Below, in pieces: positions 1 through 64,000 of a stretch of DNA of 64,000 nucleotides; position 1 is the first letter of the stretch; every line of letters begins with the position of its first letter. This DNA is from Nannocystis sp. SCPEA4. GTDB lineage: Bacteria; Myxococcota_A; Polyangia; Nannocystales; Nannocystaceae. Under the pieces are notes generated by a model. It was not told the origin of the DNA. It saw only the letters and a list, made by a program, of their open reading frames with translations, and did not search any database. The DNA lies in contig NZ_JAPNJX010000001.1 of NCBI RefSeq assembly GCF_026626685.1, forward strand, positions 204,752-268,751, read 5' to 3'. The translations under genes were made by a program, and so were the position numbers.

Positions 1-123
1 GCCGATGATCGCGTCGACGATGATCTGGCTGACCGTCTGCTGCTCGTTGAAGCCGCCGATCACCAGGCCCCAGATCCAGTCACCGGCGTCGGTGACGAGG
101 CGCATGTACTCGCCGCCGCTCAT
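1..123 (-). CDS. hypothetical protein, partial (N-terminal ~41 aa; gene runs off window start); overlaps PAAR gene stop by ATGA, so it is a candidate T6SS cargo or adaptor
   Basis: Minus-strand ATG at 123-121 overlapping the PAAR stop (122-120). Reads MSGGEYMRLVTDAGDWIWGLVIGGFNEQQTVSQIIVDAIIG and the ORF is open to position 1. Confidence 0.4.
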   Translation of the reverse strand, partial: MSGGEYMRLVTDAGDWIWGLVIGGFNEQQTVSQIIVDAIIG

Positions 124-740
124 CGCCCCTCACCCATCACGGCGTCGATCAGCGCGTCGGCGTCCTCGCTCGAGAACGACTCCTTGAACTGCGGGTTGGG
201 CGTCTGCTCCTTGCGCTCCCACTTGCGCGTGTCGGGGCCGTAGCGCACGCGGGCGCGCTCGGGCGGCACGCCCTCGATGCGGGCCTTGCCCTCGGCGTCG
301 AGCTTGCCCTTGAGGATCGTCCCGTCGCGCAGCTCCACCTCGTACTCGGCGTTCTGCACCGGCTCGTCGTCGTGGTACCTGTGCTCGAGCAGCAGCACGG
401 TGTTGCGGGCCTTCTCGCACTCCTCGCAGAACGGCTTGTCGGTGCGCAGCGCCTCGACCTGGGCCGACGAGCCGATGATCACCGTCGGGCAACCGACGAC
501 GATCGTGCCGCCGTGGGTGGTCGGGTCGCCGAGGCGCGCGGCCGGCTTGTTGCCGATGAGCACCGTCGGCTCGCCGCGGGCGACGCTGTCGGGGCCGGTG
601 GCGCACACCAGCTTGTCGCCCTCGCGCGCGGCCGGCATCATGCCGATGATCACCGAGGTCTCGCCGACGGCCACCGGACCGCCGACGTGGGTCGGCACCG
701 GGCACACGTGCATGTCTGTGATGCGGGCTGCGGGCGGCAT
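120..740 (-). CDS. PAAR-domain protein (T6SS spike-tip) with ~100-aa C-terminal extension
   Basis: Three PAAR motifs (MPPAARITD, MMPAAREGD, NKPAARLGD) with conserved Cys/His, placed directly downstream of vgrG. Confidence 0.85.
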   Translation of the reverse strand: MPPAARITDMHVCPVPTHVGGPVAVGETSVIIGMMPAAREGDKLVCATGPDSVARGEPTVLIGNKPAARLGDPTTHGGTIVVGCPTVIIGSSAQVEALRTDKPFCEECEKARNTVLLLEHRYHDDEPVQNAEYEVELRDGTILKGKLDAEGKARIEGVPPERARVRYGPDTRKWERKEQTPNPQFKESFSSEDADALIDAVMGEGR

Positions 741-755
741 GACATGTCCCTCGGG

Positions 756-2885
756 TCAGATACCGCCGCTGTCGGCCGGGTCGGGCTTGGTCGGGTCGAT
801 CGGCTTGGCCTCGTCGGGGTCCTGCGGGCCCGCCGGGGTGCCGGTGAGCGCCCGCCCGCCGCTGTTGATCTTCACCAGCGTGCCGACGATGTCGATGCCG
901 CCGGCGTGGATCGTGATGAACCCGCCGGGGCCGCGGATGGTCAGGCCCTGCGACGCCTCGACCACGACCTTGGCCGACTTGTAGTGGACCTCCTGCATCG
1001 CCTCGACCGACAGCAGGCCGGTGACCTTGCGGTGGACGTCGCCCAGGACCTGCTCGTGGTGGCCGCCGCCGACCTTGATCTTGAGGTCGCCCTTGATCTC
1101 GAGGCTCTGGCTCTGCATCACCAGCTCGCGGCGGTTGCCCTCGATGATGGTGTCGACGTGGCCGACGCCGTCGATGCCGCCGACGCGGATCCGCAGGTCG
1201 GCGCCGACGTGCTCGTTGCGGTTGCGATCGATGCGCCAGTGGTGGTCGCGCCAGATGTTCTCGAAGTAGTCGCCGATCTTCGACCCGCCGTCGTTGCTGC
1301 CGACGGTCAGGTGGCGGTTGTGCAGCACGCTCTCCATCCGGTCGTGCAGGACGCGGATGTCGAGGTTGCGCTGCGCGTGCATGAAGACCTGCTCGATCCC
1401 CTTCTGGTCCTCGAAGCGCAGCTCGTTGTAGCCGGCCCCCTGGTAGGTGTCGGACTTGATGGTGCTCTTGGTCTTCTGCTCCGGCAGCGGGTACGGCGGC
1501 AGGTTGAGGCCGTGGTAGATCCGGCCGACGATCACCGGACGATCGGGGTCGCCCTCGATGAAGTCGACCAGCACCTCGTGGCCGATCCGCGGGATGAACA
1601 TCGCCCCCCACGAGTTGCCGGCCCACAGCTGACTGACGCGGACCCAGCACGACGAGTCCTCGTTGAACCCGTCGCTGCGGTCCCAGTGGAACTGCACCTT
1701 CACCCGCGCGTGCTCGTCGACGTAGATCTCCTCGTTCGGCGGCCCGACCACCGTCGCCGTCTGCACGCCCTTCACCGTCGGCCGCGGCGTCACGCGCGGC
1801 GGTCGATACGGCGTCTTCGCCTCGATGCACACGAAGCTGTTCTTGTAGAAGAACTCGGTGCTCGCGTCCTGCTCGAGCACCTGCGACTGCTCGCCCCTGT
1901 GTTCGACGCGCAGCAGCTTGTAGTCGCCGTCGAGGTCGCCGCGCTGGTGGCCGGCCTGCGTGAAGGCGTAGCCGGGCACGAGGCGCGGGCAGTCGCTCTC
2001 GCCGAGGCCGCGCCGGCGATCGTGCTGCATCGCCTCGAGGCGGATCTTCGCCAGCCCGGGGCCCTGGTCGGAGGTGCGGCCGCTGGTATCCTGGTACTCG
2101 CCCGGGAAGTCGTAGACCTCGAGGTCGGTCGCCAGCGCGGCCGTCTCGGAGGCGTCCATCTGCGCGTCGGGCTTGTGCAGGTTGTGGTCGCGCAGCGAGG
2201 ACTTGCCGGTGCGCACGCCCTCGACCAGGCGAAAGCGGGTGATGTGCTCCTGGTCGCGCACGAACCCGTGCGGCGGCGCCCACCACACCTCGGTCTTGCC
2301 GGCGATCTTCGGCGCCGCCGGCTTGTCGCTCATCACCAATACGTGCTTCTCGGCGGTGTGCTCGAAGGAATAGTAGATGCCGTCCTCCTCGAGCAGCCGG
2401 CTGACGAAATCCCAGTCCGACTCGTGGTACTGCACGCAGTAGTCGCGCGGGTTGTACGAGGAGAACAGGTCGAAGCGGAACCAGTCGCGCGGGATCCCGG
2501 CCTTCTCGAGCACCTCGCCGACGATCGTCTGCGTGGTCTTGCGCTGGAAGATCCGGCTGTCCTGGCGCCGCGTCAGCCGCCACACCCGCGGCACCAGCGT
2601 CACCTCGTACACGTGGTGCTGGCGCAGCTCGCCGTGGTACTCCGCGCCGCATATCAGGCCGTGGATGTGCCGCGGCGAATCGATGCCGCCGATCATCAGC
2701 ATCGCCGGCTTGTCGACCAGCGCCGCCAGATCGATCTCACCGCCGGCGAGCTCGATGCGCAGCTCGAACAGCGAGGACACCGCCTCGAAGCCGGCGAAGC
2801 GGACCACATCGAGCTCCCCCGCGTCGGCCGTGAACGTGAACAGCGCCGTGTTACCGGTCAGCGCCGAGATCAAGTTGGCGATCAA
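756..2885 (-). CDS. vgrG: type VI secretion system tip protein VgrG
   Basis: 709 aa. The N-terminal gp27-like region (MIANLISALTGNT..FTADAGELDVVRF..ELRIELAGG) and gp5-like beta-helix region (IKGDLKIKVGGG..) are typical of VgrG. A PAAR gene follows. Confidence 0.9.
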   Translation of the reverse strand: MIANLISALTGNTALFTFTADAGELDVVRFAGFEAVSSLFELRIELAGGEIDLAALVDKPAMLMIGGIDSPRHIHGLICGAEYHGELRQHHVYEVTLVPRVWRLTRRQDSRIFQRKTTQTIVGEVLEKAGIPRDWFRFDLFSSYNPRDYCVQYHESDWDFVSRLLEEDGIYYSFEHTAEKHVLVMSDKPAAPKIAGKTEVWWAPPHGFVRDQEHITRFRLVEGVRTGKSSLRDHNLHKPDAQMDASETAALATDLEVYDFPGEYQDTSGRTSDQGPGLAKIRLEAMQHDRRRGLGESDCPRLVPGYAFTQAGHQRGDLDGDYKLLRVEHRGEQSQVLEQDASTEFFYKNSFVCIEAKTPYRPPRVTPRPTVKGVQTATVVGPPNEEIYVDEHARVKVQFHWDRSDGFNEDSSCWVRVSQLWAGNSWGAMFIPRIGHEVLVDFIEGDPDRPVIVGRIYHGLNLPPYPLPEQKTKSTIKSDTYQGAGYNELRFEDQKGIEQVFMHAQRNLDIRVLHDRMESVLHNRHLTVGSNDGGSKIGDYFENIWRDHHWRIDRNRNEHVGADLRIRVGGIDGVGHVDTIIEGNRRELVMQSQSLEIKGDLKIKVGGGHHEQVLGDVHRKVTGLLSVEAMQEVHYKSAKVVVEASQGLTIRGPGGFITIHAGGIDIVGTLVKINSGGRALTGTPAGPQDPDEAKPIDPTKPDPADSGGI

Positions 2886-3011
2886 CCCCTACCACCCCCC
2901 GGAAGGAGGCATCGTAACAGAGGGTCGAGCGGCCGCTGCCGGCCGATGTCGCGCATACTCGATCTGCAGGGATGTGCAGCGGCGCGAGTACGCGCTCGCT
3001 ATGATGTCCGC

Positions 3012-3914
3012 ATGCGCGTCCTCTTCTGCACCGATCCACTCGTCGCATCGCGTCCCGATCGCGCATTCGCGCTCGAGGTCGCGGCCGCGGACGCGGTCGG
3101 GCTCGCGTGGTCGTGCGTCGATTTCGAGGCGCTGGCCGCCGGTGACGTCGGCGCGGCGCTACGTCGAGTGCGGCCCGGCGAGGCGACGGAGGTCGTCGTA
3201 TACCGCGGCTGGATGTTGCGGGTCGAACACTACGACACGCTGTACTCCGGCCTGCTCGCGCGGGGCCTGCAATTGGTCAACGACCCGGCCGCGTATCGCA
3301 GCGCCCACCTGTTGCCCGCCGCCCTGCCCTTCCTCGGTCAGGACACGCCCGACAGCGTCGTGCTCCCGCGCGAGGCCGGCCTCGAGTGGCCGCGCATCGA
3401 CGCCGCGCTGGCGCGATTCGGCGGGCGTGCGCTCGTCGTCAAGGACTACGTCAAATCGCGCAAGCACGAGTGGAACGACGCTTGTTTCATCCGCGCCGCC
3501 GACGACCACGCCGAGGTGCGGCGCGTGGTCGGCAACTTCCTCGAGCGTCAGGGCGACGACCTCGTCGGCGGGCTGGTGTTCCGTGTCTACGAACCCCTGG
3601 TGCCGCTCGGGATCCACCCGAGGAGCGGGATGCCGCTCCCTCGCGAGTGGCGGCGCTTCGTCGCCGACGGTCGCGTCCTCGTCGAGGCGCCCGCGTGGGA
3701 GATCGCCGACTCGACCGCTCCGCCCGCATTCGACGAGCTCGCGCGCCGTGTCCCGAGCCGCTTCTTCAGCCTCGATCTCGCCGAGCGCCAGGCCGGTGGC
3801 TGGACCGCGATCGAGCTGGGCGACGGTCAGGTCGCAGGCCTGCCCCCGTCGCTCGACCCGGTCGATTTCTACGCGGCGCTGGCCGCGTGGGACCCGCGCC
3901 CCCTCGCCTCGTGA
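3012..3914 (+). CDS. ATP-grasp domain protein of unknown function
   Basis: 300 aa, with VVKDYVKSRKHEW and ATP-grasp-like C-terminal motifs. An alternative in-frame ATG lies at 2946. It is divergent from vgrG. Confidence 0.55.
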   Translation: MRVLFCTDPLVASRPDRAFALEVAAADAVGLAWSCVDFEALAAGDVGAALRRVRPGEATEVVVYRGWMLRVEHYDTLYSGLLARGLQLVNDPAAYRSAHLLPAALPFLGQDTPDSVVLPREAGLEWPRIDAALARFGGRALVVKDYVKSRKHEWNDACFIRAADDHAEVRRVVGNFLERQGDDLVGGLVFRVYEPLVPLGIHPRSGMPLPREWRRFVADGRVLVEAPAWEIADSTAPPAFDELARRVPSRFFSLDLAERQAGGWTAIELGDGQVAGLPPSLDPVDFYAALAAWDPRPLAS

Positions 3915-4010
3915 CCGGCCGGCGAAGTTCCAACAGCAATTCACATCGTCGATGCCGCAGCCACGCCTCGTGACCGCTCGGCGGCGTCGCCGCCGACCTG
4001 CGACCGGGCT

Positions 4011-5165
4011 GTGACGCGCGCGTGCAATTGCGCTCCTAACGTCGCGCCCGTGAAGACCTCGCGGCCAGCCATCTGTCTCTTGAGCCATCTTGTTCTGCTG
4101 GCCGCCTGTGCGAGCGGCGACGAGGGCGACGCCGGCGGCTTCGGCAGCGGCGTCACGACTGCCACGGCCGGCGCGACCGCGACCTCCCCCGCGACCACGA
4201 CCTCGACCGGCAGCGACTCGCAGGTGCCGACCGAAGGCAGCGCCAGCGCCAGCGAGACCACCGGCGACGCGCCGACCACCACCGGCCCGCCGGGCAGCAC
4301 GAGCACGGGCGGCGACTCCTCGCCGGCCACCAGCGACGACGCCACCTCGTTGCCGCCCGCCGCGGACATGCCCGGCGAGTTCGAGGTGTGCACCAAGGTC
4401 GACGTGCTGCTGGTCGTCGACGCCTCGGCGAGCATGGCCGACGCGCTCGCCTCGCTGCCCGCGACCTTCGCGGAGATCCAGGCCACCCTCGCGCTCGAGG
4501 TCGGCGAGGGCATCGACGACTTCCACATCGCCGTCATCAACGCCTGCCCGGCGCCGCCCAACTTCCACAACTACGGCGCGGGCGACACCGACTGCGAGTT
4601 CCCCGGCGGCCGCAACTGGCTCGCCTCGGACGACCCCGCGGTCGCGCAGAAATTCGCCTGCGTGGCCCAGCTGCCCGACCAGGACGAGGCGCTCGGCGAA
4701 AACGGCGGCTACAACTCGATCCCCGACACCTGCGACGACGGCGACGACGAGGACGAGCAGCCGGCGTGGACGGCCGCTCGCGCGCTGTCCCCCGCCGTCG
4801 CCGTCAACGCCGGCTTCTCGCGCCCCGACTCGGTGCTGTTCGTGGTCGCCATCACCGACGAGGACGAGGCGCTGGTCGACCCCGACGACGTCGCGGAGAT
4901 CCACGACGCCATCGTCGCCGCCAAGGGTGAGGGCGGGCGCGTGGTGTTCCTCGGCATCGGCGGCGACGACGGCGGCTGCGACAACGCCTACGGCGGCGGC
5001 GAGGTCGCCGACTCCAAGGTGCTGCGCGAGGTCGCCGACGCCTTCGGCGGGCACGGCATGTACCGCACGATGTGCAAGAAGCGCGGCGACGACCCGATCG
5101 GCGACGCCTTCACCGAGGCGCTGACCACCCTGGTCGACGCGGCCTGCTCGAGCTTCCCGCCCTGA
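4011..5165 (+). CDS. secreted lipoprotein with vWA-like (MIDAS DxSxS) domain
   Basis: Signal peptide plus lipobox (LVLLAAC), a Thr/Ser/Gly-rich linker, then VDVLLVVDASASM. An alternative GTG start lies at 4050. Confidence 0.6.
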   Translation: MTRACNCAPNVAPVKTSRPAICLLSHLVLLAACASGDEGDAGGFGSGVTTATAGATATSPATTTSTGSDSQVPTEGSASASETTGDAPTTTGPPGSTSTGGDSSPATSDDATSLPPAADMPGEFEVCTKVDVLLVVDASASMADALASLPATFAEIQATLALEVGEGIDDFHIAVINACPAPPNFHNYGAGDTDCEFPGGRNWLASDDPAVAQKFACVAQLPDQDEALGENGGYNSIPDTCDDGDDEDEQPAWTAARALSPAVAVNAGFSRPDSVLFVVAITDEDEALVDPDDVAEIHDAIVAAKGEGGRVVFLGIGGDDGGCDNAYGGGEVADSKVLREVADAFGGHGMYRTMCKKRGDDPIGDAFTEALTTLVDAACSSFPP

Positions 5166-5246
5166 GGACATGCCCTGAAGGAAATGTCTCCCTGAGCATG
5201 TCTCTCCAGACATAGAAAAACGGCCATGTCCCCGTGGACATGGCCG
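5166..5246. repeat. GGACATGYCC-family palindromic tandem array (about 6 units, period 13-15 bp)
   Basis: Copies ggacatgccc, gaaatgtctc, gagcatgtct, agacatagaa, ggccatgtcc and ggacatggcc at spacings 15/13/14/14/15. It lies immediately 3' of the vWA lipoprotein stop and contains an AT-rich insert (catagaaaaacgg). Confidence 0.8.
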
Positions 5247-5280
5247 TGTGAGCGCGCCTCGGCGCCGCGCGCGCTCGACC

Positions 5281-5799
5281 TCATTGCGGGACCGGCGGGA
5301 CGGTGCCGGCCCACGTGATCTCCGGCTGCTTCGCCGGCTTCTTCGCCGTCTTCTTCAGCTTCGCCGGCACCTTCCCCGCCCAATCGATCGCCGGCTGCTT
5401 CTGCTTCTCCGGCACCTTCCCCGCCCACGTGATCGCGGGCTGCTTCGCCTTCGTCGGCGCCTCCCCCACCCACTCGATCGCGGGCTGCTTCATCTTCTTC
5501 GGCACCTCCCCGGCCCACTCGATCGCCGGCTTCTTCATCTTCGTCGGCACCTCCCCCGCCCACTCGATCGCCGGCTTCTTCGCCTTCGGCGGCTTCGCCG
5601 GTCGATCGGCATCGACGCGCCGGGCCGGCTTGCCGAAGCCGTGGCGCACCGAGTCGCCGTTGAACGACGCGCCGTGGCCCCGGCTGGCCACGAGTGGCGC
5701 GGGGCCGTCCGCCCCCCACCCGCCGGACGACGCGAGCGTGAAGCTGCAACCGGTCACGCTGAAGAGGAGCGCCAACAGGGTCACGATGAGCTTGTGCAT
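5281..5799 (-). CDS. lipoprotein with eight tandem 12-aa repeats (KKPAIEWAGEVP)
   Basis: Signal peptide with lipobox (FSVTGC) and a 36-bp DNA tandem repeat; GC3 bias is consistent with real coding. Confidence 0.6.
   Translation of the reverse strand: MHKLIVTLLALLFSVTGCSFTLASSGGWGADGPAPLVASRGHGASFNGDSVRHGFGKPARRVDADRPAKPPKAKKPAIEWAGEVPTKMKKPAIEWAGEVPKKMKQPAIEWVGEAPTKAKQPAITWAGKVPEKQKQPAIDWAGKVPAKLKKTAKKPAKQPEITWAGTVPPVPQ
5305..5600. repeat. 36-bp coding tandem repeat (about 8 copies) inside the lipoprotein gene
   Basis: The unit cttcgccggcaccttccccgcccaatcgatcgccggctg repeats with variants. Confidence 0.7.
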
Positions 5800-6062
5800 T
5801 TGTTTTTTAAACCTCGGTGCGCACGGACGCGCGTCGACTTCGCCTATTCAGGCGATCGCCGATGGCCGCAGATCGGCCTCTGCTCACGGCGTCGCGGCCG
5901 CCGGCGCGTGGTGCGGTGATTCGACTGCCAATGTCATGACATGACCCGAGAGACATCTCATCCGCGCATCCGCGCCAGCGACCTCGACCGGACGCGACTG
6001 TGGGCTGGGGCCTCCGCGACCCGTTGCGCTCGCGCCGGCCTCGGGCTCATCATGCGCGCCCC

Positions 6063-6929
6063 ATGCACCACCCCGCGCACCTCCGACACGTCACGGCCGT
6101 GGTCCTCGCGCTGAGCGCCTGCGGCGACGACGGCGCCTCGCCCCTCACTGCCACCGCCACGGCGGCGAGCAGCTCGCCCACCGCGGCCGGCACCACCGAG
6201 CCCGGCGAGGCCGGCAGCGAGAGCACCGACGCGACGGCCACCGAGCCCGCGCCGACCAGCACCGACGCCACCACGGACGCGAGCAGCGACGCCACCACCA
6301 CGGCGCCGCTCGACGTCCCGGGTGGGGTGTTCTTGTGGACAGGTGCGGGCGGTGGCGGCCCCGCCACCGATCTGTACGTCGACGCGGTCGTGGACGTGCT
6401 CACCGGCGCCGGCGTCCCCGTCGCTCAGGGGACCGAGCTGCCGGACGGCTTCGCCCAGCTGTACGGCACGCTGGTGTACATGAACCCGCAGACCGTGTTC
6501 CCGGCCGAGGTCGACGCGGCCGCGTCGGCGCTGGTGAACGGCGGCGGACGGCTCGTGCTGGTAATGGAGCACTGCAAGAACGGCTGTTGGAGCAACGCGG
6601 ACGGCCACAACACGCTGCTCGCCGCGCTCGGGGCCGACATGCGGCTCGCCGGCGACGGCGGCGCGGATCTCGAGTCGACCGTCCTCGACGTCACACCGAC
6701 GCCGCCGCTGACCGACGGCGTCGGCTCGCTCGTCGCCTACTACTCCGGGCACGTCGTCATGGGCCCGGACAGCGTCGCCGTCGGACGGATCTCCGGCGGC
6801 GACGTCGTCGTCGCGCTCGAGACGATCGGTGCCGGCGAAGTGCTGGCCGTCGCCGACTCGTCGATGCTCGGCTACGTGCTGGGCGAGGCCGACAATTCGC
6901 GGTTCGTGGAGAACTTCGCCCTGCACTGA
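6063..6929 (+). CDS. hypothetical secreted lipoprotein
   Basis: Signal peptide plus lipobox (VVLALSAC) and a Thr/Ala/Ser-rich linker. The start is chosen inside ORF 6000..6929. Confidence 0.5.
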   Translation: MHHPAHLRHVTAVVLALSACGDDGASPLTATATAASSSPTAAGTTEPGEAGSESTDATATEPAPTSTDATTDASSDATTTAPLDVPGGVFLWTGAGGGGPATDLYVDAVVDVLTGAGVPVAQGTELPDGFAQLYGTLVYMNPQTVFPAEVDAAASALVNGGGRLVLVMEHCKNGCWSNADGHNTLLAALGADMRLAGDGGADLESTVLDVTPTPPLTDGVGSLVAYYSGHVVMGPDSVAVGRISGGDVVVALETIGAGEVLAVADSSMLGYVLGEADNSRFVENFALH

Positions 6930-6944
6930 TATCCTCGCCGCTCC

Positions 6945-8060
6945 GTGCCTCGCGCCTCGCTCCTCTGCGCGCTCCTGCTCGCCTGCGCGCACCAGGCCGC
7001 GCCGGACGAACCCGCGGGCGCGTCCGCGCCCGCGCCCGCGGCGGTCGATCCGTGCGCCCCGGCACCTGTCCCCGGGGACAGCACCAAGGCGCTCGCGCGG
7101 GCCGACGTGCTGCTCCGCTGCGGCGACGACGCCGGCGCGCTGGCCGTCCGCTTCGCCCTGCTGCGGCGCGACTACGGCTCGACCGCGCGCGCCTACGCGC
7201 TCGCGGTGCTGGCCCACGAGTCCGGGCAGGGCCCCGAGTTCGACGCCACCGTCGCCGACCTGCCGTTGACCGCCGCCGCGCGGGCCGTCTACCGCCTGAC
7301 CCGCGACGTCTCCATCTATCTCGACAACGTCGCACGGCTGACCGAAGAGACAGGCAAGGGGGGCGACCCGGGCGTCGAGGCCGGCAGCCTGGCCCGCGAC
7401 GTCGCCGCCGCGCTGGCGGTCGCCGCCGACGATCCCTACGCGCTGAGCCTCGCGCTGCGCTTCACCGCCCTGCACGACGCCGACCCGCGCGAGCGCGCCG
7501 CCCCGATCTGCCGCGACCGCGCCGACCCGCTGCTCGCGCGCCTGCGCGACCGCGAGGGGGCAGCCGTGCTGGCCGCGGCCTGCGGCCGGATCGCCTTTCG
7601 CTCGGGCGAGCCGATCGACGGCCGGCGCCGGTTCGCCCGCGCGCTCGAGCTCTCGCCGCGCCATCACGCCGCCGCGATCGCCTGGGCCGCCGCCGAGCTC
7701 GCGGCCGGCAACCTCGCCGAGGCGCTGCGGCTGTACGAACTGGCGACCGAAGCCCCGTCGCCGCGGCTGCGCTACGCCGCCTTCCTCGGGCTCGGGGTCA
7801 CGCACGCCCGCCGCCACGAGCGCGACGCCGCCGAGGCCGCCTACCGCAGCGCCGCCGCCGTCCGCGGCCTCGACACCGCCGCGCCCGACCGGCTGCCGCC
7901 CGAGCTGTCGTTCAACCTCGGCGCGCTGCTGGCCGACACCAACGACCCGGCCGCGCGGACCGAGGCGCGCGGGCTGCTGCGGGCCTACGTGGCCGACCCC
8001 CGCGCCGACGACCGCCGCCGCCTGCGCGCGCGGATCTTGCTGCGCGAGCTCGGCGACTGA
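6945..8060 (+). CDS. TPR-like repeat lipoprotein
   Basis: GTG start with lipobox LLLAC, and Ala/Leu-rich TPR-like helices (AEALRLYELATEA...). Confidence 0.55.
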   Translation: MPRASLLCALLLACAHQAAPDEPAGASAPAPAAVDPCAPAPVPGDSTKALARADVLLRCGDDAGALAVRFALLRRDYGSTARAYALAVLAHESGQGPEFDATVADLPLTAAARAVYRLTRDVSIYLDNVARLTEETGKGGDPGVEAGSLARDVAAALAVAADDPYALSLALRFTALHDADPRERAAPICRDRADPLLARLRDREGAAVLAAACGRIAFRSGEPIDGRRRFARALELSPRHHAAAIAWAAAELAAGNLAEALRLYELATEAPSPRLRYAAFLGLGVTHARRHERDAAEAAYRSAAAVRGLDTAAPDRLPPELSFNLGALLADTNDPAARTEARGLLRAYVADPRADDRRRLRARILLRELGD

Positions 8061-8066
8061 CCCATC

Positions 8067-8166
8067 GGACATCTCGTCGGGCTCGGCGACATGCCCCTGC
8101 AGACATGCTCGATCAGGCATGTCGCCATGGACATGCTCGATACGACATGTCGCATCGGACACCGCG
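8067..8166. repeat. GGACATGYCC-family tandem array (about 7 units, exact 14-bp period)
   Basis: CATG cores at 8090, 8104, 8118, 8132 and 8146. Units are gcgacatgccc, agacatgctc, aggcatgtcg, ggacatgctc and cgacatgtcg. It sits between convergent gene ends. Confidence 0.85.
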
Positions 8167-8167
8167 C

Positions 8168-10558
8168 TCAGCGCGACGGCAGCACCGGCACGGCGGTCTG
8201 GCTGCGGCCGGTGGCGCCGGCGCCGACGAGGACGCGGCCGTCGATGTCGGGAGCGTACTCGAGCGGCTCCTCGTAGCGGCCGACCAGGCGGCCGAGGCCG
8301 GCGCGGCACAGGGCGCTCTGGCCGGAAGGGTCGTGGCCCCACGCGGCGACGTGGTCGATGCAGCGGGCGTAGGCGGTGAACACCGCCTCGCGGCGCTGGG
8401 CGGCCAGGTCGCGCATCTGCTGGGCCAGGCCGACGTCGCCGGCCTGCTCGACGGCGGCGGCGACCTCGTCGAGCAGCGCCAGGTCGGACTCGTAGACCTG
8501 GGCCTTGCGGGTCTCGATCAGCGCCGCGGCCTGATCGCGCCCGCCGGCCGCGCCCGCGGTGGCGCCCTCGTAGACCGCGCTCATGCGCTCGACCTCGTCC
8601 TTGCGCACGTCGAGCCACGCGCGCGAGCGGGTCGGGTCGAGGCTCTTGGGCGGCTGACTGGTGAGCGCCGACTCGGCCTTGAGGTCGCCGAGCAGCAGCG
8701 CGACCTGGCGGCTGGCCGCGCGCGCCTCGTCGACGTCGACGGCGAGCGGCGCCTCGAGCTTGTCGGGCTCGCCGGCGCTGACCTCGGGCAGCAGCTTCTC
8801 CGCGCGGTCGAGGTGCTCGCGGGCCTTCGCCAGCGGCTTGGCCAGGCGCGGGACCACGCGGGCCGGCGTGCGGTCGCGGCCGAACTCGACGCACAGGCCC
8901 TCGGCGCCGTGGACCGGGCACGACGCCCGCAAATACGCCTCGGCCGCCCGCGCGTACGCGATCGCCAGCCGCCGCGGCCCGCCCTCCTTGCCGAACCGCT
9001 CGATGTACTTCTCCGCCGCCTCGGGCGCGACGCCGGGGCGGATCACCGCGCGGAACTGGATCGCCGCCGCCAGCGTGCGCTCCTCCGGGCGGCCGCGGAT
9101 CAGCGCCTCGAGCTGTCCTTCGGGCAATGTCCCGGCGCGCAGGCTCAAGATCAGCGAGCGGCGCCGGGCCGTGGCCGCGGCGCGGTGGCGCGGCGCGCGG
9201 GCGACGAGATCGAGGTAGCGGTCGCGCGCCTGCTCGTCGTTCAAGATCCGCTCGTGCAGCCGCGCCAGCTGCAGCACCGCGTCGGGCGCCCGCGCGTCCT
9301 CGCGGTGGACGTCGGCCATGCGCTCGAGCCAGTCGATCGCCTTCTGCGTCATGCCGGCGCGCTCGTAGCAGCGGCCGGCCCCGTCGGCCGCCTCGGCCGC
9401 GGCGTCGACGTCGGCGCCGAGGTCGGCGTACAGCGCCTCGAAGGCGGCGCCGCAGCCCGCATCGTCGCCGGCCGCCTCCGACTCCTCGGCCTGAGCCCAC
9501 AGCGCCGCCCGCCGCAGCGCCGCGACCTGGGCCGCCTGCGGCGCCCCGGCGGCCTCGACCTCGGCGGCGGCGGTGACCAGCGCGACGCGGGCGGCCGAGC
9601 GCTCGCCGGCGCCGGCCGACTCCATCCAGCGGGCCAGCAACAGGCCGACCAGCAGCACGCGGGCCTGCTCGCGCGCCGGCCCGGTGACCGCGCGCAGGCC
9701 GGCCTCGGCCTCGTCCCAGCGGCGGTACAGCATCAGCAGCTCGGCCCGCTCGACCGCCACCTGGCCGTGATCGGTCGCGCCCTGCAGGCCCGGCTCGGCC
9801 AGGAACGCGTCGTAGGCGGCCAGCCACTCGCGGTCGGCCGTCGTCAGCTCGCCCGGGGCGACGCGCGGGACCGGATCGGTGCAGCGGCCGCGTGGATCCG
9901 GGAGACATGTCTGTTCGGACATGACCCATCGGCGCGGCGGGCCGTCGTACACGCGGCGCACCGCGTCGAGCTGCGCGCGCGCCGAGCGGGCCGCCTGATC
10001 GGCCGGCAGCCCGCCGGCGAGCGCGGCGCGGTGGTGGGCGTGGGCCTCGCGCAGCGCGTCGTCGGTCAGCGTGCGCTCGCCGATCTCGAGCGTCAGCTTC
10101 TCGGCGCGGGCCCACTCGAGCCGGCCCATCGCGTGGTGCATCTGCGGCGTGTCGGCGGCCGCCGGGAAGTGCTGGCGCAGCGCCGCGTAGGCCTGCCGGG
10201 CCAGCGTGTGGCTCTGCGCCCCGCCCGACTCGGCCCCCTGCTCGGCCCAGCGCAGCGTCACCGTCGTCAGCGCCTCGCGCGTCGCCTCGGCGCAGGGCTC
10301 GCCCGCGCCCGCCCCTGTCGCGGCGTAGGCCCGCACGAGCTTGTCGATCTCCTCCCACAGGTAGCGATCGGCCAGCCGCACCAGCCCGTCCTGGACCGTG
10401 CTCGCCTGCTCCTCGCAGGCCGCCAGGCTCGGCCCGGCGGATGGCGCGACGGACATGTCCTGAGGCGCACGCACCGTCGCCGTCGTCGGCGCCCGCGGGG
10501 AGCAGCCGGCCAGCAGCAGCGCCGCGACCGCCCAGCCGAAGCCGCGCGTCCGGGTCAC
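8168..10558 (-). CDS. large TPR/helical-repeat lipoprotein
   Basis: About 796 aa from a GTG start (VTRTRGFGWAVAALLLAGC lipobox). An upstream ATG at 10645 lies inside repeat array C, so I reject it. Two degenerate repeat units sit in-frame at ~9903-9926. Confidence 0.5.
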   Translation of the reverse strand: MTRTRGFGWAVAALLLAGCSPRAPTTATVRAPQDMSVAPSAGPSLAACEEQASTVQDGLVRLADRYLWEEIDKLVRAYAATGAGAGEPCAEATREALTTVTLRWAEQGAESGGAQSHTLARQAYAALRQHFPAAADTPQMHHAMGRLEWARAEKLTLEIGERTLTDDALREAHAHHRAALAGGLPADQAARSARAQLDAVRRVYDGPPRRWVMSEQTCLPDPRGRCTDPVPRVAPGELTTADREWLAAYDAFLAEPGLQGATDHGQVAVERAELLMLYRRWDEAEAGLRAVTGPAREQARVLLVGLLLARWMESAGAGERSAARVALVTAAAEVEAAGAPQAAQVAALRRAALWAQAEESEAAGDDAGCGAAFEALYADLGADVDAAAEAADGAGRCYERAGMTQKAIDWLERMADVHREDARAPDAVLQLARLHERILNDEQARDRYLDLVARAPRHRAAATARRRSLILSLRAGTLPEGQLEALIRGRPEERTLAAAIQFRAVIRPGVAPEAAEKYIERFGKEGGPRRLAIAYARAAEAYLRASCPVHGAEGLCVEFGRDRTPARVVPRLAKPLAKAREHLDRAEKLLPEVSAGEPDKLEAPLAVDVDEARAASRQVALLLGDLKAESALTSQPPKSLDPTRSRAWLDVRKDEVERMSAVYEGATAGAAGGRDQAAALIETRKAQVYESDLALLDEVAAAVEQAGDVGLAQQMRDLAAQRREAVFTAYARCIDHVAAWGHDPSGQSALCRAGLGRLVGRYEEPLEYAPDIDGRVLVGAGATGRSQTAVPVLPSR

Positions 10559-10575
10559 CGCCGCCCCTTCGTACT

Positions 10576-10740
10576 GGATGTCTGTATGGACATGTCCCTT
10601 CGAGCACCATGCCGCGGCGCGCGATGCCAGGTCGCTGCAACGCATGGCTTCACGGACATGTCCTGAATCTCATCTTCCAGGGTTCGCGCCGCGCGATGAC
10701 CGGTCGCCGCGACGCCTGGCTTCACGGACATGCCCTGAAG
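10576..10740. repeat. GGACATGYCC-family element with ~66-72-bp higher-order tandem repeat (2.5 copies)
   Basis: ggacatgtcc at 10588 and 10654, and ggacatgccc at 10726. The unit shape is gcNtggcttcacggacatgYcctgaa plus cgcgccgcgcgatgaccggtcgccgcgac. Confidence 0.8.
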
Positions 10741-10831
10741 GTCACCTCTCCGCGCCCGCCCGCGCCAGCCCTTCACCCTGCTCCCCGGCGAGCCGAAGCC
10801 CGTATCGCCGCACCTGTGCGCCTCGACCCGC

Positions 10832-12634
<1,803 letters not shown>

Positions 12635-12803
12635 GCCCCAGCAATGGTGCCGGCAACGCCGGCCGGCGACAACGCCCGCGCACGCGCCTGCGCGCCGCCG
12701 CCCTCCGCGCACGGATCTTCGTGTGTTGGGCCCCGGGGGCCCGCAACGCCGCGAACCCGACTGGAGCGCGCAAGGTCCGCGGTGCGACCTATAGTCCCCC
12801 ACG

Positions 12804-13247
12804 ATGCACTTTCGCCCGGCCACGAGCTCCGACGTCCCCGCGATCCTCGACATGATGGAGGACTTCAACCGCCTGGAGCACATCCCGTGGCAGCGCGGCC
12901 CGGGCGAGGCGCCCCTGCGCACGCTGATCGGCTCGCCCGCGCTCGGCACCGTCGGCCTCGCCGTCGAGGGCGACGCTGCCCTCGGCTACTACATCCTCAC
13001 CTGGGGCTTCGACCTCGAGTGGGGCGGCCGCGACGCCTTCCTGACGGAGCTGTACCTCCGCCCCGAGCTCCGCGGCGGCGGCCGCGGCCGCCTGGTCCTC
13101 GACGCCGCCCTGGCGACCGCCCGGGCCCACGACGCCCGCGCCATCCACCTCATGGTCCGCACCGACAACACCCCCGCCCTCCAGCTCTACCGCAGCGCCG
13201 GCTTCTCCGCCCCACCGCGCGTGCTGATGACGCGGCCGCTCGATTGA
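12804..13247 (+). CDS. GNAT family N-acetyltransferase
   Basis: 147 aa with acetyl-CoA-binding-like RGGGRGR. Confidence 0.75.
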   Translation: MHFRPATSSDVPAILDMMEDFNRLEHIPWQRGPGEAPLRTLIGSPALGTVGLAVEGDAALGYYILTWGFDLEWGGRDAFLTELYLRPELRGGGRGRLVLDAALATARAHDARAIHLMVRTDNTPALQLYRSAGFSAPPRVLMTRPLD

Positions 13248-13312
13248 ATATGTTACAAAGGGCATGCTCTTCAGGACATGCCACTTCGGACATGTTATAA
13301 AGAGCATGTTTT
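13247..13312. repeat. GGACATGYCC-family tandem array (5 units, 14-bp period, partly AT-rich)
   Basis: CATG cores at 13263, 13277, 13291 and 13305. Units are gggcatgctc, ggacatgcca, ggacatgtta and gagcatgttt. Confidence 0.8.
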
Positions 13313-13462
13313 ATGGACCAAGGCGACGACGGCGCCCTGAGCCAACGGTGGCCACTCGCCACGTCGACCCCTCGGTTCACTGGCGCTGTTCTGACCAAAC
13401 TCGCGCGAGCTCCCCGTCAGCCACTCCGGCGCCGCGCCCCTTCGTCGTGATAGTCTGGCGCG

Positions 13463-14209
13463 ATGCAGAGCCTCGGCGTCGATCTCGCCAGCCAGCCGAA
13501 GAAGACCGGCGTCGCGCGGATCTCGTGGAGCCCCGGCAAGGCCGTCGTCACCGAGGTGCGCTGCGGCGCCGCCGACGACGACCTCGTCGCCCTCGCCAGG
13601 GACGCCGGGGCGATCGGCATCGACGCGCCGTTCGGCTGGCCGCGCCGGTTCCTCGAGTTCGTCAGCGCCCACCACGGCAGCACGCTGCCGCCGACGCCGT
13701 GGTCCGACCCCCACCGCGACGCGCTGCGCTTCCGCCTCACCGACCACAAAGTCCGCGCCCACACCGGTCGCTGGCCGCTGTCGGTCTCGTCCGATCTGAT
13801 CGGGGTCCCGGCCATGCGCTGCGCCACGCTCCTGGTCCGCCTCGGCGTCCGCGACCGCGCCGGCGACGGGCGCGTGTTCGAGGTCTACCCGGCGGCCGCC
13901 CTGGCCAGCTGGGGCCTGCCCGTCGCCAGCTACAAGGACGATCGTCGGCCCGCGCGCGTCGCCCTGCTCGCCGCTCTCACGCGCGCCGCGCCCTGGCTCG
14001 AGCTCCCGCCGGCGCTGCAGGCCCGCTGCGAGGCCAGCGACGACTGTCTCGACGCCCTGCTCGCCGCGCTGATCGCCCGCGCCGCCGCGCTCGGCCTGAC
14101 CGCGCTCCCGCGCGACGAGGAGCTCGCGCAGGCCCGCGAGGAGGGCTGGATCGCCCTGCCCGGGCCCGGCTCTCTCGCTCGCCTGGTCGCCGACGCAGCG
14201 CTCACGTGA
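13463..14209 (+). CDS. DUF429 domain protein (predicted RNase H-like nuclease)
   Basis: 248 aa; MQSLGVDLA...GIDAPFGWP is typical of DUF429. Confidence 0.7.
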   Translation: MQSLGVDLASQPKKTGVARISWSPGKAVVTEVRCGAADDDLVALARDAGAIGIDAPFGWPRRFLEFVSAHHGSTLPPTPWSDPHRDALRFRLTDHKVRAHTGRWPLSVSSDLIGVPAMRCATLLVRLGVRDRAGDGRVFEVYPAAALASWGLPVASYKDDRRPARVALLAALTRAAPWLELPPALQARCEASDDCLDALLAALIARAAALGLTALPRDEELAQAREEGWIALPGPGSLARLVADAALT

Positions 14210-14213
14210 TCGC

Positions 14214-14282
14214 TCCGACATGTCCTTCCGAGCATGCTCGTCACGACATGCTCTCACGAACATGCTGGTTCGAACATGTATG
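14214..14282. repeat. GGACATGYCC-family tandem array (5 units)
   Basis: cgacatgtcc, gagcatgctc, cgacatgctc, gaacatgctg and gaacatgtat with CATG at 14218, 14233, 14247, 14261 and 14275. It lies between convergent gene ends. Confidence 0.85.
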
Positions 14283-14320
14283 CGGGGCAGCTCGGATGCG
14301 CTGCTCACACCGCATCGCGT

Positions 14321-15904
14321 TCACTTCTTCGCGCCGACGTTCTTGCGCTGGAGCTCGATCGCCTCGACGTCGCCGACCGCCTCCGCCTCCGCCAGCAGCC
14401 AGCGGAACATCGGGCCCGACAGGCCGTACTCCTTGCGGTCGTTCCACAGCCACACCGCGTAGCCGCACACGTCGCGGTGGACCTGCGGGAACAGCAGGTA
14501 GCGCAGCGGCATCCCGCCGAGCAGGACCGCCTCCTCGTAGCGGCGGCGGAACTGGTTCCACGCCCGCGACTCCTCGGCCGGCGGCAGGCGGCGGTCGGCG
14601 GCCGTGCGCGCGCGCAGCTCCTCGGAGCCGGTCTCGACCCCGGTCAGCAGCTCCGCGCGCAGCTCCTCGACCGCCAGCGCGGCCGTCGGCAGCACCTCGG
14701 CCTCGAACGTGGCCAGCGGCAGCCTGGCCGCGCGCGCCAGCTCGGCCAGCTCGCGCGCGACGGCGCGACGGATGCCGGCCAGCGCCTCCTCGGCGCGCGT
14801 CTGCGTCGTCAGCACCGCGACCCGCTGCCGCATGCGCCGCTCCGCGTGCGGCCACGCGTCCTCCCACGCGCGGCAGAGCTCCTGCATGCGCGTGGCCGAC
14901 AGCCGCTGCTCGAGCTCCGTGCCGGCCTGCCCGGGCGTCTTCGGCCGCAGCGCCAGCCACGTCGCGTGCAGCGCCTGGGCGTGGGCCACCGGGTCGTCGG
15001 CGTGGGCGGCAGGGTCGATCAGCGGCACCGTCGGCGCCGGCTGCGGTGGCGGCGGCTTGCGCTGGTGCAGCACCCGCGGGGCCGCGCGCGCCTCGTCGAG
15101 CAGCGGTCGCATGACCTTTCGGCCAGGTGCCAACAGCCAGGAGACCCACAGCCCGAAGTCGGTCGGGTTGGGCTCGCCGGGCAGCGCCTCGCCGCGGATC
15201 CGCGCGGCGGCGCGGGCGAGGAAGCGGGTGTACGCGGTCGCCTGGCCCGGCAGCACGCCGCGGCGGATCACCGTGATCCAGTCGCCGCGGCTGGCCGCGT
15301 CGGCCACCAGCCAGTCGTTGGCGGCCCGGCGCGCGGCCGCGGGCGCGAAGTCGGGGTCGAACGCGTCGGCGCCGGCGAGGATGTCGCGCGCTCCGTCGCG
15401 ATCGCCGCGGCTGGCCGCCAGCAGCCCGGTCGCCACGATCCCGCCGAGCCCGGTCTTGGCGTTCGCGTGGATCTTGCCTTCGAGCCAGGTCGCGAGCCCC
15501 GCGTCGTGCGGGCGGTGCAGCAGCGCCAGCGCGGCCGCCACGACCTTGCCGCCCTCGCGGTCGCGCTCCCAGCTCGAGCGGGCCAGCAGAGACAACCAGT
15601 AGCTGGCGCGCACCAGGCCGGCGGCGATCACCGTGCGGCGCAGCACCGGCCACACGATCCCGCCGATCAGGTCGAGCAGCGCCACCATCCACCCGCCGAG
15701 CGCGACCAACAGGATGAGGAAACCGAGCACGCTGGCGATCGCGTGCGCCTGCTCGACGACGATCGGCACCTCGGCGAGGGCTCGCATCGCGACGACCGAT
15801 ACCACGATCGCGGCCGCCGTCCGCGGCGCGCGCCGGCCCAGCACGAACACCGCCACGAGCACCGCTACCGCGGCGTGGACCCCCGAACTCACGACCGCCT
15901 CCAT
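14321..15904 (-). CDS. hypothetical integral membrane protein (N-terminal TM helices, large cytoplasmic domain)
   Basis: Start MEAVVSSGVHAAVAVLVAVFVLG, then several hydrophobic segments. It is the last gene of the Hsp70/J-like operon. Confidence 0.5.
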   Translation of the reverse strand: MEAVVSSGVHAAVAVLVAVFVLGRRAPRTAAAIVVSVVAMRALAEVPIVVEQAHAIASVLGFLILLVALGGWMVALLDLIGGIVWPVLRRTVIAAGLVRASYWLSLLARSSWERDREGGKVVAAALALLHRPHDAGLATWLEGKIHANAKTGLGGIVATGLLAASRGDRDGARDILAGADAFDPDFAPAAARRAANDWLVADAASRGDWITVIRRGVLPGQATAYTRFLARAAARIRGEALPGEPNPTDFGLWVSWLLAPGRKVMRPLLDEARAAPRVLHQRKPPPPQPAPTVPLIDPAAHADDPVAHAQALHATWLALRPKTPGQAGTELEQRLSATRMQELCRAWEDAWPHAERRMRQRVAVLTTQTRAEEALAGIRRAVARELAELARAARLPLATFEAEVLPTAALAVEELRAELLTGVETGSEELRARTAADRRLPPAEESRAWNQFRRRYEEAVLLGGMPLRYLLFPQVHRDVCGYAVWLWNDRKEYGLSGPMFRWLLAEAEAVGDVEAIELQRKNVGAKK

Positions 15905-16257
15905 CCCAGCGCCGCGAACGCCTCGGCGAGCGGTGCCGGTCCTGGACCCTTCGTCTCGGGCGCAGGCGGCGGCTTCGGCGGCGCCGCGGGCGGCGGCAAG
16001 CTGGCCCAAAATTCATGTCCCAGGCGTTTCTCGTGGTCGCGCAGGGCCGCCATCGCCGCGCGCACCTTGTCCTCGGTGCGCGCGCGCGGCCCGAGCGGGC
16101 TCATGTAGGTCGCGGCCGACTTGAGCTTGAGCCCGAGCATGCCGAGCAGCTTCTGGCCCTCGCGCTCGACGTCGACCCGGGTGCAGTCGGGCCGCAGCCC
16201 GAGCACGTGGAACGGGTTGTCGGCCAGCGGCTCGTATTCGTCTGACTTTTGCGACAT
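15889..16257 (-). CDS. J-domain-like co-chaperone (HPD motif not evident)
   Basis: NPFHVLGLRPDCTRVDVEREGQKLL resembles J-domain helices I-II. There is a Pro-rich C-terminus, and it sits immediately downstream of Hsp70. Confidence 0.5.
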   Translation of the reverse strand: MSQKSDEYEPLADNPFHVLGLRPDCTRVDVEREGQKLLGMLGLKLKSAATYMSPLGPRARTEDKVRAAMAALRDHEKRLGHEFWASLPPPAAPPKPPPAPETKGPGPAPLAEAFAALGWRRS

Positions 16258-16300
16258 GGCGCTTCCCCCAGGTCCTTTACGACATGGCCGAACAGACAGT

Positions 16301-18769
<2,469 letters not shown>

Positions 18770-18785
18770 GTGTACCCGGGCGTCC

Positions 18786-19253
18786 TCAGCCTCGCAGCGC
18801 GGAGCGAGCGCGGCGGCGCAGAAGTCGGTCGATCGTCACCCCGGCCGCGGCGCCCAGGCCGACCAGCGCGCAAAACAGCGGCAGATCGCCCGCGCGCCCC
18901 GGAGGGGCGGCCGGGGCCGCTGCGCGCCAGGCCACCCGCACCACGCCCGCGCTCCACGGCCCGCACAGCTCGCCGACCAGCGACGCCGCCGCAGCCTCGT
19001 CCCACCCGGGCGGCCCCAGCCCGGTCACCACCACCGCGCCCGGATCGCCCGCGTCCGGCAATCGCACCTCGACCGCCAGCGCTTCGGCCCCGAGCCCGCG
19101 CAGGGCCGCCACGACCGCGTCCGCCAGCGCCAGCTCGTCGCGCGCGCGCTCGCCCGCGCGCGTCGGCACCAGCGCGGGATCGCCGAACAGCTCGCGCTTG
19201 CCGCGGACCCCGCGGACCTCCGGCGCGCGGGGCCGGTCGCACGCGCCTGCCAT
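18786..19253 (-). CDS. hypothetical protein
   Basis: ORF between the sigma factor and Hsp70 with no recognisable motifs. The start is uncertain because the upstream ATGs lie within a repeat array. Confidence 0.35.
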   Translation of the reverse strand: MAGACDRPRAPEVRGVRGKRELFGDPALVPTRAGERARDELALADAVVAALRGLGAEALAVEVRLPDAGDPGAVVVTGLGPPGWDEAAAASLVGELCGPWSAGVVRVAWRAAAPAAPPGRAGDLPLFCALVGLGAAAGVTIDRLLRRRARSALRG

Positions 19254-19257
19254 CAGA

Positions 19258-19340
19258 TCTGTCCCCAGGAACATGCTCCATAGGACATGTCCGCGAATGC
19301 TCGTGGCGATAAGGTCATGTCTCATACGGCATGTCCCGAG
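19258..19340. repeat. GGACATGYCC-family tandem array (5-6 units)
   Basis: ggaacatgctcc, ggacatgtcc at 19286-19295, ggtcatgtct and ggcatgtccc, with an AT-rich spacer. Confidence 0.8.
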
Positions 19341-19343
19341 ATA

Positions 19344-20072
19344 TCACGGCCCGACCTCGGGCGGACTCCCGCCGAGCAGGTCGGCGAGGCGCCGCAGCAG
19401 CCGCTGGTGGCGGCGCGAGATCGTGCTGACGCTGATCGCCAGATCGGCCGCGACCTCGGTCATCGTCAGCCCGCGCACGTACACCGCGTCGATCAGGGCC
19501 CGCTCGTCGGCGTCGCAGCGCTCGACGAGCGCGCGCAGCGACAGCCGGACCTCGGGGCCGAACGCGTCGTCGTCGTCGCTGGCGAACAGGCGCGACAGCA
19601 CCGCCGCCGCCGTGACCTCGCGGACCAGCTCGGCCGCGTCGCCGAAGCGCTCGCCGATCCGGCGCGGGTCGTCGCCGGGGCGCAGCCGGATCTCCGACAA
19701 CTCCTGCGTCACCTCGAGCGTGTTGAGCAGCCGGCGCGCGCGCTTGTGGTCGGGGAAGGCGTTGCGGGCGGCGTCGATCATCGCCCCGCGCACCCGGTAG
19801 AACGCGTAGGCCGCGAACGGCACCCCGGCGGCCGGGTCGTAGCGCAGGGCCGCGCGCGCCAGCGCCTCGTAGCCGGCGCTCTCGCACTCGTCGGGCGCGA
19901 TCCCCACGGTGCGCCGCAGGCTGCGCGCGATGCCCGGGACCCGCGGCGCGAACGCCTCGACGCGCGCGCGCTGCTCCGGCGACAGGCCCGGCCCGCGCGC
20001 CGGCGCGGCGTCGGGTGCGAACGAGGCGTCCTCTTCGACGCCGCAGACGACCTCATCGTGAGGCTGACTCAT
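19344..20072 (-). CDS. sigma-70 family RNA polymerase sigma factor
   Basis: Region 2-like YDPAAGVPFAAYAFYRVRGAMID and a region 4 HTH (LTMTEVAADLAISVSTISRRHQRLLRRL). One repeat unit (cgacatgtcc ~20074) follows the start codon. Confidence 0.8.
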   Translation of the reverse strand: MSQPHDEVVCGVEEDASFAPDAAPARGPGLSPEQRARVEAFAPRVPGIARSLRRTVGIAPDECESAGYEALARAALRYDPAAGVPFAAYAFYRVRGAMIDAARNAFPDHKRARRLLNTLEVTQELSEIRLRPGDDPRRIGERFGDAAELVREVTAAAVLSRLFASDDDDAFGPEVRLSLRALVERCDADERALIDAVYVRGLTMTEVAADLAISVSTISRRHQRLLRRLADLLGGSPPEVGP

Positions 20073-20100
20073 GCGACATGTCCTCGCAGACAGCAGCGGC

Positions 20101-20421
20101 TCAGGCGCTCGCGGCCTCCTGGCTGTCGAGGATGTGCTTGCGCAGCGCGCTCTTCTGCTCGTCGGTGATGTTGACGAAGCGGATCGCCATGTCGCTGTCG
20201 CCGCCGCGGACGACCATCCCGGACAGCGGCAGGCTGGCCGACAGGACCGGGAAGCTGAGCACGAGCGCGACCTGCTGCCCCGCCTCCTCCCACGCCGGCC
20301 CGCCGAACTTGCAGCCGCCGAGGCTGAGGTCGTCGAGGGCGCGGGCCAGGACCACCTCGGAGCCGATGATGTCGGCGTGGGCGTGGATCCGCAGGCGGGG
20401 ATGGAAGCGGGCGTCCGTCAC
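20101..20421 (-). CDS. PilZ domain protein (c-di-GMP receptor)
   Basis: RxxxR (RFHPRLR) and D/NxSxGG (DDLSLGGCKFGG) motifs; ~106 aa from a GTG start. Confidence 0.7.
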   Translation of the reverse strand: MTDARFHPRLRIHAHADIIGSEVVLARALDDLSLGGCKFGGPAWEEAGQQVALVLSFPVLSASLPLSGMVVRGGDSDMAIRFVNITDEQKSALRKHILDSQEAASA

Positions 20422-20628
20422 CGCGCGATGATAGCCGTCCGGACGCGTGGACGACCTGTCGCCGCGACGGGACGCGCTGGCACGCCGGTCGTGTCCGGCG
20501 TGCCAAATTGGCACGCGAGGCCCCCTGGCCGTGCTCCCAAGCCGTGCGCTAAGTCCTTGTTCCAAGAAGCGACTTTGAAAGCTGGCGCGCGTGGCCGCGT
20601 GCTTGCACAATGCGCCCTCGATCGACCC

Positions 20629-21138
20629 ATGCCCGGACGCTCTCTCGCCCTCGCACTCGCCACGGTGCTCGCCGCGCCCGCCGCCCTCGGCTGCAAGAAC
20701 ACCACGATCATCCCGGGGACCGAGATCCCCGACACGCCCGACAACCGCGAGATCCTGCAGGTCATCGAGCGCTTCCGGACCAGCTTCGTGCGCCAGGACC
20801 CGGCCGGCATCCTCGCCACCGCCCACCCGACCTACTACGACGAGTCCGGCACCGACGACCCCAGCGACGACATCGTCTACGAAGAGCTCGGCCCGATCCT
20901 CCGCCGCCGGATCGCCCAGCTCGAGTCGGTCCGCTTCACCATCGAGTACCTCGACATCTACATGCGCCGCGACCGCGCCACCGTGAACGTGTGGATCGAC
21001 GCGACCTTCCGCCTCAAGCCGATCCTCGGCGAGGACGGCATGCCCCGCTTCCCGCCGCGCGTGGTGCCCAAGCAGGACTACGCCAAGTTCGAGCTGATCC
21101 GCGAGGGCGACTCCTGGCTGATCACCAAGGGCATCTGA
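20629..21138 (+). CDS. hypothetical lipoprotein
   Basis: Signal peptide plus lipobox (AALGC); 169 aa. Confidence 0.5.
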   Translation: MPGRSLALALATVLAAPAALGCKNTTIIPGTEIPDTPDNREILQVIERFRTSFVRQDPAGILATAHPTYYDESGTDDPSDDIVYEELGPILRRRIAQLESVRFTIEYLDIYMRRDRATVNVWIDATFRLKPILGEDGMPRFPPRVVPKQDYAKFELIREGDSWLITKGI

Positions 21139-21238
21139 GCCGCGCCTGAGCGAACGGGCAGGTCCTCCGGAACCTGCCCGTTCGTACATGTGCGTTCGGG
21201 CCTGTCGCCGAGGACATGTCGCCCCGGCAGCGACAGCT

Positions 21239-21850
21239 TCAGCCGCTGCAGGCCCCGCCCGAGCAGGTCTTCTTGCACTTCGCGCCGTCGCAGCTGCGCG
21301 AGCAGGCCCCGCCCGAGCAGGTCAGGTCGCAGTCGGAGCCGGCCTTGCACGTCTGGCTGCACGTCCCGCCGCCGCAGGTGAACTTGCAGGTCGCGCCGGC
21401 CTCGCAGGTCTGCGTGCACGAGCCGCCGATGCAGGTGTGCTCGCAGGCGCCGCCGCTGCACGTCTGCACGCAGGCGCCGTCGAGGCAGTCCTTGCCGCCG
21501 GCCGGCCTGGCCTCCTCGTCGCCGTCGGCGAGCGCGCCGAGCTGCACCGCGCCGCCCGGCAGCTTGATCGTGCCGTCGGCCCCGACCTCGACCTCGCCGG
21601 CCTTGACGCCCCTGGCGTTGACGGTGACGTCGCCGACCTCGGTGCCGCTGATCTTGACGTCGCCGGGCCGGATCTCCACGCCGACCGGCCCGGCCTTGAC
21701 GTCGACCTCGCCCGGCTTGACCGACACCGCCGTCGCCGGCGCGGTCACGGCGGGCGCGGCGGCCTTCTGCTCCGCCTCCGCGGCGGGCTTCGAGTCGCAG
21801 CCGATGAACGACGCCGCCACGATCGCGGCGAGGAACGAGAACGTGCGCAT
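21239..21850 (-). CDS. Cys-rich repeat lipoprotein (CxxGxC-type repeats)
   Basis: Lipobox FIGC. The C-terminal 75 aa are tandem TCxGGxCxx octads. Confidence 0.5.
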   Translation of the reverse strand: MRTFSFLAAIVAASFIGCDSKPAAEAEQKAAAPAVTAPATAVSVKPGEVDVKAGPVGVEIRPGDVKISGTEVGDVTVNARGVKAGEVEVGADGTIKLPGGAVQLGALADGDEEARPAGGKDCLDGACVQTCSGGACEHTCIGGSCTQTCEAGATCKFTCGGGTCSQTCKAGSDCDLTCSGGACSRSCDGAKCKKTCSGGACSG

Positions 21851-21949
21851 CACGAGCACTCCTGGGTTGCGGCAGGACGCTAGCACGCCGACCGGCCGCC
21901 CACGGGTCGCTCGGTTCCTGTCCGTGAAGACAGGTTCGAGTTCACGCGC

Positions 21950-23026
21950 TCACGTGCGCGCGTCGACGCCCGGCAGAGCCCGGCAGGTGTCGAGGATCCA
22001 CCGCTGCAGCGCCATGTACGGCGAGGCGTAGGCGACGTGCGAGCCGCCCTTGAGGTCCTGGTCGAGGCGGACCAGCGCGGCGTAGGCCGAGCGCAGGCGC
22101 GGCTCGCTGAACCCGCGCGCCTGGGCCTCGAGCCCGCGCACCAGGAACGGCGGCAGCTTGGTCGCCTCGGCCACGCGGCCCGGGTTGACCTTGGCGGTGA
22201 AGATCAGGCGGATCTGCCGCGTGAGCATCGCCAGCACCTGCATCGACACGCCGGCGTCCTTTTCGCCCGCGGCGAACATGCGCGCCAGCACGGCCAGGGC
22301 AGCGCTGGCCTCGCCGCGGCCGACGGCGTCGGTGAGGTCGAAGATCCGCGCCTCGCGGGTGTGGGCCACGATCGCCTCGACGTCGGCGAGCCCGACCGGG
22401 CCGTCGCCGGCGTGCAGCAGCGCCTGCTCGAGGGCCCCCAGTAATTCGCTGCGCCCGGTGCCCACGGAGGCCACCAGCGCGGCCGCGGCGTCGCGGCTGA
22501 TCTTGCGGCCCTGCGCCTGCGCCTCGCCGACGACGAACCCGACCGCCTCGTCGTCGCGCTTGTAGGCCTCGAACTTGTGGGCCCACCCGTTCGCCTTGCA
22601 GGCGCTCACCAGCTTCGAGCGGCCGTCGATGCCACCGCCGCTGATCACCAGCACCGAGCTCGGGCTCGGCGCCTTGATGTAGGCCGCGAGCGCGTCCATC
22701 GCCGCCGCCGCGGTGCTCTCGGCCTCGGGGCCCTTGCCGAGGTCGTCGGGGTTGGCGAGCTCGACCAGCCGCCACTTGCTCATCATCGGGATCTGGGCGC
22801 AGGCCGACAGCACCGGTCCGGCCCCGCTGAGGTCGACGCCGTCGAAGCGCTCGTGGTTGAAGGCCGCCATCGCCTGCGCGGTCGGGTCGTCGGGCGGGAC
22901 CACGACCTTGCGCAGCGCCGTGATGACCGCCCGGATCGCCGCCGGCTCGTCGCCGTAGAGCACGTACACCGGGTCGAGCTTGCCGGCCGCGATCGCTCGC
23001 TCGAGCGCGCGGACGTCGTCGCTCAT
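21950..23026 (-). CDS. holA: DNA polymerase III subunit delta
   Basis: N-terminal MSDDVRALERAIAAGKLDPVYVLYGDEP, HolA-like length and architecture. The start is coupled to the rlmD stop. Confidence 0.75.
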   Translation of the reverse strand: MSDDVRALERAIAAGKLDPVYVLYGDEPAAIRAVITALRKVVVPPDDPTAQAMAAFNHERFDGVDLSGAGPVLSACAQIPMMSKWRLVELANPDDLGKGPEAESTAAAAMDALAAYIKAPSPSSVLVISGGGIDGRSKLVSACKANGWAHKFEAYKRDDEAVGFVVGEAQAQGRKISRDAAAALVASVGTGRSELLGALEQALLHAGDGPVGLADVEAIVAHTREARIFDLTDAVGRGEASAALAVLARMFAAGEKDAGVSMQVLAMLTRQIRLIFTAKVNPGRVAEATKLPPFLVRGLEAQARGFSEPRLRSAYAALVRLDQDLKGGSHVAYASPYMALQRWILDTCRALPGVDART

Positions 23027-24393
23027 GACCTGTCCCTCGGAGCATCCAGGGCCACGATCACCTCGACCTCCGGCGTCATCGGCATCATGTCGATCGCCAG
23101 CGCCGCGCTGGCGCGGTGACCGGCCTCCAGCAGCGGCTCGAGGTCGCGGGCCAGCGTGGCCGGGTCGCAGGCGACGAACACCGTGCGCCCGCGGGCCACA
23201 TGGGCCAGCGCCCGCGCCCCCTGCAGGCCGAGGCCGGCGCGCGGCGGGTCGAGCACCACGCGGTCGAAGCCGCGGCCCTCGGCGGCGTAGCGAACCAGCG
23301 CCCGCGTGGCGTCGAGCCGGCGCACCTCGACCTTCGCCTGTCGGCTGACACCTGTCTTTTTGGCCAGGCGCAGCAGCGCCGCCGCCGAGCCGCGATCGTC
23401 CTCGACCGCGACCACCTCGGCGGCCTCGCGGGCCAGCGCGCGCGTGAAGTTGCCGCCGCCGGCGAACAGCTCGAGCACCTGGCCGCCGCGCGCGTCGGCC
23501 AGCGCGACCACCCGCTCGACCAGGACCCGGTTCTGCGCCGCCTGGGCCTGCGCGAACTCGAAGGGACCTGTCGGAATGGCCATGTCCTCGGGGCCAGCAT
23601 CGGCCAGCGCCAGGCGGCCGCGCCCGACCACCAGCTCGCGCCGCCCGCCGCGGGCGACCACGCCGACGACCACGTTGTCGAGCGCCTCGCCCAGCGCGGC
23701 CCGCAGGCCCGCCTCGCCGCCGTCGCCCTCGCGCGGCGCGAGGCCGGGGATCCCCACCACCACCGCGGCGCCGTCGGACAGCAGGTGCAGCTCGCCGCGC
23801 CGCAACAGCCGCAGCACCTGCGCGAACGCCCCGCCCGCGCCCGCCAGCGCGTGCAGGCGGGCCAGCGCGTGGTTGAGCGGGGCGTCGAACACGGGGCAGT
23901 GCGCGAGGTCGAGGACCTCGTGCAACTGCCGGCGGTGCAGGCCGAGCCGCAACGCATCGCCGACGCGCTCGACGTGCAGGCGGGCGCGCCGTCGGTAGCC
24001 GAGCGCCCGCGGGCTCGCCAGCGCCTGCGGGACCGCGATCCCGAGCCGGCGCAGCGCGCCCTCGGCGATCTGGCGCTTGAGCTCGGCCTGCGCGGCCGCC
24101 CGCGCGTGCTGCAGGCCGCAGCCGCCGCACACGCCCTCGACCGGGCACGGGGGCGCGACGCGATCGGGGCTGGCCGTCAGCACCTGCAAGGTGCGCCCGC
24201 GGATCATCCGCCGGCGCTCCTCCGACCTGACCGCAAGGACCTGTTCTCCGGGCAATGCCCCTTCGACCAGCCATGTGCGCGTGTCGGCGCCCTCGCCCAC
24301 CGCCCGGCCGACACCCTCGCCGCCGTGGGCGATCCCGCGGATCTCGACGGGCTCGCCGGCCGCGGCCTCCGTGGCCTCGGTCGTCTTCATCAC
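23023..24393 (-). CDS. rlmD: 23S rRNA (uracil-5-)-methyltransferase RlmD/RumA (TRAM + Fe-S + SAM methyltransferase)
   Basis: CGGCGLQH Fe-S cysteines, SAM-binding VLELFAGGGNFT and a catalytic C-terminal region. Confidence 0.8.
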   Translation of the reverse strand: MMKTTEATEAAAGEPVEIRGIAHGGEGVGRAVGEGADTRTWLVEGALPGEQVLAVRSEERRRMIRGRTLQVLTASPDRVAPPCPVEGVCGGCGLQHARAAAQAELKRQIAEGALRRLGIAVPQALASPRALGYRRRARLHVERVGDALRLGLHRRQLHEVLDLAHCPVFDAPLNHALARLHALAGAGGAFAQVLRLLRRGELHLLSDGAAVVVGIPGLAPREGDGGEAGLRAALGEALDNVVVGVVARGGRRELVVGRGRLALADAGPEDMAIPTGPFEFAQAQAAQNRVLVERVVALADARGGQVLELFAGGGNFTRALAREAAEVVAVEDDRGSAAALLRLAKKTGVSRQAKVEVRRLDATRALVRYAAEGRGFDRVVLDPPRAGLGLQGARALAHVARGRTVFVACDPATLARDLEPLLEAGHRASAALAIDMMPMTPEVEVIVALDAPRDRS

Positions 24394-24986
24394 TTCTTCT
24401 TCTTGGTCTCTTCGGCGTTGACGTCGATGACGCGGTCGCGCGCCGGCCGCTGCTTGCCGTCGCCCATCTGCGCGAACGGGAAGCTGCCGAAGCCCGGACC
24501 GCCACCGCCGGCCGGCCCGCCGGGGCCGCCGCGGCCCTGCTGCTGGGCCTGCTGCTGGGCCTGTTGCATCGCCTGCATCGCCGCCTGCAGGTTGGCGAGC
24601 GGGCCGGTGGCCTTGGGCTTGGGCGCGAACTGGGCCAGCAGCGCGAAGCCGAGGGCCCCGAGGCCGAGGATGTAGACCGTCGGATCGGACCCGCGCGACA
24701 CGCCGCAGGCGACCGCGCCGAGCCAGAAGAAGAACAACACGATGGCGAAGCAGCCGGCTCCGCGGGCCAGGCCGAACAGGCCGAGGATCGCCAGCGCGCC
24801 GCCGCCGACCATCACCACCGTGGGCAGGTAGACCGGCGGCCCGTTGACGAACAGGCCGACGATGACGACCACGGCGCCGACGAGGAACAGCGAGAAGCGC
24901 CGCTGCATCTCCTTCTTCATCAGGCTCATCGCGTCGGGCGGGAGCTTGCTGAGGTCGAAGGGCATCTGGGGCGGGACTTGGGCCAT
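24390..24986 (-). CDS. hypothetical membrane protein with Gln/Gly-rich C-terminus
   Basis: Three predicted TM segments, then QAMQQAQQQAQQQGRGGPGG. Confidence 0.45.
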   Translation of the reverse strand: MAQVPPQMPFDLSKLPPDAMSLMKKEMQRRFSLFLVGAVVVIVGLFVNGPPVYLPTVVMVGGGALAILGLFGLARGAGCFAIVLFFFWLGAVACGVSRGSDPTVYILGLGALGFALLAQFAPKPKATGPLANLQAAMQAMQQAQQQAQQQGRGGPGGPAGGGGPGFGSFPFAQMGDGKQRPARDRVIDVNAEETKKKK

Positions 24987-25039
24987 AGTGCTTTCGCTCG
25001 TGGTGCTGCTGCGTCGCGTGCGTCCTCAGCCTAGCAGCG

Positions 25040-26203
25040 CTAGCCGGCGACGCGAGCGAAGCGGCGGGCGATCTCTCGGCTGATGACGATGCGCTGGATC
25101 TCGCTGGTGCCCTCGAAGATGCGGGTCACGCGGACGTCGCGGAGGTAGCGCTCGACCGGGAATTCACGGGTATAGCCGAAACCGCCGAGGATCTGCACGG
25201 CCCGGTCGCAGGCGGCCCAGCCGCGCTCGCTGGCCGCCAGCTTGGCCATCGACGCCTCCTGCGAGAAGGATCGGCCCTGTTCTTTGAGCCAGGCGGCGCG
25301 CAGCGTGAGCAAACGGGCCGCCTCGAGCTCGGTGGCGCTGTCGGCGAGCATCCACTGGATCGCCTGGTAGTCGGCGATCGGGCTGCCGAACTGCTGCCGC
25401 TCGAGCGCGTAGCCGCGGGCGAAGTCGGTGGCGGCCAGGCCGCAGCCGAGCGCCAGGCCGGCGATGCCGATCCGGCCGCCGTCGAGCGCCATCATCGCCA
25501 CGCGGAAGCCCTTGCCGACCTCGCCGAGCAGCGCCTCGGGCCCGAGCTCGACGTCGTTGAACTCGAGCGGCGTGGTGGTGCTCGCGTGCTGCCCGGTCTT
25601 GTGCTCCGGCTTGCCGCGGACCAGCCCCGGGGCGTCGCCGCGGACCAGGAAGGCGCTGATGCCCTGCGAGCCGGGGGCGTCGCTGGTGCGCGCCCACACC
25701 ACGAACAGCCCGGCGTCGGTGCCGCTCGTGATCCACAGCTTCTGCCCGCTCAGCACCCAGCCGCGGCCGCTCGGCGTGGCCCGCGTGCGCATGCCGGCCG
25801 GGTCGCTGCCGGCGCCCGCCTCCGACAGGGCGAACCCGCCGACCACGTACTCGCCCGAGCACAGCCGCGGCACGTGCTCCTCCTGCTGCTCCGGCGTGCC
25901 GAACTTGGTGACGACCTCGGCCACCATGTTGCTGACCGTCATCGCCACCGTGGTGCCGGCGCACGCCCGCGCCAGCTCGATGACCGCCAGGGCGTAGGCG
26001 ACCGCCCCGGCCTCGACCCCGCCGAGCCGCTCCGGCACGTTGATGCCGAGCAGCCCGAGCTGCGCCGCCTCGGTCAGGCTCTCGCGCGGGAACCCGCCCG
26101 TGACGTCGAGCTCGGCCGCCCGCGGCGCCAGCGTGCGCTGGGCGAACTGCCGCGCGGTGGCGACGATGAGCTCCTGGCTCTCGGTCGGGGTGAAGTCGAT
26201 CAT
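25040..26203 (-). CDS. acyl-CoA dehydrogenase
   Basis: ACAD motifs (GFALSEAGAGSD, C-terminal YEGTSEIQRIVI). Confidence 0.9.
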   Translation of the reverse strand: MIDFTPTESQELIVATARQFAQRTLAPRAAELDVTGGFPRESLTEAAQLGLLGINVPERLGGVEAGAVAYALAVIELARACAGTTVAMTVSNMVAEVVTKFGTPEQQEEHVPRLCSGEYVVGGFALSEAGAGSDPAGMRTRATPSGRGWVLSGQKLWITSGTDAGLFVVWARTSDAPGSQGISAFLVRGDAPGLVRGKPEHKTGQHASTTTPLEFNDVELGPEALLGEVGKGFRVAMMALDGGRIGIAGLALGCGLAATDFARGYALERQQFGSPIADYQAIQWMLADSATELEAARLLTLRAAWLKEQGRSFSQEASMAKLAASERGWAACDRAVQILGGFGYTREFPVERYLRDVRVTRIFEGTSEIQRIVISREIARRFARVAG

Positions 26204-26205
26204 CG

Positions 26206-26270
26206 TGGTGTCTCGAAAGGCATGCCCCGAACGACATGCCCGAAAGGGAATGGCCCGAAGGACATGCTCC
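26206..26270. repeat. GGACATGYCC-family tandem array (4 units)
   Basis: aggcatgccc, cgacatgccc, gggaatggccc and ggacatgctcc. Confidence 0.75.
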
Positions 26271-26284
26271 TCCGGGCAGGCAAC

Positions 26285-26830
26285 TCAGTAGGCCTCGCCG
26301 ACCTTGCCGGTGTACGTGTAGACGTACTCGACCTCGGGCGCCGGGTCGAACTCCCACTTGAAGGCCGACTCCTCGACGCAGGGGGCGAACAGCTTGGCCT
26401 CGCGCGGCTGGAACTTGTCCTTCGGCACGCCCTTGGGCGGCCGCCGCTCCTTGATGTCGATGGCCGGGATGGTGACCTTGGTGACCTTGCCGCTGGTGGC
26501 GATGGTCACCTCGGCCGAGAAGGTGCCGGCGATCCAGCGGTTCTCGTAGGCCTCCATGTCGCGCTGCAGACAGCGGCCGAAGTCGCGCTCGTACACGCTC
26601 TCCATGGTGTCCTGGATCGACGCCAGGGTCTTCGGCGAGACGGAGGCTTGCGCGGAGCGGTCGTACTCGTCGAGGCCCTCCTCGGACTTCACCATGTCCT
26701 TGTCGTACTCCGTCTTGGTGTACTCGGCGTACATGGCGTCCTCGTTGTTGTCCATCTTGTTGAGGTGGCGCTTGGCACACCCCGGGCCGGCGAGGGCGGC
26801 GGCGAGCAGGATCACGGTCGTGGTTCGCAT
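26285..26830 (-). CDS. hypothetical lipoprotein
   Basis: MRTTTVILLAAALAGPGC lipobox; 181 aa. Confidence 0.5.
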   Translation of the reverse strand: MRTTTVILLAAALAGPGCAKRHLNKMDNNEDAMYAEYTKTEYDKDMVKSEEGLDEYDRSAQASVSPKTLASIQDTMESVYERDFGRCLQRDMEAYENRWIAGTFSAEVTIATSGKVTKVTIPAIDIKERRPPKGVPKDKFQPREAKLFAPCVEESAFKWEFDPAPEVEYVYTYTGKVGEAY

Positions 26831-26901
26831 GGTGGTTCCTCGGGAGGGCTCGTGGGGAGCCGGGGCGATCCGGGGCATGATAGCGCGCCGGAGCCCGGCG
26901 G

Positions 26902-28047
<1,146 letters not shown>

Positions 28048-28066
28048 CGCGCTCTCGCTCCCCTTC

Positions 28067-28861
28067 TCACTGGCCCTTGAACTCGGGCTTGCGCTTGCCG
28101 AGGAAGGCCGCCATGCCCTCCTTCTGATCGGCGGTGTCGAACAGCCCGGCGAACGCCTCGACCTCGAGCGCGTTCGCCTGCGAAAGCGGCAGGCCGGCGC
28201 CGGCGTACAGCACCCGCTTGGCCTCGGCGACGGCCACGGGGCCCATCTCGGCGATCTTGCGGGCGGTGGCGATCGTCGCCGGCAGCAGCTCGGCCGCCGG
28301 CAGCACGCGGTTGGCCAGGCCGATCCGGGTCGCCTCGGTGGCGTCGATGGTGTCGCCGGTGAGGCACAGCTCGATCGCGCGGGCCAGGCCGACGCGACGG
28401 GCCAGCCGCTGGGTCCCGCCGAAGCCGGGGATCACGCCGAGCTTGACCTCGGGCTGACCGAACTTGGCGTTCTCCGCCGCGTAGATGAAGTCGCAGGCCA
28501 GCGCCAGCTCGCAGCCGCCGCCGAGCGCGAAGCCGTTGACGGCCGCGATCGTCGGGATCGGCAGCGAGGCCAGCGCGTCGCCGACGGCGTGGCCGCTGCG
28601 GGCGAACTCGCGGGCTGTCCCGACGGACATGTCGGCCATCGCCGCGATGTCGGCCCCGGCGACGAACGCCTTCTCGCCGGCGCCGGTCAGCACCAGCGCG
28701 CGCACCCGACCGGCGCGGGCGGCCTCGGCCGCCTCGTCGAGCACGTGCTGCAGGCCGGCGATCACCGCCTGGTTGAGGGCGTTCAGCGCCTTGGGCCGGT
28801 TGATGGTGACGACGAGGACGCCGGCGTCGTCGGTGACGAGGAGCGTGTCGGTGCCGAGCAT
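28067..28861 (-). CDS. enoyl-CoA hydratase (crotonase family)
   Basis: Crotonase fold motifs AFVAGADI and GGGCELALACD. Confidence 0.9.
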   Translation of the reverse strand: MLGTDTLLVTDDAGVLVVTINRPKALNALNQAVIAGLQHVLDEAAEAARAGRVRALVLTGAGEKAFVAGADIAAMADMSVGTAREFARSGHAVGDALASLPIPTIAAVNGFALGGGCELALACDFIYAAENAKFGQPEVKLGVIPGFGGTQRLARRVGLARAIELCLTGDTIDATEATRIGLANRVLPAAELLPATIATARKIAEMGPVAVAEAKRVLYAGAGLPLSQANALEVEAFAGLFDTADQKEGMAAFLGKRKPEFKGQ

Positions 28862-28867
28862 GGCCGC

Positions 28868-29764
<897 letters not shown>

Positions 29765-29802
29765 GTCCGATCTCCGGTGTCCTAGAGGTCATGCTCGAAA
29801 GT

Positions 29803-30981
<1,179 letters not shown>

Positions 30982-31208
30982 CACGAAACTCCTTCTGCGC
31001 AGCTGCCGGCGGGGCGCGCGGCGACGCGGCGTCGTCACGGCTGCCGGAAAGCTCGCAAGTTCGCTTAGCACGCGGAGATGCAAGATCTGAAGCCCTGGAG
31101 CCGGCCGCGCCCTCGGCGCGGCCTTTGCGCTGACTCACTGCGCTGGCGCATCCGCATGACTTCGGGGAAATAACGCCATGCCCACCCGAGCCCTGAGCTT
31201 TGCGGTTG

Positions 31209-31236
31209 ACGATCGCCGCACAGATCGGGTACGAGC
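31209..31236 (+). promoter_or_regulatory. putative sigma70-like promoter for tRNA-Met (TTGACG-N17-TACGAG)
   Basis: Hexamers read about 15 bp upstream of the tRNA 5' end. This is a weak call. Confidence 0.2.
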
Positions 31237-31250
31237 GTGGCCCCTTCGTC

Positions 31251-31327
<77 letters not shown>

Positions 31328-31363
31328 GCCCGCCCGTCAGGGAGCGGGCTTTTCTCTTTTCTG
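31328..31363 (+). terminator. rho-independent terminator after tRNA
   Basis: GC stem gcccgccc/gggagcgggc with loop gtca, followed by ttttctcttttct. Confidence 0.7.
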
Positions 31364-31556
31364 CGACCGACGACGCGTCGCGTCGGGCTGTTCCTTCGGT
31401 CAGGGCTTCGTGGATCCGCGGGCGCCGGATCTCGGAGTGACCTGGCGCCTCGGACAGGTCGGCGGGCGGGACCTACAGACGCTCCGATCTCGACCCATCG
31501 GGCAGCGCCGGACCTGGCGTCGCGGCCAGGTTCGGCGTCGGTCGATCCGCAGCGGG

Positions 31557-34500
31557 TCAGGCCTTTTTGTCGGCCGGGTCGCTGCTCGTCGGCTTGGCTG
31601 CGTCGTTCGGCTCCGACGCGGGGCGCTTCGCGCCCGAGGGGCGCGGCACCAGGCCGCCTCCGCCCGGTCCGGGGATGTCGAACAGCGCCGACTTGCCCCG
31701 CGGGCGTGCACTGGTACCGACCGGTCCGAGCGGCTCGAAGGTCGGCTTGGGCGCCGGGGCCGGCGTCGGCTCGGCGGCGGAGGCGGGAGGCGCCTCCGCA
31801 GGAGCCGCCTGGGGCTCGGGCGCCGGAACGCTCGCGGCTGCCGGGGTGGTCGCCGTCGTCGCGCTCGTGGGCGCGGCAGCAGCGGGCACCGCGGCCGACT
31901 TGGGACCGCCGGGCGCGGCGCTTGCGGGCGCCGTCTTGCTGCCTGAGCCCGAGGACATGCCCGAAGTACCAGGTCCCGGGAGGCCGCCCCGTGCGGGCTC
32001 GACTGCGGCGGCCTTTGCAGTTGCACCGCCTGGCGTCGCGCTCGTCGACGGCGCGGGCTTCGTCGCGCCCGGGCCCGACGGGGTGCTGGTCTTTGCCGGG
32101 GTGGTGCCCGGGCCTGCCGCGGGCGACTTCGACGGGCTCGTGCCCGTCGAGGCACCGGTCGCCGGGCTCGCGCTTGCGGCTCCCCCGCTTGTACCTGCAG
32201 GCGTCTCCGGCTTCGCCGCGTTCGCCGGCCCGCTCATCGCCGGCCGGTTCACACCCGGGGCCGGCGTCGACTTCGCGCCGGTCGCTCCGCTCGCAGCGGC
32301 CGGCGTGCCAGCCGGCTTCGTGCCGGCGGATTCACCGGGCCCAGCTGTCCCGGGGGACCTGTCCGTAAGGCCAGCTCCGGGAGCCTTCACCGGGGCTGTC
32401 CCCGCGGACCTGTCCGTGGCAACAGCTACGGCCGGCTTCGCCGCCTCGCCGCCGACCGGCGTGCCTGTCCTCGAGGACCTGTCTGCAGGGCTAGGCGTCG
32501 CCGTACTCTGGCTCGACCCGCCGCCGCTCGCGCCCGCCTGCCTGCCTGTCCCCAGCGGCCTGTCCGCAGGGCCAGTCGCCGCGACGCTCGGGCTCGATCC
32601 GCCGGCGCCTGCGCCCGCCTGCCCGGCTGTCCCGGAGGACCTGTCCGTCATACCAGCCGGCTTCGCCGCACCGGCTGCCCCGACGCTCGCGGCCTTCGCC
32701 GTCCCGCTCACAGACGGAGCTCCGACGCCCGCGGCCTTCGCCGGCCCGCCGGCGGACAGAGGCGCCCCAGCCGGCCCAGCCACGGCGCTCGCCGCCTTCG
32801 CCGGCCCGCTCGCCGCCTTCGCCGGCCCGCTCAGAGGACGCGCCGAAGCCTGCCCGATCGAACCGCTCGCCGCAGCCTTGCTGGGCTCGCTGCGCCCCGC
32901 TGCGCTCGCGGCCTGCGGTGCGTCGCTGGCGGCCGGCACGGGACCCGAGCCGCTGCGCCCGGCTGCGGCCGAGACCGTCGTGCCCAGGCCGAGCGGCGGA
33001 CGACCTGCGGTGGGGCTGCTCCAGCGGGGCGCCTCACCCGGCTTGCCTGCACCGGTCGGCTCGGCTGCGGGGCGTGTCGGCAGCGAGCCGCCTGGCGGCA
33101 CGAACGTGCGTCCTGTCGCCGGCGTCCCCTGCCCCGGGACCGACCCGCCGCGCGGTGCCGCGGGCGAACCACTCGCAGGCGCGCTCGTGCCCGCAGGGAC
33201 AGGTTCGGAAGTACCTGTCCCACCGGACAGCCCGGGCGTCACCGCCGGTTGCCCGCGCGCCGGCGTCGCCGGCCGCGCTCCTGGCGAAACTGCGACGACA
33301 GGCTGCCCCTGCGCCGGCGTCGCCGGCCGGGCAGGACCCGGCGCTCCCACGGCAGGCTGCCCCTGCGCCGGCGCGGCCGGTCGCGCTCCAGGGCCCGGGA
33401 GCCCCACGGTAGGTTGCCCCTGCGCCGGCGTCGCCGGCCGCGCTCCCGGCACCGGACCCGAAACTCCCGCGCCCGGCGGCCCCTGCGTCGGTGGTCGACT
33501 GGCCGTTGGGACAGGTCCTGAAAGACCTGTCCCGAGCGGCTGCCGCGGCGCTGCCGGCACGGGCCCGGACGCGCCACGCGCGAGCCCGGGCGTCGCCGTC
33601 CCGAGCCCCGCCCGCGGGGCTGGCCCCGAGACCCCGGGCGGCAGCGGGGCCGGTCCGACCACCGTCTGCCCCGGCGGTCGCGCCGCCACCGGAAGCGGCC
33701 CCGACGCGCCGGGTGGCGGCGGTCCGGGTCGCATGACTCCGGGGACAGGCCCCAAAGGACCTGCACCGCGCGACATGTCCGATCCGACATGCCCGGAAGC
33801 ACCTGCCGCTTGCGCCGCCCGCACGCTCTCGGGCACCGGCAGCTCGGCGGGCATCGTCATCTGGACGGTGTCCTCGTTGGGGTCGGGTTCGCCGTCCTCG
33901 AGCTCGTCGACCTCGGCCTCGTCGAATTCCTCGACCTCCTCCGCGTACCCGCCCTCGTCGCCCTCGCCGGCCTCACCCTCGCCGGCCTCGCCCTCGCTGG
34001 GATAAGACCCGCTCTCGGCCAGCGGCTCCTCGTCCTCGGCCGCGGCCGCTGCGATCGTCTCCGCGGCGGCAGCGTCCTGATCGATCTCCGGCTCGTCGGG
34101 CTCGCTCACCGGTTCCGGCGCGGGCGCGGGCGCGGACGCAGCGACAGCCGCGGCGCGCAGGCGCTCCCACTCGAGCTCCTCGGCGATCTCCTCCTCGGAC
34201 TTCACCGGCTCGGCGGCCTTGACCGGCTTCGACTCCGGCCGGTCTGCGGGCCGCTCGGGGATCCCCAGCGAGGCGCGACGCTCCTCGAGGATCTTGCGCA
34301 GCTCGGCCTTGCCCTCGCGGGTCAGCAGCGTGCGCGAGCGCCCCTTGGACGTGTCGCTGACGCTCGCGCTCGGTCCGCCGCCGGCCGCCAGCGCCTTGTT
34401 GCGCAGCGTCTCGTCGACGTTGATCTCGAACTCTTCTCCGCCTGTCCCATCGGCCAGGTTCGCGAATGGCCCGCTGGCGCGCGGCGGCGACTTCGGGGCC

Positions 34501-35522
34501 GGGGGCGGCGGCGCCGGCAGGCTGCGCGGGCGGAACGAGCCGGCCATGGGGTCGGTCTTGGGCCGCGGGCCGCTCGCCGTGGGCGCCACGACCGGTCGCA
34601 GCGGCGACGCGCTCGGCTCCTCCCAGTCGTCCTGTTCGCTCAGCTGGTTGAGGACATCCTGGACCACCACGCGCATCACGTTGGCGCTCGGCCAGCGGGC
34701 CACCGGCTCGAACGCCAGCGCGCGGTCGACCAGCTCGATGAGCGGCCTGGGCAAGTCGGGTCGCAGCGTCGCCAGCGAACGCGCCGGCGTGCGGGCCACC
34801 GCCAGCAGGCGCTCGATCACCGGGCCCACCGCCGGGAAGACCGTCTCGCCCGACAGCGCGCGGAAGATCGTCGCCGCGATCGACCACAGGTCGCTGCGCG
34901 CGTCGAGGTTCTCGTTGTCGGCGCGGGCCTGCTCGGGCGCGATGTACGAGACCGTCCCGAACACGATGCCGTCGCTCTGGTCGAGCGCCTCGGCCGACAG
35001 CTCGCGCACGCGGGCGAGGCCGAAGTCCAGCAGCTTCACGCTGCCGTCGCGGCACAGGAAGATGTTGGCCGGCTTGATGTCGCGGTGGAGGATGCCCTTC
35101 GAGTGGGCGGCCGCGAGCACCTCGAGCAGCGCGTCGGTCATCTCGAGCACGGCCATCGGCGGCAGCTGGCCGAGTCGCTCCAGGCGGGCCTCGAGCGACT
35201 CGCCGTCGAGCAGCTCCATCACCAGGTACACGTCGCCCTCTTCGGTGATGTCGTCGTCGAGGACGTGGACCGCGTTGCGATGGCCGACGCTGTTGGCGGC
35301 GTAGCCTTCGCGCAGGAAGCGACGGCGCGCCTGCTCGTTGCGCAGGAAGAGCGTGTGCAGCACCTTGAGCGCGGCGCGGTTGCCGTTGCGATGCGTCGCC
35401 GCGTACACCGACGCCATGCCGCCGATGGCGATCAGGCCGTCGAGGTGCCACTTGTTGCGCAGCCACCGGCCCACGCGTCCCTGGGCCTCCGACAAGAACC
35501 TCGTGCTGCTGCCCCCGACCAA
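31557..35522 (-). CDS. serine/threonine protein kinase with ~950-aa Pro/Ala/Gly/Ser/Thr-rich low-complexity tail
   Basis: N-terminal kinase domain (HRDIKPANIF, DFGLAR, APEQ). The tail contains ~80-bp imperfect tandem DNA repeats (32341-32660) and in-frame GGACATGTCC-family units, giving peptides TDRS.GTAG and HVGSDMSRGAG. Confidence 0.85.
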   Translation of the reverse strand: MVGGSSTRFLSEAQGRVGRWLRNKWHLDGLIAIGGMASVYAATHRNGNRAALKVLHTLFLRNEQARRRFLREGYAANSVGHRNAVHVLDDDITEEGDVYLVMELLDGESLEARLERLGQLPPMAVLEMTDALLEVLAAAHSKGILHRDIKPANIFLCRDGSVKLLDFGLARVRELSAEALDQSDGIVFGTVSYIAPEQARADNENLDARSDLWSIAATIFRALSGETVFPAVGPVIERLLAVARTPARSLATLRPDLPRPLIELVDRALAFEPVARWPSANVMRVVVQDVLNQLSEQDDWEEPSASPLRPVVAPTASGPRPKTDPMAGSFRPRSLPAPPPPAPKSPPRASGPFANLADGTGGEEFEINVDETLRNKALAAGGGPSASVSDTSKGRSRTLLTREGKAELRKILEERRASLGIPERPADRPESKPVKAAEPVKSEEEIAEELEWERLRAAAVAASAPAPAPEPVSEPDEPEIDQDAAAAETIAAAAAEDEEPLAESGSYPSEGEAGEGEAGEGDEGGYAEEVEEFDEAEVDELEDGEPDPNEDTVQMTMPAELPVPESVRAAQAAGASGHVGSDMSRGAGPLGPVPGVMRPGPPPPGASGPLPVAARPPGQTVVGPAPLPPGVSGPAPRAGLGTATPGLARGASGPVPAAPRQPLGTGLSGPVPTASRPPTQGPPGAGVSGPVPGARPATPAQGQPTVGLPGPGARPAAPAQGQPAVGAPGPARPATPAQGQPVVAVSPGARPATPARGQPAVTPGLSGGTGTSEPVPAGTSAPASGSPAAPRGGSVPGQGTPATGRTFVPPGGSLPTRPAAEPTGAGKPGEAPRWSSPTAGRPPLGLGTTVSAAAGRSGSGPVPAASDAPQAASAAGRSEPSKAAASGSIGQASARPLSGPAKAASGPAKAASAVAGPAGAPLSAGGPAKAAGVGAPSVSGTAKAASVGAAGAAKPAGMTDRSSGTAGQAGAGAGGSSPSVAATGPADRPLGTGRQAGASGGGSSQSTATPSPADRSSRTGTPVGGEAAKPAVAVATDRSAGTAPVKAPGAGLTDRSPGTAGPGESAGTKPAGTPAAASGATGAKSTPAPGVNRPAMSGPANAAKPETPAGTSGGAASASPATGASTGTSPSKSPAAGPGTTPAKTSTPSGPGATKPAPSTSATPGGATAKAAAVEPARGGLPGPGTSGMSSGSGSKTAPASAAPGGPKSAAVPAAAAPTSATTATTPAAASVPAPEPQAAPAEAPPASAAEPTPAPAPKPTFEPLGPVGTSARPRGKSALFDIPGPGGGGLVPRPSGAKRPASEPNDAAKPTSSDPADKKA
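32341..32660. repeat. imperfect ~80-bp coding tandem repeats carrying ggacctgtcc units (inside kinase tail)
   Basis: ggacctgtccgt recurs at 32355, 32406, 32475, 32548 and 32637 with similar flanks. Confidence 0.7.
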
Positions 35523-35635
35523 GCGCGCTCAGGATCACGACTGAGGGTGTAGGGTGTCAAGCATGCTGGGGGGCACGCGCCGCAGTCCGTGCGCCCGCGC
35601 TGCGAGCCGCGTTCGCCGCCGTCGCCAGCGGCCTC

Positions 35636-36772
35636 ATGCGCAATGAAACGCCGCTCGGCCGGGCGTGCGGGGCGGTTCCGCCCGAAATTGCGGCGAGCGA
35701 CCCGAACATAGCCGTTCAAACATGTCCAGCGCGCCAGCCGAACAGCGGCATCGCGGTCACGCGCGCGCTTTCGTCGGTTTTTTGGTCGACCTCGACGACC
35801 GGTCTACGCTCTCGAACCGTGGAACTCGCTACCGCGCAGCGCCCGACCCTCTCCGACCTCGGCGACCACTTGCCGGGCGGCGAGGTCATCGAGCTCCCGG
35901 TCGAGATCGACAGCCCGCTCGAGCACCTCGAGCGCTACACCGTCCTGCGCCTGATCGGCGCCGGCGGGATGGGCAAGATCTACCAGGCCTACGACAGCCT
36001 GCTCGAGCGGAACGTCGCGCTCAAGGTCATGCACACCGACGTCCCGGCGCGCGAGCAGCGACGCTTCCGTCGCGAGGCCATCCTCGGCGCGCGCCTCCTC
36101 CACCCCTGCCTGGTCCGCGTCTACGACATGGGCGTCGACGAGCGCGGCCAGACCGAGTGGATGGCGATGGAGTACCTGCCCGGCACCGACATGCTGCGCC
36201 TGCTCGACGCCACGCGCGCGCGCGGCCGGGTGGTCCCCTGGCCGGCGCTCGTGCGCGGCCTGTCGCAGGTGCTGATGGCCCTGCAGTACCTCCACGACTG
36301 CCGGATCGTCCACTGCGATGTGAAGCCGGCCAACATGTTCGTGACCCGCGATCCGAACACGCGCTTCTTGACCACCAAGCTGCTCGACCTCGGTATCGCC
36401 TACGACCTCGACGGCCCGCGGCCCGGCCCCACCGACCCGCTCTGTGGCGACCCCAACTACATCGCCCCCGAGCAGACCGTGCACGGCGGCGTCATCGATC
36501 CGCGGACCGACGTCTACGCCGTCGGCGTCAGCCTCTACGAGCTCGCCACCGGCGTGCTCCCCTTCGAGGAGCTGACGAGCGCGCCGCTGCACGAGCTCCT
36601 GATCGCCCAGCGCGACCTGACGCCGCCGCCGCCGAGCTCGCGCCTGCCGGCCGGCACGCCACCTGAACTTGCGGACAGGCTCGACTGGATCTTCAGCCGC
36701 GCGTGCGCCAAGGACCCCGCGCGTCGCTACCCGAGCGCGCGGGCGATGCAGGCCGCGCTGAACACCGACTGA
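35636..36772 (+). CDS. serine/threonine protein kinase
   Basis: LIGAGGMGKIYQA, HCDVKPANMF, DLGIAYD and APEQ motifs. An alternative GTG start lies near 35818. It is divergent from the giant kinase. Confidence 0.8.
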   Translation: MRNETPLGRACGAVPPEIAASDPNIAVQTCPARQPNSGIAVTRALSSVFWSTSTTGLRSRTVELATAQRPTLSDLGDHLPGGEVIELPVEIDSPLEHLERYTVLRLIGAGGMGKIYQAYDSLLERNVALKVMHTDVPAREQRRFRREAILGARLLHPCLVRVYDMGVDERGQTEWMAMEYLPGTDMLRLLDATRARGRVVPWPALVRGLSQVLMALQYLHDCRIVHCDVKPANMFVTRDPNTRFLTTKLLDLGIAYDLDGPRPGPTDPLCGDPNYIAPEQTVHGGVIDPRTDVYAVGVSLYELATGVLPFEELTSAPLHELLIAQRDLTPPPPSSRLPAGTPPELADRLDWIFSRACAKDPARRYPSARAMQAALNTD

Positions 36773-36904
36773 CCGCGCGTCCTCGCGTCGACGTGTAAGG
36801 CCGTGTCGCCCCCGTGCGCGGCCTTTCGACCCCGAACGCGGACCCGGTGCGGCCTGGGAGCCTCGCTTGCCGACGCCGATCGCCGATGCGTATGATCGCG
36901 CAGC

Positions 36905-38860
36905 GTGTTGAAGACCGTACGGGTGCCGCCGGAGCTCGAGCCGCTGTTCGAGCAGGCGCAGGAGGACGTCGGACGCTTCTTCGCGGAGCGCCGTGACGTC
37001 CCTGACAAGGCCACCATCGAGGTCTTCGGCCAGCGCTACATGCTGGTGCGGGCGCGGGCCATGTCGGTCGAGTTCTTCGAGATGGTCCAGCGGCTGTACC
37101 GCGACAAGGGCCAGGACGAGGCCCTGGGGGTCGCCCGTAGCCTGTTGTTCGACATCGCACACGCCATGGGTCTGGCCGACGCCAACGACCTCGCCGATCG
37201 CATGCAGTTGCAAGATCCGATCGCGCGGCTGTCGGCCGGTCCGATCCACTTCTCGCACTCGGGGTGGGCCTTCGTCGACATCTCGCCCGAGAGTCGGCCC
37301 GTACCCAACGAGAGCTTCTACCTCATCTACGATCACCCCTACTCGTTCGAGTCGGACTCGTGGATCGACGCCGGCAAGCGCACGGACTTTCCGGTGTGCG
37401 TGATGAACGCGGGCTACTCGTCGGGGTGGTGCGAAGCCAGCTTCGGGGTCCCGCTGGTCGCCTCGGAGATCCTCTGCCGGGCCAAGGGCGACGAGCACTG
37501 TCGCTTCATCATGGCCCACCCCTCGCGCATCGAGGGCTACATCCACGACTACTTGCACGGCCGGCCGCATCTCGCCAGCCACGTCACGCGCTACGAGATC
37601 CCGGGCTTCTTCTCGCGCAAGCAGCAGGAGGACGAGCTGCGCAGCCGCGAGGAGCAGTACCGCGGGATCTTCGAGGCCGGCACCAACGCGCTCTTGATCC
37701 TCGACGACCACACCGGTGTGGTCGTCGAGGCCAACCCGGCCGCCTCGCAGCTGTTCCGCTGCTCGCGCGCCGACCTCGGCCGGTGCCGCTTCGCCGAGCT
37801 GCTCGAGGCCTCGGGTGGCGCCGACCTGTTCGCCCGCATGCGCGCCGCCGTCCACGAGCTCGGCTACTTCCTGTCCGAGGGGATCGCCACCGCCCGCGAC
37901 GGCGAGACCTTCGTCGTCGAGCTGCGGGGCGCCCGCTTCCGCCTGCAGAACCGCGACCACCTGCTCGCCGTGCTCACCGACATCACCGAGCAGAAGCGGG
38001 CCCAGCTGGCGCTGCGCAAGGCCCACGACGAGCTCGAGCAGCGGGTCCGCGAGCGCACCGCCGAGCTCGAGCGGCTGAATCAGCAGCTGCACCTCCTCAA
38101 CGGCCAGCTCGTCTCGGCCCGCGACTCGGCGATCGACGCCAGCAAGGCCAAGAGCGCCTTTCTGGCCAACATGAGCCACGAGCTGCGGACCCCGCTCAAC
38201 GCCATCATCGGCTACAGCGAGCTGCTCGAGGACGAGAGCGTCGAGGACGGCCGCCGGCTCGACCTCGGCGACCTCGGCAAGATCCGCGGCGCTGCTCGCC
38301 ACCTCCTCGACCTCATCAACGACATCCTCGACGTCTCCAAGATCGAGGCCGGCAAGATGGAGCTGTTCGTCGAGGACTTTGCGGTCGACGAGCTGGTCCA
38401 GGAGGTCGTCGCCACCATCGAGCCGCTCGTCCACAAGAACGCCAACCGGCTCGACATCGTCGCCCGTCCCGGCCTCGGCCTCGTCAGCCTCGACCGCACC
38501 AAGGTCAAGCAGATCGCCATCAACCTGCTCAGCAACGCCTGCAAGTTCACCCACCGCGGCGTCGTCGGCCTCCGCGTCTCCCGCGAGGTCGGCACCCATG
38601 GCGAACAGCTCGTCCTCGCCGTCCAGGACACCGGCATCGGCATCGACCCCGCCCGCCTCGAGGAGCTGTTCCAGCCGTTCCGCCAGGCCGACGAGTCGAC
38701 CACCCGCAAGTACGGCGGCACCGGCCTCGGCCTGTCGATCAGCCGCCACTACGCCGAGATGATGCACGGCCGCATCGACGCCCGCAGCGCCCCCGGCCTG
38801 GGCTCGACCTTCACCGTCACCCTGCCGATCGCGCTGTCCCGCGTCGAAGCCGCCGAGTGA
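36905..38860 (+). CDS. sensor histidine kinase (N-terminal V4R/XylR-N-like ligand-binding domain, PAS, HisKA, HATPase_c)
   Basis: H-box NMSHELRTPLNAI and the N/G1/G2 boxes (LLSNACKF, DTGIGID, GGTGLGLSI); GTG start. Confidence 0.85.
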   Translation: MLKTVRVPPELEPLFEQAQEDVGRFFAERRDVPDKATIEVFGQRYMLVRARAMSVEFFEMVQRLYRDKGQDEALGVARSLLFDIAHAMGLADANDLADRMQLQDPIARLSAGPIHFSHSGWAFVDISPESRPVPNESFYLIYDHPYSFESDSWIDAGKRTDFPVCVMNAGYSSGWCEASFGVPLVASEILCRAKGDEHCRFIMAHPSRIEGYIHDYLHGRPHLASHVTRYEIPGFFSRKQQEDELRSREEQYRGIFEAGTNALLILDDHTGVVVEANPAASQLFRCSRADLGRCRFAELLEASGGADLFARMRAAVHELGYFLSEGIATARDGETFVVELRGARFRLQNRDHLLAVLTDITEQKRAQLALRKAHDELEQRVRERTAELERLNQQLHLLNGQLVSARDSAIDASKAKSAFLANMSHELRTPLNAIIGYSELLEDESVEDGRRLDLGDLGKIRGAARHLLDLINDILDVSKIEAGKMELFVEDFAVDELVQEVVATIEPLVHKNANRLDIVARPGLGLVSLDRTKVKQIAINLLSNACKFTHRGVVGLRVSREVGTHGEQLVLAVQDTGIGIDPARLEELFQPFRQADESTTRKYGGTGLGLSISRHYAEMMHGRIDARSAPGLGSTFTVTLPIALSRVEAAE

Positions 38861-38865
38861 ACGGA

Positions 38866-38943
38866 CGGACATGCGCCGAGGGGCATGTCCCTTCGAGCAT
38901 GCGTCCCGGGACATGCCCTTGCGGACATGCCCGAAGCGACACT
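38866..38943. repeat. GGACATGYCC-family tandem array (5 units, exact 14-bp period)
   Basis: CATG cores at 38870, 38884, 38898, 38912 and 38926. It sits between the convergent HK and pirin genes. Confidence 0.85.
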
Positions 38944-38959
38944 TCTCGCCCCGCGGCCC

Positions 38960-39898
38960 TCAGCCGATCAGCCGGCCCGAGCGGTAGTCGGCGAACGCCT
39001 GGCGCAGCTCGTCTTCGGTGTTCATCACGAACGGCCCGCGGCGGGCCACCGGCTCGCGTAGCGGCCGACCGGCGAGCAGCAGCAGGCGCGCCCCGGCGTC
39101 GCTGGACAGCGCCAGCGTGTTGCCCTGGCCGAGCACGCCGACCTGTCCCTTGAGCAATTCGCGGCCCTCGCCGCCGAACCGGGCCGCGCCCTCGAGCACG
39201 TAGGCGAACGCGGCCAGGTCGCAGGCGATCGGCTGGCGCAGCCCCGCTCCGGGCTCGAGCGTCACGTCCATCAGCAGCGGCCGCACCGTCACCCCGTCGA
39301 CCGGCCCGCGCTGCCCGGCCAGCTCGCCGGCGACCAGCCGCACCTGCGCGTCGTCGACGGTCAGCATCGGGATCGTCTCGGGCCCCAGCTCCTGGTAGCG
39401 GGGCTTCGTCATCTTCTCCGCCGCCGGCAGGTTGACCCACAGCTGGAAGGCCCACAGCTTGCCCCCGTCCTGCTGGCGCGGCATCTCCTCGTGCACGATC
39501 CCGCGGCCGGCCGTCATCCACTGCGTCGCCCCGGCGCCGATCCGCCCGTGGTTGCCGACGCTGTCGCGGTGCTCGAACGCCCCCGCGAGCACGTACGAGA
39601 CGGTCTCGAAGCCGCGGTGCGGATGCTCCGGAAACCCGGCCTGGTACTCGTCGGGGCGGTCGCTGCGGATCTCGTCGAGCAGCAGGAACGGATCGAGGTC
39701 CGGCAAGCCGCGGTGACCGAGGGCGCGCCGGATCGTCACGCCAGCCCCGTCGCGCGACGGCTGGAACGGATGCATCGCCGTCACCTCTCGCAGCTTCGCG
39801 CTCTTCTTCACCACCGGCGTCGTGATCGACGGCGGCGTGCAACCAGCGAAGATCAGAGCGGGAGCGGCCTTCAAGAGCGCGCGACGCGTCGGTGACAC
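38960..39898 (-). CDS. pirin family protein with Tat/lipoprotein-like signal
   Basis: HPHRGFETVSYVL cupin metal-binding motif and MSPTRRALLKAAPALIFAGC. Confidence 0.8.
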   Translation of the reverse strand: MSPTRRALLKAAPALIFAGCTPPSITTPVVKKSAKLREVTAMHPFQPSRDGAGVTIRRALGHRGLPDLDPFLLLDEIRSDRPDEYQAGFPEHPHRGFETVSYVLAGAFEHRDSVGNHGRIGAGATQWMTAGRGIVHEEMPRQQDGGKLWAFQLWVNLPAAEKMTKPRYQELGPETIPMLTVDDAQVRLVAGELAGQRGPVDGVTVRPLLMDVTLEPGAGLRQPIACDLAAFAYVLEGAARFGGEGRELLKGQVGVLGQGNTLALSSDAGARLLLLAGRPLREPVARRGPFVMNTEDELRQAFADYRSGRLIG

Positions 39899-40312
39899 GC
39901 CCTGACGCTAGTCCCGCGCGCACACCGTTTCAACCTCCTGGCGATGCGCCTCATGTCACGCGTCGGCGGCCTGACCGATCGGTCATGTGTCCGCCGCGGC
40001 GGGCCCGCCGACGCCGCGAGCAGCGCCCTGGAACCAGTCGACACGACCTCGATCCGGCGCAAACACAGGACTCGAGTGTGACAGCAAGACACGAGCCAGC
40101 CGCACATCTCCTGCAACTTCCAATCATCCGCGCCTCCGGCCGGATCCTGCTGGCGCCACGACCCCGGGCACGACCCGAGCTCATCGGCACGCGCCGGGTG
40201 GATCCAGAGCGTCGACCCGCCGGACATCTGCCGGCGGCGGCGACGTACGCGACGAGCCGATCACTTCCTCGCGGCGGCGGGGAAGTCGGCGCCGTCTCTC
40301 GGTCCGCCTCGG

Positions 40313-43204
40313 TCAGCCGCGCTCGCTCGGGTCGAGGCCCTGGATCCCCGCCACCATCACCGCGTGCAGGCGGGGCTCGTCGATGTGGGCCGCGATCGCG
40401 TCGGCGGTGAGGTCGCGCAGGCGGACGATGTCGACCAGCGTCTTGCCCTCGGGCGTGATCGGCGGGAGCACCTGGACATCGATCTGGACATGTCGCGGGA
40501 GCCAGGTGCCGTCGTGCAGCGCGTTGCGAGTGCCCCGCAGCGCGATCGGCACCACCGGCACGCCGGTCTCGGCGGCCAGGCGGAACGCGCCGAGCTTGAA
40601 CGGCCGCAGCCCGGCCTCGCGGCTGAACGTGCCCTCCGGGAACACCACCACCGGCGCGCCCGCGCGCAGCACCTCCGCCACCGCCTCGAGCCCGGCCAGC
40701 GCCCGCTCCGCCTGCAGCCGCTCGATCAGCACGTGACCGGCCCGGCGGATCAGCGGCCCGAACGCCCGGTTGTCGCGGCACTCGCCCTTGACCACGAAGC
40801 GGATCGTGTCGGGCAGCGCCGCCAGCAGCACGAACGGGTCGAGGTAGCTGCAGTGGTTGGGCGCGAGGATACATGGCCCTTGGGGCATGTTCTCGAGGCC
40901 AGTCACGTTCGGGCGCAGGCCGATCGTCGCCATCGTCGCGCGGGCGACCTGGCGCGAGAACTTCCGCAGCGGCGCGCCCGACGGGATCAGCCGCCCGGCC
41001 GCAGTCGACGCGGCGAGCATGCCGCCGAAGGTGCCGAGGGCGAAGCCGCCGTACGCGACCTCGCCGGCGCGCCCGGCCAGCGCGCGGGCGCGGCGCGGCA
41101 GCCCGCGCAGGTACAGCCCGGCGGCCTGGCGAGCGAACGAGCCGTGGCCGCGCCCGAGCTCGCCGGCGAGGTAGAGCTTGCGCGTGTCGCCGCGGCGGAT
41201 CTTGCCGCTCGACGTCTTCGGCACCGCGCCGGGCGCCGTCAGCACCACGCGATCGGGCGGGATCCCGACCGACGCCGCGATCGCCTCGCCGATCTTCTGC
41301 TGCAGCGCCGAACGGGCGGCCGGCCGCTCCTCCTTCGTCTCGGCGACCACCACGATCGACTCGGTCCCGGCCGCCTCGTCGCGGACGGCGAACGCCGCCA
41401 CGCAGCCTTGCCGCACTCCCGCGACCGCGCCCGCCGCGGCCTCGAGCTCGTGCGGGTAGTAGTTGCGGCCGCCCTTGATGATCAGGTCCTTGACGCGACC
41501 CGAGATGAACAGCTCGCCGTTGACCATGTACCCGAGGTCGCCCGAGTCGACCCAGCCGCCCTCGAGCTTGACCTTCGCGGTCGCCTCCGGGTTGCCGTAG
41601 TAGCCCTTGAACGTCGACGGCCCGCGGAACAGGATCCGGCCCTGCTGCCGATCGGGCAGCGCCGCGCCGGCCTCGTCGGCGATCCGCACCTCGTGCTTCG
41701 GCACCGCCGCGCCGCAGCCGACGAAGTGCAGCACCTCGCCCTCGGGCGCGTCGGCGGCGGCCTGTCGCGCCTCGCCCGTCGCCTCGAAGGTCGTGCGCTC
41801 GACGCGATCGACCAGCGGTCCGCGGCCCGGCGGCGGGAACGTCACCGCCACCATGTTCTCGGCCAGGCCGTAGGCGCAGAACAGCGCCTCGCGGTGGAAG
41901 CCCGCCGGCGCCAGGTGCTCGGCGAAGCGGTCGAGCGTGGCCGGCAGGATCGGCTCGGAGCCGTTGAGCAGCGCCCGGATCTGGCCCAGCTGCAGCGGCG
42001 CGATCGCCTCGGGCGCGACCCGCTTGACGCACAGGTCGAACGCGAAGTTCGGCGCGCACGCGATCGTCCCGTGGTAGCTCGAGAACGCCTGCAGCCAGCG
42101 CTCCGGCCGGGCCAGGAACGTCACCGGCGACAGGATCACCGTGGGTGTCCCGAAGTACAGGTTCATCAGCCACCCGCCGACGAGCCCCATGTCGTGGTAG
42201 AGCGGCAGCCAGCTGACCATCACGTCGCCGGGCCGCAGCCCGCAGCCCTCGGCTGCCGCGCGGATGTTGGCGAGCACGTTGGCGTGCGTCAGCTCGACGC
42301 CCTTCGGGTCGCCGGTGCTGCCCGACGTGTACTGCAGCAGCGCCGTGTCCTCGCCGCGCAGGTCGGCCGCCACCGCGGTGTCGAGGCTGGCGTCGGCCAG
42401 CGCCTCGTCGACGTCGAGCACCTGCCCGAGCGCCGGCACCTGGTCGCGGATCAGCTCGGCGACCCGGGCCGCGCGGGCGAACGTGATCAGCACCTCGGCC
42501 TCGGCGTTGGCCAGGATCTTCGCCTCGCGCTGGATGTACTCGGCGATCCGGTCGAGGCGGAACGGCGGGTACAGCGGCACCGGCACCCCGCCGGCCAGCA
42601 GCGCGCCCATGAACGCCGCGAAGTAGCCGCGCGACGTCGGCAGCATGATCGCCACCTTGCCGCCCGGCTTGAGCCCGCGCCGCCGCAGCCCCGCCGCCAC
42701 CCGCCCGGCGTCGCGCCGCAGCGCCGCGTAGGTGATCGGCTCCTCGCGCCCGTCCTCGCGCAGCAGCATGATGTGGACCCGCCCCGGCGCGCGCGCGACG
42801 TGCCAGTCGAGCGCCTCGATCAGCGTCTGCGCCGCCGCCGGGGCCGGCGCCGGCGCGTCCGTCGGGAGAGACAGGTCCTCGCGGACATGCTCCTTCGGAC
42901 CTGTGCTCGTGGACATGTCCGAAGCGCCCTCCCCGCGGGCCTTGCGGGCCAGGGCGAGCAGCTGGCGCGGGGTGTCGGCCTCGCTCAGCGCCTCCTCGGG
43001 GAACACCACACCGAGGCGGGCCTCGAGGCGGCCGAGCAGCTCGACGCGCTCGAGGCTGCCGAGGCCGAGCTCGCGCTCGAGCGAGGCGTCGAGGCGGAGG
43101 TTGCCGAGGCCGCGCCCGTCGCCGACGGCGGAGATGAGCTCACCGACGACGGCGAGGACCGTCGCCTCCTCGATGGGGCCGGGGGCCGGGGGCGTGTCGG
43201 GCAT
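40313..43204 (-). CDS. tri-domain ACP - fatty acyl-AMP ligase (FAAL/acyl-ACP synthetase-like) - 1-acylglycerol-3-phosphate acyltransferase (PlsC-like) fusion
   Basis: N-terminal carrier domain (LGLGSLERVELL), AMP-binding motifs (YTSGSTGDPKGV, GYYGNPEAT), and a C-terminal HxxxxD acyltransferase motif (NHCSYLD, FPEGT). An in-frame repeat array sits in the ACP-FAAL linker (42866-42922). Confidence 0.8.
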   Translation of the reverse strand: MPDTPPAPGPIEEATVLAVVGELISAVGDGRGLGNLRLDASLERELGLGSLERVELLGRLEARLGVVFPEEALSEADTPRQLLALARKARGEGASDMSTSTGPKEHVREDLSLPTDAPAPAPAAAQTLIEALDWHVARAPGRVHIMLLREDGREEPITYAALRRDAGRVAAGLRRRGLKPGGKVAIMLPTSRGYFAAFMGALLAGGVPVPLYPPFRLDRIAEYIQREAKILANAEAEVLITFARAARVAELIRDQVPALGQVLDVDEALADASLDTAVAADLRGEDTALLQYTSGSTGDPKGVELTHANVLANIRAAAEGCGLRPGDVMVSWLPLYHDMGLVGGWLMNLYFGTPTVILSPVTFLARPERWLQAFSSYHGTIACAPNFAFDLCVKRVAPEAIAPLQLGQIRALLNGSEPILPATLDRFAEHLAPAGFHREALFCAYGLAENMVAVTFPPPGRGPLVDRVERTTFEATGEARQAAADAPEGEVLHFVGCGAAVPKHEVRIADEAGAALPDRQQGRILFRGPSTFKGYYGNPEATAKVKLEGGWVDSGDLGYMVNGELFISGRVKDLIIKGGRNYYPHELEAAAGAVAGVRQGCVAAFAVRDEAAGTESIVVVAETKEERPAARSALQQKIGEAIAASVGIPPDRVVLTAPGAVPKTSSGKIRRGDTRKLYLAGELGRGHGSFARQAAGLYLRGLPRRARALAGRAGEVAYGGFALGTFGGMLAASTAAGRLIPSGAPLRKFSRQVARATMATIGLRPNVTGLENMPQGPCILAPNHCSYLDPFVLLAALPDTIRFVVKGECRDNRAFGPLIRRAGHVLIERLQAERALAGLEAVAEVLRAGAPVVVFPEGTFSREAGLRPFKLGAFRLAAETGVPVVPIALRGTRNALHDGTWLPRHVQIDVQVLPPITPEGKTLVDIVRLRDLTADAIAAHIDEPRLHAVMVAGIQGLDPSERG

Positions 43205-43283
43205 GGCGGGGACGATACCCGATCCCCGGCCTCGCGCCGCCCGCCGCGCGGCGGGCCCAGGCGCCCGCGGCCAGTGCCACGGC

Positions 43284-44750
43284 TCACTGCAGCTTGAACT
43301 CGATGCGGCGGTTCTTCGCCTTGCCGTCCTTGGTGTTGTTGTCGGCGATCGGCTCGTCGGGGCCGGCGCCGCGGGTCGTGATCCGCGCGGAGTCGATCCC
43401 CTTGTCGACCAGGTACTTCTTGACCGCGTCGGCGCGCCGCTTCGACAGGTCGATGTTGTGGTCGCGGTCGCCGGAGGCGTCGGTGTGGCCGCTGATCTCG
43501 ACCTTCACCGACGGGAAGTCCTTCAGCACCTTGACCGCGTTGTCGAGCGTCGACTTCGAAGTCTTCTTGATCGAGTCCTTGTCGACGTCGAAGAAGATGC
43601 CCTTGATGACGCCGGTGAACTTGGTGACGGCGCGTGGGACCTCGTCGGCGCAGCCGTCGTCGTCCTGGTAGTTGTTGCGGGTCTCCGGGATCGCCGGGCA
43701 CTTGTCGTCGCGGTCGGGGATCCCGTCCTTGTCCTTGTCGGGCAGCGGGCAGCCGTCGGGCGCGATGCCCTTCTCGTCGGGGCACTTGTCCTTGCTGTCG
43801 ACGAAGCCGTCGCCGTCGCGGTCCTTCTCGGGGCAGCCGTCGGGCGCGATGCCCGGCTCCTGCGGGCAAGCGTCGACCGAGTCGAGGAAGCCGTCGCCGT
43901 CGGCGTCGCCCTCGACCGCCACCGGGCAGCCGTCGGGCGCCACGCCCGGCACCGTCGGGCACTTGTCGACCGAGTCCTTGAACCCGTCGCCGTCGCTGTC
44001 CGGGTCGTCCTTCTGCTTCTGCTTCTTGCGCAGCACGAACGACAGGCCGAGCAGCACCTCGAGGTGGTGCGTGCGGCCGCCGTCGATCGCGTACTGGGCG
44101 GTCGCGTTGTCGCGGACGTCGAGGCGCAGCGCCAGGTAGTTGTTGATGTAGAACTTCACGCCGCCGCCGAAGTGGATCGCCGGGTCGACGTCGCCGCCGA
44201 GCCCCGACGTGCCGAGCAGACCGGGGCCGATCAGCACGAACGGCGAGATCCGGTACGGCAGCTGCGCGATCGCGTAGCCGCGGAAGCCCCCGAGCACCGC
44301 GCCCTTGTTGTCGTTCTCGGTCTTGGTCGGGACGATCGCGCCCTCGAGCTCGACGCCGAGGAACGACAGCGGATAGAAGCCGGCGCGCAGGCCGATGTCG
44401 GCCGCGACCTTCTTGTACGGCTGCCAGTTGTTCGGCTCGCCCGGCTGCGGCGGCAGGTACAGCTCGTGGTCGCGGGCCGGGAAGAACAGGCCGGCGAAGA
44501 TCCCGAACTCCGCCGACATCGCCGTCGGCCGGTAGCGCTTGATCCACGGCACGCCCTTCTGGTCGCCGCTCCTGGCCTTCTTCTCGCGCTTCTTCTTGCC
44601 GGCCTTCGCGTCGCCCGTGGCCGACGCCCCCGTCGGCGACAGCGAGACCGACCCCTCCGCCTTCGCGCCCTCGGGTTCCTGCGCCGCCGCGGGCAGCGAG
44701 AGCGACGAGAGGACCACAGCGGCAGCGACGGGGAGCGAGAGCTTGGACAT
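43284..44750 (-). CDS. OmpA family outer-membrane protein with thrombospondin type 3 repeats
   Basis: Signal peptide, multiple DxDxDGxxDxxDxCP repeats, and a C-terminal OmpA domain (NxxLSxxRAxxV). Confidence 0.85.
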   Translation of the reverse strand: MSKLSLPVAAAVVLSSLSLPAAAQEPEGAKAEGSVSLSPTGASATGDAKAGKKKREKKARSGDQKGVPWIKRYRPTAMSAEFGIFAGLFFPARDHELYLPPQPGEPNNWQPYKKVAADIGLRAGFYPLSFLGVELEGAIVPTKTENDNKGAVLGGFRGYAIAQLPYRISPFVLIGPGLLGTSGLGGDVDPAIHFGGGVKFYINNYLALRLDVRDNATAQYAIDGGRTHHLEVLLGLSFVLRKKQKQKDDPDSDGDGFKDSVDKCPTVPGVAPDGCPVAVEGDADGDGFLDSVDACPQEPGIAPDGCPEKDRDGDGFVDSKDKCPDEKGIAPDGCPLPDKDKDGIPDRDDKCPAIPETRNNYQDDDGCADEVPRAVTKFTGVIKGIFFDVDKDSIKKTSKSTLDNAVKVLKDFPSVKVEISGHTDASGDRDHNIDLSKRRADAVKKYLVDKGIDSARITTRGAGPDEPIADNNTKDGKAKNRRIEFKLQ

Positions 44751-44965
44751 GGTGCGGACCCGTGGGGAAGCGCCGCCTCGTCGTGAGGCGGCAAGACAAC
44801 TTGTACATGCGTTCGTCGGCGTTGCCTAGGCAGCGGCAGCCCCCGCATGGCGCCTGAGGGGCTCTCCGCAGGCCTGCTCGCGCCTGCTTGTTCGGACAGG
44901 CGCGGGCCGGTGTCGCCCGAGACCCGCGCGCGCCAGCGCCCATGCGTGGTACGGTCCCGCGCGCC

Positions 44966-45322
44966 ATGACGGCCGTCCTCTTCGCCCATCCTCGATGCGA
45001 CACCTGCCGCAACGCGCGGCGCTGGCTCGACGCCCACCACGTCCCCTACGATGTCGTCGACCTCACCGTCCGCGCGCCGACCTCCGCCGAGCTGCGCGCG
45101 GTCCTGCGGAACTCCGGCTTGCCGGCGCGCAAGCTGTTCAACACCTCTGGCCAGGCCTACCGCGCCGGCGGCTTCGGCGAGCGGCTGAAGACCATGGACG
45201 ATGACGCCATGATCGCCGCGCTGGCGGCCGACGGCCTGCTCGTCAAGCGCCCGATCTTCACCCGCGACGCGCTCGCGCTGGTCGGCTTCTCCGCAGACGC
45301 CTACGCGCGCGCGCTCGCCTGA
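44966..45322 (+). CDS. ArsC/Spx family protein (YffB-like)
   Basis: MTAVLFAHPRCDTCRNARRWL thioredoxin-like CxxC and ArsC-family length. Confidence 0.65.
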   Translation: MTAVLFAHPRCDTCRNARRWLDAHHVPYDVVDLTVRAPTSAELRAVLRNSGLPARKLFNTSGQAYRAGGFGERLKTMDDDAMIAALAADGLLVKRPIFTRDALALVGFSADAYARALA

Positions 45323-45422
45323 GCTGGCCTGTAAGTCGACCCGCGGCCGCATCGTTGGGGGCGCAGCGGCCCGCACCGCCCGTGAAATCGGTTCACGGCG
45401 CTGCGGGTCCCCCAGGCATGCC

Positions 45423-46013
45423 ATGACCGCCCTCGCCTATCCCCGCCCCGTCCGCTTGCCGACCACCGCCAAGCTCGCCCTCCTCGCCCTCCTCGCCGCC
45501 CTCGCCGTGATCGCTCCCCGGCCCGCACGCGCGAGCGAGGGCGAGGTCGCGACCGACTTCAAGCGCGGCCCCTTCGCCGAGTTCGCGTGGCGCCCCGCCG
45601 TCGTCCCCCTGCACAACGACGTCATGCCCGCCGCGCGCACGCACATGATGCTCGGCGCCCGCATCTCGCCCGCGGTCACGCTCGGCACCATGGGCCACCT
45701 GACGATCTACTTCGACAAGGACCAGAAGGTCGGCGCCGGCCTCGACGCCATGATCCAGGTGAACGTCAGTCGCGGCTTCTATCTCCGCGCCGGCGCCGGC
45801 GCGATCAGCCACGTCCCGATCGCCCGCGAGATCACCACGCGCACCCCCGGCTACGGCGGTCAGATCGGCCTCGGTTACGCGTTCAAGCTCGGCGACAAGG
45901 ACAAGGGCAAGGGCATCGCCCTCGCCCTCGGCGCCGACTACGACCTGCGGATCCTCGCCGACAAGCGCCGCCGCGGCATCTTCGTCCTCGGCCTCTCGTT
46001 CATGTTCGGCTGA
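45423..46013 (+). CDS. hypothetical outer-membrane beta-barrel protein
   Basis: Signal peptide, alternating amphipathic strands, C-terminal aromatic-rich FMFG. Confidence 0.45.
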   Translation: MTALAYPRPVRLPTTAKLALLALLAALAVIAPRPARASEGEVATDFKRGPFAEFAWRPAVVPLHNDVMPAARTHMMLGARISPAVTLGTMGHLTIYFDKDQKVGAGLDAMIQVNVSRGFYLRAGAGAISHVPIAREITTRTPGYGGQIGLGYAFKLGDKDKGKGIALALGADYDLRILADKRRRGIFVLGLSFMFG

Positions 46014-46151
46014 CGCCTCGCGCCCACGACCTCACCTCGCAAGGTCGCCGACAATGCATCGACGTCGAGCTCGCGCGCATCGACAACTTCATCGCCATGG
46101 TCGCTTCGTCCGCGCGACGCGAACCACTTCGCGGCCTGCGACCTCACAACC

Positions 46152-47399
46152 TCACGCCCGCCCCGCGTGCGGCACCGCGGCGACCAGCGCATCGACGGCG
46201 CGACGCACCCGCGCCGTGCTCTCGTAGCAGGGGGTGCCCAGCCGCAGCAGCGACGTGCGCTTGCCAGCTCTTCGCTCGTGCACGCAGCGCACGTGGATCC
46301 CCGCGGGTTGCAGCGACGCGCAGACCGCCTCGACGTCGACCGCGGGCAGCGTCACGCTCACCGTCGCCAGCAACCCCTCCGCCGTCGGCGGCGTCTCGCG
46401 CTCCTCGCCCGTCACCGGATCGAAGAACTGATGCGCCACGCCGGCCGCCAGCAGTCGCTCGTGGAGCTCGCGCGCCAGCCAGGCCGCCAGCGTGCGACTC
46501 CGCTTCAGCGCGACCTGTCCGAGCGCCGCGTGCAGATCGAGCGCGGCAGCCAGGCCCGCGTAGACCGAGAAGTCGTGCGCCCCTCGCCGCTCGAGCCCGA
46601 CGCAGCCGCCCTCCTCGCTGGCTTCGCCCGCGGTCAGCAGCGGCAGCTCCGAGCGCGCGCGCGTCGAGGCCCACGCCAGGCCCACGCCCGGCGGCCCGAA
46701 CAACCACTTGTGCCCGCTGGCGACCACGAAGTCGGCCCCCGTCAGCGCCGGCGGCACCAGCCCCAGCGCCTGCGCCGCGTCGACGATCACGAACACCTCC
46801 GGCGCCGCCGCGCGGACCGCCGCCGCGATCTCGCGCACGGGAATCACCTGTCCGATCGTATAGGTCACCTGCGACAGCAGCAGGATCGCCGGCCGCTGTG
46901 CCGCCGCGATCACCCCCGCCGCCGCCGGATCGCGCAACGCCGTGTCGGGCAAGATCGCCGCGCGGAACCCCGGCTCGAACGCCGCCGTCGCGCCCGGATG
47001 CTCGTGCCCGCTGGTGAGGACCAGCGGCGCCTCGCTCCCGCCCAGCCGCTCGCGCAGGGCCGACGCGATCGTCCGCAGCGCCTCGCTCGTCCCGGCCGTC
47101 AGCGCCGGCGGGTCGCCCCCCCACAGCGCGGCCGCCAGCGCCCGGGCCCGCCGCCGCTCGGCCCGCCCGCGCTGCACCTGTCCTTCGGGATAGGCGAACA
47201 GCTCGTCGTCCCAGAACCCCTGCATCGCCGCACGCACCGCCTGCGCCGGGGTGGCGATCGATCCCGGGTCGAGGTTGATGCGCGCCCCGGGGAATTGGCG
47301 CACGCGCAACCTGTCCCAGAGGTCCTGGTCTTCGGGACGCTCGCGCAGCGCGCCGAGCACCGACTCGCCGGCGGGCCGGCGCCCGCTCGCCTCCGTCAT
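46152..47399 (-). CDS. class V aminotransferase (cysteine desulfurase / isopenicillin-N epimerase-like, PLP-dependent)
   Basis: PLP-lysine motif ASGHKWLFGPPG and fold-type I length. Confidence 0.75.
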   Translation of the reverse strand: MTEASGRRPAGESVLGALRERPEDQDLWDRLRVRQFPGARINLDPGSIATPAQAVRAAMQGFWDDELFAYPEGQVQRGRAERRRARALAAALWGGDPPALTAGTSEALRTIASALRERLGGSEAPLVLTSGHEHPGATAAFEPGFRAAILPDTALRDPAAAGVIAAAQRPAILLLSQVTYTIGQVIPVREIAAAVRAAAPEVFVIVDAAQALGLVPPALTGADFVVASGHKWLFGPPGVGLAWASTRARSELPLLTAGEASEEGGCVGLERRGAHDFSVYAGLAAALDLHAALGQVALKRSRTLAAWLARELHERLLAAGVAHQFFDPVTGEERETPPTAEGLLATVSVTLPAVDVEAVCASLQPAGIHVRCVHERRAGKRTSLLRLGTPCYESTARVRRAVDALVAAVPHAGRA

Positions 47400-47554
47400 C
47401 GGCTGCCCTCTGCCATCGGTCCACAGTAGACCGCCGCGCGGCCTCCCGGGGGATCGATCCGCCGCGCTGAACCGCGCGTCCGCATCCGCGCACGGTCCCC
47501 ACGCAACCGCCGCGCGCCAGCGCGCACGGCCGTGGTCACGACGATCGTATCTGT

Positions 47555-47610
47555 TTCACCATGCCTGTTCGGACATGCCCCAATCGACATGTCCATTCAA
47601 GCATGTCACA
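47555..47610. repeat. GGACATGYCC-family tandem array (4 units, 14-bp period)
   Basis: CATG at 47560, 47574, 47588 and 47602. Confidence 0.8.
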
Positions 47611-47660
47611 GGCACGAACGGCGTCCCTCGCCGCCCGCGCGCAGGCCCTCAGCCCGGGCC

Positions 47661-48302
47661 TCACAGCGAGTTCTGCAGCACGCACTCCCCGGCCACGCAG
47701 CGGGCCACCTTCGCGGTGCACTGGTCGATGGCGATGCAAGGCACCTCGTCGGGCGGCACCGGGCACTGCGCCAGCTGGTCGACGCAATCGTTGGCGATCG
47801 CCATCTCGTGGCCGCCCAGGTCGCACGGGCAGCAGCCCGGGACCACCTTCTGGCAGTCCTCGTCGTCGGCGCAGCCGCAGCGCGGCTCGGTCCGGCAGCG
47901 GCAGATCTCGCAGCCGCGCTCGTCGCGTTGGAACCCGAACGGGCACAGGAGGGTGCACGGCACCGGCTCGCACACGGCAGCCACGTCGACGCAGGTCCCG
48001 CCGCCGCAGTCGAGGCTGCAGACCGATTGACCGGTCGCGGGATCGCAGCTGCACAGCGACGGCACGCAGTCGGTGCCCCTCTGACACACCTGTCCTTCCG
48101 GACACCCGGTCTGCACGCAGCCCGGCTGCCGGAACCCCTCGCACGGGTCCTCCGCCACGTCCGTGTCCTCGCTCGGATTGGCCGGCACGAGCGGCACCTG
48201 GGCCGTCCGCACCGGCACGCCGGGCGGCAGGACGTCGCACGCCGGCCCGAGCGCCGCCGCCCCCAGCAACACCACCGCCAATGGCAGAGATCGCATGACC
48301 AC
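47661..48302 (-). CDS. secreted Cys-rich protein (CEICRC-containing module)
   Basis: Signal peptide and about 30 Cys in a conserved pattern, e.g. GCPEGQ.C..G.DCVPS.C.CDP and FGFQ.DE.GCEIC.C. It is a paralog of the next gene. Confidence 0.6.
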   Translation of the reverse strand: MVMRSLPLAVVLLGAAALGPACDVLPPGVPVRTAQVPLVPANPSEDTDVAEDPCEGFRQPGCVQTGCPEGQVCQRGTDCVPSLCSCDPATGQSVCSLDCGGGTCVDVAAVCEPVPCTLLCPFGFQRDERGCEICRCRTEPRCGCADDEDCQKVVPGCCPCDLGGHEMAIANDCVDQLAQCPVPPDEVPCIAIDQCTAKVARCVAGECVLQNSL

Positions 48303-48457
48303 GCTCCTTCCGGTCAGCGTGGTCCGGACGCGCCCGCACGCAAACCGGCGAGCCGGGCGACCGACTCCCGCGAGCGCCCGGCGGCGGCGCCTCGGCTCGG
48401 CCCGCTGCTCGCCCGCCCCGCCGACGCGAGGCGGTCCGCCCGCAGCGGACCGGACCT

Positions 48458-48536
48458 TGGTTCATGCCCGAAAGACCATGCTCCTTCGGACATTCTCCTC
48501 AAGACATGTCTGTTACGACATGCCCCGGAGTGTCAC
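48458..48536. repeat. GGACATGYCC-family tandem array (6 units)
   Basis: CATG-like cores at 48464, 48477, 48491, 48506 and 48520, between the two Cys-rich paralogs. Confidence 0.8.
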
Positions 48537-49408
48537 TGCAGCACGCACTCCCCCTGCAGACACACCGCCTGGGCGTCGGTGCACAGGTACACCGCCGGGC
48601 AAACCACCTCGCCGGGCGGGAACGGGCACGGCTCGAGCTGATCGACGCACGCGGCCGCGACCGCCACCTCGGCCCCGCCCATGTTGCACGAGCAGCAGCC
48701 GGGGCTGGCCTTGACGCAGTCGGCGTCGGACTCGCAGCCGCAGTCGGGCGCCGGCGGCTCGTTGCAGGCGCAGATCTCGCAGCCCTGCTCGTCCTTCTGG
48801 AACCCGAACTCGCAGAACAGGTTGCAGACCACCGGGTCGCACGCCGCTGCGACGCAAGTGCCGCCGCCGCAGTCCGGCGTGCAGTTGATCTGTTCCGTGA
48901 CCGGATCGCAGATGCAGGCCGACGGCACGCAATCGAGCCCGATCTCGCACGTCTGGCCCTCGGGACAGCCCTTCTCGATGCACCCCGGCTGCTCGAAGTC
49001 GTCGCACAGGTTGCCGCCCGTGCTGGTCTCCCCGGTCGTGTCCGGACCGGTGGTGCTGCTCGTCGTCTCGGCGGTGGTGCCCGTCGTCGTCGTCTCGCCG
49101 CTCGTGCTCGTCGTCGTCTCGCCGCTCGTGCTCGTCGTCGTCGTCTCGCCGCTCGTGCTCGTCGTCGTCGTCTCGCCCGTCGCCGACTCGGTCTGCCCCT
49201 CGCTGCCGCCCGTCTCGGTCGGCCCGCCGGAGCCCGTCAGCGTCGCGCTGCCGGAGCTCGTGTCGGCGCTCGTCGCCGTGCTCTCCGAGGTCTGGCCGGT
49301 CTCGCCGCCCTCGCTGGTGCCGCCGGTCTGACCGCAACCCAGCCCGAGCACCAGCGCGGTGCAACTCGCTGCTCGCGCCATCCAACTCTGCGTGTTCATG
49401 ATCCTCAT
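48533..49408 (-). CDS. secreted Cys-rich lipoprotein, paralog of 47661..48302, with Thr-rich linker
   Basis: Lipobox LGLGC, ETTTTSTSG x5 encoded by 27-30-bp tandem repeats (49075-49200), and the same C-terminal Cys pattern. Confidence 0.6.
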   Translation of the reverse strand: MRIMNTQSWMARAASCTALVLGLGCGQTGGTSEGGETGQTSESTATSADTSSGSATLTGSGGPTETGGSEGQTESATGETTTTSTSGETTTTSTSGETTTSTSGETTTTGTTAETTSSTTGPDTTGETSTGGNLCDDFEQPGCIEKGCPEGQTCEIGLDCVPSACICDPVTEQINCTPDCGGGTCVAAACDPVVCNLFCEFGFQKDEQGCEICACNEPPAPDCGCESDADCVKASPGCCSCNMGGAEVAVAAACVDQLEPCPFPPGEVVCPAVYLCTDAQAVCLQGECVLQ

Positions 49409-49518
49409 AAGTAAGCTCCTTCGTCGCGGGCATAGCCGACAGGCCTCACCCCGACAAGCGGCGCCCGCAGCCGCTTGCAGCCAGCGACGCCGTCGCGCGG
49501 CCGGGCCCGCTCGTGAAA

Positions 49519-50541
49519 CTACACGCGGACCCGAGCGCGGGGCGGCGGCGCGCCGGGCAGCTGCAGGCAATAGGCGACGAACGCGGCGAACACCGGGCGC
49601 GCGCGCCCCTCGGTCGGCAGCGCGTGCAGGTGCAGCGCAGGCACCACGTTGACCTCGAGCAGCAGCGCCGAGCCCTGCGCCGCTGCGGGCGGCCCCGCGA
49701 ATGCCGCCAGCGGCCCGCGGAGGTCGACCCCGCCGACATCGACCCCCAGCAGATCGCACGCCGACGCCGCGACCGCCAGCCACTCCGGGTGCACCGCGTC
49801 GGTCCGATCGATCACGGCGAGCTCGTCGCCCGTGATCTCGACCTCACGCCCGTCGGGGATCGCCGCCTCGAGGTCGAGTTCGTAGACCTCGAGGTGACCG
49901 GCGAGGTCCTCGTCCGCCTCGATCTGGTCGATCGGACAGAGGCTCGGCGCCGACCACGTCCCGCGCTGCGGGTCGCGGTTCAGCGCCGCCACCTGCGCCG
50001 CCGCGCTGCGCCCCGCCTGCAGCTTCGGCCGCACCACCTCGACGGCCGCCAGCGCCTGCCCTCCGATCACCGCCACCCGCAGGTTGGTCCCGGCGATGAA
50101 CGGCTCGACCAGCACCTCCTCGTCGAGGTCGATCGCGCGGGCCCGATCGCGCGCGCGCGCCAGCGTCGCCAGGTCGCGCACGTCGGTCGCTACCCCGACC
50201 CCGCGGTTGCCCCAGTTGGGCTTGACCACCAGCCGCCCGTGACGCGCCAGCAGGGCCCGCACCGCCGGCCCGGCGATGTCGCCGGCCTCGTCGACCAGCA
50301 CCCCCTCGGCGCACGGCAGCCCGTGCGCGCGCAGCAGCTCGCGGCTCAGGTGCTTGTTGTTGGCCAGGCCCTGCGCCACCTGCGTCAGGAACGGCGAGCG
50401 CGTCTTGCTGACGATCGCCGAGCGCTCGCCGTGCGACAGGCGCATGAAGTAGTCGGTGTGCTCGCGCCCGAGCGGCTCGGCCCGCGCCCCGAGCTCGGCC
50501 GCCGCCGCCGCGATCAGCTGGTTCGTCCTGCTCCAGACCAC
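49519..50541 (-). CDS. ATP-grasp ligase (RimK-like)
   Basis: VVKPNWGNRGVGV and a downstream ATP-grasp acidic/Mg-binding region; GTG start. Confidence 0.65.
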   Translation of the reverse strand: MVWSRTNQLIAAAAAELGARAEPLGREHTDYFMRLSHGERSAIVSKTRSPFLTQVAQGLANNKHLSRELLRAHGLPCAEGVLVDEAGDIAGPAVRALLARHGRLVVKPNWGNRGVGVATDVRDLATLARARDRARAIDLDEEVLVEPFIAGTNLRVAVIGGQALAAVEVVRPKLQAGRSAAAQVAALNRDPQRGTWSAPSLCPIDQIEADEDLAGHLEVYELDLEAAIPDGREVEITGDELAVIDRTDAVHPEWLAVAASACDLLGVDVGGVDLRGPLAAFAGPPAAAQGSALLLEVNVVPALHLHALPTEGRARPVFAAFVAYCLQLPGAPPPRARVRV

Positions 50542-50543
50542 CG

Positions 50544-50596
50544 GGACATGTCCTCACGGACCTGGCTCACTCGCCATGTCCTTTATGACCTGTCGT
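50544..50596. repeat. GGACATGYCC-family tandem array (4 units) overlapping the speE 3' end
   Basis: ggacatgtcc at 50544, then ggacctggct, cgccatgtcc and tgacctgtcg. It encodes the last ~10 codons of speE. Confidence 0.75.
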
Positions 50597-51487
50597 GTAC
50601 GACAGCAGCTCGCCCTCGCCGGTGATCACCGCCCCCGGCTGGGCCAGGCGGCGGCGCAGGATCGGCGGCAGCTCGAGCGCCGCGCGGTGGGCCGTCGGCG
50701 TGTACCACTGCAGCTCGCCGAGCGCGGCGATCCGGCGGGCCAGGTCGGGCGGGTCGGCGTCGAGCGGCCGGCGCGACATCAGGGCGAAGCCCCACAGGCA
50801 GTGGAACGACGGCACGAAGCCGTGGGCGAAGCGGACGTGGGGGAACACCGCCTCGAGCGTGCTGCGGACGGTGCGGGCCAGCTTGAGGTCGAGCGGGTCG
50901 AGCTCGCCGGCCTGCAGCACGCAGATCCCGTCGTCGGCGAGGGCGCGCAGCACGAGCGAGAAGAACTGGGTCGAGAACAGTGCCGCCGACGGCCCCTCGT
51001 CGGTCGGGTCGGTGACGTCGAGGACGATCGCGTCGAAGCTGCCGGGCGCGGCCTGGCGCAGCGTGTCGAAGATGTCCTCGGTGCGCAGCTCGACGCGGGG
51101 GTCGTCGAGGCTGCCGGCGTGCCACTGCTCGAGGTGGCGCCGGCTGAGCTCGACCACCTCCGCATCGAGGTCGACCGACACGATCTTCTCGACCGACGCG
51201 TGGCGCAGGATCTCCCGCAGCGACGCCCCCTCGCCTGTCCCTCCGACCAGCACCCGCCGCGGCGACCCGTGCAGCACCAGCGCCGGGTGGACCAGCGCCT
51301 CGTGGTAGAGCGCCTCGTCGGCCTCGGCCGACTGCACCAGCCCGTCGAGGAACAGCATGCGCCCGTAGGCGCTGGTGTCGGCGACGACCGCGTCCTGGTA
51401 GCGCGTCTTCACGTGCGCGACCAGGCGCTCGACGCTGTACAGGATCGACACGCCCTCGATCTCGGGCTCTTGCAGCACCAGGTGCAT
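50567..51487 (-). CDS. speE: spermidine synthase (polyamine aminopropyltransferase)
   Basis: VLVGGTGEGASLREILRH, DLDAEVVELSR and DAIVLDVTDP motifs; 306 aa. Confidence 0.8.
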   Translation of the reverse strand: MHLVLQEPEIEGVSILYSVERLVAHVKTRYQDAVVADTSAYGRMLFLDGLVQSAEADEALYHEALVHPALVLHGSPRRVLVGGTGEGASLREILRHASVEKIVSVDLDAEVVELSRRHLEQWHAGSLDDPRVELRTEDIFDTLRQAAPGSFDAIVLDVTDPTDEGPSAALFSTQFFSLVLRALADDGICVLQAGELDPLDLKLARTVRSTLEAVFPHVRFAHGFVPSFHCLWGFALMSRRPLDADPPDLARRIAALGELQWYTPTAHRAALELPPILRRRLAQPGAVITGEGELLSYTTGHKGHGE

Positions 51488-51502
51488 CGTCTGTCCTTTC
51501 GC

Positions 51503-51985
51503 TCAGCCGCGCGACCGGCGGCGGCTGACGATCATACCGAGCCCGGTGGCCACCAGCGCCAGCATCCCGAGGCCCGCGAGCAGCGCGGCGGCCTGCCCCG
51601 GCAGACCGACGATCTCGCCGGTGTGCAGCTTGAAAAGCAGCTGCGTCAGCCCGCCCGCGGTGCGGCGGCGCTCGATCAGCGAGCCGTCGCCGGCCAGGTA
51701 GAGCACCGTCTCGTCGTCGTCGTCGAGCCAGAACACCCACGGCGCGTCGGGTTCGGTGGCCAGGCCGATGTCGGTGATCACCTCGTCGCCGGCCTCGCGC
51801 TGCGCGCGCGCCAGCAGCGCCTCCAGCGCGAGCGGCTGCTCGACCACCGGCGCGGTCGGCGGCGGCACCTTCGCGCAGCCGCGGAACACCAGCATCGCCC
51901 CCGTCAACGCGATCACGGCGAACACCGCCGCCAGCCCGGCCCCGACCGTCTGGTGCAGCTTGAACAGCCTTCGGCGCATGCTCAT
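51503..51985 (-). CDS. PepSY-associated TM helix domain protein
   Basis: Duplicated LFKLHQ.. and LFKLHTGE motifs flank TM helices. Confidence 0.6.
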   Translation of the reverse strand: MSMRRRLFKLHQTVGAGLAAVFAVIALTGAMLVFRGCAKVPPPTAPVVEQPLALEALLARAQREAGDEVITDIGLATEPDAPWVFWLDDDDETVLYLAGDGSLIERRRTAGGLTQLLFKLHTGEIVGLPGQAAALLAGLGMLALVATGLGMIVSRRRSRG

Positions 51986-52040
51986 ACGGACATGCTCCTT
52001 CGTTCATGCCCCTTGCGACATGTCCTCACAGCATGGCCCC
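51975..52040. repeat. GGACATGYCC-family tandem array (5 units, 14-bp period)
   Basis: CATG at 51977, 51991, 52005, 52019 and 52032. It spans the PepSY start and TBDR stop, and the TBDR C-terminal residues are encoded by the array. Confidence 0.8.
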
Positions 52041-54479
52041 CCAGGTGCGCCAGAACCACCGCTCGATCCGGCGCACGCCGGCGGTCCAGACCCGGCGGTT
52101 GACCTTGCCGGCCTTCCAGCGCATGCGCGCCTGCTCGCCGGCCTTGCCGCGGATCCACTCGTGGGCGAAGCCCAGGTTGAAGTAGAACGTGCGCGGGCGC
52201 ATCGGCAGGATGCCGCCGTTGATGTCGTCGGAGCGGGTGAACCACTGCTCGTTGAGCAAGTTCTTGACGCCGACGGTCGCCTCGAGCCGCCAGCCCTGCG
52301 GCAGGGCGGTGCGGTAGCCCAGCCACGCGCCCATCAGGGTGTAGGCCGGCATCGTCCCGACCTCGCCGGTCGCGCGCGGCGCGTCCCAGTTGGCGTAGTC
52401 GGTGTACTGCTTGTCGACCCACTCGATCTTGGTGCCGACGCGCAGGCCGAACGGCGCCTCGTAGCTGGCCGAGCCCCACACCTCGTGCGCCGGGTACCAC
52501 GGCATGCGGTTGCCGGTGTAGAGGTCGCGCAGCACGCGGCTGCCGTTGTAGGCGTAGCCGGCGTTGAACTCCAGCCCCTCGACCTTCTCCCACACCTCGC
52601 CGGGCAGCCACTCGACGTCGACCTCGGCGCCGTAGGTGTGGGCCGCCGGGATGACGTCGATCGCGTTCTCGCCCTCGTCGCGCAGGTTGTTGAAGTAGCG
52701 GTACCAGCCGTCGACGGTCGCGTACACCCCGCCGAGCTCCATCAGCTTGACGCCCGCCTCGACCGTGTCGGCCAGCTCGGGCTTGATGAAGCGCAGCGCC
52801 CGGCCCATCGCCTCGCCGGGGTTGATCGGCTGGATCGCCCCCGACAGGTAGCTCGGCGCGCCGAACGAGCGCCCGTAGCCGAGGTAGAGCCCGACGTAAT
52901 CGCCGCCGTACCACAGCGACGCCGCCGGCAGCGGCCCGCCGTAGAACGGCCGCGGGTAGCTCACGCCCTCGAGCACGTTGTAAAAGCTCTGCTTGGTCAG
53001 CTCGAGCCGCACGCCGGCGGTCAGCACCAGCTTGGTGTCGAGCAGGTAGATCTTGTCCTCGAGGTACAGCGAGTAGCCGCCGATCCGGCCGTCGAAGCAG
53101 CGCAGCGCGTTGGGCGAGCCCTCCGGCAGCACCGCGCCGCGCGGGCACACGCGCGCGTCGCCGTCGGCCTGGAGCGGGTCGCCGGGGCGCCCGGGGAACT
53201 CGACGCGGAAGCCGCGGATCCGCGCCGCCTCGAACACCCCGCGCGTGCCGATCGAGATGTCGTGGAAGCCGCCGCGGTGGCGCACGCGGAACGCGTAGCG
53301 CGGCTCGATGCCGACCACGTCGAACGCCCGCGGCTGCACCAACAAGAAGGTCGGCGCCGCGCCGAGGTTGCGGTCCTCGTTGGTCGCCTGGACCACGCGG
53401 CGCAGCGTGTGGCTGTAGAACGCGATCACCTGCAGCTCGTGCTCGGCCTTCGGCGTCCACCGCAGCTTGAGGCTGGTGCCCTCGCGGTGGCCGTTGAAGG
53501 TGTCGAACGGGCGGTTGCTGGAGAATCGATCGTCGGCGTAGGTGGCCGAGTCGAGACCGCCCGGCAGGTTGGTCTTCTCCCAGAACAGGTGCGTGCTCGA
53601 CAGCAGCTCGATGCGCTTGGTCACCGGCACCTGCAGCTTGACGATCCCGCCGTGGCTCTGAAACTCGCTGTGCTCGCGGTACGTCTTGCCGAACCGCGGC
53701 GCGTACTCGACGTACACGCCGACGCCCTTGTGCGTGCCGCCGTACGAGGCCGCCGCGCCGGCGTCGCCGAACTGGTCCGACTGGGCGAACACCGACACCG
53801 TCGGGTTCTTCGGGATCGGGTGCGACACCATGTTGAACACGCCGCCCGACGTCCACGGCCCGAAGCGCACCGACGAGCCGCCGCGCACCGTGTCGACGCG
53901 GGCGATCTGGAACAGCGACAGCGGGAACAGCACCATCGACGGCGCGCCGTACGGGGCCGGCGCCACCGGCACCTCGTCGAGCAGGATCGTCGCCTGCTCC
54001 GACAGCCGCGGGTCGGCGCCGCGGACCGCCAGGTTGAGCTTCGTCGCCGACGTCCCGAGCCCCGACGCGCCCTCGACCGCGCGCACCCCCGGGACCTTGT
54101 CGAGCAGCTCCGCCACCCCGCTGGCGCCCTCGGCCTTGGCGTCGTCGACGTCGACCACCGCGCGCCCGCCCGCGTGGCGGTGGGCGTCGATGCGGGTCGA
54201 GCGGCCGAGCAGGTCGGTCGTCACCTCGATGTCGCGCGACTCGCCCGGCAGCACCTTGGTCCCGGGGGCCAGCGGCGGCTCCTCGGCCTCGGGCGCGGCC
54301 GGGGCGGTGACCGTCGGACTGCCTGTCTCTTCGGGCATGCTCTTCGGAGCAGGCTCCCGAGAGAATGTCCAATCGGACCTGTCCTCCGGAGCAGGCACGT
54401 CCGGAGCCGCGTCCGGCCCGTCGTACGCGCGCGGGTCGGCGGCCAGGAGCAGGGCCAGGCTGTACGCGAACGGCGGCAC
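52026..54479 (-). CDS. TonB-dependent receptor
   Basis: Plug motifs (IEVTT.., VRAVEG), multiple beta-barrel strand motifs; 817 aa. A degenerate repeat array (54317-54398) lies in-frame after the putative signal peptide. Confidence 0.85.
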   Translation of the reverse strand: MPPFAYSLALLLAADPRAYDGPDAAPDVPAPEDRSDWTFSREPAPKSMPEETGSPTVTAPAAPEAEEPPLAPGTKVLPGESRDIEVTTDLLGRSTRIDAHRHAGGRAVVDVDDAKAEGASGVAELLDKVPGVRAVEGASGLGTSATKLNLAVRGADPRLSEQATILLDEVPVAPAPYGAPSMVLFPLSLFQIARVDTVRGGSSVRFGPWTSGGVFNMVSHPIPKNPTVSVFAQSDQFGDAGAAASYGGTHKGVGVYVEYAPRFGKTYREHSEFQSHGGIVKLQVPVTKRIELLSSTHLFWEKTNLPGGLDSATYADDRFSSNRPFDTFNGHREGTSLKLRWTPKAEHELQVIAFYSHTLRRVVQATNEDRNLGAAPTFLLVQPRAFDVVGIEPRYAFRVRHRGGFHDISIGTRGVFEAARIRGFRVEFPGRPGDPLQADGDARVCPRGAVLPEGSPNALRCFDGRIGGYSLYLEDKIYLLDTKLVLTAGVRLELTKQSFYNVLEGVSYPRPFYGGPLPAASLWYGGDYVGLYLGYGRSFGAPSYLSGAIQPINPGEAMGRALRFIKPELADTVEAGVKLMELGGVYATVDGWYRYFNNLRDEGENAIDVIPAAHTYGAEVDVEWLPGEVWEKVEGLEFNAGYAYNGSRVLRDLYTGNRMPWYPAHEVWGSASYEAPFGLRVGTKIEWVDKQYTDYANWDAPRATGEVGTMPAYTLMGAWLGYRTALPQGWRLEATVGVKNLLNEQWFTRSDDINGGILPMRPRTFYFNLGFAHEWIRGKAGEQARMRWKAGKVNRRVWTAGVRRIERWFWRTWGAML
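54317..54398. repeat. degenerate GGACATGYCC-family array (6 units) inside TBDR N-terminal coding region
   Basis: gggcatgctc, gagcaggctc, gagaatgtcc, ggacctgtcc and gagcaggcac with a 14-bp period. Confidence 0.65.
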
Positions 54480-54485
54480 GGCGGT

Positions 54486-55658
54486 TCAGGGCACGACGAC
54501 GGCCGTGGCCCCGCGGATCCGCAGGCTGCGATCGGGATCGGTGAACAGCGGCCCGAGCTCGTCGTGGACCTCGAAGCGCCAGGCCGACGGCGCGTCGGCG
54601 GTCGGCTCGCTGATCTTGTAGACCGTGCCGCCGATGCCGACGGCGTAGATCGCCCCCTGGACGCGGGCCAGGCCCTCGATCTCGGAGCCGGCGGGGATGT
54701 CGTCGATGAACGGCCCGTACGCGCGCGGCTCGGGCATCTCGCCGGTGGCGGCGACCCGCAGCAGCTCGTGGCGGCCGGCCGGGAACGTCTCCGACATCTC
54801 GCCGCGGACCAGCGCGAGCACGTCACCGTCTGGCCCCGGGACCATGTCCCCGGAGACACCCACCTTCTCCTCGAACTGCGCGTGGACCGAGCAGATCGGA
54901 TCGCAGGCGTAGTAGAGCGGGTCGTTGCTGATGTCGCTCGGCAGCACGCAGTGCTTGGGCTCGGCCAGGAACGCGGGGTCGAGCTCGAACAGCGCCCCGC
55001 GGGCGTCGAGGCCGTTGCCGGGCTTGCCGGCCGAGGCGGCGAACAGCGTGTCGCCGACGAACTCGAGGCCGGTCATGCTCTGGCGCCAGTAGCAGGCGTC
55101 GGTCGCCGGGTCCTTCACGTCGCCGTACTTGAAGGCGTAGCGGACGCTCTCGATGCGGTTGTCGGCGCGGGTCCAGTCGGGCACGCCCAGGGTCATCAGG
55201 CCCCACTCGTCGTTGAGCGGGTCGTAGCTGAGGCCCCACAGCCCCTTCTCGGCGTGCCAGGCCAGGTCGCGCACGGTGAAGCGCAGCAGCGACTGATCGG
55301 ACATCGAGATCGGGCCCATCTGGTCGTCGAGCCACAGGTTGCCGAGCTTGCTCAGGCAGCCGCCGTCCTTGCACGGCTTCGACGGGTCGTAGAGGTAGAG
55401 CGCGTTGCCGACGTAGCGGCCCTCGGCGTCGAGCGGGAAGTTGGCGGTGAAGTTGGCATCGCCGTCGGTCGGCTTGGTGTTGACGAGCAGCATCAGCTCG
55501 CCGCGGAGCGGCTGGTCTTCGAGACAGCCCTCGCAGAGGTCGACCTCCGGCGGCAGCCCCTCGCCCTCGTACGTGTCCGGCATCATCGGCTCGTAGCCGA
55601 CGCACCCCCACGCGACCGTCGCCACGCCGGCGAGGGCAATATTGAAAATCGTTTTCAT
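54486..55658 (-). CDS. hypothetical lipoprotein (first gene of TBDR operon)
   Basis: MKTIFNIALAGVATVAWGC lipobox; 390 aa with many Cys. Confidence 0.6.
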   Translation of the reverse strand: MKTIFNIALAGVATVAWGCVGYEPMMPDTYEGEGLPPEVDLCEGCLEDQPLRGELMLLVNTKPTDGDANFTANFPLDAEGRYVGNALYLYDPSKPCKDGGCLSKLGNLWLDDQMGPISMSDQSLLRFTVRDLAWHAEKGLWGLSYDPLNDEWGLMTLGVPDWTRADNRIESVRYAFKYGDVKDPATDACYWRQSMTGLEFVGDTLFAASAGKPGNGLDARGALFELDPAFLAEPKHCVLPSDISNDPLYYACDPICSVHAQFEEKVGVSGDMVPGPDGDVLALVRGEMSETFPAGRHELLRVAATGEMPEPRAYGPFIDDIPAGSEIEGLARVQGAIYAVGIGGTVYKISEPTADAPSAWRFEVHDELGPLFTDPDRSLRIRGATAVVVP

Positions 55659-55740
55659 TTATCGGTGTTCTCTACACCGCGTTCCGCCGGGGGTCAAGCA
55701 GGTACTTCCACCCAAGAAACAGGACGTCAATGACCTTGCA

Positions 55741-55763
55741 AATGATTTTCCTTTTCATTATGA
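55741..55763. promoter_or_regulatory. putative Fur-box-like inverted repeat in AT-rich divergent promoter region
   Basis: aATGATTttccttTTCATTATga resembles the GATAATGAT/ATCATTATC halves. The 55659-55802 region is locally AT-rich, between a TBDR operon and a divergent lipoprotein gene. Confidence 0.3.
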
Positions 55764-55802
55764 CCCGGCCGCACGTCCAAGTCCGCCCTTCAGGAGATTT
55801 CC

Positions 55803-57071
55803 ATGCGCCTCCGCAGCCTTCCCCTACTCGCCCTCTCGCTCGGTCTGGCCGCCTGTCCGGGCAATGAATCCGAGACCGACGGCACCGAGACCGCCGGCCC
55901 CACCACCCACGAGCCGGCGACCGACCCGGGCACCGGGACCGACGGCACCGAGACGGCCGGCCCGACGACCACCGAGGACGAGCCGACGGCCGGGACCACC
56001 GGCGAGCCGGGCGGCGACCTGAATCCGCACACCCTCGGCGACCACGCCAGCCAGGCCTGCAAGGACGCCATGGCGGGGGCTGCGACCTTCCTCGCCGCCA
56101 CCGCCGACGCCGACGCCGCCGCGGCCACCGCCGCCTACGGCGACGCGCTCAAGATCTACGTGCAGAGCATCGACACGGGCAACATGCGCGACGACGACAG
56201 CGCCATCACGGCCGCGCTGGCGCAGAACGATGCCCCCGGGGCCGCGCTCGCCGAGGGCCACCTCTACACCGCCCTCATGTTCCAGCTGCGGGCCAACCTC
56301 TCGGCCGTCGAGACCGGCGCCGAGGACAAGTACGCCGCCTGGGACGAGGCCCACTGCGTGTGGGACGGCGGCCTGCGGCTGCTGGCCACGCGGGCGCAGG
56401 AGGAGGGCTGGAAGGCCGAGGGCGACCCGATGATCGCCGACATCGACGCCGCCTTCGCGGCCGGCCACGACGGCATCAGCGGCGAGGCCCCGGCCACCGC
56501 CATCGACGACTGGCGGATCCCCCCGCAGAAGCAGATCATCGAAAAGACCCTCTTCCGCGCCGCCCACCGCGACATCATCGGCCTGGCGATCGCCGCCGCC
56601 GACGAGGCCGACGCCACCCGGGCCGCGCGCGCGCTCGGCGTGTTCGGGATCGTGCGCGACCGGCTGCAGGACCGCAACACCCCGGGGATCGCCGCGATCG
56701 AGGGCATGCTCGCCGGCGACCCGGCCATGATCAACGGCACCGCGGTCGCCTTCGAAATGGACAAGGCGTTCGCCAAGCGCACCCGCAACTACGCCGACCA
56801 GGCGTTCAGCGAGGGCCTCGGGATCCCGCCGAGCTACAAGGGGGCGGTCGAGGGGCGCACCTATGCCAAGCTCATCGTCGCCGGGATGTCCTCGGCGATG
56901 TTGAACACCGAGGCCTACCTCGCCGACTGGGAGGACTACGCGGAGCTTGTGCGCACGGGTGAGGACGAGGCGGCGGCCACGGAGATCAGCCAGCGGATCA
57001 TCGACGCCACCTGCATGTACCAGACGCTGCTCGGAATCGCCGCCTGCACCGGCAGCGATGACGAAACGTAG
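55803..57071 (+). CDS. hypothetical lipoprotein (possibly iron-uptake associated)
   Basis: Lipobox SLGLAAC and a Thr/Gly/Glu-rich linker; 422 aa. Confidence 0.55.
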   Translation: MRLRSLPLLALSLGLAACPGNESETDGTETAGPTTHEPATDPGTGTDGTETAGPTTTEDEPTAGTTGEPGGDLNPHTLGDHASQACKDAMAGAATFLAATADADAAAATAAYGDALKIYVQSIDTGNMRDDDSAITAALAQNDAPGAALAEGHLYTALMFQLRANLSAVETGAEDKYAAWDEAHCVWDGGLRLLATRAQEEGWKAEGDPMIADIDAAFAAGHDGISGEAPATAIDDWRIPPQKQIIEKTLFRAAHRDIIGLAIAAADEADATRAARALGVFGIVRDRLQDRNTPGIAAIEGMLAGDPAMINGTAVAFEMDKAFAKRTRNYADQAFSEGLGIPPSYKGAVEGRTYAKLIVAGMSSAMLNTEAYLADWEDYAELVRTGEDEAAATEISQRIIDATCMYQTLLGIAACTGSDDET

Positions 57072-57098
57072 CCGCGAGCGGCAATATGTCCGGACTGC

Positions 57099-57515
57099 AT
57101 GGCCGAGATTTTTCCGGGTTACAGCGAGTTCGGCCGCGTGCTCGCCGACTACATCACGCGTGAAGCCGCGGCCCGCGGCGCGGTGCTCAGCGACAACGAG
57201 GGCGACACTGTCGACCTCGCTTTCGACGAGGCCCGCGCCTCCGCCCTCGAGGTCCAGATCCTCGGCGCCCAGCTCGACCGGGCCGCCGGACGACTGAGCT
57301 CGTGGTTCCAAGATCGCGGCCGAGGCTCGTGTGAGATCTTGATTGAGGCAAGTCACGGACGCCTCTGCTGCGCATTCATCGGCGGCGCCTACGTGCTCGC
57401 CGTCCTCTCCGAGCCGGCGGCCGGCGACGACGAAGCCCGCGCCGCCGAGGCCGAGCGGGTGCTCGCGGGCTTCCGCGAGCTGCGCCGTGACATCGAGGCC
57501 CTGCTGGACACCTGA
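57099..57515 (+). CDS. hypothetical protein (possible roadblock/LC7-like)
   Basis: 138 aa; alpha/beta pattern weakly reminiscent of MglB/roadblock. Confidence 0.35.
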   Translation: MAEIFPGYSEFGRVLADYITREAAARGAVLSDNEGDTVDLAFDEARASALEVQILGAQLDRAAGRLSSWFQDRGRGSCEILIEASHGRLCCAFIGGAYVLAVLSEPAAGDDEARAAEAERVLAGFRELRRDIEALLDT

Positions 57516-57653
57516 GCTCCACTTCCTGCCGCGGTGTGCGCGATCTTGACGCAAGGTCACATCTCGCCGCTCCAGTCCTGCTGCGCCGCCGCCGTCCAGG
57601 CGTGGCACACTGCGGGCGCGTGGCCCCGGCCCGGAAGGAGCCCAGTTTTACCC

Positions 57654-57968
57654 ATGGCGACCCACATCACTGAAGAGTGCATCAACTGCGGCGCGTGCGA
57701 GCCGGAGTGCCCCAACGAGGCGATCTCGGAGGGCGACGACCGGTATGTCATCGACCCCAACCTCTGCACCGAGTGCGTCGGGTTCCACGACTATGAGGCG
57801 TGCCAGGCCGTGTGCCCGGTCGAGTGCTGCGTCCCCGATCCGGAGCGCCGCGAGGTCGAGGAGACCCTCCTCGAGCGCGCCCGCAAGCTGCACCCCGAGA
57901 AGAGCTTCCCCGCCGTCGCCGACCTGCCCAGCGATCTGAGCCGGTTCCGCAGCGCGAAGAAGAAGTGA
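57654..57968 (+). CDS. 4Fe-4S ferredoxin (YfhL-like)
   Basis: CINCGACEPECP and CTECVGFHDYEACQAVCP cluster motifs, with an AGGAG-like RBS 12 nt upstream. Confidence 0.8.
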   Translation: MATHITEECINCGACEPECPNEAISEGDDRYVIDPNLCTECVGFHDYEACQAVCPVECCVPDPERREVEETLLERARKLHPEKSFPAVADLPSDLSRFRSAKKK

Positions 57969-58189
57969 CCCGGCGCGACCCGCCGCATCGACCTGACCTG
58001 TGAAGGGCGGCGCCACGGCGCCGCTCTTCGCGTTGGTCGCGCCTCCACGTCGTGCTCACCGGCTGTCGAGCAGGGGCTCCGCCCTCTCCGCGCCACGGAG
58101 GATCGACGCTCGCTCCAGTCGTGTTCGCCGCGCCGGTCCGCTCACCGACGGCGATCTCTGCTGCGGGCGCGGCGCGCCGGACCTCCTCG

Positions 58190-59332
58190 ATGGCCAGGAC
58201 GCGGGCATGGCGTGCGTCGGCCCGATCGTCGGGTCCGAACGGGGGTCCTGACTTTCGCAGCCGCCCCGGGGACACTCTCGCCAGCGTGTCGTCCTCGCCC
58301 GCTCCTGCGCCTCTCGCTGCCGCGCCTGCACCCGCGCGCGCGTGGCTGCGCGTCGGCCTGTCGCTGGGGATCACCGCGCTCGCGCTGTGGCTGGTCCAGC
58401 GCCAGCTCGATCCCCTGCCCGACGAGCTCGAGATCGCCGCCTGGGGCCTGCCCGCCTACCTCGCCACCCTGCTGGTCTACGCCTTCCTGCGCTCGGCGCG
58501 GTGGTGGTTCCTCGTCAGACCTTTGGGACAGGTTCGCTTCGGCGACGTCATGCTCGTCGGGCTCGCCGGCGCGCTGTGGATCGTCGCGCTCCCGTGGCGG
58601 CTCGGCGAGCTGGTGCGCCCGGCCCTGCTCGCCCGGCGCAGCGGCATCCCGGGCAGTCAGCTGCTCGGCACCGTCGCCATCGAGCGCGTCGTCGACGGCC
58701 TGTGCGTGTGCGCGGCCTTCTTCGTCGCCGCCGCCGGCGCGCCGGACGTCCCGGCGCTGACCGGCCTCTACGCCGCCTGCACCGCCGCCTTCGCCCTGTT
58801 CGCCGGCGCCCTCGTCGTGCTCGTCGTGCTCGCCCGCTGGCCGGCCGCGCTCGAGCTGCTGCTGCGGCGCGGCCTCGGCCGGATCGCCGCCCGGCCCGCC
58901 GCCATCCTCGCCGACGTCGCCCGCGGCCTCGCCGAGGGCCTGCGCGCCCTGCCCTCGCTGCGTCCGCTGCTGCTGTTCCTGCTCGGCACCGTCGCCTACT
59001 GGGGCACCAACGTGTTCGGCATGGCCCTGCTCGCGCGCGCCTGCGGCCTCGACCTCGGCCTGCTCGACGCGCTCGCCGTCCTCGCCGTCCTCAACCTCAC
59101 CCTGCTCGTGCCCGGCCCGCCGGCCCACGTCGGCACCTTCCAGCTCGGCGTCGCCGCCGGGCTCGGCCTGTTCCTCCCGCCCGACGTCGTCCGCGCCGGC
59201 GGCTCGACCTACGCCTTCTTCCTCTACACCTGCCAGCTCGCCATGATCGCCGCGCTCGGCATCGCCGCCAGCCTGCGCCTGCGCCTCGGCTGGCGCGCCG
59301 CCCTCGACCTCCGCCCGCCCGCCCGGCCCTGA
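58190..59332 (+). CDS. flippase-like / lysylphosphatidylglycerol-synthase-TM-domain family membrane protein
   Basis: About 8 TM helices and no C-terminal catalytic domain. It is a paralog of the next gene. Confidence 0.55.
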   Translation: MARTRAWRASARSSGPNGGPDFRSRPGDTLASVSSSPAPAPLAAAPAPARAWLRVGLSLGITALALWLVQRQLDPLPDELEIAAWGLPAYLATLLVYAFLRSARWWFLVRPLGQVRFGDVMLVGLAGALWIVALPWRLGELVRPALLARRSGIPGSQLLGTVAIERVVDGLCVCAAFFVAAAGAPDVPALTGLYAACTAAFALFAGALVVLVVLARWPAALELLLRRGLGRIAARPAAILADVARGLAEGLRALPSLRPLLLFLLGTVAYWGTNVFGMALLARACGLDLGLLDALAVLAVLNLTLLVPGPPAHVGTFQLGVAAGLGLFLPPDVVRAGGSTYAFFLYTCQLAMIAALGIAASLRLRLGWRAALDLRPPARP

Positions 59333-59340
59333 TCGCCTCC

Positions 59341-59445
59341 GCGATGCTCCTCGCCCTCTCCTGCTCGAACGACCATGCTCCCTGGGCCATGCCCCAGGAA
59401 ACATGTCTGCTCGAGCATGACCTCACGAACATGTCCCCGGGAGCC
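59341..59445. repeat. GGACATGYCC-family tandem array (6-7 units, 14-bp period)
   Basis: CATG at 59374, 59388, 59402, 59416 and 59430, between the two flippase-like paralogs. Confidence 0.85.
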
Positions 59446-59453
59446 AACCCCTC

Positions 59454-60440
59454 GTGAGCCCGCGCCTGCGCACCGCGCTCAAGCTGCTGCTCGGCCTCGG
59501 CCTGGTCGCCGGCCTGGTGTGGTGGCTCGTGCCCGGCGGCGACGAGCTGCGGGCCGCGTTCGCGCGCGCGCAGCTGCGGCCGGCGTGGCTCGGCGTGTGC
59601 TTGCTGGCGACCTTCCTGGCCACCCTCTTCACCAGCGCGCGCTGGCGGCTGATGGCCGAGTCGATGGGCGGCAACCGCCTGCCGCACATCGCCTACTTCC
59701 ACAGTCTGGCGCTGACCAAGATCCTCGGCCAGGTCAGCTCGGCGTTCGTCATGGACATCGTCGGCCGCGGCGTCGCCCTGCGGGCCGCCGGCTCGCAGCG
59801 GGGCCTCGGCCACGCCATCACCCAGGCCGTGCTCGAGCGGGTGTTCGACCTCGTGCTCCCGGTCATGCTGCTCGCCTGGGCGGTGGTGGCTTGGCGCGGC
59901 GGCTTCACCGGCGCCGCCGCGGTCGGCTCGTTCGCCGGCGTGTGCCTGCTGTTCGCCGCGCTCGCGGCCGTGTTCCTGGCCCCGCTGACGCGCCTGGCCC
60001 TGCGCGCCTACGCGGCCGCCCGCGCGCTGCGGGCCCGCTGGCGCCGCGTCGCCGTCGACGACGCCGAGCTCGACCCGCCCGTCGTCGACCGCCGCCTCGC
60101 CGTGCAGATCGGCGCCTACAGCCTGCTGCGCTACCTCTCGGCCATGCTGCTGTTCTGGTCGACCGCCGCCGGGATCGGCGTCGACTTCACCTTCTTCCAG
60201 ATCGCCGCCGCCACCCCGATCGGCCAGTTCGCCGGCATGCTCGGCTTCACCCCGGGCGCTCTCGGGATCCAGGAGGCCGGGTGGGTCGGGGGCTTCAAGT
60301 GGGTCGGCGCCGACGACGCCGCGATCGCCCTGTTCGTCCTCAGCTCGCGCCTCATCATGACCGCCTCGTTCGCCGTGCTCGTGCTCGTCAGCTGGCCGCT
60401 GCTCCGCCGCAGCCGCGCCGCCGCGCCGCCGCTCGCATGA
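59454..60440 (+). CDS. flippase-like / LPG-synthase-TM-domain family membrane protein (paralog)
   Basis: GTG start, about 8 TM helices, and the same family features as 58190..59332. Confidence 0.55.
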   Translation: MSPRLRTALKLLLGLGLVAGLVWWLVPGGDELRAAFARAQLRPAWLGVCLLATFLATLFTSARWRLMAESMGGNRLPHIAYFHSLALTKILGQVSSAFVMDIVGRGVALRAAGSQRGLGHAITQAVLERVFDLVLPVMLLAWAVVAWRGGFTGAAAVGSFAGVCLLFAALAAVFLAPLTRLALRAYAAARALRARWRRVAVDDAELDPPVVDRRLAVQIGAYSLLRYLSAMLLFWSTAAGIGVDFTFFQIAAATPIGQFAGMLGFTPGALGIQEAGWVGGFKWVGADDAAIALFVLSSRLIMTASFAVLVLVSWPLLRRSRAAAPPLA

Positions 60441-60490
60441 ATGCCCCTTCGGACATGTCCGTCACGACATGTCCAGAACGACATCACGGC
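60440..60490. repeat. GGACATGYCC-family tandem array (4 units)
   Basis: gaatgcccc, ggacatgtcc at 60451, cgacatgtcc at 60465, and cgacatcacg. Confidence 0.8.
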
Positions 60491-62484
60491 GTGACGATGT
60501 TGAACGCCTGCGGGAACTGATCGAGCAGGCCGAGGAACTCCTCGACCGCCGCCCGGTTCCCGCGCAGCTTCAGCGTCCCGGCGGCGATCGCCTGGTCGAG
60601 CGACGTCTCGCCCGCCTGCAGCTCGATCAGCGTCATCTTCGACAGCGTCAGGCTCGCGTCGGCGCCGGCGACCTCGGCCGTCCGTCGCCCGTAGTTCAGC
60701 ACCCCGCGCGCGACGGTCAGCTCGTAGCGCTCCTTGGGCTCGGTGAAGTGGATGTCGAGCTTGAGCTTCGTCCCGGCCGCGCGCGCGCCGTTGAGGCGGA
60801 CGGCCATGAGGTCGAACAGCAGCGACGGCGGCAACGCGCGCAGCGTGTCCGGCCCGGCCGTCTGGCCCGCCGAGCCGCTCGGCACGCCATGGCGCAGCTC
60901 GTAGGCGCCTTGCAGGTACTCCGCGCGCCACGGCCCCGACTCCGCCTGGTAGCCCATTTGCTCGTAGGCGTCGGCCAGCAGCTCCTTGCCGGCCGCGCTG
61001 TCGGGGTTGGCGAACACCACGTGGCGCAGCACCTCGGCGACCCAGCGGTACTCCCCGCGCTCGAAGTCGGCGCGGGCTCGCTCGATCGCCGCCGCCTCGC
61101 CGCCCATGTACTCGACGTACTTGCGGGCCGCCGGCTCCTGCGGCAGCACGTCGAGGTCCGACGGGTTGCCGCTGTAGAAGCCCATGTAGCGCTGATACAC
61201 CGCTCGCGCGTTGTGGCGCACCGTCCCGTAGTAGCCACGGTTCGGCCAGTACTGCGCCAGGTCGGGCGGCAATTGCAGGTACTCCGCGATCTCCGGGCCG
61301 ATGTAGCCGAAGTTCAGCATGTGCACCGATTGATCGTGGATGTACTTGTAGAGATCGCGCTGCTTCTCGAGGTACGAGCGCACGTTGGCCTTGCCCCACA
61401 TCGGCCAGTGGTGGGCCTGGAACTTGACCTCGATCGCGTCGCCGTACAGCCCGATCGTCTCGTCGATGTACTTGGCCCACGCCAGCGCGTCGCGCACCTG
61501 GGCCCCGCGCAGCGTCAGGATGTTGTGAAGCGTGTGCGTCGTGTTCTCGGCCATCCACATCGCCCTGAACTGCGGGAAGTACGTGTTCATCTCGGCCGGC
61601 GCCTCGGTGTTGGGCGTCAACTGGAACACCATCTTCACCCCGTCGATGTTCAGCTCCTGGCCGGTCTTCGTGATCGACTGCGTCGGCGCGATCAGCGACA
61701 CCGTGCCCATCGCGTTCGCGATGCCGAGTCCGACGCCGACCGTGCCCTGGGGGTCGCGCGGCAGGAACGTCCCGTACATGTACGCCGCGCGGCGGGTCAT
61801 CGCCGCGCCCGCGAGCACCATCTCGCTCACCGCGTGGGCGAGGAAGCCCTCCGGCGCGATGATCCGCACCCGTCCCGCGCGCACGTCGGCCTCGTCGACC
61901 AGCCCGCGCACGCCCCCGTAATGATCGGGGTGCGAATGGCTGTAGATCACGGCCACGATCGGCCGGTCGCCGAGGTGCTGCTTGACCAGCGCGTGCGCGG
62001 CCCTCGCCGACTCGACCGTGAGCAGCGGGTCCATCACGATCCACCCGCGGTCGCCCTTGATGAATGTGATGTTCGCCAGGTCGAAGCCGCGCACTTGATA
62101 AACCCGCTCGGTCACCTTGAACAGGCCGTAGATCATGTTCAGCTGCGATTGTCGCCACAGGCTCGGATTGACCGTGTCGGGCGCCGGCGCGTCGCGGCGG
62201 ATGAACTTCTTGAACGGCTCGAGGTCCCACACCACATTACCGTCGCCGTCGGTGATGGTCAGCGTGTGCGGGCGGGCGATGAGCCCGCGCTCGGCGTCCT
62301 CGAAGTCGGCGCGGTCCGAGAACGGCAGCGACTGCAGCAGCGCCGCGTTGGCCTGCCGCGTCGCCTCGCTCGCCGGCTTCGGCCCGTTCGGCGCCGCGGC
62401 CAGCCCCGCGTAGGTCACACCAGCCAGCAGCAGTCCGATGGCGACGAACCAGATCCGCGAAACTTGAGCTCTGCGTGGCTGCAT
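60484..62484 (-). CDS. alkyl/aryl sulfatase (SdsA1-like; MBL fold + dimerisation + SCP2 domains) with signal peptide
   Basis: HSHPDHYGG metallo-beta-lactamase motif and an N-terminal signal. The start MQPRRAQVSRIWFVAIGLLLAG is chosen within ORF 60484..62577. Confidence 0.85.
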   Translation of the reverse strand: MQPRRAQVSRIWFVAIGLLLAGVTYAGLAAAPNGPKPASEATRQANAALLQSLPFSDRADFEDAERGLIARPHTLTITDGDGNVVWDLEPFKKFIRRDAPAPDTVNPSLWRQSQLNMIYGLFKVTERVYQVRGFDLANITFIKGDRGWIVMDPLLTVESARAAHALVKQHLGDRPIVAVIYSHSHPDHYGGVRGLVDEADVRAGRVRIIAPEGFLAHAVSEMVLAGAAMTRRAAYMYGTFLPRDPQGTVGVGLGIANAMGTVSLIAPTQSITKTGQELNIDGVKMVFQLTPNTEAPAEMNTYFPQFRAMWMAENTTHTLHNILTLRGAQVRDALAWAKYIDETIGLYGDAIEVKFQAHHWPMWGKANVRSYLEKQRDLYKYIHDQSVHMLNFGYIGPEIAEYLQLPPDLAQYWPNRGYYGTVRHNARAVYQRYMGFYSGNPSDLDVLPQEPAARKYVEYMGGEAAAIERARADFERGEYRWVAEVLRHVVFANPDSAAGKELLADAYEQMGYQAESGPWRAEYLQGAYELRHGVPSGSAGQTAGPDTLRALPPSLLFDLMAVRLNGARAAGTKLKLDIHFTEPKERYELTVARGVLNYGRRTAEVAGADASLTLSKMTLIELQAGETSLDQAIAAGTLKLRGNRAAVEEFLGLLDQFPQAFNIVTP

Positions 62485-62583
62485 ACGCCCACGATGGCCG
62501 AGGACCGCGCTCGCGCCAGTGACCGCGCCGCCTGCTCGTCGCGGCCCACGCCGCCGCGGAGGCCGCCGCGCCGGCATTCACCA

Positions 62584-62635
62584 GACATGACCTTGAAGAC
62601 AGCTGTGCAGACCTGCGCCGCGACGGACAAGCGCG
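62584..62635. repeat. degenerate GGACATGYCC-family array (about 4 units)
   Basis: agacatgacc, agacagctgt, agacctgcgc and cggacaagcg at ~14-bp spacing upstream of the sulfatase. Confidence 0.5.
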
Positions 62636-62799
62636 CTCTCTCGCCCGCGATCCGCCGGGCGGACGGGTTCGAGGCCGCCGCGTCGAGCCGCGCGCAGGCG
62701 GCTCGAAACGCCCCTCGTGGCCGTCGGCGCCGCGGCCGGCGCCGGCTCGGTGAAGGTCCAGGTGCGGCCGTCTGAGCCTGACCGAAAGGACAGGCGTCG

Positions 62800-64000
62800 T
62801 CAGGGCGCGACCAGGATCCGGGCCGAGCGGGCCGGCACCGTCACCATCGGCCCCTCGACCATCTCGCCGGTCAGCTCGTCCTTCAGCGTCATCGCCGGCA
62901 GGTTGCCGACCGACTTGTCGGCGTCGCTGCGGTTGACGGCCACCGTCACCGTCTCGCCCTCGCCGGACATCGAGTAGGCGAAGCTGTCGGCGTCGGCGCC
63001 GAGGCGCGTGTACGAGCCGCGGCGCAGCGCCGGGTGAGCCGCGCGGATCGCCCCCAGATCCTGGATATGACCCAAGAGCCAGGTCTGTCCCGCCGAGTAG
63101 CCGTCCCACTGCATGAAGCGGCGGTTGTCGGGGTCGCCGGCGCCGGGCATGCCGACCTCGTCGCCGTAGTACACGAGCGGCGCGCCGAGCGACGTGTAGA
63201 GCATCGTGAAACTCAGCCCCAGGCGCTCGAACGCCGCGGCGCCGCCCGGCAGCCCCGGCTTGTTGTCCCACGCCCGGTCCTTGCCGTCAGCCCACTGGTT
63301 GTTCCACAGCGGCGAGTCCTCGGCCAGGTGGATCGCGCGCGGGATGTCGTGGTTGCCGATGAACGTGCTCATCACCGCCGCCCCGCCGTTGTAATAATTG
63401 TTGTTGGCGTCGTAGAAGTCGGCCAGCTCCCCCATCGAGCCCTGGCGCATCAGCACGTTGTAGGCCATCTGCATGCGCAGCGGGAAGTCGAACTGGCCGT
63501 CGAGCTTGTCGCAGCCGACGTACTTGTTGATGGTCGGCTTGTCGCCCGTGAACGTCTCGCCGACCATGTAGAAGTGCTGGCCCGACATCGGCTCGACGTC
63601 GGCCTGCACGCGCGCGCGCAGGTCGGTCAGCCACTCGATCTTGATGTGCTTGACCGCGTCGAGGCGGAACCCGTCGGCGCCGGTGTCCATGATCCACTGG
63701 ATCGCGTTGTCGACCGAGAAGTCGCGGGCCGCCTGGTTGCCGAAGTTGAAGTCGGGCAGGTAGTCGGTGAACCAGCAGCGCTCGCCGTCGGCCCCGTCCC
63801 ACGAGCAGCCGGCCCCGCACACGCAATCGCCGCCGCTCCCGTTGTCGTTGGGGTTGAACCAGTCGGGGTTGTCGGCGTAGACCGGCGCGCTGATGTGCAC
63901 GTGGTTCATCGCGTAGTCGAGGATCACCTTGATGTCGGCCGCGTGGGCCGCCGCCACCAGCGCCTGCAGCTCCGCCAGCGTGCCGAAGTGCTCCTCGGTC
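62800..64000 (-). CDS. GH13 alpha-amylase family glycoside hydrolase, 3' portion (gene continues beyond window end)
   Basis: GFRLDAVKHI, VGETF and FIGNHD conserved GH13 regions. The ORF is open to position 64000. Confidence 0.8.
   Translation of the reverse strand, partial: TEEHFGTLAELQALVAAAHAADIKVILDYAMNHVHISAPVYADNPDWFNPNDNGSGGDCVCGAGCSWDGADGERCWFTDYLPDFNFGNQAARDFSVDNAIQWIMDTGADGFRLDAVKHIKIEWLTDLRARVQADVEPMSGQHFYMVGETFTGDKPTINKYVGCDKLDGQFDFPLRMQMAYNVLMRQGSMGELADFYDANNNYYNGGAAVMSTFIGNHDIPRAIHLAEDSPLWNNQWADGKDRAWDNKPGLPGGAAAFERLGLSFTMLYTSLGAPLVYYGDEVGMPGAGDPDNRRFMQWDGYSAGQTWLLGHIQDLGAIRAAHPALRRGSYTRLGADADSFAYSMSGEGETVTVAVNRSDADKSVGNLPAMTLKDELTGEMVEGPMVTVPARSARILVAP

Follow-up and report, generated by a model that had tools for sequence, protein, structure and literature searches.

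The 64,000-nucleotide stretch of Nannocystis sp. SCPEA4 analysed here (the window) carries a family of phased CATG arrays that is real and far above chance. The arrays follow closely on stop codons, occupy most convergent spacers and are all but missing from divergent (promoter) spacers. We tentatively favour the reading that they are a genus-specific, bidirectional 3'-end element family of Nannocystis chromosomes, whose RNA stem-loops may act as terminators or stabilisers. Array density is ~2.75 per 10 kb, and a genome holds ~10,000 sites.

Phasing and unit anatomy

Pairs of CATGs in the window peak at distances of 14 bp (36 pairs), 28 bp (27), 42 bp (17) and 56 bp (7), and all remaining distances between 4 and 70 bp hold 0-5 pairs. 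When 240 CATGs were placed at random, the number of pairs expected at 14 bp was 0.9, and none of 2000 trials gave more than 7. The decamer GGACATGTCC occurs 7 times against 0.09 expected (about 78-fold over shuffles) and RRRCATGYYY 34 times against 2.27 (15-fold), confirming the repeat family described in an earlier note on this DNA. Across Nannocystis loci, 14-bp spacings were found 103 times and 13- and 15-bp spacings not at all. CATG outside the arrays is about as frequent in the window as base composition predicts, indicating that the site is not avoided.

Units of the family are present at 19/19 sites named by the earlier note, and the arrays at 21150-21225, 33727-33795 and 42881-42922 are additions to its list (Table 1). 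Sites 54317 and 62584 are degenerate arrays whose units are in phase but have mixed cores; of all sites on that list, 62584..62625 convinces least.

Table 1. CATG arrays and minimal sites in the window, with their units and surroundings
Position	Strand	Units	Location	Remarks
5166..5247	.	4 CATG plus degenerate in-phase units	convergent spacer (genes 4050-5165 + and 5281-5799 -)	units 5220-5247: 12-bp stem, then TTTTCT on the minus strand
8084..8160	.	5-6	whole convergent spacer	
10573..10740	.	three short unit blocks	co-directional spacer	two of the three blocks within an apparent ~66-bp local duplication
13258..13315	.	4	begins 12 nt past stop of gene 12804-13247	
14214..14285	.	5	convergent spacer	
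16250..16292	.	two CATG units 28 bp apart, degenerate unit between; minimal	43-bp spacer, Hsp70-like gene / 122-aa gene	found also in N. punicea but not in L200
19267..19337	.	two unit pairs	whole 69-bp co-directional spacer	
20074		1-2; minimal, as also 16252		
21150..21225	.	hairpin GGGCAGGTCC-N4-GAACCTGCCC plus two CATG units	convergent spacer	hairpin = two asymmetric-core units (CAGG/CCTG) in inverted order; kept in four genomes, among them N. exedens, N. punicea and N. pusilla
26216..26272	.	4 (one degenerate)	whole 81-bp spacer upstream of acyl-CoA dehydrogenase gene	orthologs of the array in four further Nannocystis genomes
29757..29797	.	two, 28 bp apart	38-bp thiolase / 3-hydroxyacyl-CoA dehydrogenase spacer	start codon lies within one CATG
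33727..33795	.	in-phase CATG, CAGG, CCTG, CATG, CATG	inside long low-complexity ORF 31557-35495	where codon-position GC signal fades
38864..38936	.	5	convergent spacer (histidine kinase / pirin)	
42881..42922	.	in-phase CATG, CCTG, CATG	coding region of AMP-binding/acyltransferase gene	between two domains
47555..47610	.	4	52 nt past stop of gene 47661-48281	next start 157 nt away
48458..48527	.	5 (one degenerate)	begins 7 nt past stop of gene 48533-49351	
50542..50583	.	two CATG units 28 bp apart, CCTG unit between	in and beside 25-bp operon spacer	
51972..52040	.	4-5	whole 40-bp spacer, TonB receptor / PepSY gene	no differences from N. pusilla L212; 3/3 aligned CATGs kept in N. exedens, many intervening positions changed
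54317..54390	.	five in phase: CATG, CAGG, AATG, CCTG, CAGG	within predicted 5' part of TonB-receptor ORF	
59369..59440	.	5, perfectly phased	co-directional spacer	
60431..60475	.	2-3	whole 43-bp convergent spacer	4 units at this position in N. exedens
62584..62625	.	weak degenerate three-unit stretch: CATG, CAGC, CCTG in phase		

Each element consists of 2-7 units (exceptionally 12) at a rigid 14-bp period. The unit reads W-V-G-G-R-CATG-Y-C-C-B-W, that is, a near-invariant CATG between a purine-rich flank on its left and a pyrimidine-rich one on its right, plus a 4-nt spacer rich in A/T; units with CCTG and CAGG cores belong to the family too and keep the same register. The AT-rich spacers pointed out earlier are real, the two central positions being ~60% A+T in a genome of 72% GC. 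The palindromic core proposed earlier, GGACATGTCC, holds as the consensus, but when the window is pooled with the Nannocystis loci it is outnumbered by GGACATGCCC and its complement GGGCATGTCC.

The two flanks of a unit are no more self-complementary than left and right flanks combined at random, or even less so. The view that every unit is self-complementary was therefore not upheld, and individual units are not selected for this property. Flank identity between adjacent units is 0.415-0.44, compared with 0.40 between random units, so neighbours are generally no more alike than random and are not recent copies of one another; the family is not a slippage minisatellite. The unit has full dyad symmetry, and its composition does not depend on which way the adjacent genes are transcribed, as would be expected if the element is bidirectional.

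Gene context and conservation

Arrays occupy 45/54 convergent spacers (~83%), 46/162 co-directional spacers and 2/49 divergent spacers (convergent versus divergent, Fisher p = 2e-17), which substantiates the tie to gene 3' ends and convergent spacers drawn in the earlier note. In a set not picked for arrays, the corresponding counts were 7/10, 23/59 and 0/11 (Fisher p = 1e-3). Where a co-directional spacer measures 150 bp or more, the array is closer to the upstream stop in 24 cases and to the next start in 7 (p = 0.003); the median distance from stop to array is 16.5 nt for all co-directional arrays and 30 nt in long spacers. Arrays are also found in 8/23 spacers of 25-50 bp, within likely operons. 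The placement at start codons noted previously is largely a side effect, since CATG contains ATG and units fill short operon spacers.

The window comes from an N. pusilla-like chromosome and is ~95.5% identical to GCA_020073745.1; the Myxococcota origin presumed in the earlier note is borne out. Arrays were found in 7/7 Nannocystis species sampled and were absent from the four relatives examined (ortholog at ~80% protein identity) and from viral contigs; the family is thus genus-wide in Nannocystis and not a local duplication. Between the window and N. pusilla L212, 1/84 core positions changed compared with 23/207 flank and spacer positions (p = 0.004); for N. exedens the counts were 12/82 and 94/205 (p = 4e-7). 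In three further species pairs, orthologous arrays retain the CATGs of the units they share without a change of register, and one of the pairs shows the loss of a unit. Arrays contain 3-6 times fewer gap positions than the remaining intergenic DNA does (p = 3e-5 and 0.006), and non-core array positions diverge faster between species than ordinary intergenic DNA. Judged from these alignments, CATG and the register are shown to be under purifying selection across species, with fast turnover at the other positions. Unit copy number in aligned arrays is equal in the window and the ~95.5% identical strain L212, and array presence or absence varies between species at orthologous spacers. Two arrays in L200 have near-identical adjacent units, indicating that slippage does occur.

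RNA folding and transcript ends

In a transcript of either strand, any unit could pair with any other (RRR-CAUG-YYY on RRR-CAUG-YYY, with G-U tolerated), so that a run of units would fold into stable stem-loops, either as 10-bp stems with 4-nt loops or as nested long hairpins. Ten array strands were folded, and for nine of them the RNA z-scores lay between -2.1 and -6.9; arrays folded in both orientations gave such scores on either strand. The predicted folds are mostly nested long hairpins rather than the serial hairpins envisaged earlier, and one well-conserved array of five units (59369..59440) folds no better than shuffles (z = -0.86), which counts against the stem-loop reading. Arrays rebuilt from permuted units are less stable than natural ones by 0.43 kcal/mol per unit (p = 0.019), and asymmetric ACATGC/GCATGT units favour inverted over direct neighbours (46 versus 25). 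Against the stem-loop reading, about as many neighbours are inverted as direct for CCTG/CAGG cores once orthologs and coding repeats are removed; direct CCTG runs cannot pair mutually, yet stay in phase (L200 9919-9982); and pairwise covariation is weak, the pairing potential coming mostly from the unit consensus itself.

The arrays resemble intrinsic (Rho-independent) terminators, including bidirectional ones, in lying a few to tens of nt past stops and in having stable GC-containing stem-loops on both strands, and the 5247-5220 pair with its T-run is a textbook case. They differ from such terminators in the invariant sequence that their stem centres have in common, in being multi-unit and phased, and in occurring also within very short operon spacers. 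A U-tract follows only 11/146 arrays, the same as on the antisense side, and ~92% have none, which excludes a canonical intrinsic terminator. Terminator-like sites of the canonical kind are at shuffle level in the first 20 kb (4 versus 3.0). The presence of arrays in very short spacers of likely operons makes full termination unlikely there and counts against the terminator reading.

We hypothesize that the stem-loops may serve as bidirectional transcript-end signals, for termination, protection of 3' ends from exonucleases, or both, and may replace canonical hairpin-plus-U terminators, which are at chance level in the Nannocystis window. Stem-loop formation by itself leaves both the invariant CATG and the complete lack of 13- and 15-bp spacings without an explanation. 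A stem could form around any centre and with loops of varying length, so that the fixed CATG and a register free of indels most likely reflect a dedicated reader protein, which would recognise the structure or the DNA.

Alternative readings and known systems

A serious rival, which we consider possible though not probable, is a protein lattice on double-stranded DNA. An abundant, sequence-specific protein peculiar to Nannocystis would bind one unit per 14 bp and touch its neighbours, with the DNA wrapped at a 120-degree turn per unit and RNA structure incidental; at gene ends, such a lattice could possibly block transcription, serve as a supercoil or topoisomerase site, or organise the nucleoid. 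The invariant 4-bp core, the degenerate symmetric flanks, the absence of covariation and the register that never slips (indels selected against, substitutions free) all fit this proposal, as do the full dyad symmetry without strand bias relative to transcription, the conserved array without fold potential and the direct CCTG runs that keep phase. The architecture may be likened to that of tandem operator boxes, such as MetJ met-boxes (8 bp) and omega-repressor heptads (7 bp), to which ribbon-helix-helix repressors bind cooperatively. These also come as 2-7 contiguous short symmetric boxes in strict register, with conservation confined to contacted bases and with neighbours that are not mutual copies. 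However, they lie in the promoters of few operons, as binding-site arrays normally do, whereas the Nannocystis arrays are excluded from promoters, number thousands and have a 14-bp period. Moreover, their location mirrors terminators and not any known binding-site class, no candidate protein was found, and ~10,000 sites per genome would demand a very abundant one; a simple lattice also does not predict the small but significant excess of neighbour complementarity and inverted order. The two functional readings given in the earlier note, a stem-loop terminator or stabiliser in RNA or ssDNA and an array of protein sites, both survive the tests.

Improbable, in our estimate, is a selfish or mutualistic element akin to REP/BIME, spread and maintained by a cognate enzyme (for instance a RAYT-type Y1 transposase acting on single-stranded hairpins) and tolerated only where harmless, at gene 3' ends. 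REP/BIME elements of Enterobacteria and Pseudomonas, which are associated with RAYT transposases, are likewise high-copy, extragenic, palindromic and tandemly clustered, lie between convergent genes or in operons and out of promoters, and have taxon-specific sequences; proposed roles of REP elements are mRNA 3'-end protection, termination and gyrase/IHF binding. The very high copy number within a single genus, the 3'-end and inter-cistronic placement, the hairpin potential and the variable presence at orthologous spacers agree with this kinship. Nevertheless, REP copies share 20-40 nt, whereas the 14-bp units are dissimilar and have in common only CATG and the R/Y pattern; they are rigidly registered head-to-tail without linker motifs, and no conserved head tetranucleotide lies outside the stem. 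The window proteins that were scanned include neither a RAYT nor any transposase or integrase, arrays have been retained at orthologous sites while their core is under purifying selection, and tolerance alone predicts far less than the 83% occupancy of convergent spacers. We regard as still more doubtful a role as phased targets of a CATG-specific DNA methyltransferase or a methylation-reading protein, which might set an epigenetic or replication-linked mark, by analogy with GATC clusters read by SeqA. CATG is the sole nearly invariant element, is palindromic as methylase sites are, and is not avoided elsewhere; however, methylation alone needs no 14-bp register, purine/pyrimidine flanks or 3'-end location, CCTG or CAGG can stand in for CATG without loss of phase, and the window contains no methyltransferase. 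A neutral by-product, in the form of slippage minisatellites or a compositional artefact, is very improbable. Slippage in the two L200 arrays and the fast evolution of non-core positions speak for it, but it is already contradicted by the dissimilarity of adjacent units, the extreme positional bias and the conservation of core and register between species, and disfavoured by the equal copy number in L212 and by the 15-fold and about 78-fold enrichments over shuffles.

The earlier note had also judged that the repeats are not CRISPR, classical REP, MITE or IS ends, and this is upheld. Cyanobacterial STRR heptamers, HIP1, mycobacterial MIRU and Neisseria DUS resemble the arrays as genus-specific short motifs across intergenic DNA, and inverted DUS pairs double as terminators at gene ends. 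Unlike the Nannocystis units, STRR and MIRU consist of near-identical slippage copies within an array; HIP1 and DUS, in contrast to the arrays, are not phased and are common inside genes. None of the four has a 14-bp register with a CATG core. The decamer RRRCATGYYY matches the p53 half-site RRRCWWGYYY letter for letter, and literature matches for GGACATGTCC were p53 papers only. We rejected this link as a sequence coincidence: the host is bacterial, no p53-family protein is implied, and unlike the p53 response element the arrays run to thousands of copies, with spacers of 4 bp. A search of the literature, as far as it was searchable, found no description of this repeat, in keeping with the earlier note, which knew of no described family with this unit. 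The arrays look like an undescribed gene-end signal in Nannocystis, a genus of soil myxobacteria.

Phased arrays in the window and across the genus

The 240 CATG tetranucleotides of the window are strongly phased: 36, 27, 17 and 7 pairs lie 14, 28, 42 and 56 bp apart, respectively, and the remaining distances between 4 and 70 bp have 0-5 pairs each. When 240 sites were placed at random, 0.9 pairs fell at 14 bp, and none of 2000 trials gave more than 7. The window also contains 7 copies of GGACATGTCC (0.09 expected from dinucleotide shuffles) and 34 copies of RRRCATGYYY (2.27 expected); as an earlier note on this DNA had proposed, decamer and periodicity both exceed the expectation from composition. 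Units are present at all 19 sites named in that note, of which 54317 and 62584 are degenerate, the former lying within a predicted ORF. In total, the window holds ~22 arrays.

The unit consensus, W-V-G-G-R-CATG-Y-C-C-B-W, was derived without forcing the core and is symmetric about both CATG and the A/T-rich spacer. The unit had been described as built on a perfect palindrome; its symmetry is borne out, but the commonest decamer in the pooled window and Nannocystis loci is the asymmetric GGACATGCCC/GGGCATGTCC, ahead of the perfect palindrome. CCTG and CAGG cores occur within arrays in the same register as CATG, and CCGG cores do not join them in register in the Nannocystis loci. Spacing in these loci was 14 bp in 103 instances and 13 or 15 bp in none, although some loci are mutually orthologous and unit counts are thus not fully independent. 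A 28-bp super-unit was considered and rejected: some TRF periods are 28 bp, yet units two steps apart show no extra direct identity. All that persisted was a mild tendency towards inverted neighbours.

A search for five CATGs spaced 14 bp in bacterial and archaeal genomes, each species represented by one, returned at least 120 stretches. Among the matches listed, all divergent-unit stretches belong to Nannocystis (exedens, pusilla, punicea, bainbridge, radixulma and sp. RBIL2), and the others are ordinary perfect tandem repeats. The window itself is ~95.5% identical to N. pusilla GCA_020073745.1 across 21 kb, and its acyl-CoA dehydrogenase falls in a protein cluster containing all named Nannocystis species; exact look-ups of this protein and of two Nannocystis orthologs found none of them on record. 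Arrays are absent from the syntenic loci (L202-L205, L207) of four relatives with ~80% protein identity in the acyl-CoA dehydrogenase, one of which carries an ordinary GC-rich hairpin in a 3' spacer. Viral contigs gave no match to a specific 4x RRCATGYY pattern, their matches to a loose 4xCATG pattern being unrelated tandem repeats, and in metagenomes divergent-unit arrays were almost exclusively found in contigs of 69-77% GC. Therefore, the family is genus-wide in Nannocystis and, as far as sampled, genus-restricted, rather than a local duplication within the window. The searchable literature on the decamer, Nannocystis repeats or palindromes, myxobacterial REP and Myxococcota terminators held no description of the arrays and nothing relevant, and tRNA was the sole match in an Rfam search.

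Similar architectures were encountered elsewhere. Seven unrelated, phage-like viral contigs of lower GC (L017, L020, L046, L051, L070, L071 and L073; ~46% GC) carry 14-bp phased arrays that share a core of ~WATWCATG and differ in the remainder of the unit. In two metagenome contigs (L241 and L311; 56-58% GC), four CATG units make up a stretch that is dyad-symmetric as a whole (gaCATGcctctgtagaCATGtcatatatgaCATGtctacagaggCATG) and is probably a different element.

Position relative to genes was assessed with gene calls from a codon model trained on the window, in which start codons are approximate. Most Nannocystis loci had been picked for holding a long array, and counts are therefore also given for an unchosen set (the window plus L209-L211). 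Arrays occupy 45 of 54 convergent, 46 of 162 co-directional and 2 of 49 divergent spacers over all loci, and 7 of 10, 23 of 59 and 0 of 11, respectively, in the unchosen set (convergent versus divergent, Fisher: p = 2e-17 and 1e-3). This agrees with the enrichment at gene 3' ends that had been suggested from the window. Of 120 arrays, 11 lie inside called genes. Where co-directional spacers measure at least 150 bp, 24 arrays are closer to the upstream stop and 7 to the next start (p = 0.003), and several of these 7 look like start codons mis-called at CATG. Stop codon and array are separated by a median of 16.5-30 nt. Transcript-end signals would be expected to show this distribution, which REP/BIME elements share. 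At a density of 2.75 arrays per 10 kb, a 12-Mb genome would carry roughly 3,000.

The window has the gene content of an ordinary chromosome, including VgrG/PAAR, kinases, a beta-oxidation operon, a TonB receptor and a spermidine synthase. The tRNA sequence is 97% conserved in the uncultured Nannocystis locus L200 (about 4730-4820), and a similar sequence lies in a spacer of the array-less relative L207 (4559-5062). The long ORF shows a normal codon-position GC signal only from ~35495 down to ~33800; its remainder has 78-80% GC and 54-81 bp tandem repeats with CCTGTCC/GGACAGG-type units, and in N. exedens (L209, 2255-2630) the ORF holds five 75-bp repeats, each with a CCTG>CAGG unit pair. Either array-like units sit in a fast-evolving low-complexity protein tail, or the ORF is partly non-coding.

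Coordinates of features in the window and of the hairpin shared with three other loci
Feature	Position	Strand	Remarks
PAAR-motif protein	window 120-740	minus	type VI secretion spike pair member
VgrG	window 756-2885	minus	Phage_GPD, Gp5_C and Phage_base_V domains; pairs with PAAR protein
45-bp tandem repeat	window 5343-5593		5.6 copies, 85% identity; inside gene 5281-5799 (minus strand; no Pfam match)
Hairpin CGGGCAGGTCC-N4-GGACCTGCCCG	window 21155-21185; L209 15215-15245; L210 15291-15321; L211 15809-15839		between convergent genes
tRNA gene	window 31251-31324		between long ORF and thiolase operon
Long ORF	window 31557-35495	minus	about 1,300 aa; orthologs called in L200, L209 and L210

Predicted stem-loops at gene ends

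With a self-complementary core, and with a purine-rich left flank set against a pyrimidine-rich right one, every unit would be able to base-pair with every other. Of 10 array strands folded as RNA, 9 gave strong predicted structures (z = -2.1 to -6.9), and where both strands of an array were folded, both did. The serial hairpins originally envisaged do not match the shape of these folds, which is usually one of nested long hairpins. Permuting the units of natural arrays costs 0.43 kcal/mol of stability per unit (p = 0.019), and asymmetric ACATGC/GCATGT units have 46 inverted against 25 direct neighbours (p = 0.017). Moreover, four genomes retain a hairpin made by an inverted CAGG/CCTG pair, in which the two asymmetric-core units give a perfect or near-perfect stem and the loop varies. 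Together with the canonical terminator at 5247-5220 described below, these observations amount to modest evidence of selection on pairing itself.

Other observations do not point to pairing. Within-unit complementarity of left and right flanks is no better than in random combinations, so selection for self-palindromic units was rejected. There was no unit-level covariation and no strand bias relative to transcription in a G-U versus A-C test of RNA-level selection. One conserved array has no special fold, and the units of direct CCTG runs in L200 cannot pair with each other. Neighbour orientation of CCTG/CAGG units (19 inverted versus 7 direct) fell to ~8 versus 7 without orthologs and coding repeats and is uninformative as a hairpin test. 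An invariant CATG centre and an indel-free loop length are not needed by a stem. This counts against a pure structure model, as do the missing covariation, the array without a special fold, the direct CCTG runs and the lack of U-tracts.

Arrays share with intrinsic terminators a stable stem-loop, here a predicted one, soon after the stop codon but lack the U-tract directly 3' of the stem: a T-rich hexamer follows 11 of 146 array ends, versus 3 of 48 on the antisense side. A clear stem plus U-tract was found only at 5247-5220 on the minus strand, where two units and TTTTCT make a canonical terminator for gene 5281-5799.

A frozen core and register in fast-changing DNA

Neighbouring units at lags 1-4 have a flank-plus-spacer identity of 0.415-0.44, compared with 0.40 for random units. 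Units within an array are not recent copies of one another, and recent tandem duplication was rejected as their general origin. In orthologous arrays of three species pairs, the CATGs of shared units keep register while the intervening positions change freely; one unit was lost in one of the pairs.

Aligned positions differing between the window and two Nannocystis species (%)
Class	N. pusilla (L212)	N. exedens
Array core (CATG)	1.2	14.6
Array flank	7.2	44.7
Array spacer	17.1	47.6
Third codon positions	5.1	14.5
Other intergenic DNA	9.8	29

The core differs from non-core array positions at p = 0.004 (L212) and 4e-7 (N. exedens). Relative to other intergenic DNA, non-core array positions evolve faster (odds ratio 2.1, p = 2e-6), and arrays have 3-6 times fewer gap positions (p = 3e-5 and 0.006). 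Since the core is conserved, gaps are rare and 13- or 15-bp spacings do not occur, selection maintains the four core bases and the register but hardly anything beyond them. The fast non-core divergence could reflect hypermutable hairpin DNA, conversion between units or diversifying selection. An alignment of window 40572-61540 to L212 and L213 displays non-core divergence ~2x that of other intergenic DNA, with indel depletion.

In individual spacers, arrays have been gained, lost or degraded. L200 has no CATG arrays in 21 kb orthologous to window 15-36 kb and carries young CCTG-core direct arrays in their place. A lineage-wide switch from CATG to CCTG was rejected, as a metagenome scan found normal CATG arrays elsewhere on the same contig (L288). 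Unit number per aligned array is the same in the window and the ~95.5% identical L212, and with neighbour identity at the random level this excludes a slippage minisatellite, two young CCTG arrays in L200 being a slippage-like exception. By eye, a ~66-bp local duplication at window 10600-10740 seems to carry one array unit per copy (…gcgcgatgccaggtcgctgcaacgCATGgcttcacggaCATGtcctgaa… twice); if so, units can spread within larger duplications too.

Candidate readings and kinship with known elements

A short invariant core, degenerate symmetric flanks, a rigid register, intolerance of indels and absence of strand bias are the classical signature of cooperative binding to contiguous boxes. The arrays display each of these features, tolerating substitutions but not indels; a 14-bp period places successive sites ~120 degrees apart. 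Four bases and a register that are frozen, amid positions that change faster than ordinary spacer DNA, imply a putative reader. Because this signature stands beside the stem-loop evidence, our leading reading, held tentatively and at somewhat less than an even chance, is that the arrays are stem-loop elements acting at gene 3' ends in both directions, and that a dedicated putative reader maintains their core and register. This reader could be bound to double-stranded DNA (a roadblock, topology site or nucleoid organiser) or could equally be a protein that recognises stem-loops. A pure DNA lattice, with protein on double-stranded DNA at contiguous units, would account for the rigid register, core-limited conservation, disfavoured indels and lack of strand bias, as well as for the conserved array that lacks a special fold and the CCTG runs that cannot pair, but the modest signs of selected pairing (stability per unit and inverted neighbours) speak against it, and we consider it rather unlikely.

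The extragenic, 3'-end or inter-cistronic and promoter-excluded distribution equally matches that of REP/BIME elements. These, however, share among copies a ~20-40 nt imperfect palindrome with a conserved head tetranucleotide, whereas the 14-bp units have only CATG and R/Y flanks in common, flank identity between units (0.40-0.44) being random. Moreover, REP genomes carry a cognate RAYT (IS200/IS605-like Y1 transposase) gene, usually REP-flanked, and no transposase or RAYT gene was present among the 30 window proteins scanned. A REP/RAYT-like element is improbable. No methyltransferase was found among the same proteins, and clusters of methylation sites are a very improbable explanation. A neutral by-product is scarcely credible, given that core and register are conserved between species and neighbouring units are not copies.

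Other known systems differ more plainly. CRISPR arrays, with near-identical 23-50 bp repeats and unique spacers of similar length, are excluded by the 14-bp period, 4-bp spacers and divergent units. Minisatellites and VNTRs (MIRU, STRR) have near-identical neighbours and copy numbers that vary between close strains, and the arrays have neither. MetJ/omega operator boxes resemble the arrays in their contiguous symmetric boxes, strict register and core-limited conservation, but they lie at promoters and have an identified repressor, whereas arrays take the opposite location. DUS/USS are over-represented genome-wide, including coding DNA, in contrast to RRRCATGYYY, of which 26 of 34 window copies lie in intergenic arrays and 8 of 34 in coding DNA. 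The letter-for-letter match of the array decamer to the p53 half-site RRRCWWGYYY is a coincidence. Taken together, the arrays come closest in their way of working to REP/BIME elements or bidirectional terminators, yet fail defining features of both, and are classed among dispersed extragenic palindromic repeats at gene ends.

The arrays may, as an outside chance, mark a new factor-dependent, sequence-specific transcription termination system. A dedicated Nannocystis protein would then read phased CATG units, on a DNA lattice or on nascent RNA stem-loops, stop or release RNA polymerase from both directions and replace U-tract terminators genome-wide at ~3,000 sites, a picture to which we attach the same low probability. 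The arrays could supply compact bidirectional insulator parts for myxobacterial engineering, and they would improve operon and terminator annotation of Nannocystis, a genus mined for natural products. For a family of bacterial repeats they evolve in an uncommon way, four bases and the register being frozen and the rest changing fast. It is an open problem how very GC-rich bacteria without recognisable U-tract terminators end their transcription units, and one genus with a single, easily recognised, conserved element at most gene ends makes the question directly testable.

Follow-up and report, generated by a model that had tools for sequence, protein, structure and literature searches.

Palindromic 14-bp units that populate the intergenic spacers of Nannocystis also lie inside protein-coding genes. 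In the window (the whole stretch of about 64 kb that was analysed), these copies belong to the same family as the spacer arrays and exceed the number expected from synonymous codon choice; they come without net insertion where homologues permit a comparison and are conserved at orthologous sites, and the cores of the family are better conserved than its spacers. We consider it reasonably probable that the in-ORF units were overprinted by substitution and then held by a constraint on the nucleic acid rather than on the encoded peptide.

The repeat family and its spacer arrays

The family, apparently new to the literature, spans the Nannocystaceae. Its unit consists of a near-palindromic core, GGACATGYCC, and a 4-nt spacer in a strict 14-bp register, with CAGG and CCTG as variants of the CATG centre. 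Within the window the distance from one CATG to the next is exactly 14 nt in 35 cases and 28 nt in nine, and 13 or 15 nt in only two. About 25 intergenic arrays of 2-6 units each are present, housed mostly in 3'-end and intercistronic spacers, and their placement favours 3' ends: arrays occupy six of eight convergent spacers, ten of 30 tandem ones and three of eight divergent ones. Two reference arrays between convergent genes contain six units (38865..38948; RNA fold z = -3.6) and five units (14214..14283). A third, intercistronic array (51972..52027) abuts the stop codon of the TBDR gene and supplies, with its last unit, the PepSY start (MSMRR). The initial annotation had the TBDR C-terminus encoded by this array, which overstates the case, as merely the stop codon and the last three codons (AML) touch it.

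Comparison with N. radixulma, which is 97% identical to the window, indicates how the units diverge. The central AT of intergenic units was altered at 0 of 84 positions, while the central six positions have diverged by 3.6%, the ten-base core by 5.3%, and the outer positions (spacer and core edges) by 10-22%; cores inside coding sequences were altered in 0 of 51. The intergenic ten-base cores diverge about as fast as the remaining intergenic DNA (5.6%), and purifying selection on them would be read only against the fast-evolving spacers and from the unchanging centre. Arrays have fold z-scores of -3 to -6. Despite these values, a hairpin function of the RNA or DNA is poorly supported, because covariation between adjacent units is weak (6.41 complementary positions against 6.16, p = 0.009) and none was found in the spacers of neighbouring units.

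Units inside coding sequences

With simple in-house gene calls for the window and five 22-kb loci as the statistical base, in-register unit pairs in coding sequence form 16-17 clusters, where codon permutation expects 0.55 and synonymous shuffling 2.4-2.7. Eight clusters have a pair score of at least 20 bits, against 0.11 expected under synonymous shuffling, and single units scoring at least 11 number 30 against 11.2. In a test free of the weight matrix, C[AC][TG]G pairs in coding sequence peak at a separation of 14 nt (77 against about 45), and the corresponding figures without the kinase tail are 62 against about 37. The excess recurs in N. pusilla (9 against 0.21) and in the lineages L082 (4 against 0.20) and L084 (7 against 0.47); a search for in-ORF clusters in the repeat-free relatives L086 and L087 found none. 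The proposal that copies within ORFs are genuine relatives of the spacer arrays, and not generic low-complexity sequence, is supported. Unit density in coding DNA is roughly tenfold below that of intergenic DNA.

Rare-codon hot spots in genes coincide with units, which use the rare A/T-ending codons ACA, GGT and CAT. A/T third positions are kept in N. pusilla at 17 of 31 places inside units and at 108 of 365 elsewhere, and isolated units stand mostly (20 of 30) in the phase GAC-ATG-TCC, which consists of common codons. The unit-bearing genes align over their full length with homologues and are intact rather than frameshifted pseudogenes. The view that units usually occupy linkers stands in part: disordered linkers, tails or protein termini hold about 11 of the 17 clusters, eight of them in one kinase tail, and four strong clusters fall on conserved, structured protein segments.

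The linker between the ACP and FAAL portions carries four units at 42867..42922 (minus strand; SDMSTSTGPKEHVREDLS), as annotated, in a strict 14-nt register that reads successive units in three codon phases and is identical in L081, L082 and L084. Array and peptides are both absent from L085 (61% identity, family marginal) and from the repeat-free L086 and L087, a distribution across four repeat-bearing lineages that supports lineage specificity and argues against a mere ordinary linker peptide. Across these four lineages the units encode DMS/DMP/GMS/DRS, TGP/AGP/AGS/TGP and HVR/HVP/HVL/QVR, and the rare codons ACA, GCA, GGT and CAT stay in place while the residues vary. Linkers that carry the array measure 44-46 aa and those that lack it 40-43 aa. 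A 56-nt array would lengthen the linker by about 19 aa, so that a net insertion is not supported, and the anticipated ortholog indels of about 42 bp are not seen here. A further pair overlies the conserved acyltransferase motif ENMPQGPC of FAAL (40867..40894, minus strand). By clade comparison this ENMPxGPC pair is confined to three Nannocystis-clade sequences (the window, L081 and L082); it arose via ATC -> ATG and CCS -> CCA, and no indel was found against homologues.

Both annotated rlmD sites are real, one of them in a different part of the protein than had been stated: the pair at 23562..23589 (minus strand; EDMAIPTGP) occupies residues 269-277 of the 456, where the chain runs into the methyltransferase domain, and not the N-terminus. 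Orthologues of 47-52% identity keep GAGGACATGkCC + GGACmGGTCC there, along with the rare codons GGT, ATT, GTT and GTA at a GC3 of 0.93-0.94, and the motif was absent from the more distant orthologues checked. The other site, at 24221..24262 (minus strand), comprises three weaker units over the conserved TRAM-domain motif EGALPGEQV, where five rare synonymous codons occur within about 15 codons and the motif is unchanged; these units were not found in two more distant orthologues covering the region (L092 and L093). In alignment with E. coli RumA, the methyltransferase-side site differs by two residues and the TRAM site by none. Judging from these alignments, the TRAM site and the FAAL acyltransferase pair probably represent recent overprinting.

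The top-scoring in-ORF pair (26.5 bits) confirms the site reported in the TPR-like lipoprotein (9901..9928, minus strand; WVMSEQTC). It overlies a Cys-x7-Cys loop that is invariant in the family, uses the rare codons GAA, ACA and TGT, and is free of indels in Nannocystis-clade sequences, with distant homologues differing by 1-2 residues. A single perfect unit (GGACATGTCC, QDMS; 15.3 bits) occupies the N-terminal tether of the lipoprotein (10449..10462, minus strand), where N. pusilla has KDMS. The reported array in the N-terminal region of the TBDR also holds, with six units at 54317..54400 (minus strand; PEDRSDWTFSREPAPKSMPEETGS) that separate a putative signal peptide from the plug domain. 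Two observations back the ORF start at 54479: a stretch of codons ending in G or C lies immediately upstream, and the orthologous genes are called at 823-827 aa. Four units span the end of speE (50542..50597, minus strand). Two of them form its last nine or so codons (TTGHKGHGE*), close to the ten or so first claimed, and two lie in the spacer, the last supplying the ATG of the next gene; the tail differs among species (HKGHGE, SRGQGD, AKDQD).

Two other reported sites fared less well. The kinase encoded at 10832..12634 was credited with linker copies at 11531-52, and one good unit (YMSG; 12.8 bits, near chance) is present with a weak neighbour at 11541..11568 (minus strand). This borderline site is not an array, and it follows the kinase domain, at the end of an apparently hydrophobic and possibly membrane-spanning segment. 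The stretch at 58507-58526, assigned to a flippase-like protein, is not itself a unit; a single unit (GGACAGGTTC, GQVR) adjoins it at 58524..58537 (plus strand) in an LPG-synthase-like gene.

In the giant Ser/Thr kinase (minus strand throughout), the tail rich in Pro, Ala and Gly begins with a five-unit array at 33741..33810 (GASGHVGSDMSRGAGPLGPVPG), which has orthologous arrays in the same position, of six units in L081 and two in L082. Unit pairs are found at 33507..33534 (LGTGLSGPVPT; 22.9 bits), 33195..33222 (GGTGTSEPVPA; 22.6 bits) and 31951..31978 (PGPGTSGMSSG; 17.8 bits). Between 32341 and 32660, an in-frame tandem protein repeat (period 81, 2.5 copies) contains five GGACAGGTCC (D-R-S) units, with a weak second unit behind each. 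The annotated tail sites were all recovered (the tandem stretch as 32353-32660), and the peptides quoted for them were right. Because the tandem units are spaced 81, 81, 69 and 51 nt apart, all in one phase, they appear to have been copied with a larger in-frame protein repeat of 81 nt.

How the units may have come to lie in genes

Under the overprinting reading, base substitution would write units over existing codons, using rare synonymous codons that end in A or T as well as amino-acid replacements compatible with the motif, and a constraint on the nucleic acid would then keep them. The peptides D-[M/R/L]-S, T-[G/C]-P and G-[H/Q/P]-V would be by-products, read in all three phases by successive units because 14 is not a multiple of 3. 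Protein tolerance would filter where units can stay and so explain their concentration in disordered linkers, tails and termini, with a few still on conserved segments, and copy number within a protein would rise only through duplication of a larger in-frame protein repeat. Units remain at orthologous gene positions down to about 50% protein identity. We infer a functional constraint: most likely the arrays would offer phased sites to a putative dimeric protein that binds DNA or RNA, or would act as a hairpin signal of the REP type.

The initial annotation proposed that units enter or expand in ORFs as in-frame insertions, for instance when slipped-strand events add three 14/15-bp units (42-45 bp) at a time, which would make new linkers and C-termini. 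Unit duplication can enlarge intergenic arrays (one of about nine units in L084 includes three perfect GGACATGCCCCACA copies), orthologous arrays differ by about one unit between species, the speE tail is array sequence, and the kinase tails of N. pusilla strains show indels of 15 and 45 nt relative to one another. Yet those indels sit in EGQYG and SRPTPVMGQPAA repeats that, judged from the peptides, lack the unit-encoded tripeptides, and the spacing of the tandem tail units points to duplication of the larger protein repeat. Five internal sites (the ACP-FAAL linker, the FAAL acyltransferase domain, both rlmD sites and the lipoprotein Cys loop) show no net length gain against homologues, at most 1-6 residues; this comparison excludes the kinase tail and the TBDR N-terminus, for which the available homologues included none free of the array, and it shows net length, so that an insertion offset by a deletion of similar size would look alike. 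The four FAAL units (56 nt) are no multiple of 42. Over 21.8 kb, with about 11 arrays, the window and N. radixulma differ by 17 indels, of which none measures 14, 28 or 42 nt or is any multiple of the unit; no change in array copy number was found in that comparison. Insertion at the internal sites is largely refuted, and we regard the model as improbable.

Still harder to credit, and to our minds very improbable, is the idea that low-complexity or conserved peptides only resemble the motif, or that over-extended ORFs leave the segments untranslated. Chance alone would yield some 2-3 of the 17 clusters, the sites at 58507 and in the 10832 kinase are marginal, the conserved DGTWLPRH motif yields motif-like matches even in L085, and GC3 periodicity is weak in the kinase tail. 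Synonymous shuffling, however, preserves every peptide and the signal vanishes; the 14-nt peak is not a codon multiple; repeat-free relatives lack units and peptides alike; and the genes align full-length to homologues. In three genomes the kinase ORF runs uninterrupted for 1233-1321 codons, and where the tails of two N. pusilla strains can be aligned, both indels present have lengths divisible by 3. For the strong sites the chance reading is refuted. A biased process that makes and homogenises units without function, with protein selection merely purging harmful copies, is unlikely but deserves more weight; candidates include quasipalindrome (hairpin-templated) correction between neighbours, short-patch gene conversion templated by other arrays and a CATG-methylation repair bias. 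Such a drive would account for overprinting at constant length, for the strict 14-nt offset (a 10-nt stem and 4-nt loop) with hypervariable spacers, and for isolated units favouring the common-codon phase, and it parallels the route by which uptake sequences are thought to accumulate (PMC2817400). Embedded and other arrays within the 64 kb, however, share no tract longer than 16 nt, adjacent units are scarcely more complementary than random pairs, and the persistence at orthologous sites and the 3'-end placement look more like maintained function.

Relation to known repeat systems

REP/BIME elements of enterobacteria and pseudomonads are imperfect, hairpin-capable palindromes of 3'-end and intercistronic spacers whose position is conserved between strains. 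They measure 20-40 nt, usually form inverted pairs (REPINs), are tied to RAYT transposases and are essentially extragenic. The Nannocystis palindromes are likewise imperfect and able to fold into hairpins, cluster in such spacers and are conserved in place, but they are direct-phased at 14 bp and also occur in coding sequence. HIP1 of cyanobacteria (GCGATCGC) is a short palindrome highly over-represented in genes and spacers and kept at the DNA level, for which a methyltransferase link has been proposed; the Nannocystis palindrome is likewise over-represented in both settings and apparently kept at the DNA level, though in phased tandem arrays, whereas HIP1 copies are single and dispersed. The MIRU-type repeats of mycobacteria, tandem elements in operon spacers of a high-GC genome, overlap flanking stop and start codons, much as Nannocystis units provide the start of PepSY and the end of speE. 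A MIRU unit measures 40-100 bp and its copy number varies by strain, compared with 14 bp and a constant number at 97% identity here.

The palindromic elements of Rickettsia (RPEs), discrete and about 150 bp long, lengthen the host protein by inserting into it (review PMC10969869). As in such RPE or MITE in-frame fusions, palindromic repeats in Nannocystis are translated within normal proteins at tolerant places, but the units are 14 bp long and overlie residues already there, without net insertion. The uptake sequences (USS/DUS) of Haemophilus and Neisseria are short motifs over-represented in intergenic and coding DNA; their coding copies accumulate through substitution, not insertion, make the encoded tripeptides more frequent, and favour preferred-codon reading frames and protein positions of low conservation (Findlay and Redfield 2009, PMC2817400). 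By analogy, the coding units of Nannocystis appear to resemble uptake sequences, being likewise over-represented in both classes of DNA, apparently by substitution, making their encoded tripeptides more frequent, and favouring the common-codon phase and weakly conserved residues. They differ in that the motif is a palindrome in 14-bp-phased tandem arrays, forced through three frames into rare codons, with a coding density about ten times lower than the intergenic one and no link to competence or DNA uptake. If the overprinting reading is right, a signal at the level of the DNA would shape parts of Nannocystis proteins.

Form and placement of the repeat family

The repeat unit consists of a near-palindromic decamer, with consensus GGACATGYCC, followed by about 4 variable bases, and units are phased strictly at 14 nt. 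Within the window, successive CATG sites lie exactly 14 nt apart in 35 cases, 28 nt apart in 9 and 13 or 15 nt apart in 2, and centre variants such as CAGG and CCTG, among others, keep register within the same arrays. The units of an array are mostly divergent from one another, chiefly in their spacers. Perfect triplicate units were seen only in L084, a more distant, repeat-bearing Nannocystaceae contig, where an intergenic array of about nine units (L084 3173-3298) includes three perfect GGACATGCCCCACA copies; unit duplication thus does occur in spacers.

The density of CATG in intergenic DNA is 4.6 times that in coding DNA. Arrays of 2-6 units are present in 6 of 8 convergent spacers, in 10 of 30 same-strand (tandem) spacers and in 3 of 8 divergent ones, a distribution that ties the family to 3' ends and intercistronic gaps. 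In some cases units supply the stop-proximal codons or the ATG starts of flanking genes, as at the start of the PepSY gene (MSMRR) and of the gene downstream of speE. Several genes appear to start at the ATG within a unit's CATG, giving N-termini like MS (51986-52025, 50542-50566 and 20073-20100), and units are placed immediately between stops and starts in an apparent single operon that contains the TonB-dependent receptor (TBDR), PepSY, speE and a gene of unknown function.

The 273-nt spacer between a kinase gene starting at 10832 and the neighboring lipoprotein gene (10559-10831) holds a 72-nt tandem duplication of 84% identity, both copies of which (10613-10675 and 10685-10747) end in a unit. 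N. pusilla and N. bainbridge have no such spacer: their two genes overlap, and the lipoprotein has a different signal-peptide region. About 275 bp of repeat-bearing DNA was therefore either gained in the lineage of the window and N. radixulma or lost in the other two.

A search of the window against Rfam gave one match at the gathering threshold, a tRNA, and none to the arrays. Literature searches on the motif, on Nannocystis repeats and on myxobacterial REPs found nothing relevant, the matches to GGACATGTCC being papers on p53 response elements. A tRNA-Met (anticodon CAT) is located at 31251-31327 on the plus strand, downstream of the giant kinase ORF and about 230 nt from its stop codon. A tRNA-Ser called by ARAGORN inside an aminotransferase gene (47050-47130, minus strand) is without Rfam support and is probably a false positive.

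Units within coding sequences

Copies of the unit inside ORFs exceed chance. They were scored with a weight matrix built from intergenic units only, its centre softened, and a cluster required two in-register units; the ORFs are our own GC3-based gene calls, and the sample comprises 64 kb and a handful of 22-kb loci. On this basis 16-17 in-ORF clusters were found, versus 0.55 expected when codons are permuted and 2.4-2.7 under a synonymous shuffle that keeps the proteins. Clusters scoring at least 20 bits number 8 in coding sequence (0.11 expected), and strong single units number 30 (11.2 expected). In a test free of the matrix, pairs of C[AC][TG]G in coding sequence are most frequent at a spacing of 14 nt, not a multiple of three (77 versus about 45, or 62 versus about 37 when the kinase tail is omitted). 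The cluster excess is repeated in N. pusilla (9 versus 0.21), in a species with 82% FAAL identity (4 versus 0.20) and in a Nannocystaceae lineage with 67% FAAL identity (7 versus 0.47). There is no such excess in Paraliomyxa or in an 11-Mb myxobacterial genome, both of which are also without intergenic arrays. Distant relatives of 39-48% identity, drawn from among the matches listed in a FAAL alignment scan of genome contigs and serving as negative controls only, have 0.98 clusters per 10 kb.

About 11 of the 17 clusters fall in disordered regions or protein termini. The gene identities used in the initial annotation, among them an LPG-synthase-like membrane protein, were borne out by Pfam, and the peptides it quoted and most of its coordinates are correct. 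Strong sites are found in the linker of the PP-binding/AMP-binding/acyltransferase protein (FAAL, 40313..43204; 4 units), in the tail of a Ser/Thr kinase (31557..35522, minus strand; one 5-unit array, three pairs and five D-R-S units), in the N-terminal region of the TBDR (52026..54479; 6 units), at the end of the spermidine synthase speE (50567..51487) and in the lipoprotein, where a pair has the top score of all, 26.5 bits. The site reported at 23564-23587 in the RlmD/RumA-type methyltransferase (rlmD, 23023..24393) is also a strong pair (23562-23589), although it covers residues 269-277 and not the N-terminus as had been stated. Other assignments fared less well: the site in the second kinase (10832..12634) is weak, with one unit at the end of an apparent hydrophobic, possibly membrane-spanning segment; 58507-58526 holds no unit, a single one lying just beside it; and of the TBDR C-terminus, said to be encoded by an array, the stop codon and last three codons touch the array and nothing further does. 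Our scan added a unit pair in the FAAL acyltransferase domain (40867-40894) and, in the lipoprotein tether, a lone perfect unit (10449-10462).

Because 14 mod 3 is 2, units cycle through three phases along an array, read as GAC-ATG-TCC (D-M-S), ACA-KGT-CC (T-G/C-P) and GGA-CAK-GTC (G-H/Q-V), and the FAAL linker follows this cycle exactly. Among strong isolated units, 20 of 30 are in the common-codon phase GAC-ATG-TCC, the same preference that has been described for uptake sequences in coding DNA (Findlay and Redfield, PMC2817400).

Insertion, slippage and repeat passengers

The embedded units had been interpreted as in-frame insertions, expanded by slipped-strand events in triplets of 42-45 bp. 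No net insertion was found at any of the sites that could be compared, namely the FAAL linker, the acyltransferase pair, the rlmD sites and the lipoprotein loop; the kinase tail and the TBDR N-terminus, which had no array-free homologue, fall outside this comparison. The FAAL-linker units share one 14-nt register, with four units in the window, N. pusilla and L084 and 3 in L082 (the relative with 82% FAAL identity), and none in L085, where the family is marginal, or in the repeat-free relatives L086 and L087. Linkers with the array have 44, 44, 45 and 46 residues, and those without it 42, 43 and 40 (L085, L086 and L087); a 56-nt insertion would lengthen the linker by about 19 residues. Aligned to E. 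coli RumA (PDB 1UWV), the rlmD pair at 23562-23589 shows a 2-residue difference, and a further rlmD site (24221-24262), which lies on a conserved TRAM-domain motif, shows no indel. The acyltransferase pair overlies the conserved ENMPxGPC motif without an indel. The lipoprotein pair overlies two family-wide invariant cysteines, in a loop that has no indel among Nannocystis-clade sequences and differs by 1-2 residues only in distant homologues. Element boundaries were not definable, units grading into coding sequence on either side. The linker alignments would also be compatible with insertion balanced by deletion.

Slipped-strand change in copy number fared no better. The window, with a G+C content of about 72%, is collinear with N. 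radixulma contig JAQNDN010000024 (97.3% identity over 21.8 kb, with about 11 arrays), and the 17 indels between them include none of 14, 28 or 42 nt; one is a 3-nt indel at an array edge and another a 16-nt gap just past an array. The five D-R-S units of the kinase tail, spaced 81, 81, 69 and 51 nt apart in a single codon phase, lie within an 81-nt tandem repeat reported by TRF, and multiplied as passengers of this in-frame protein repeat. The same pattern is seen in another gene of L084 (L084 15143-15449), where a 93-nt in-frame repeat has a unit pair in each copy. Indels of 15 and 45 nt in the tails of N. pusilla strains map to peptide repeats of EGQYG and SRPTPVMGQPAA; judged on the peptides and not the DNA, these repeats lack unit-encoded tripeptides. 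Arrays contribute new protein sequence only as short stretches at C- or N-termini, the speE tail and the PepSY start being examples.

The kinase tail, of about 740 codons (31557-33800, minus strand), has a GC3 periodicity of 0.72-0.86 versus 0.9-1.0 in the kinase domain, and tandem repeats of its own with periods of 54/57, 81 and 21 nt. The 54/57-nt repeat, in which no 14-nt structure was visible by eye, is an ordinary protein repeat. The ORF is kept open (1233-1321 codons), yet conservation of the tail between species is poor, and more distant orthologues, counted with their tails, run to 1039-1358 aa in total. Tandem repeats without relation to the 14-bp family are also present in ORFs, at 5343-5593 (45 nt, 5.6 copies), 21308-21488 (57 nt, about 2.8 copies, apparently Cys-rich) and 49060-49177 (27 nt, 4.5 copies). 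In N. pusilla assembly GCA_026626665.1 (an 11.9-Mb contig), the genes for FAAL, Pirin, a kinase and the giant kinase are each broken up or shortened compared with another N. pusilla assembly, which suggests assembly frameshift errors and not real pseudogenes. An 889-aa N. pusilla kinase (P0241) was for this reason dropped as a case of a truncated tail or pseudogene; since the same assembly splits FAAL, Pirin and another kinase, its truncation probably reflects assembly frameshifts.

A probable constraint on the nucleic acid and its possible basis

The embedded copies are most likely the coding-region fraction of a motif family at the level of the nucleic acid. Units would form by substitution within codons already present and survive wherever the protein can accommodate them, mostly in disordered linkers, tails and termini and occasionally in conserved segments by way of synonymous or conservative spellings; the peptides they encode would be by-products. 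Synonymous-codon shuffling abolishes the unit signal. Units are spelled with codons rare in this genome (ACA, GCA, GGT, CAT, TGT, GAA, ATT and CCA), in which A/T-ending codons make up 4.4%, and a substantial share of rare-codon hot spots (at least 4 rare codons in 10, the kinase tail left out) coincide with units. The ACP-FAAL-acyltransferase protein has 92% identity to its N. pusilla counterpart, and across four lineages its linker units read DMS, DMP, GMS and DRS (unit 1), TGP, AGP, AGS and TGP (unit 2) and HVR, HVP, HVL and QVR (unit 3), so that motif, register and the codons ACA/GCA, GGT and CAT are kept while residues vary. At rlmD residues 269-277, three metagenomic orthologues of 47-52% protein identity and GC3 0.93-0.94 keep GAGGACATGkCC and GGACmGGTCC as well as GGT and a spacer codon rich in A/T; the motif is absent from more distant orthologues. 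Over the unchanged EGALPGE motif, the rlmD site at 24221-24262 has five rare synonymous codons, a usage that was not seen in the two more distant orthologues with coverage of the region, and the acyltransferase pair is found only in the three Nannocystis-clade sequences, by way of ATC to ATG and CCS to CCA. These two sites may be signs of more recent overprinting.

A/T third positions are retained in N. pusilla at 17 of 31 places inside units versus 108 of 365 elsewhere. In comparison with N. radixulma, divergence in intergenic units is graded: the central AT is changed at 0 of 84 positions, the central six bases have diverged by 3.6% and the ten-base core by 5.3%, and cores embedded in coding sequence are unchanged (0 of 51); other intergenic DNA has diverged by 5.6% and third codon positions by 3.7%. 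The outer unit positions (spacer and core edges) have diverged by 10-22% per position (intergenic arrays, 832-22620 versus the N. radixulma contig), 2-4 times faster than other intergenic DNA or third codon positions. The fast spacers may show the true neutral rate, or the arrays may be mutation hot spots.

Most intergenic arrays fold with z-scores of -3 to -6 against shuffled controls. A purely structural RNA role was nonetheless not adopted, since covariation between neighboring units is weak or marginal and the spacers are without complementarity; the weak covariation would mildly favor a role in which the consensus itself is recognized, for instance through a dimeric protein on phased sites. 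It is possible that the drive is non-adaptive, through hairpin-templated correction, short-patch conversion or a repair bias, but embedded and other arrays in the window share no tract longer than 16 nt, such as would mark recent gene conversion.

Known systems offer partial parallels. REP/BIME elements are 20-40 nt units in inverted pairs associated with RAYT transposases. Our units are like them in placement and palindromic nature, since the arrays lie in 3'-end and intercistronic spacers and are hairpin-capable, but they are 14 nt long and direct-phased, and no transposase-like protein was found among ten window proteins screened against Pfam. Nearest in behavior within coding DNA are uptake sequences (PMC2817400), with which the in-ORF units share an origin by substitution, preferred-codon frames and poorly conserved positions. 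Translated palindromic repeats also recall the Rickettsia RPEs, whose defining feature is a discrete insertion that lengthens the host protein (PMC10969869); no lengthening of the RPE or MITE kind relative to homologues without the element was found at the FAAL linker, rlmD, lipoprotein or acyltransferase. The 14-bp phasing of a decamer palindrome, combined with overprinting of coding sequence, fully fits none of the three.

We infer that the motif has a function. A bolder proposal, which we regard as doubtful, is that the Nannocystaceae maintain an undescribed genome-wide signal, made of 10-bp palindrome arrays phased at 14 bp and selected strongly enough to overwrite coding sequence. With this phasing three units would span four helical turns, and an oligomerising protein that binds DNA or RNA could occupy the arrays, or they could serve as a structural signal. 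On this view linkers, and even conserved domains, would have had to take on rare codons and specific tripeptides, and the placement of the signal relative to genes would predate the divergence of the Nannocystis-clade rlmD orthologues to about 50% identity.

For the overprinting reading in general, the search for what reads the motif has a defined set of sites in the FAAL linker, rlmD residues 269-277 and the lipoprotein Cys loop. Codon optimisation and heterologous expression of myxobacterial genes would be affected because recoding would erase units, and annotators may find that rare-codon clusters and odd linker peptides are footprints of a repeat family, not of protein-level selection. If true, overprinting would provide a clear example in bacteria of coding sequence that carries a second, non-protein code, in which a phased palindromic motif dictates rare codons and short peptides in real proteins and is conserved over deep divergence.
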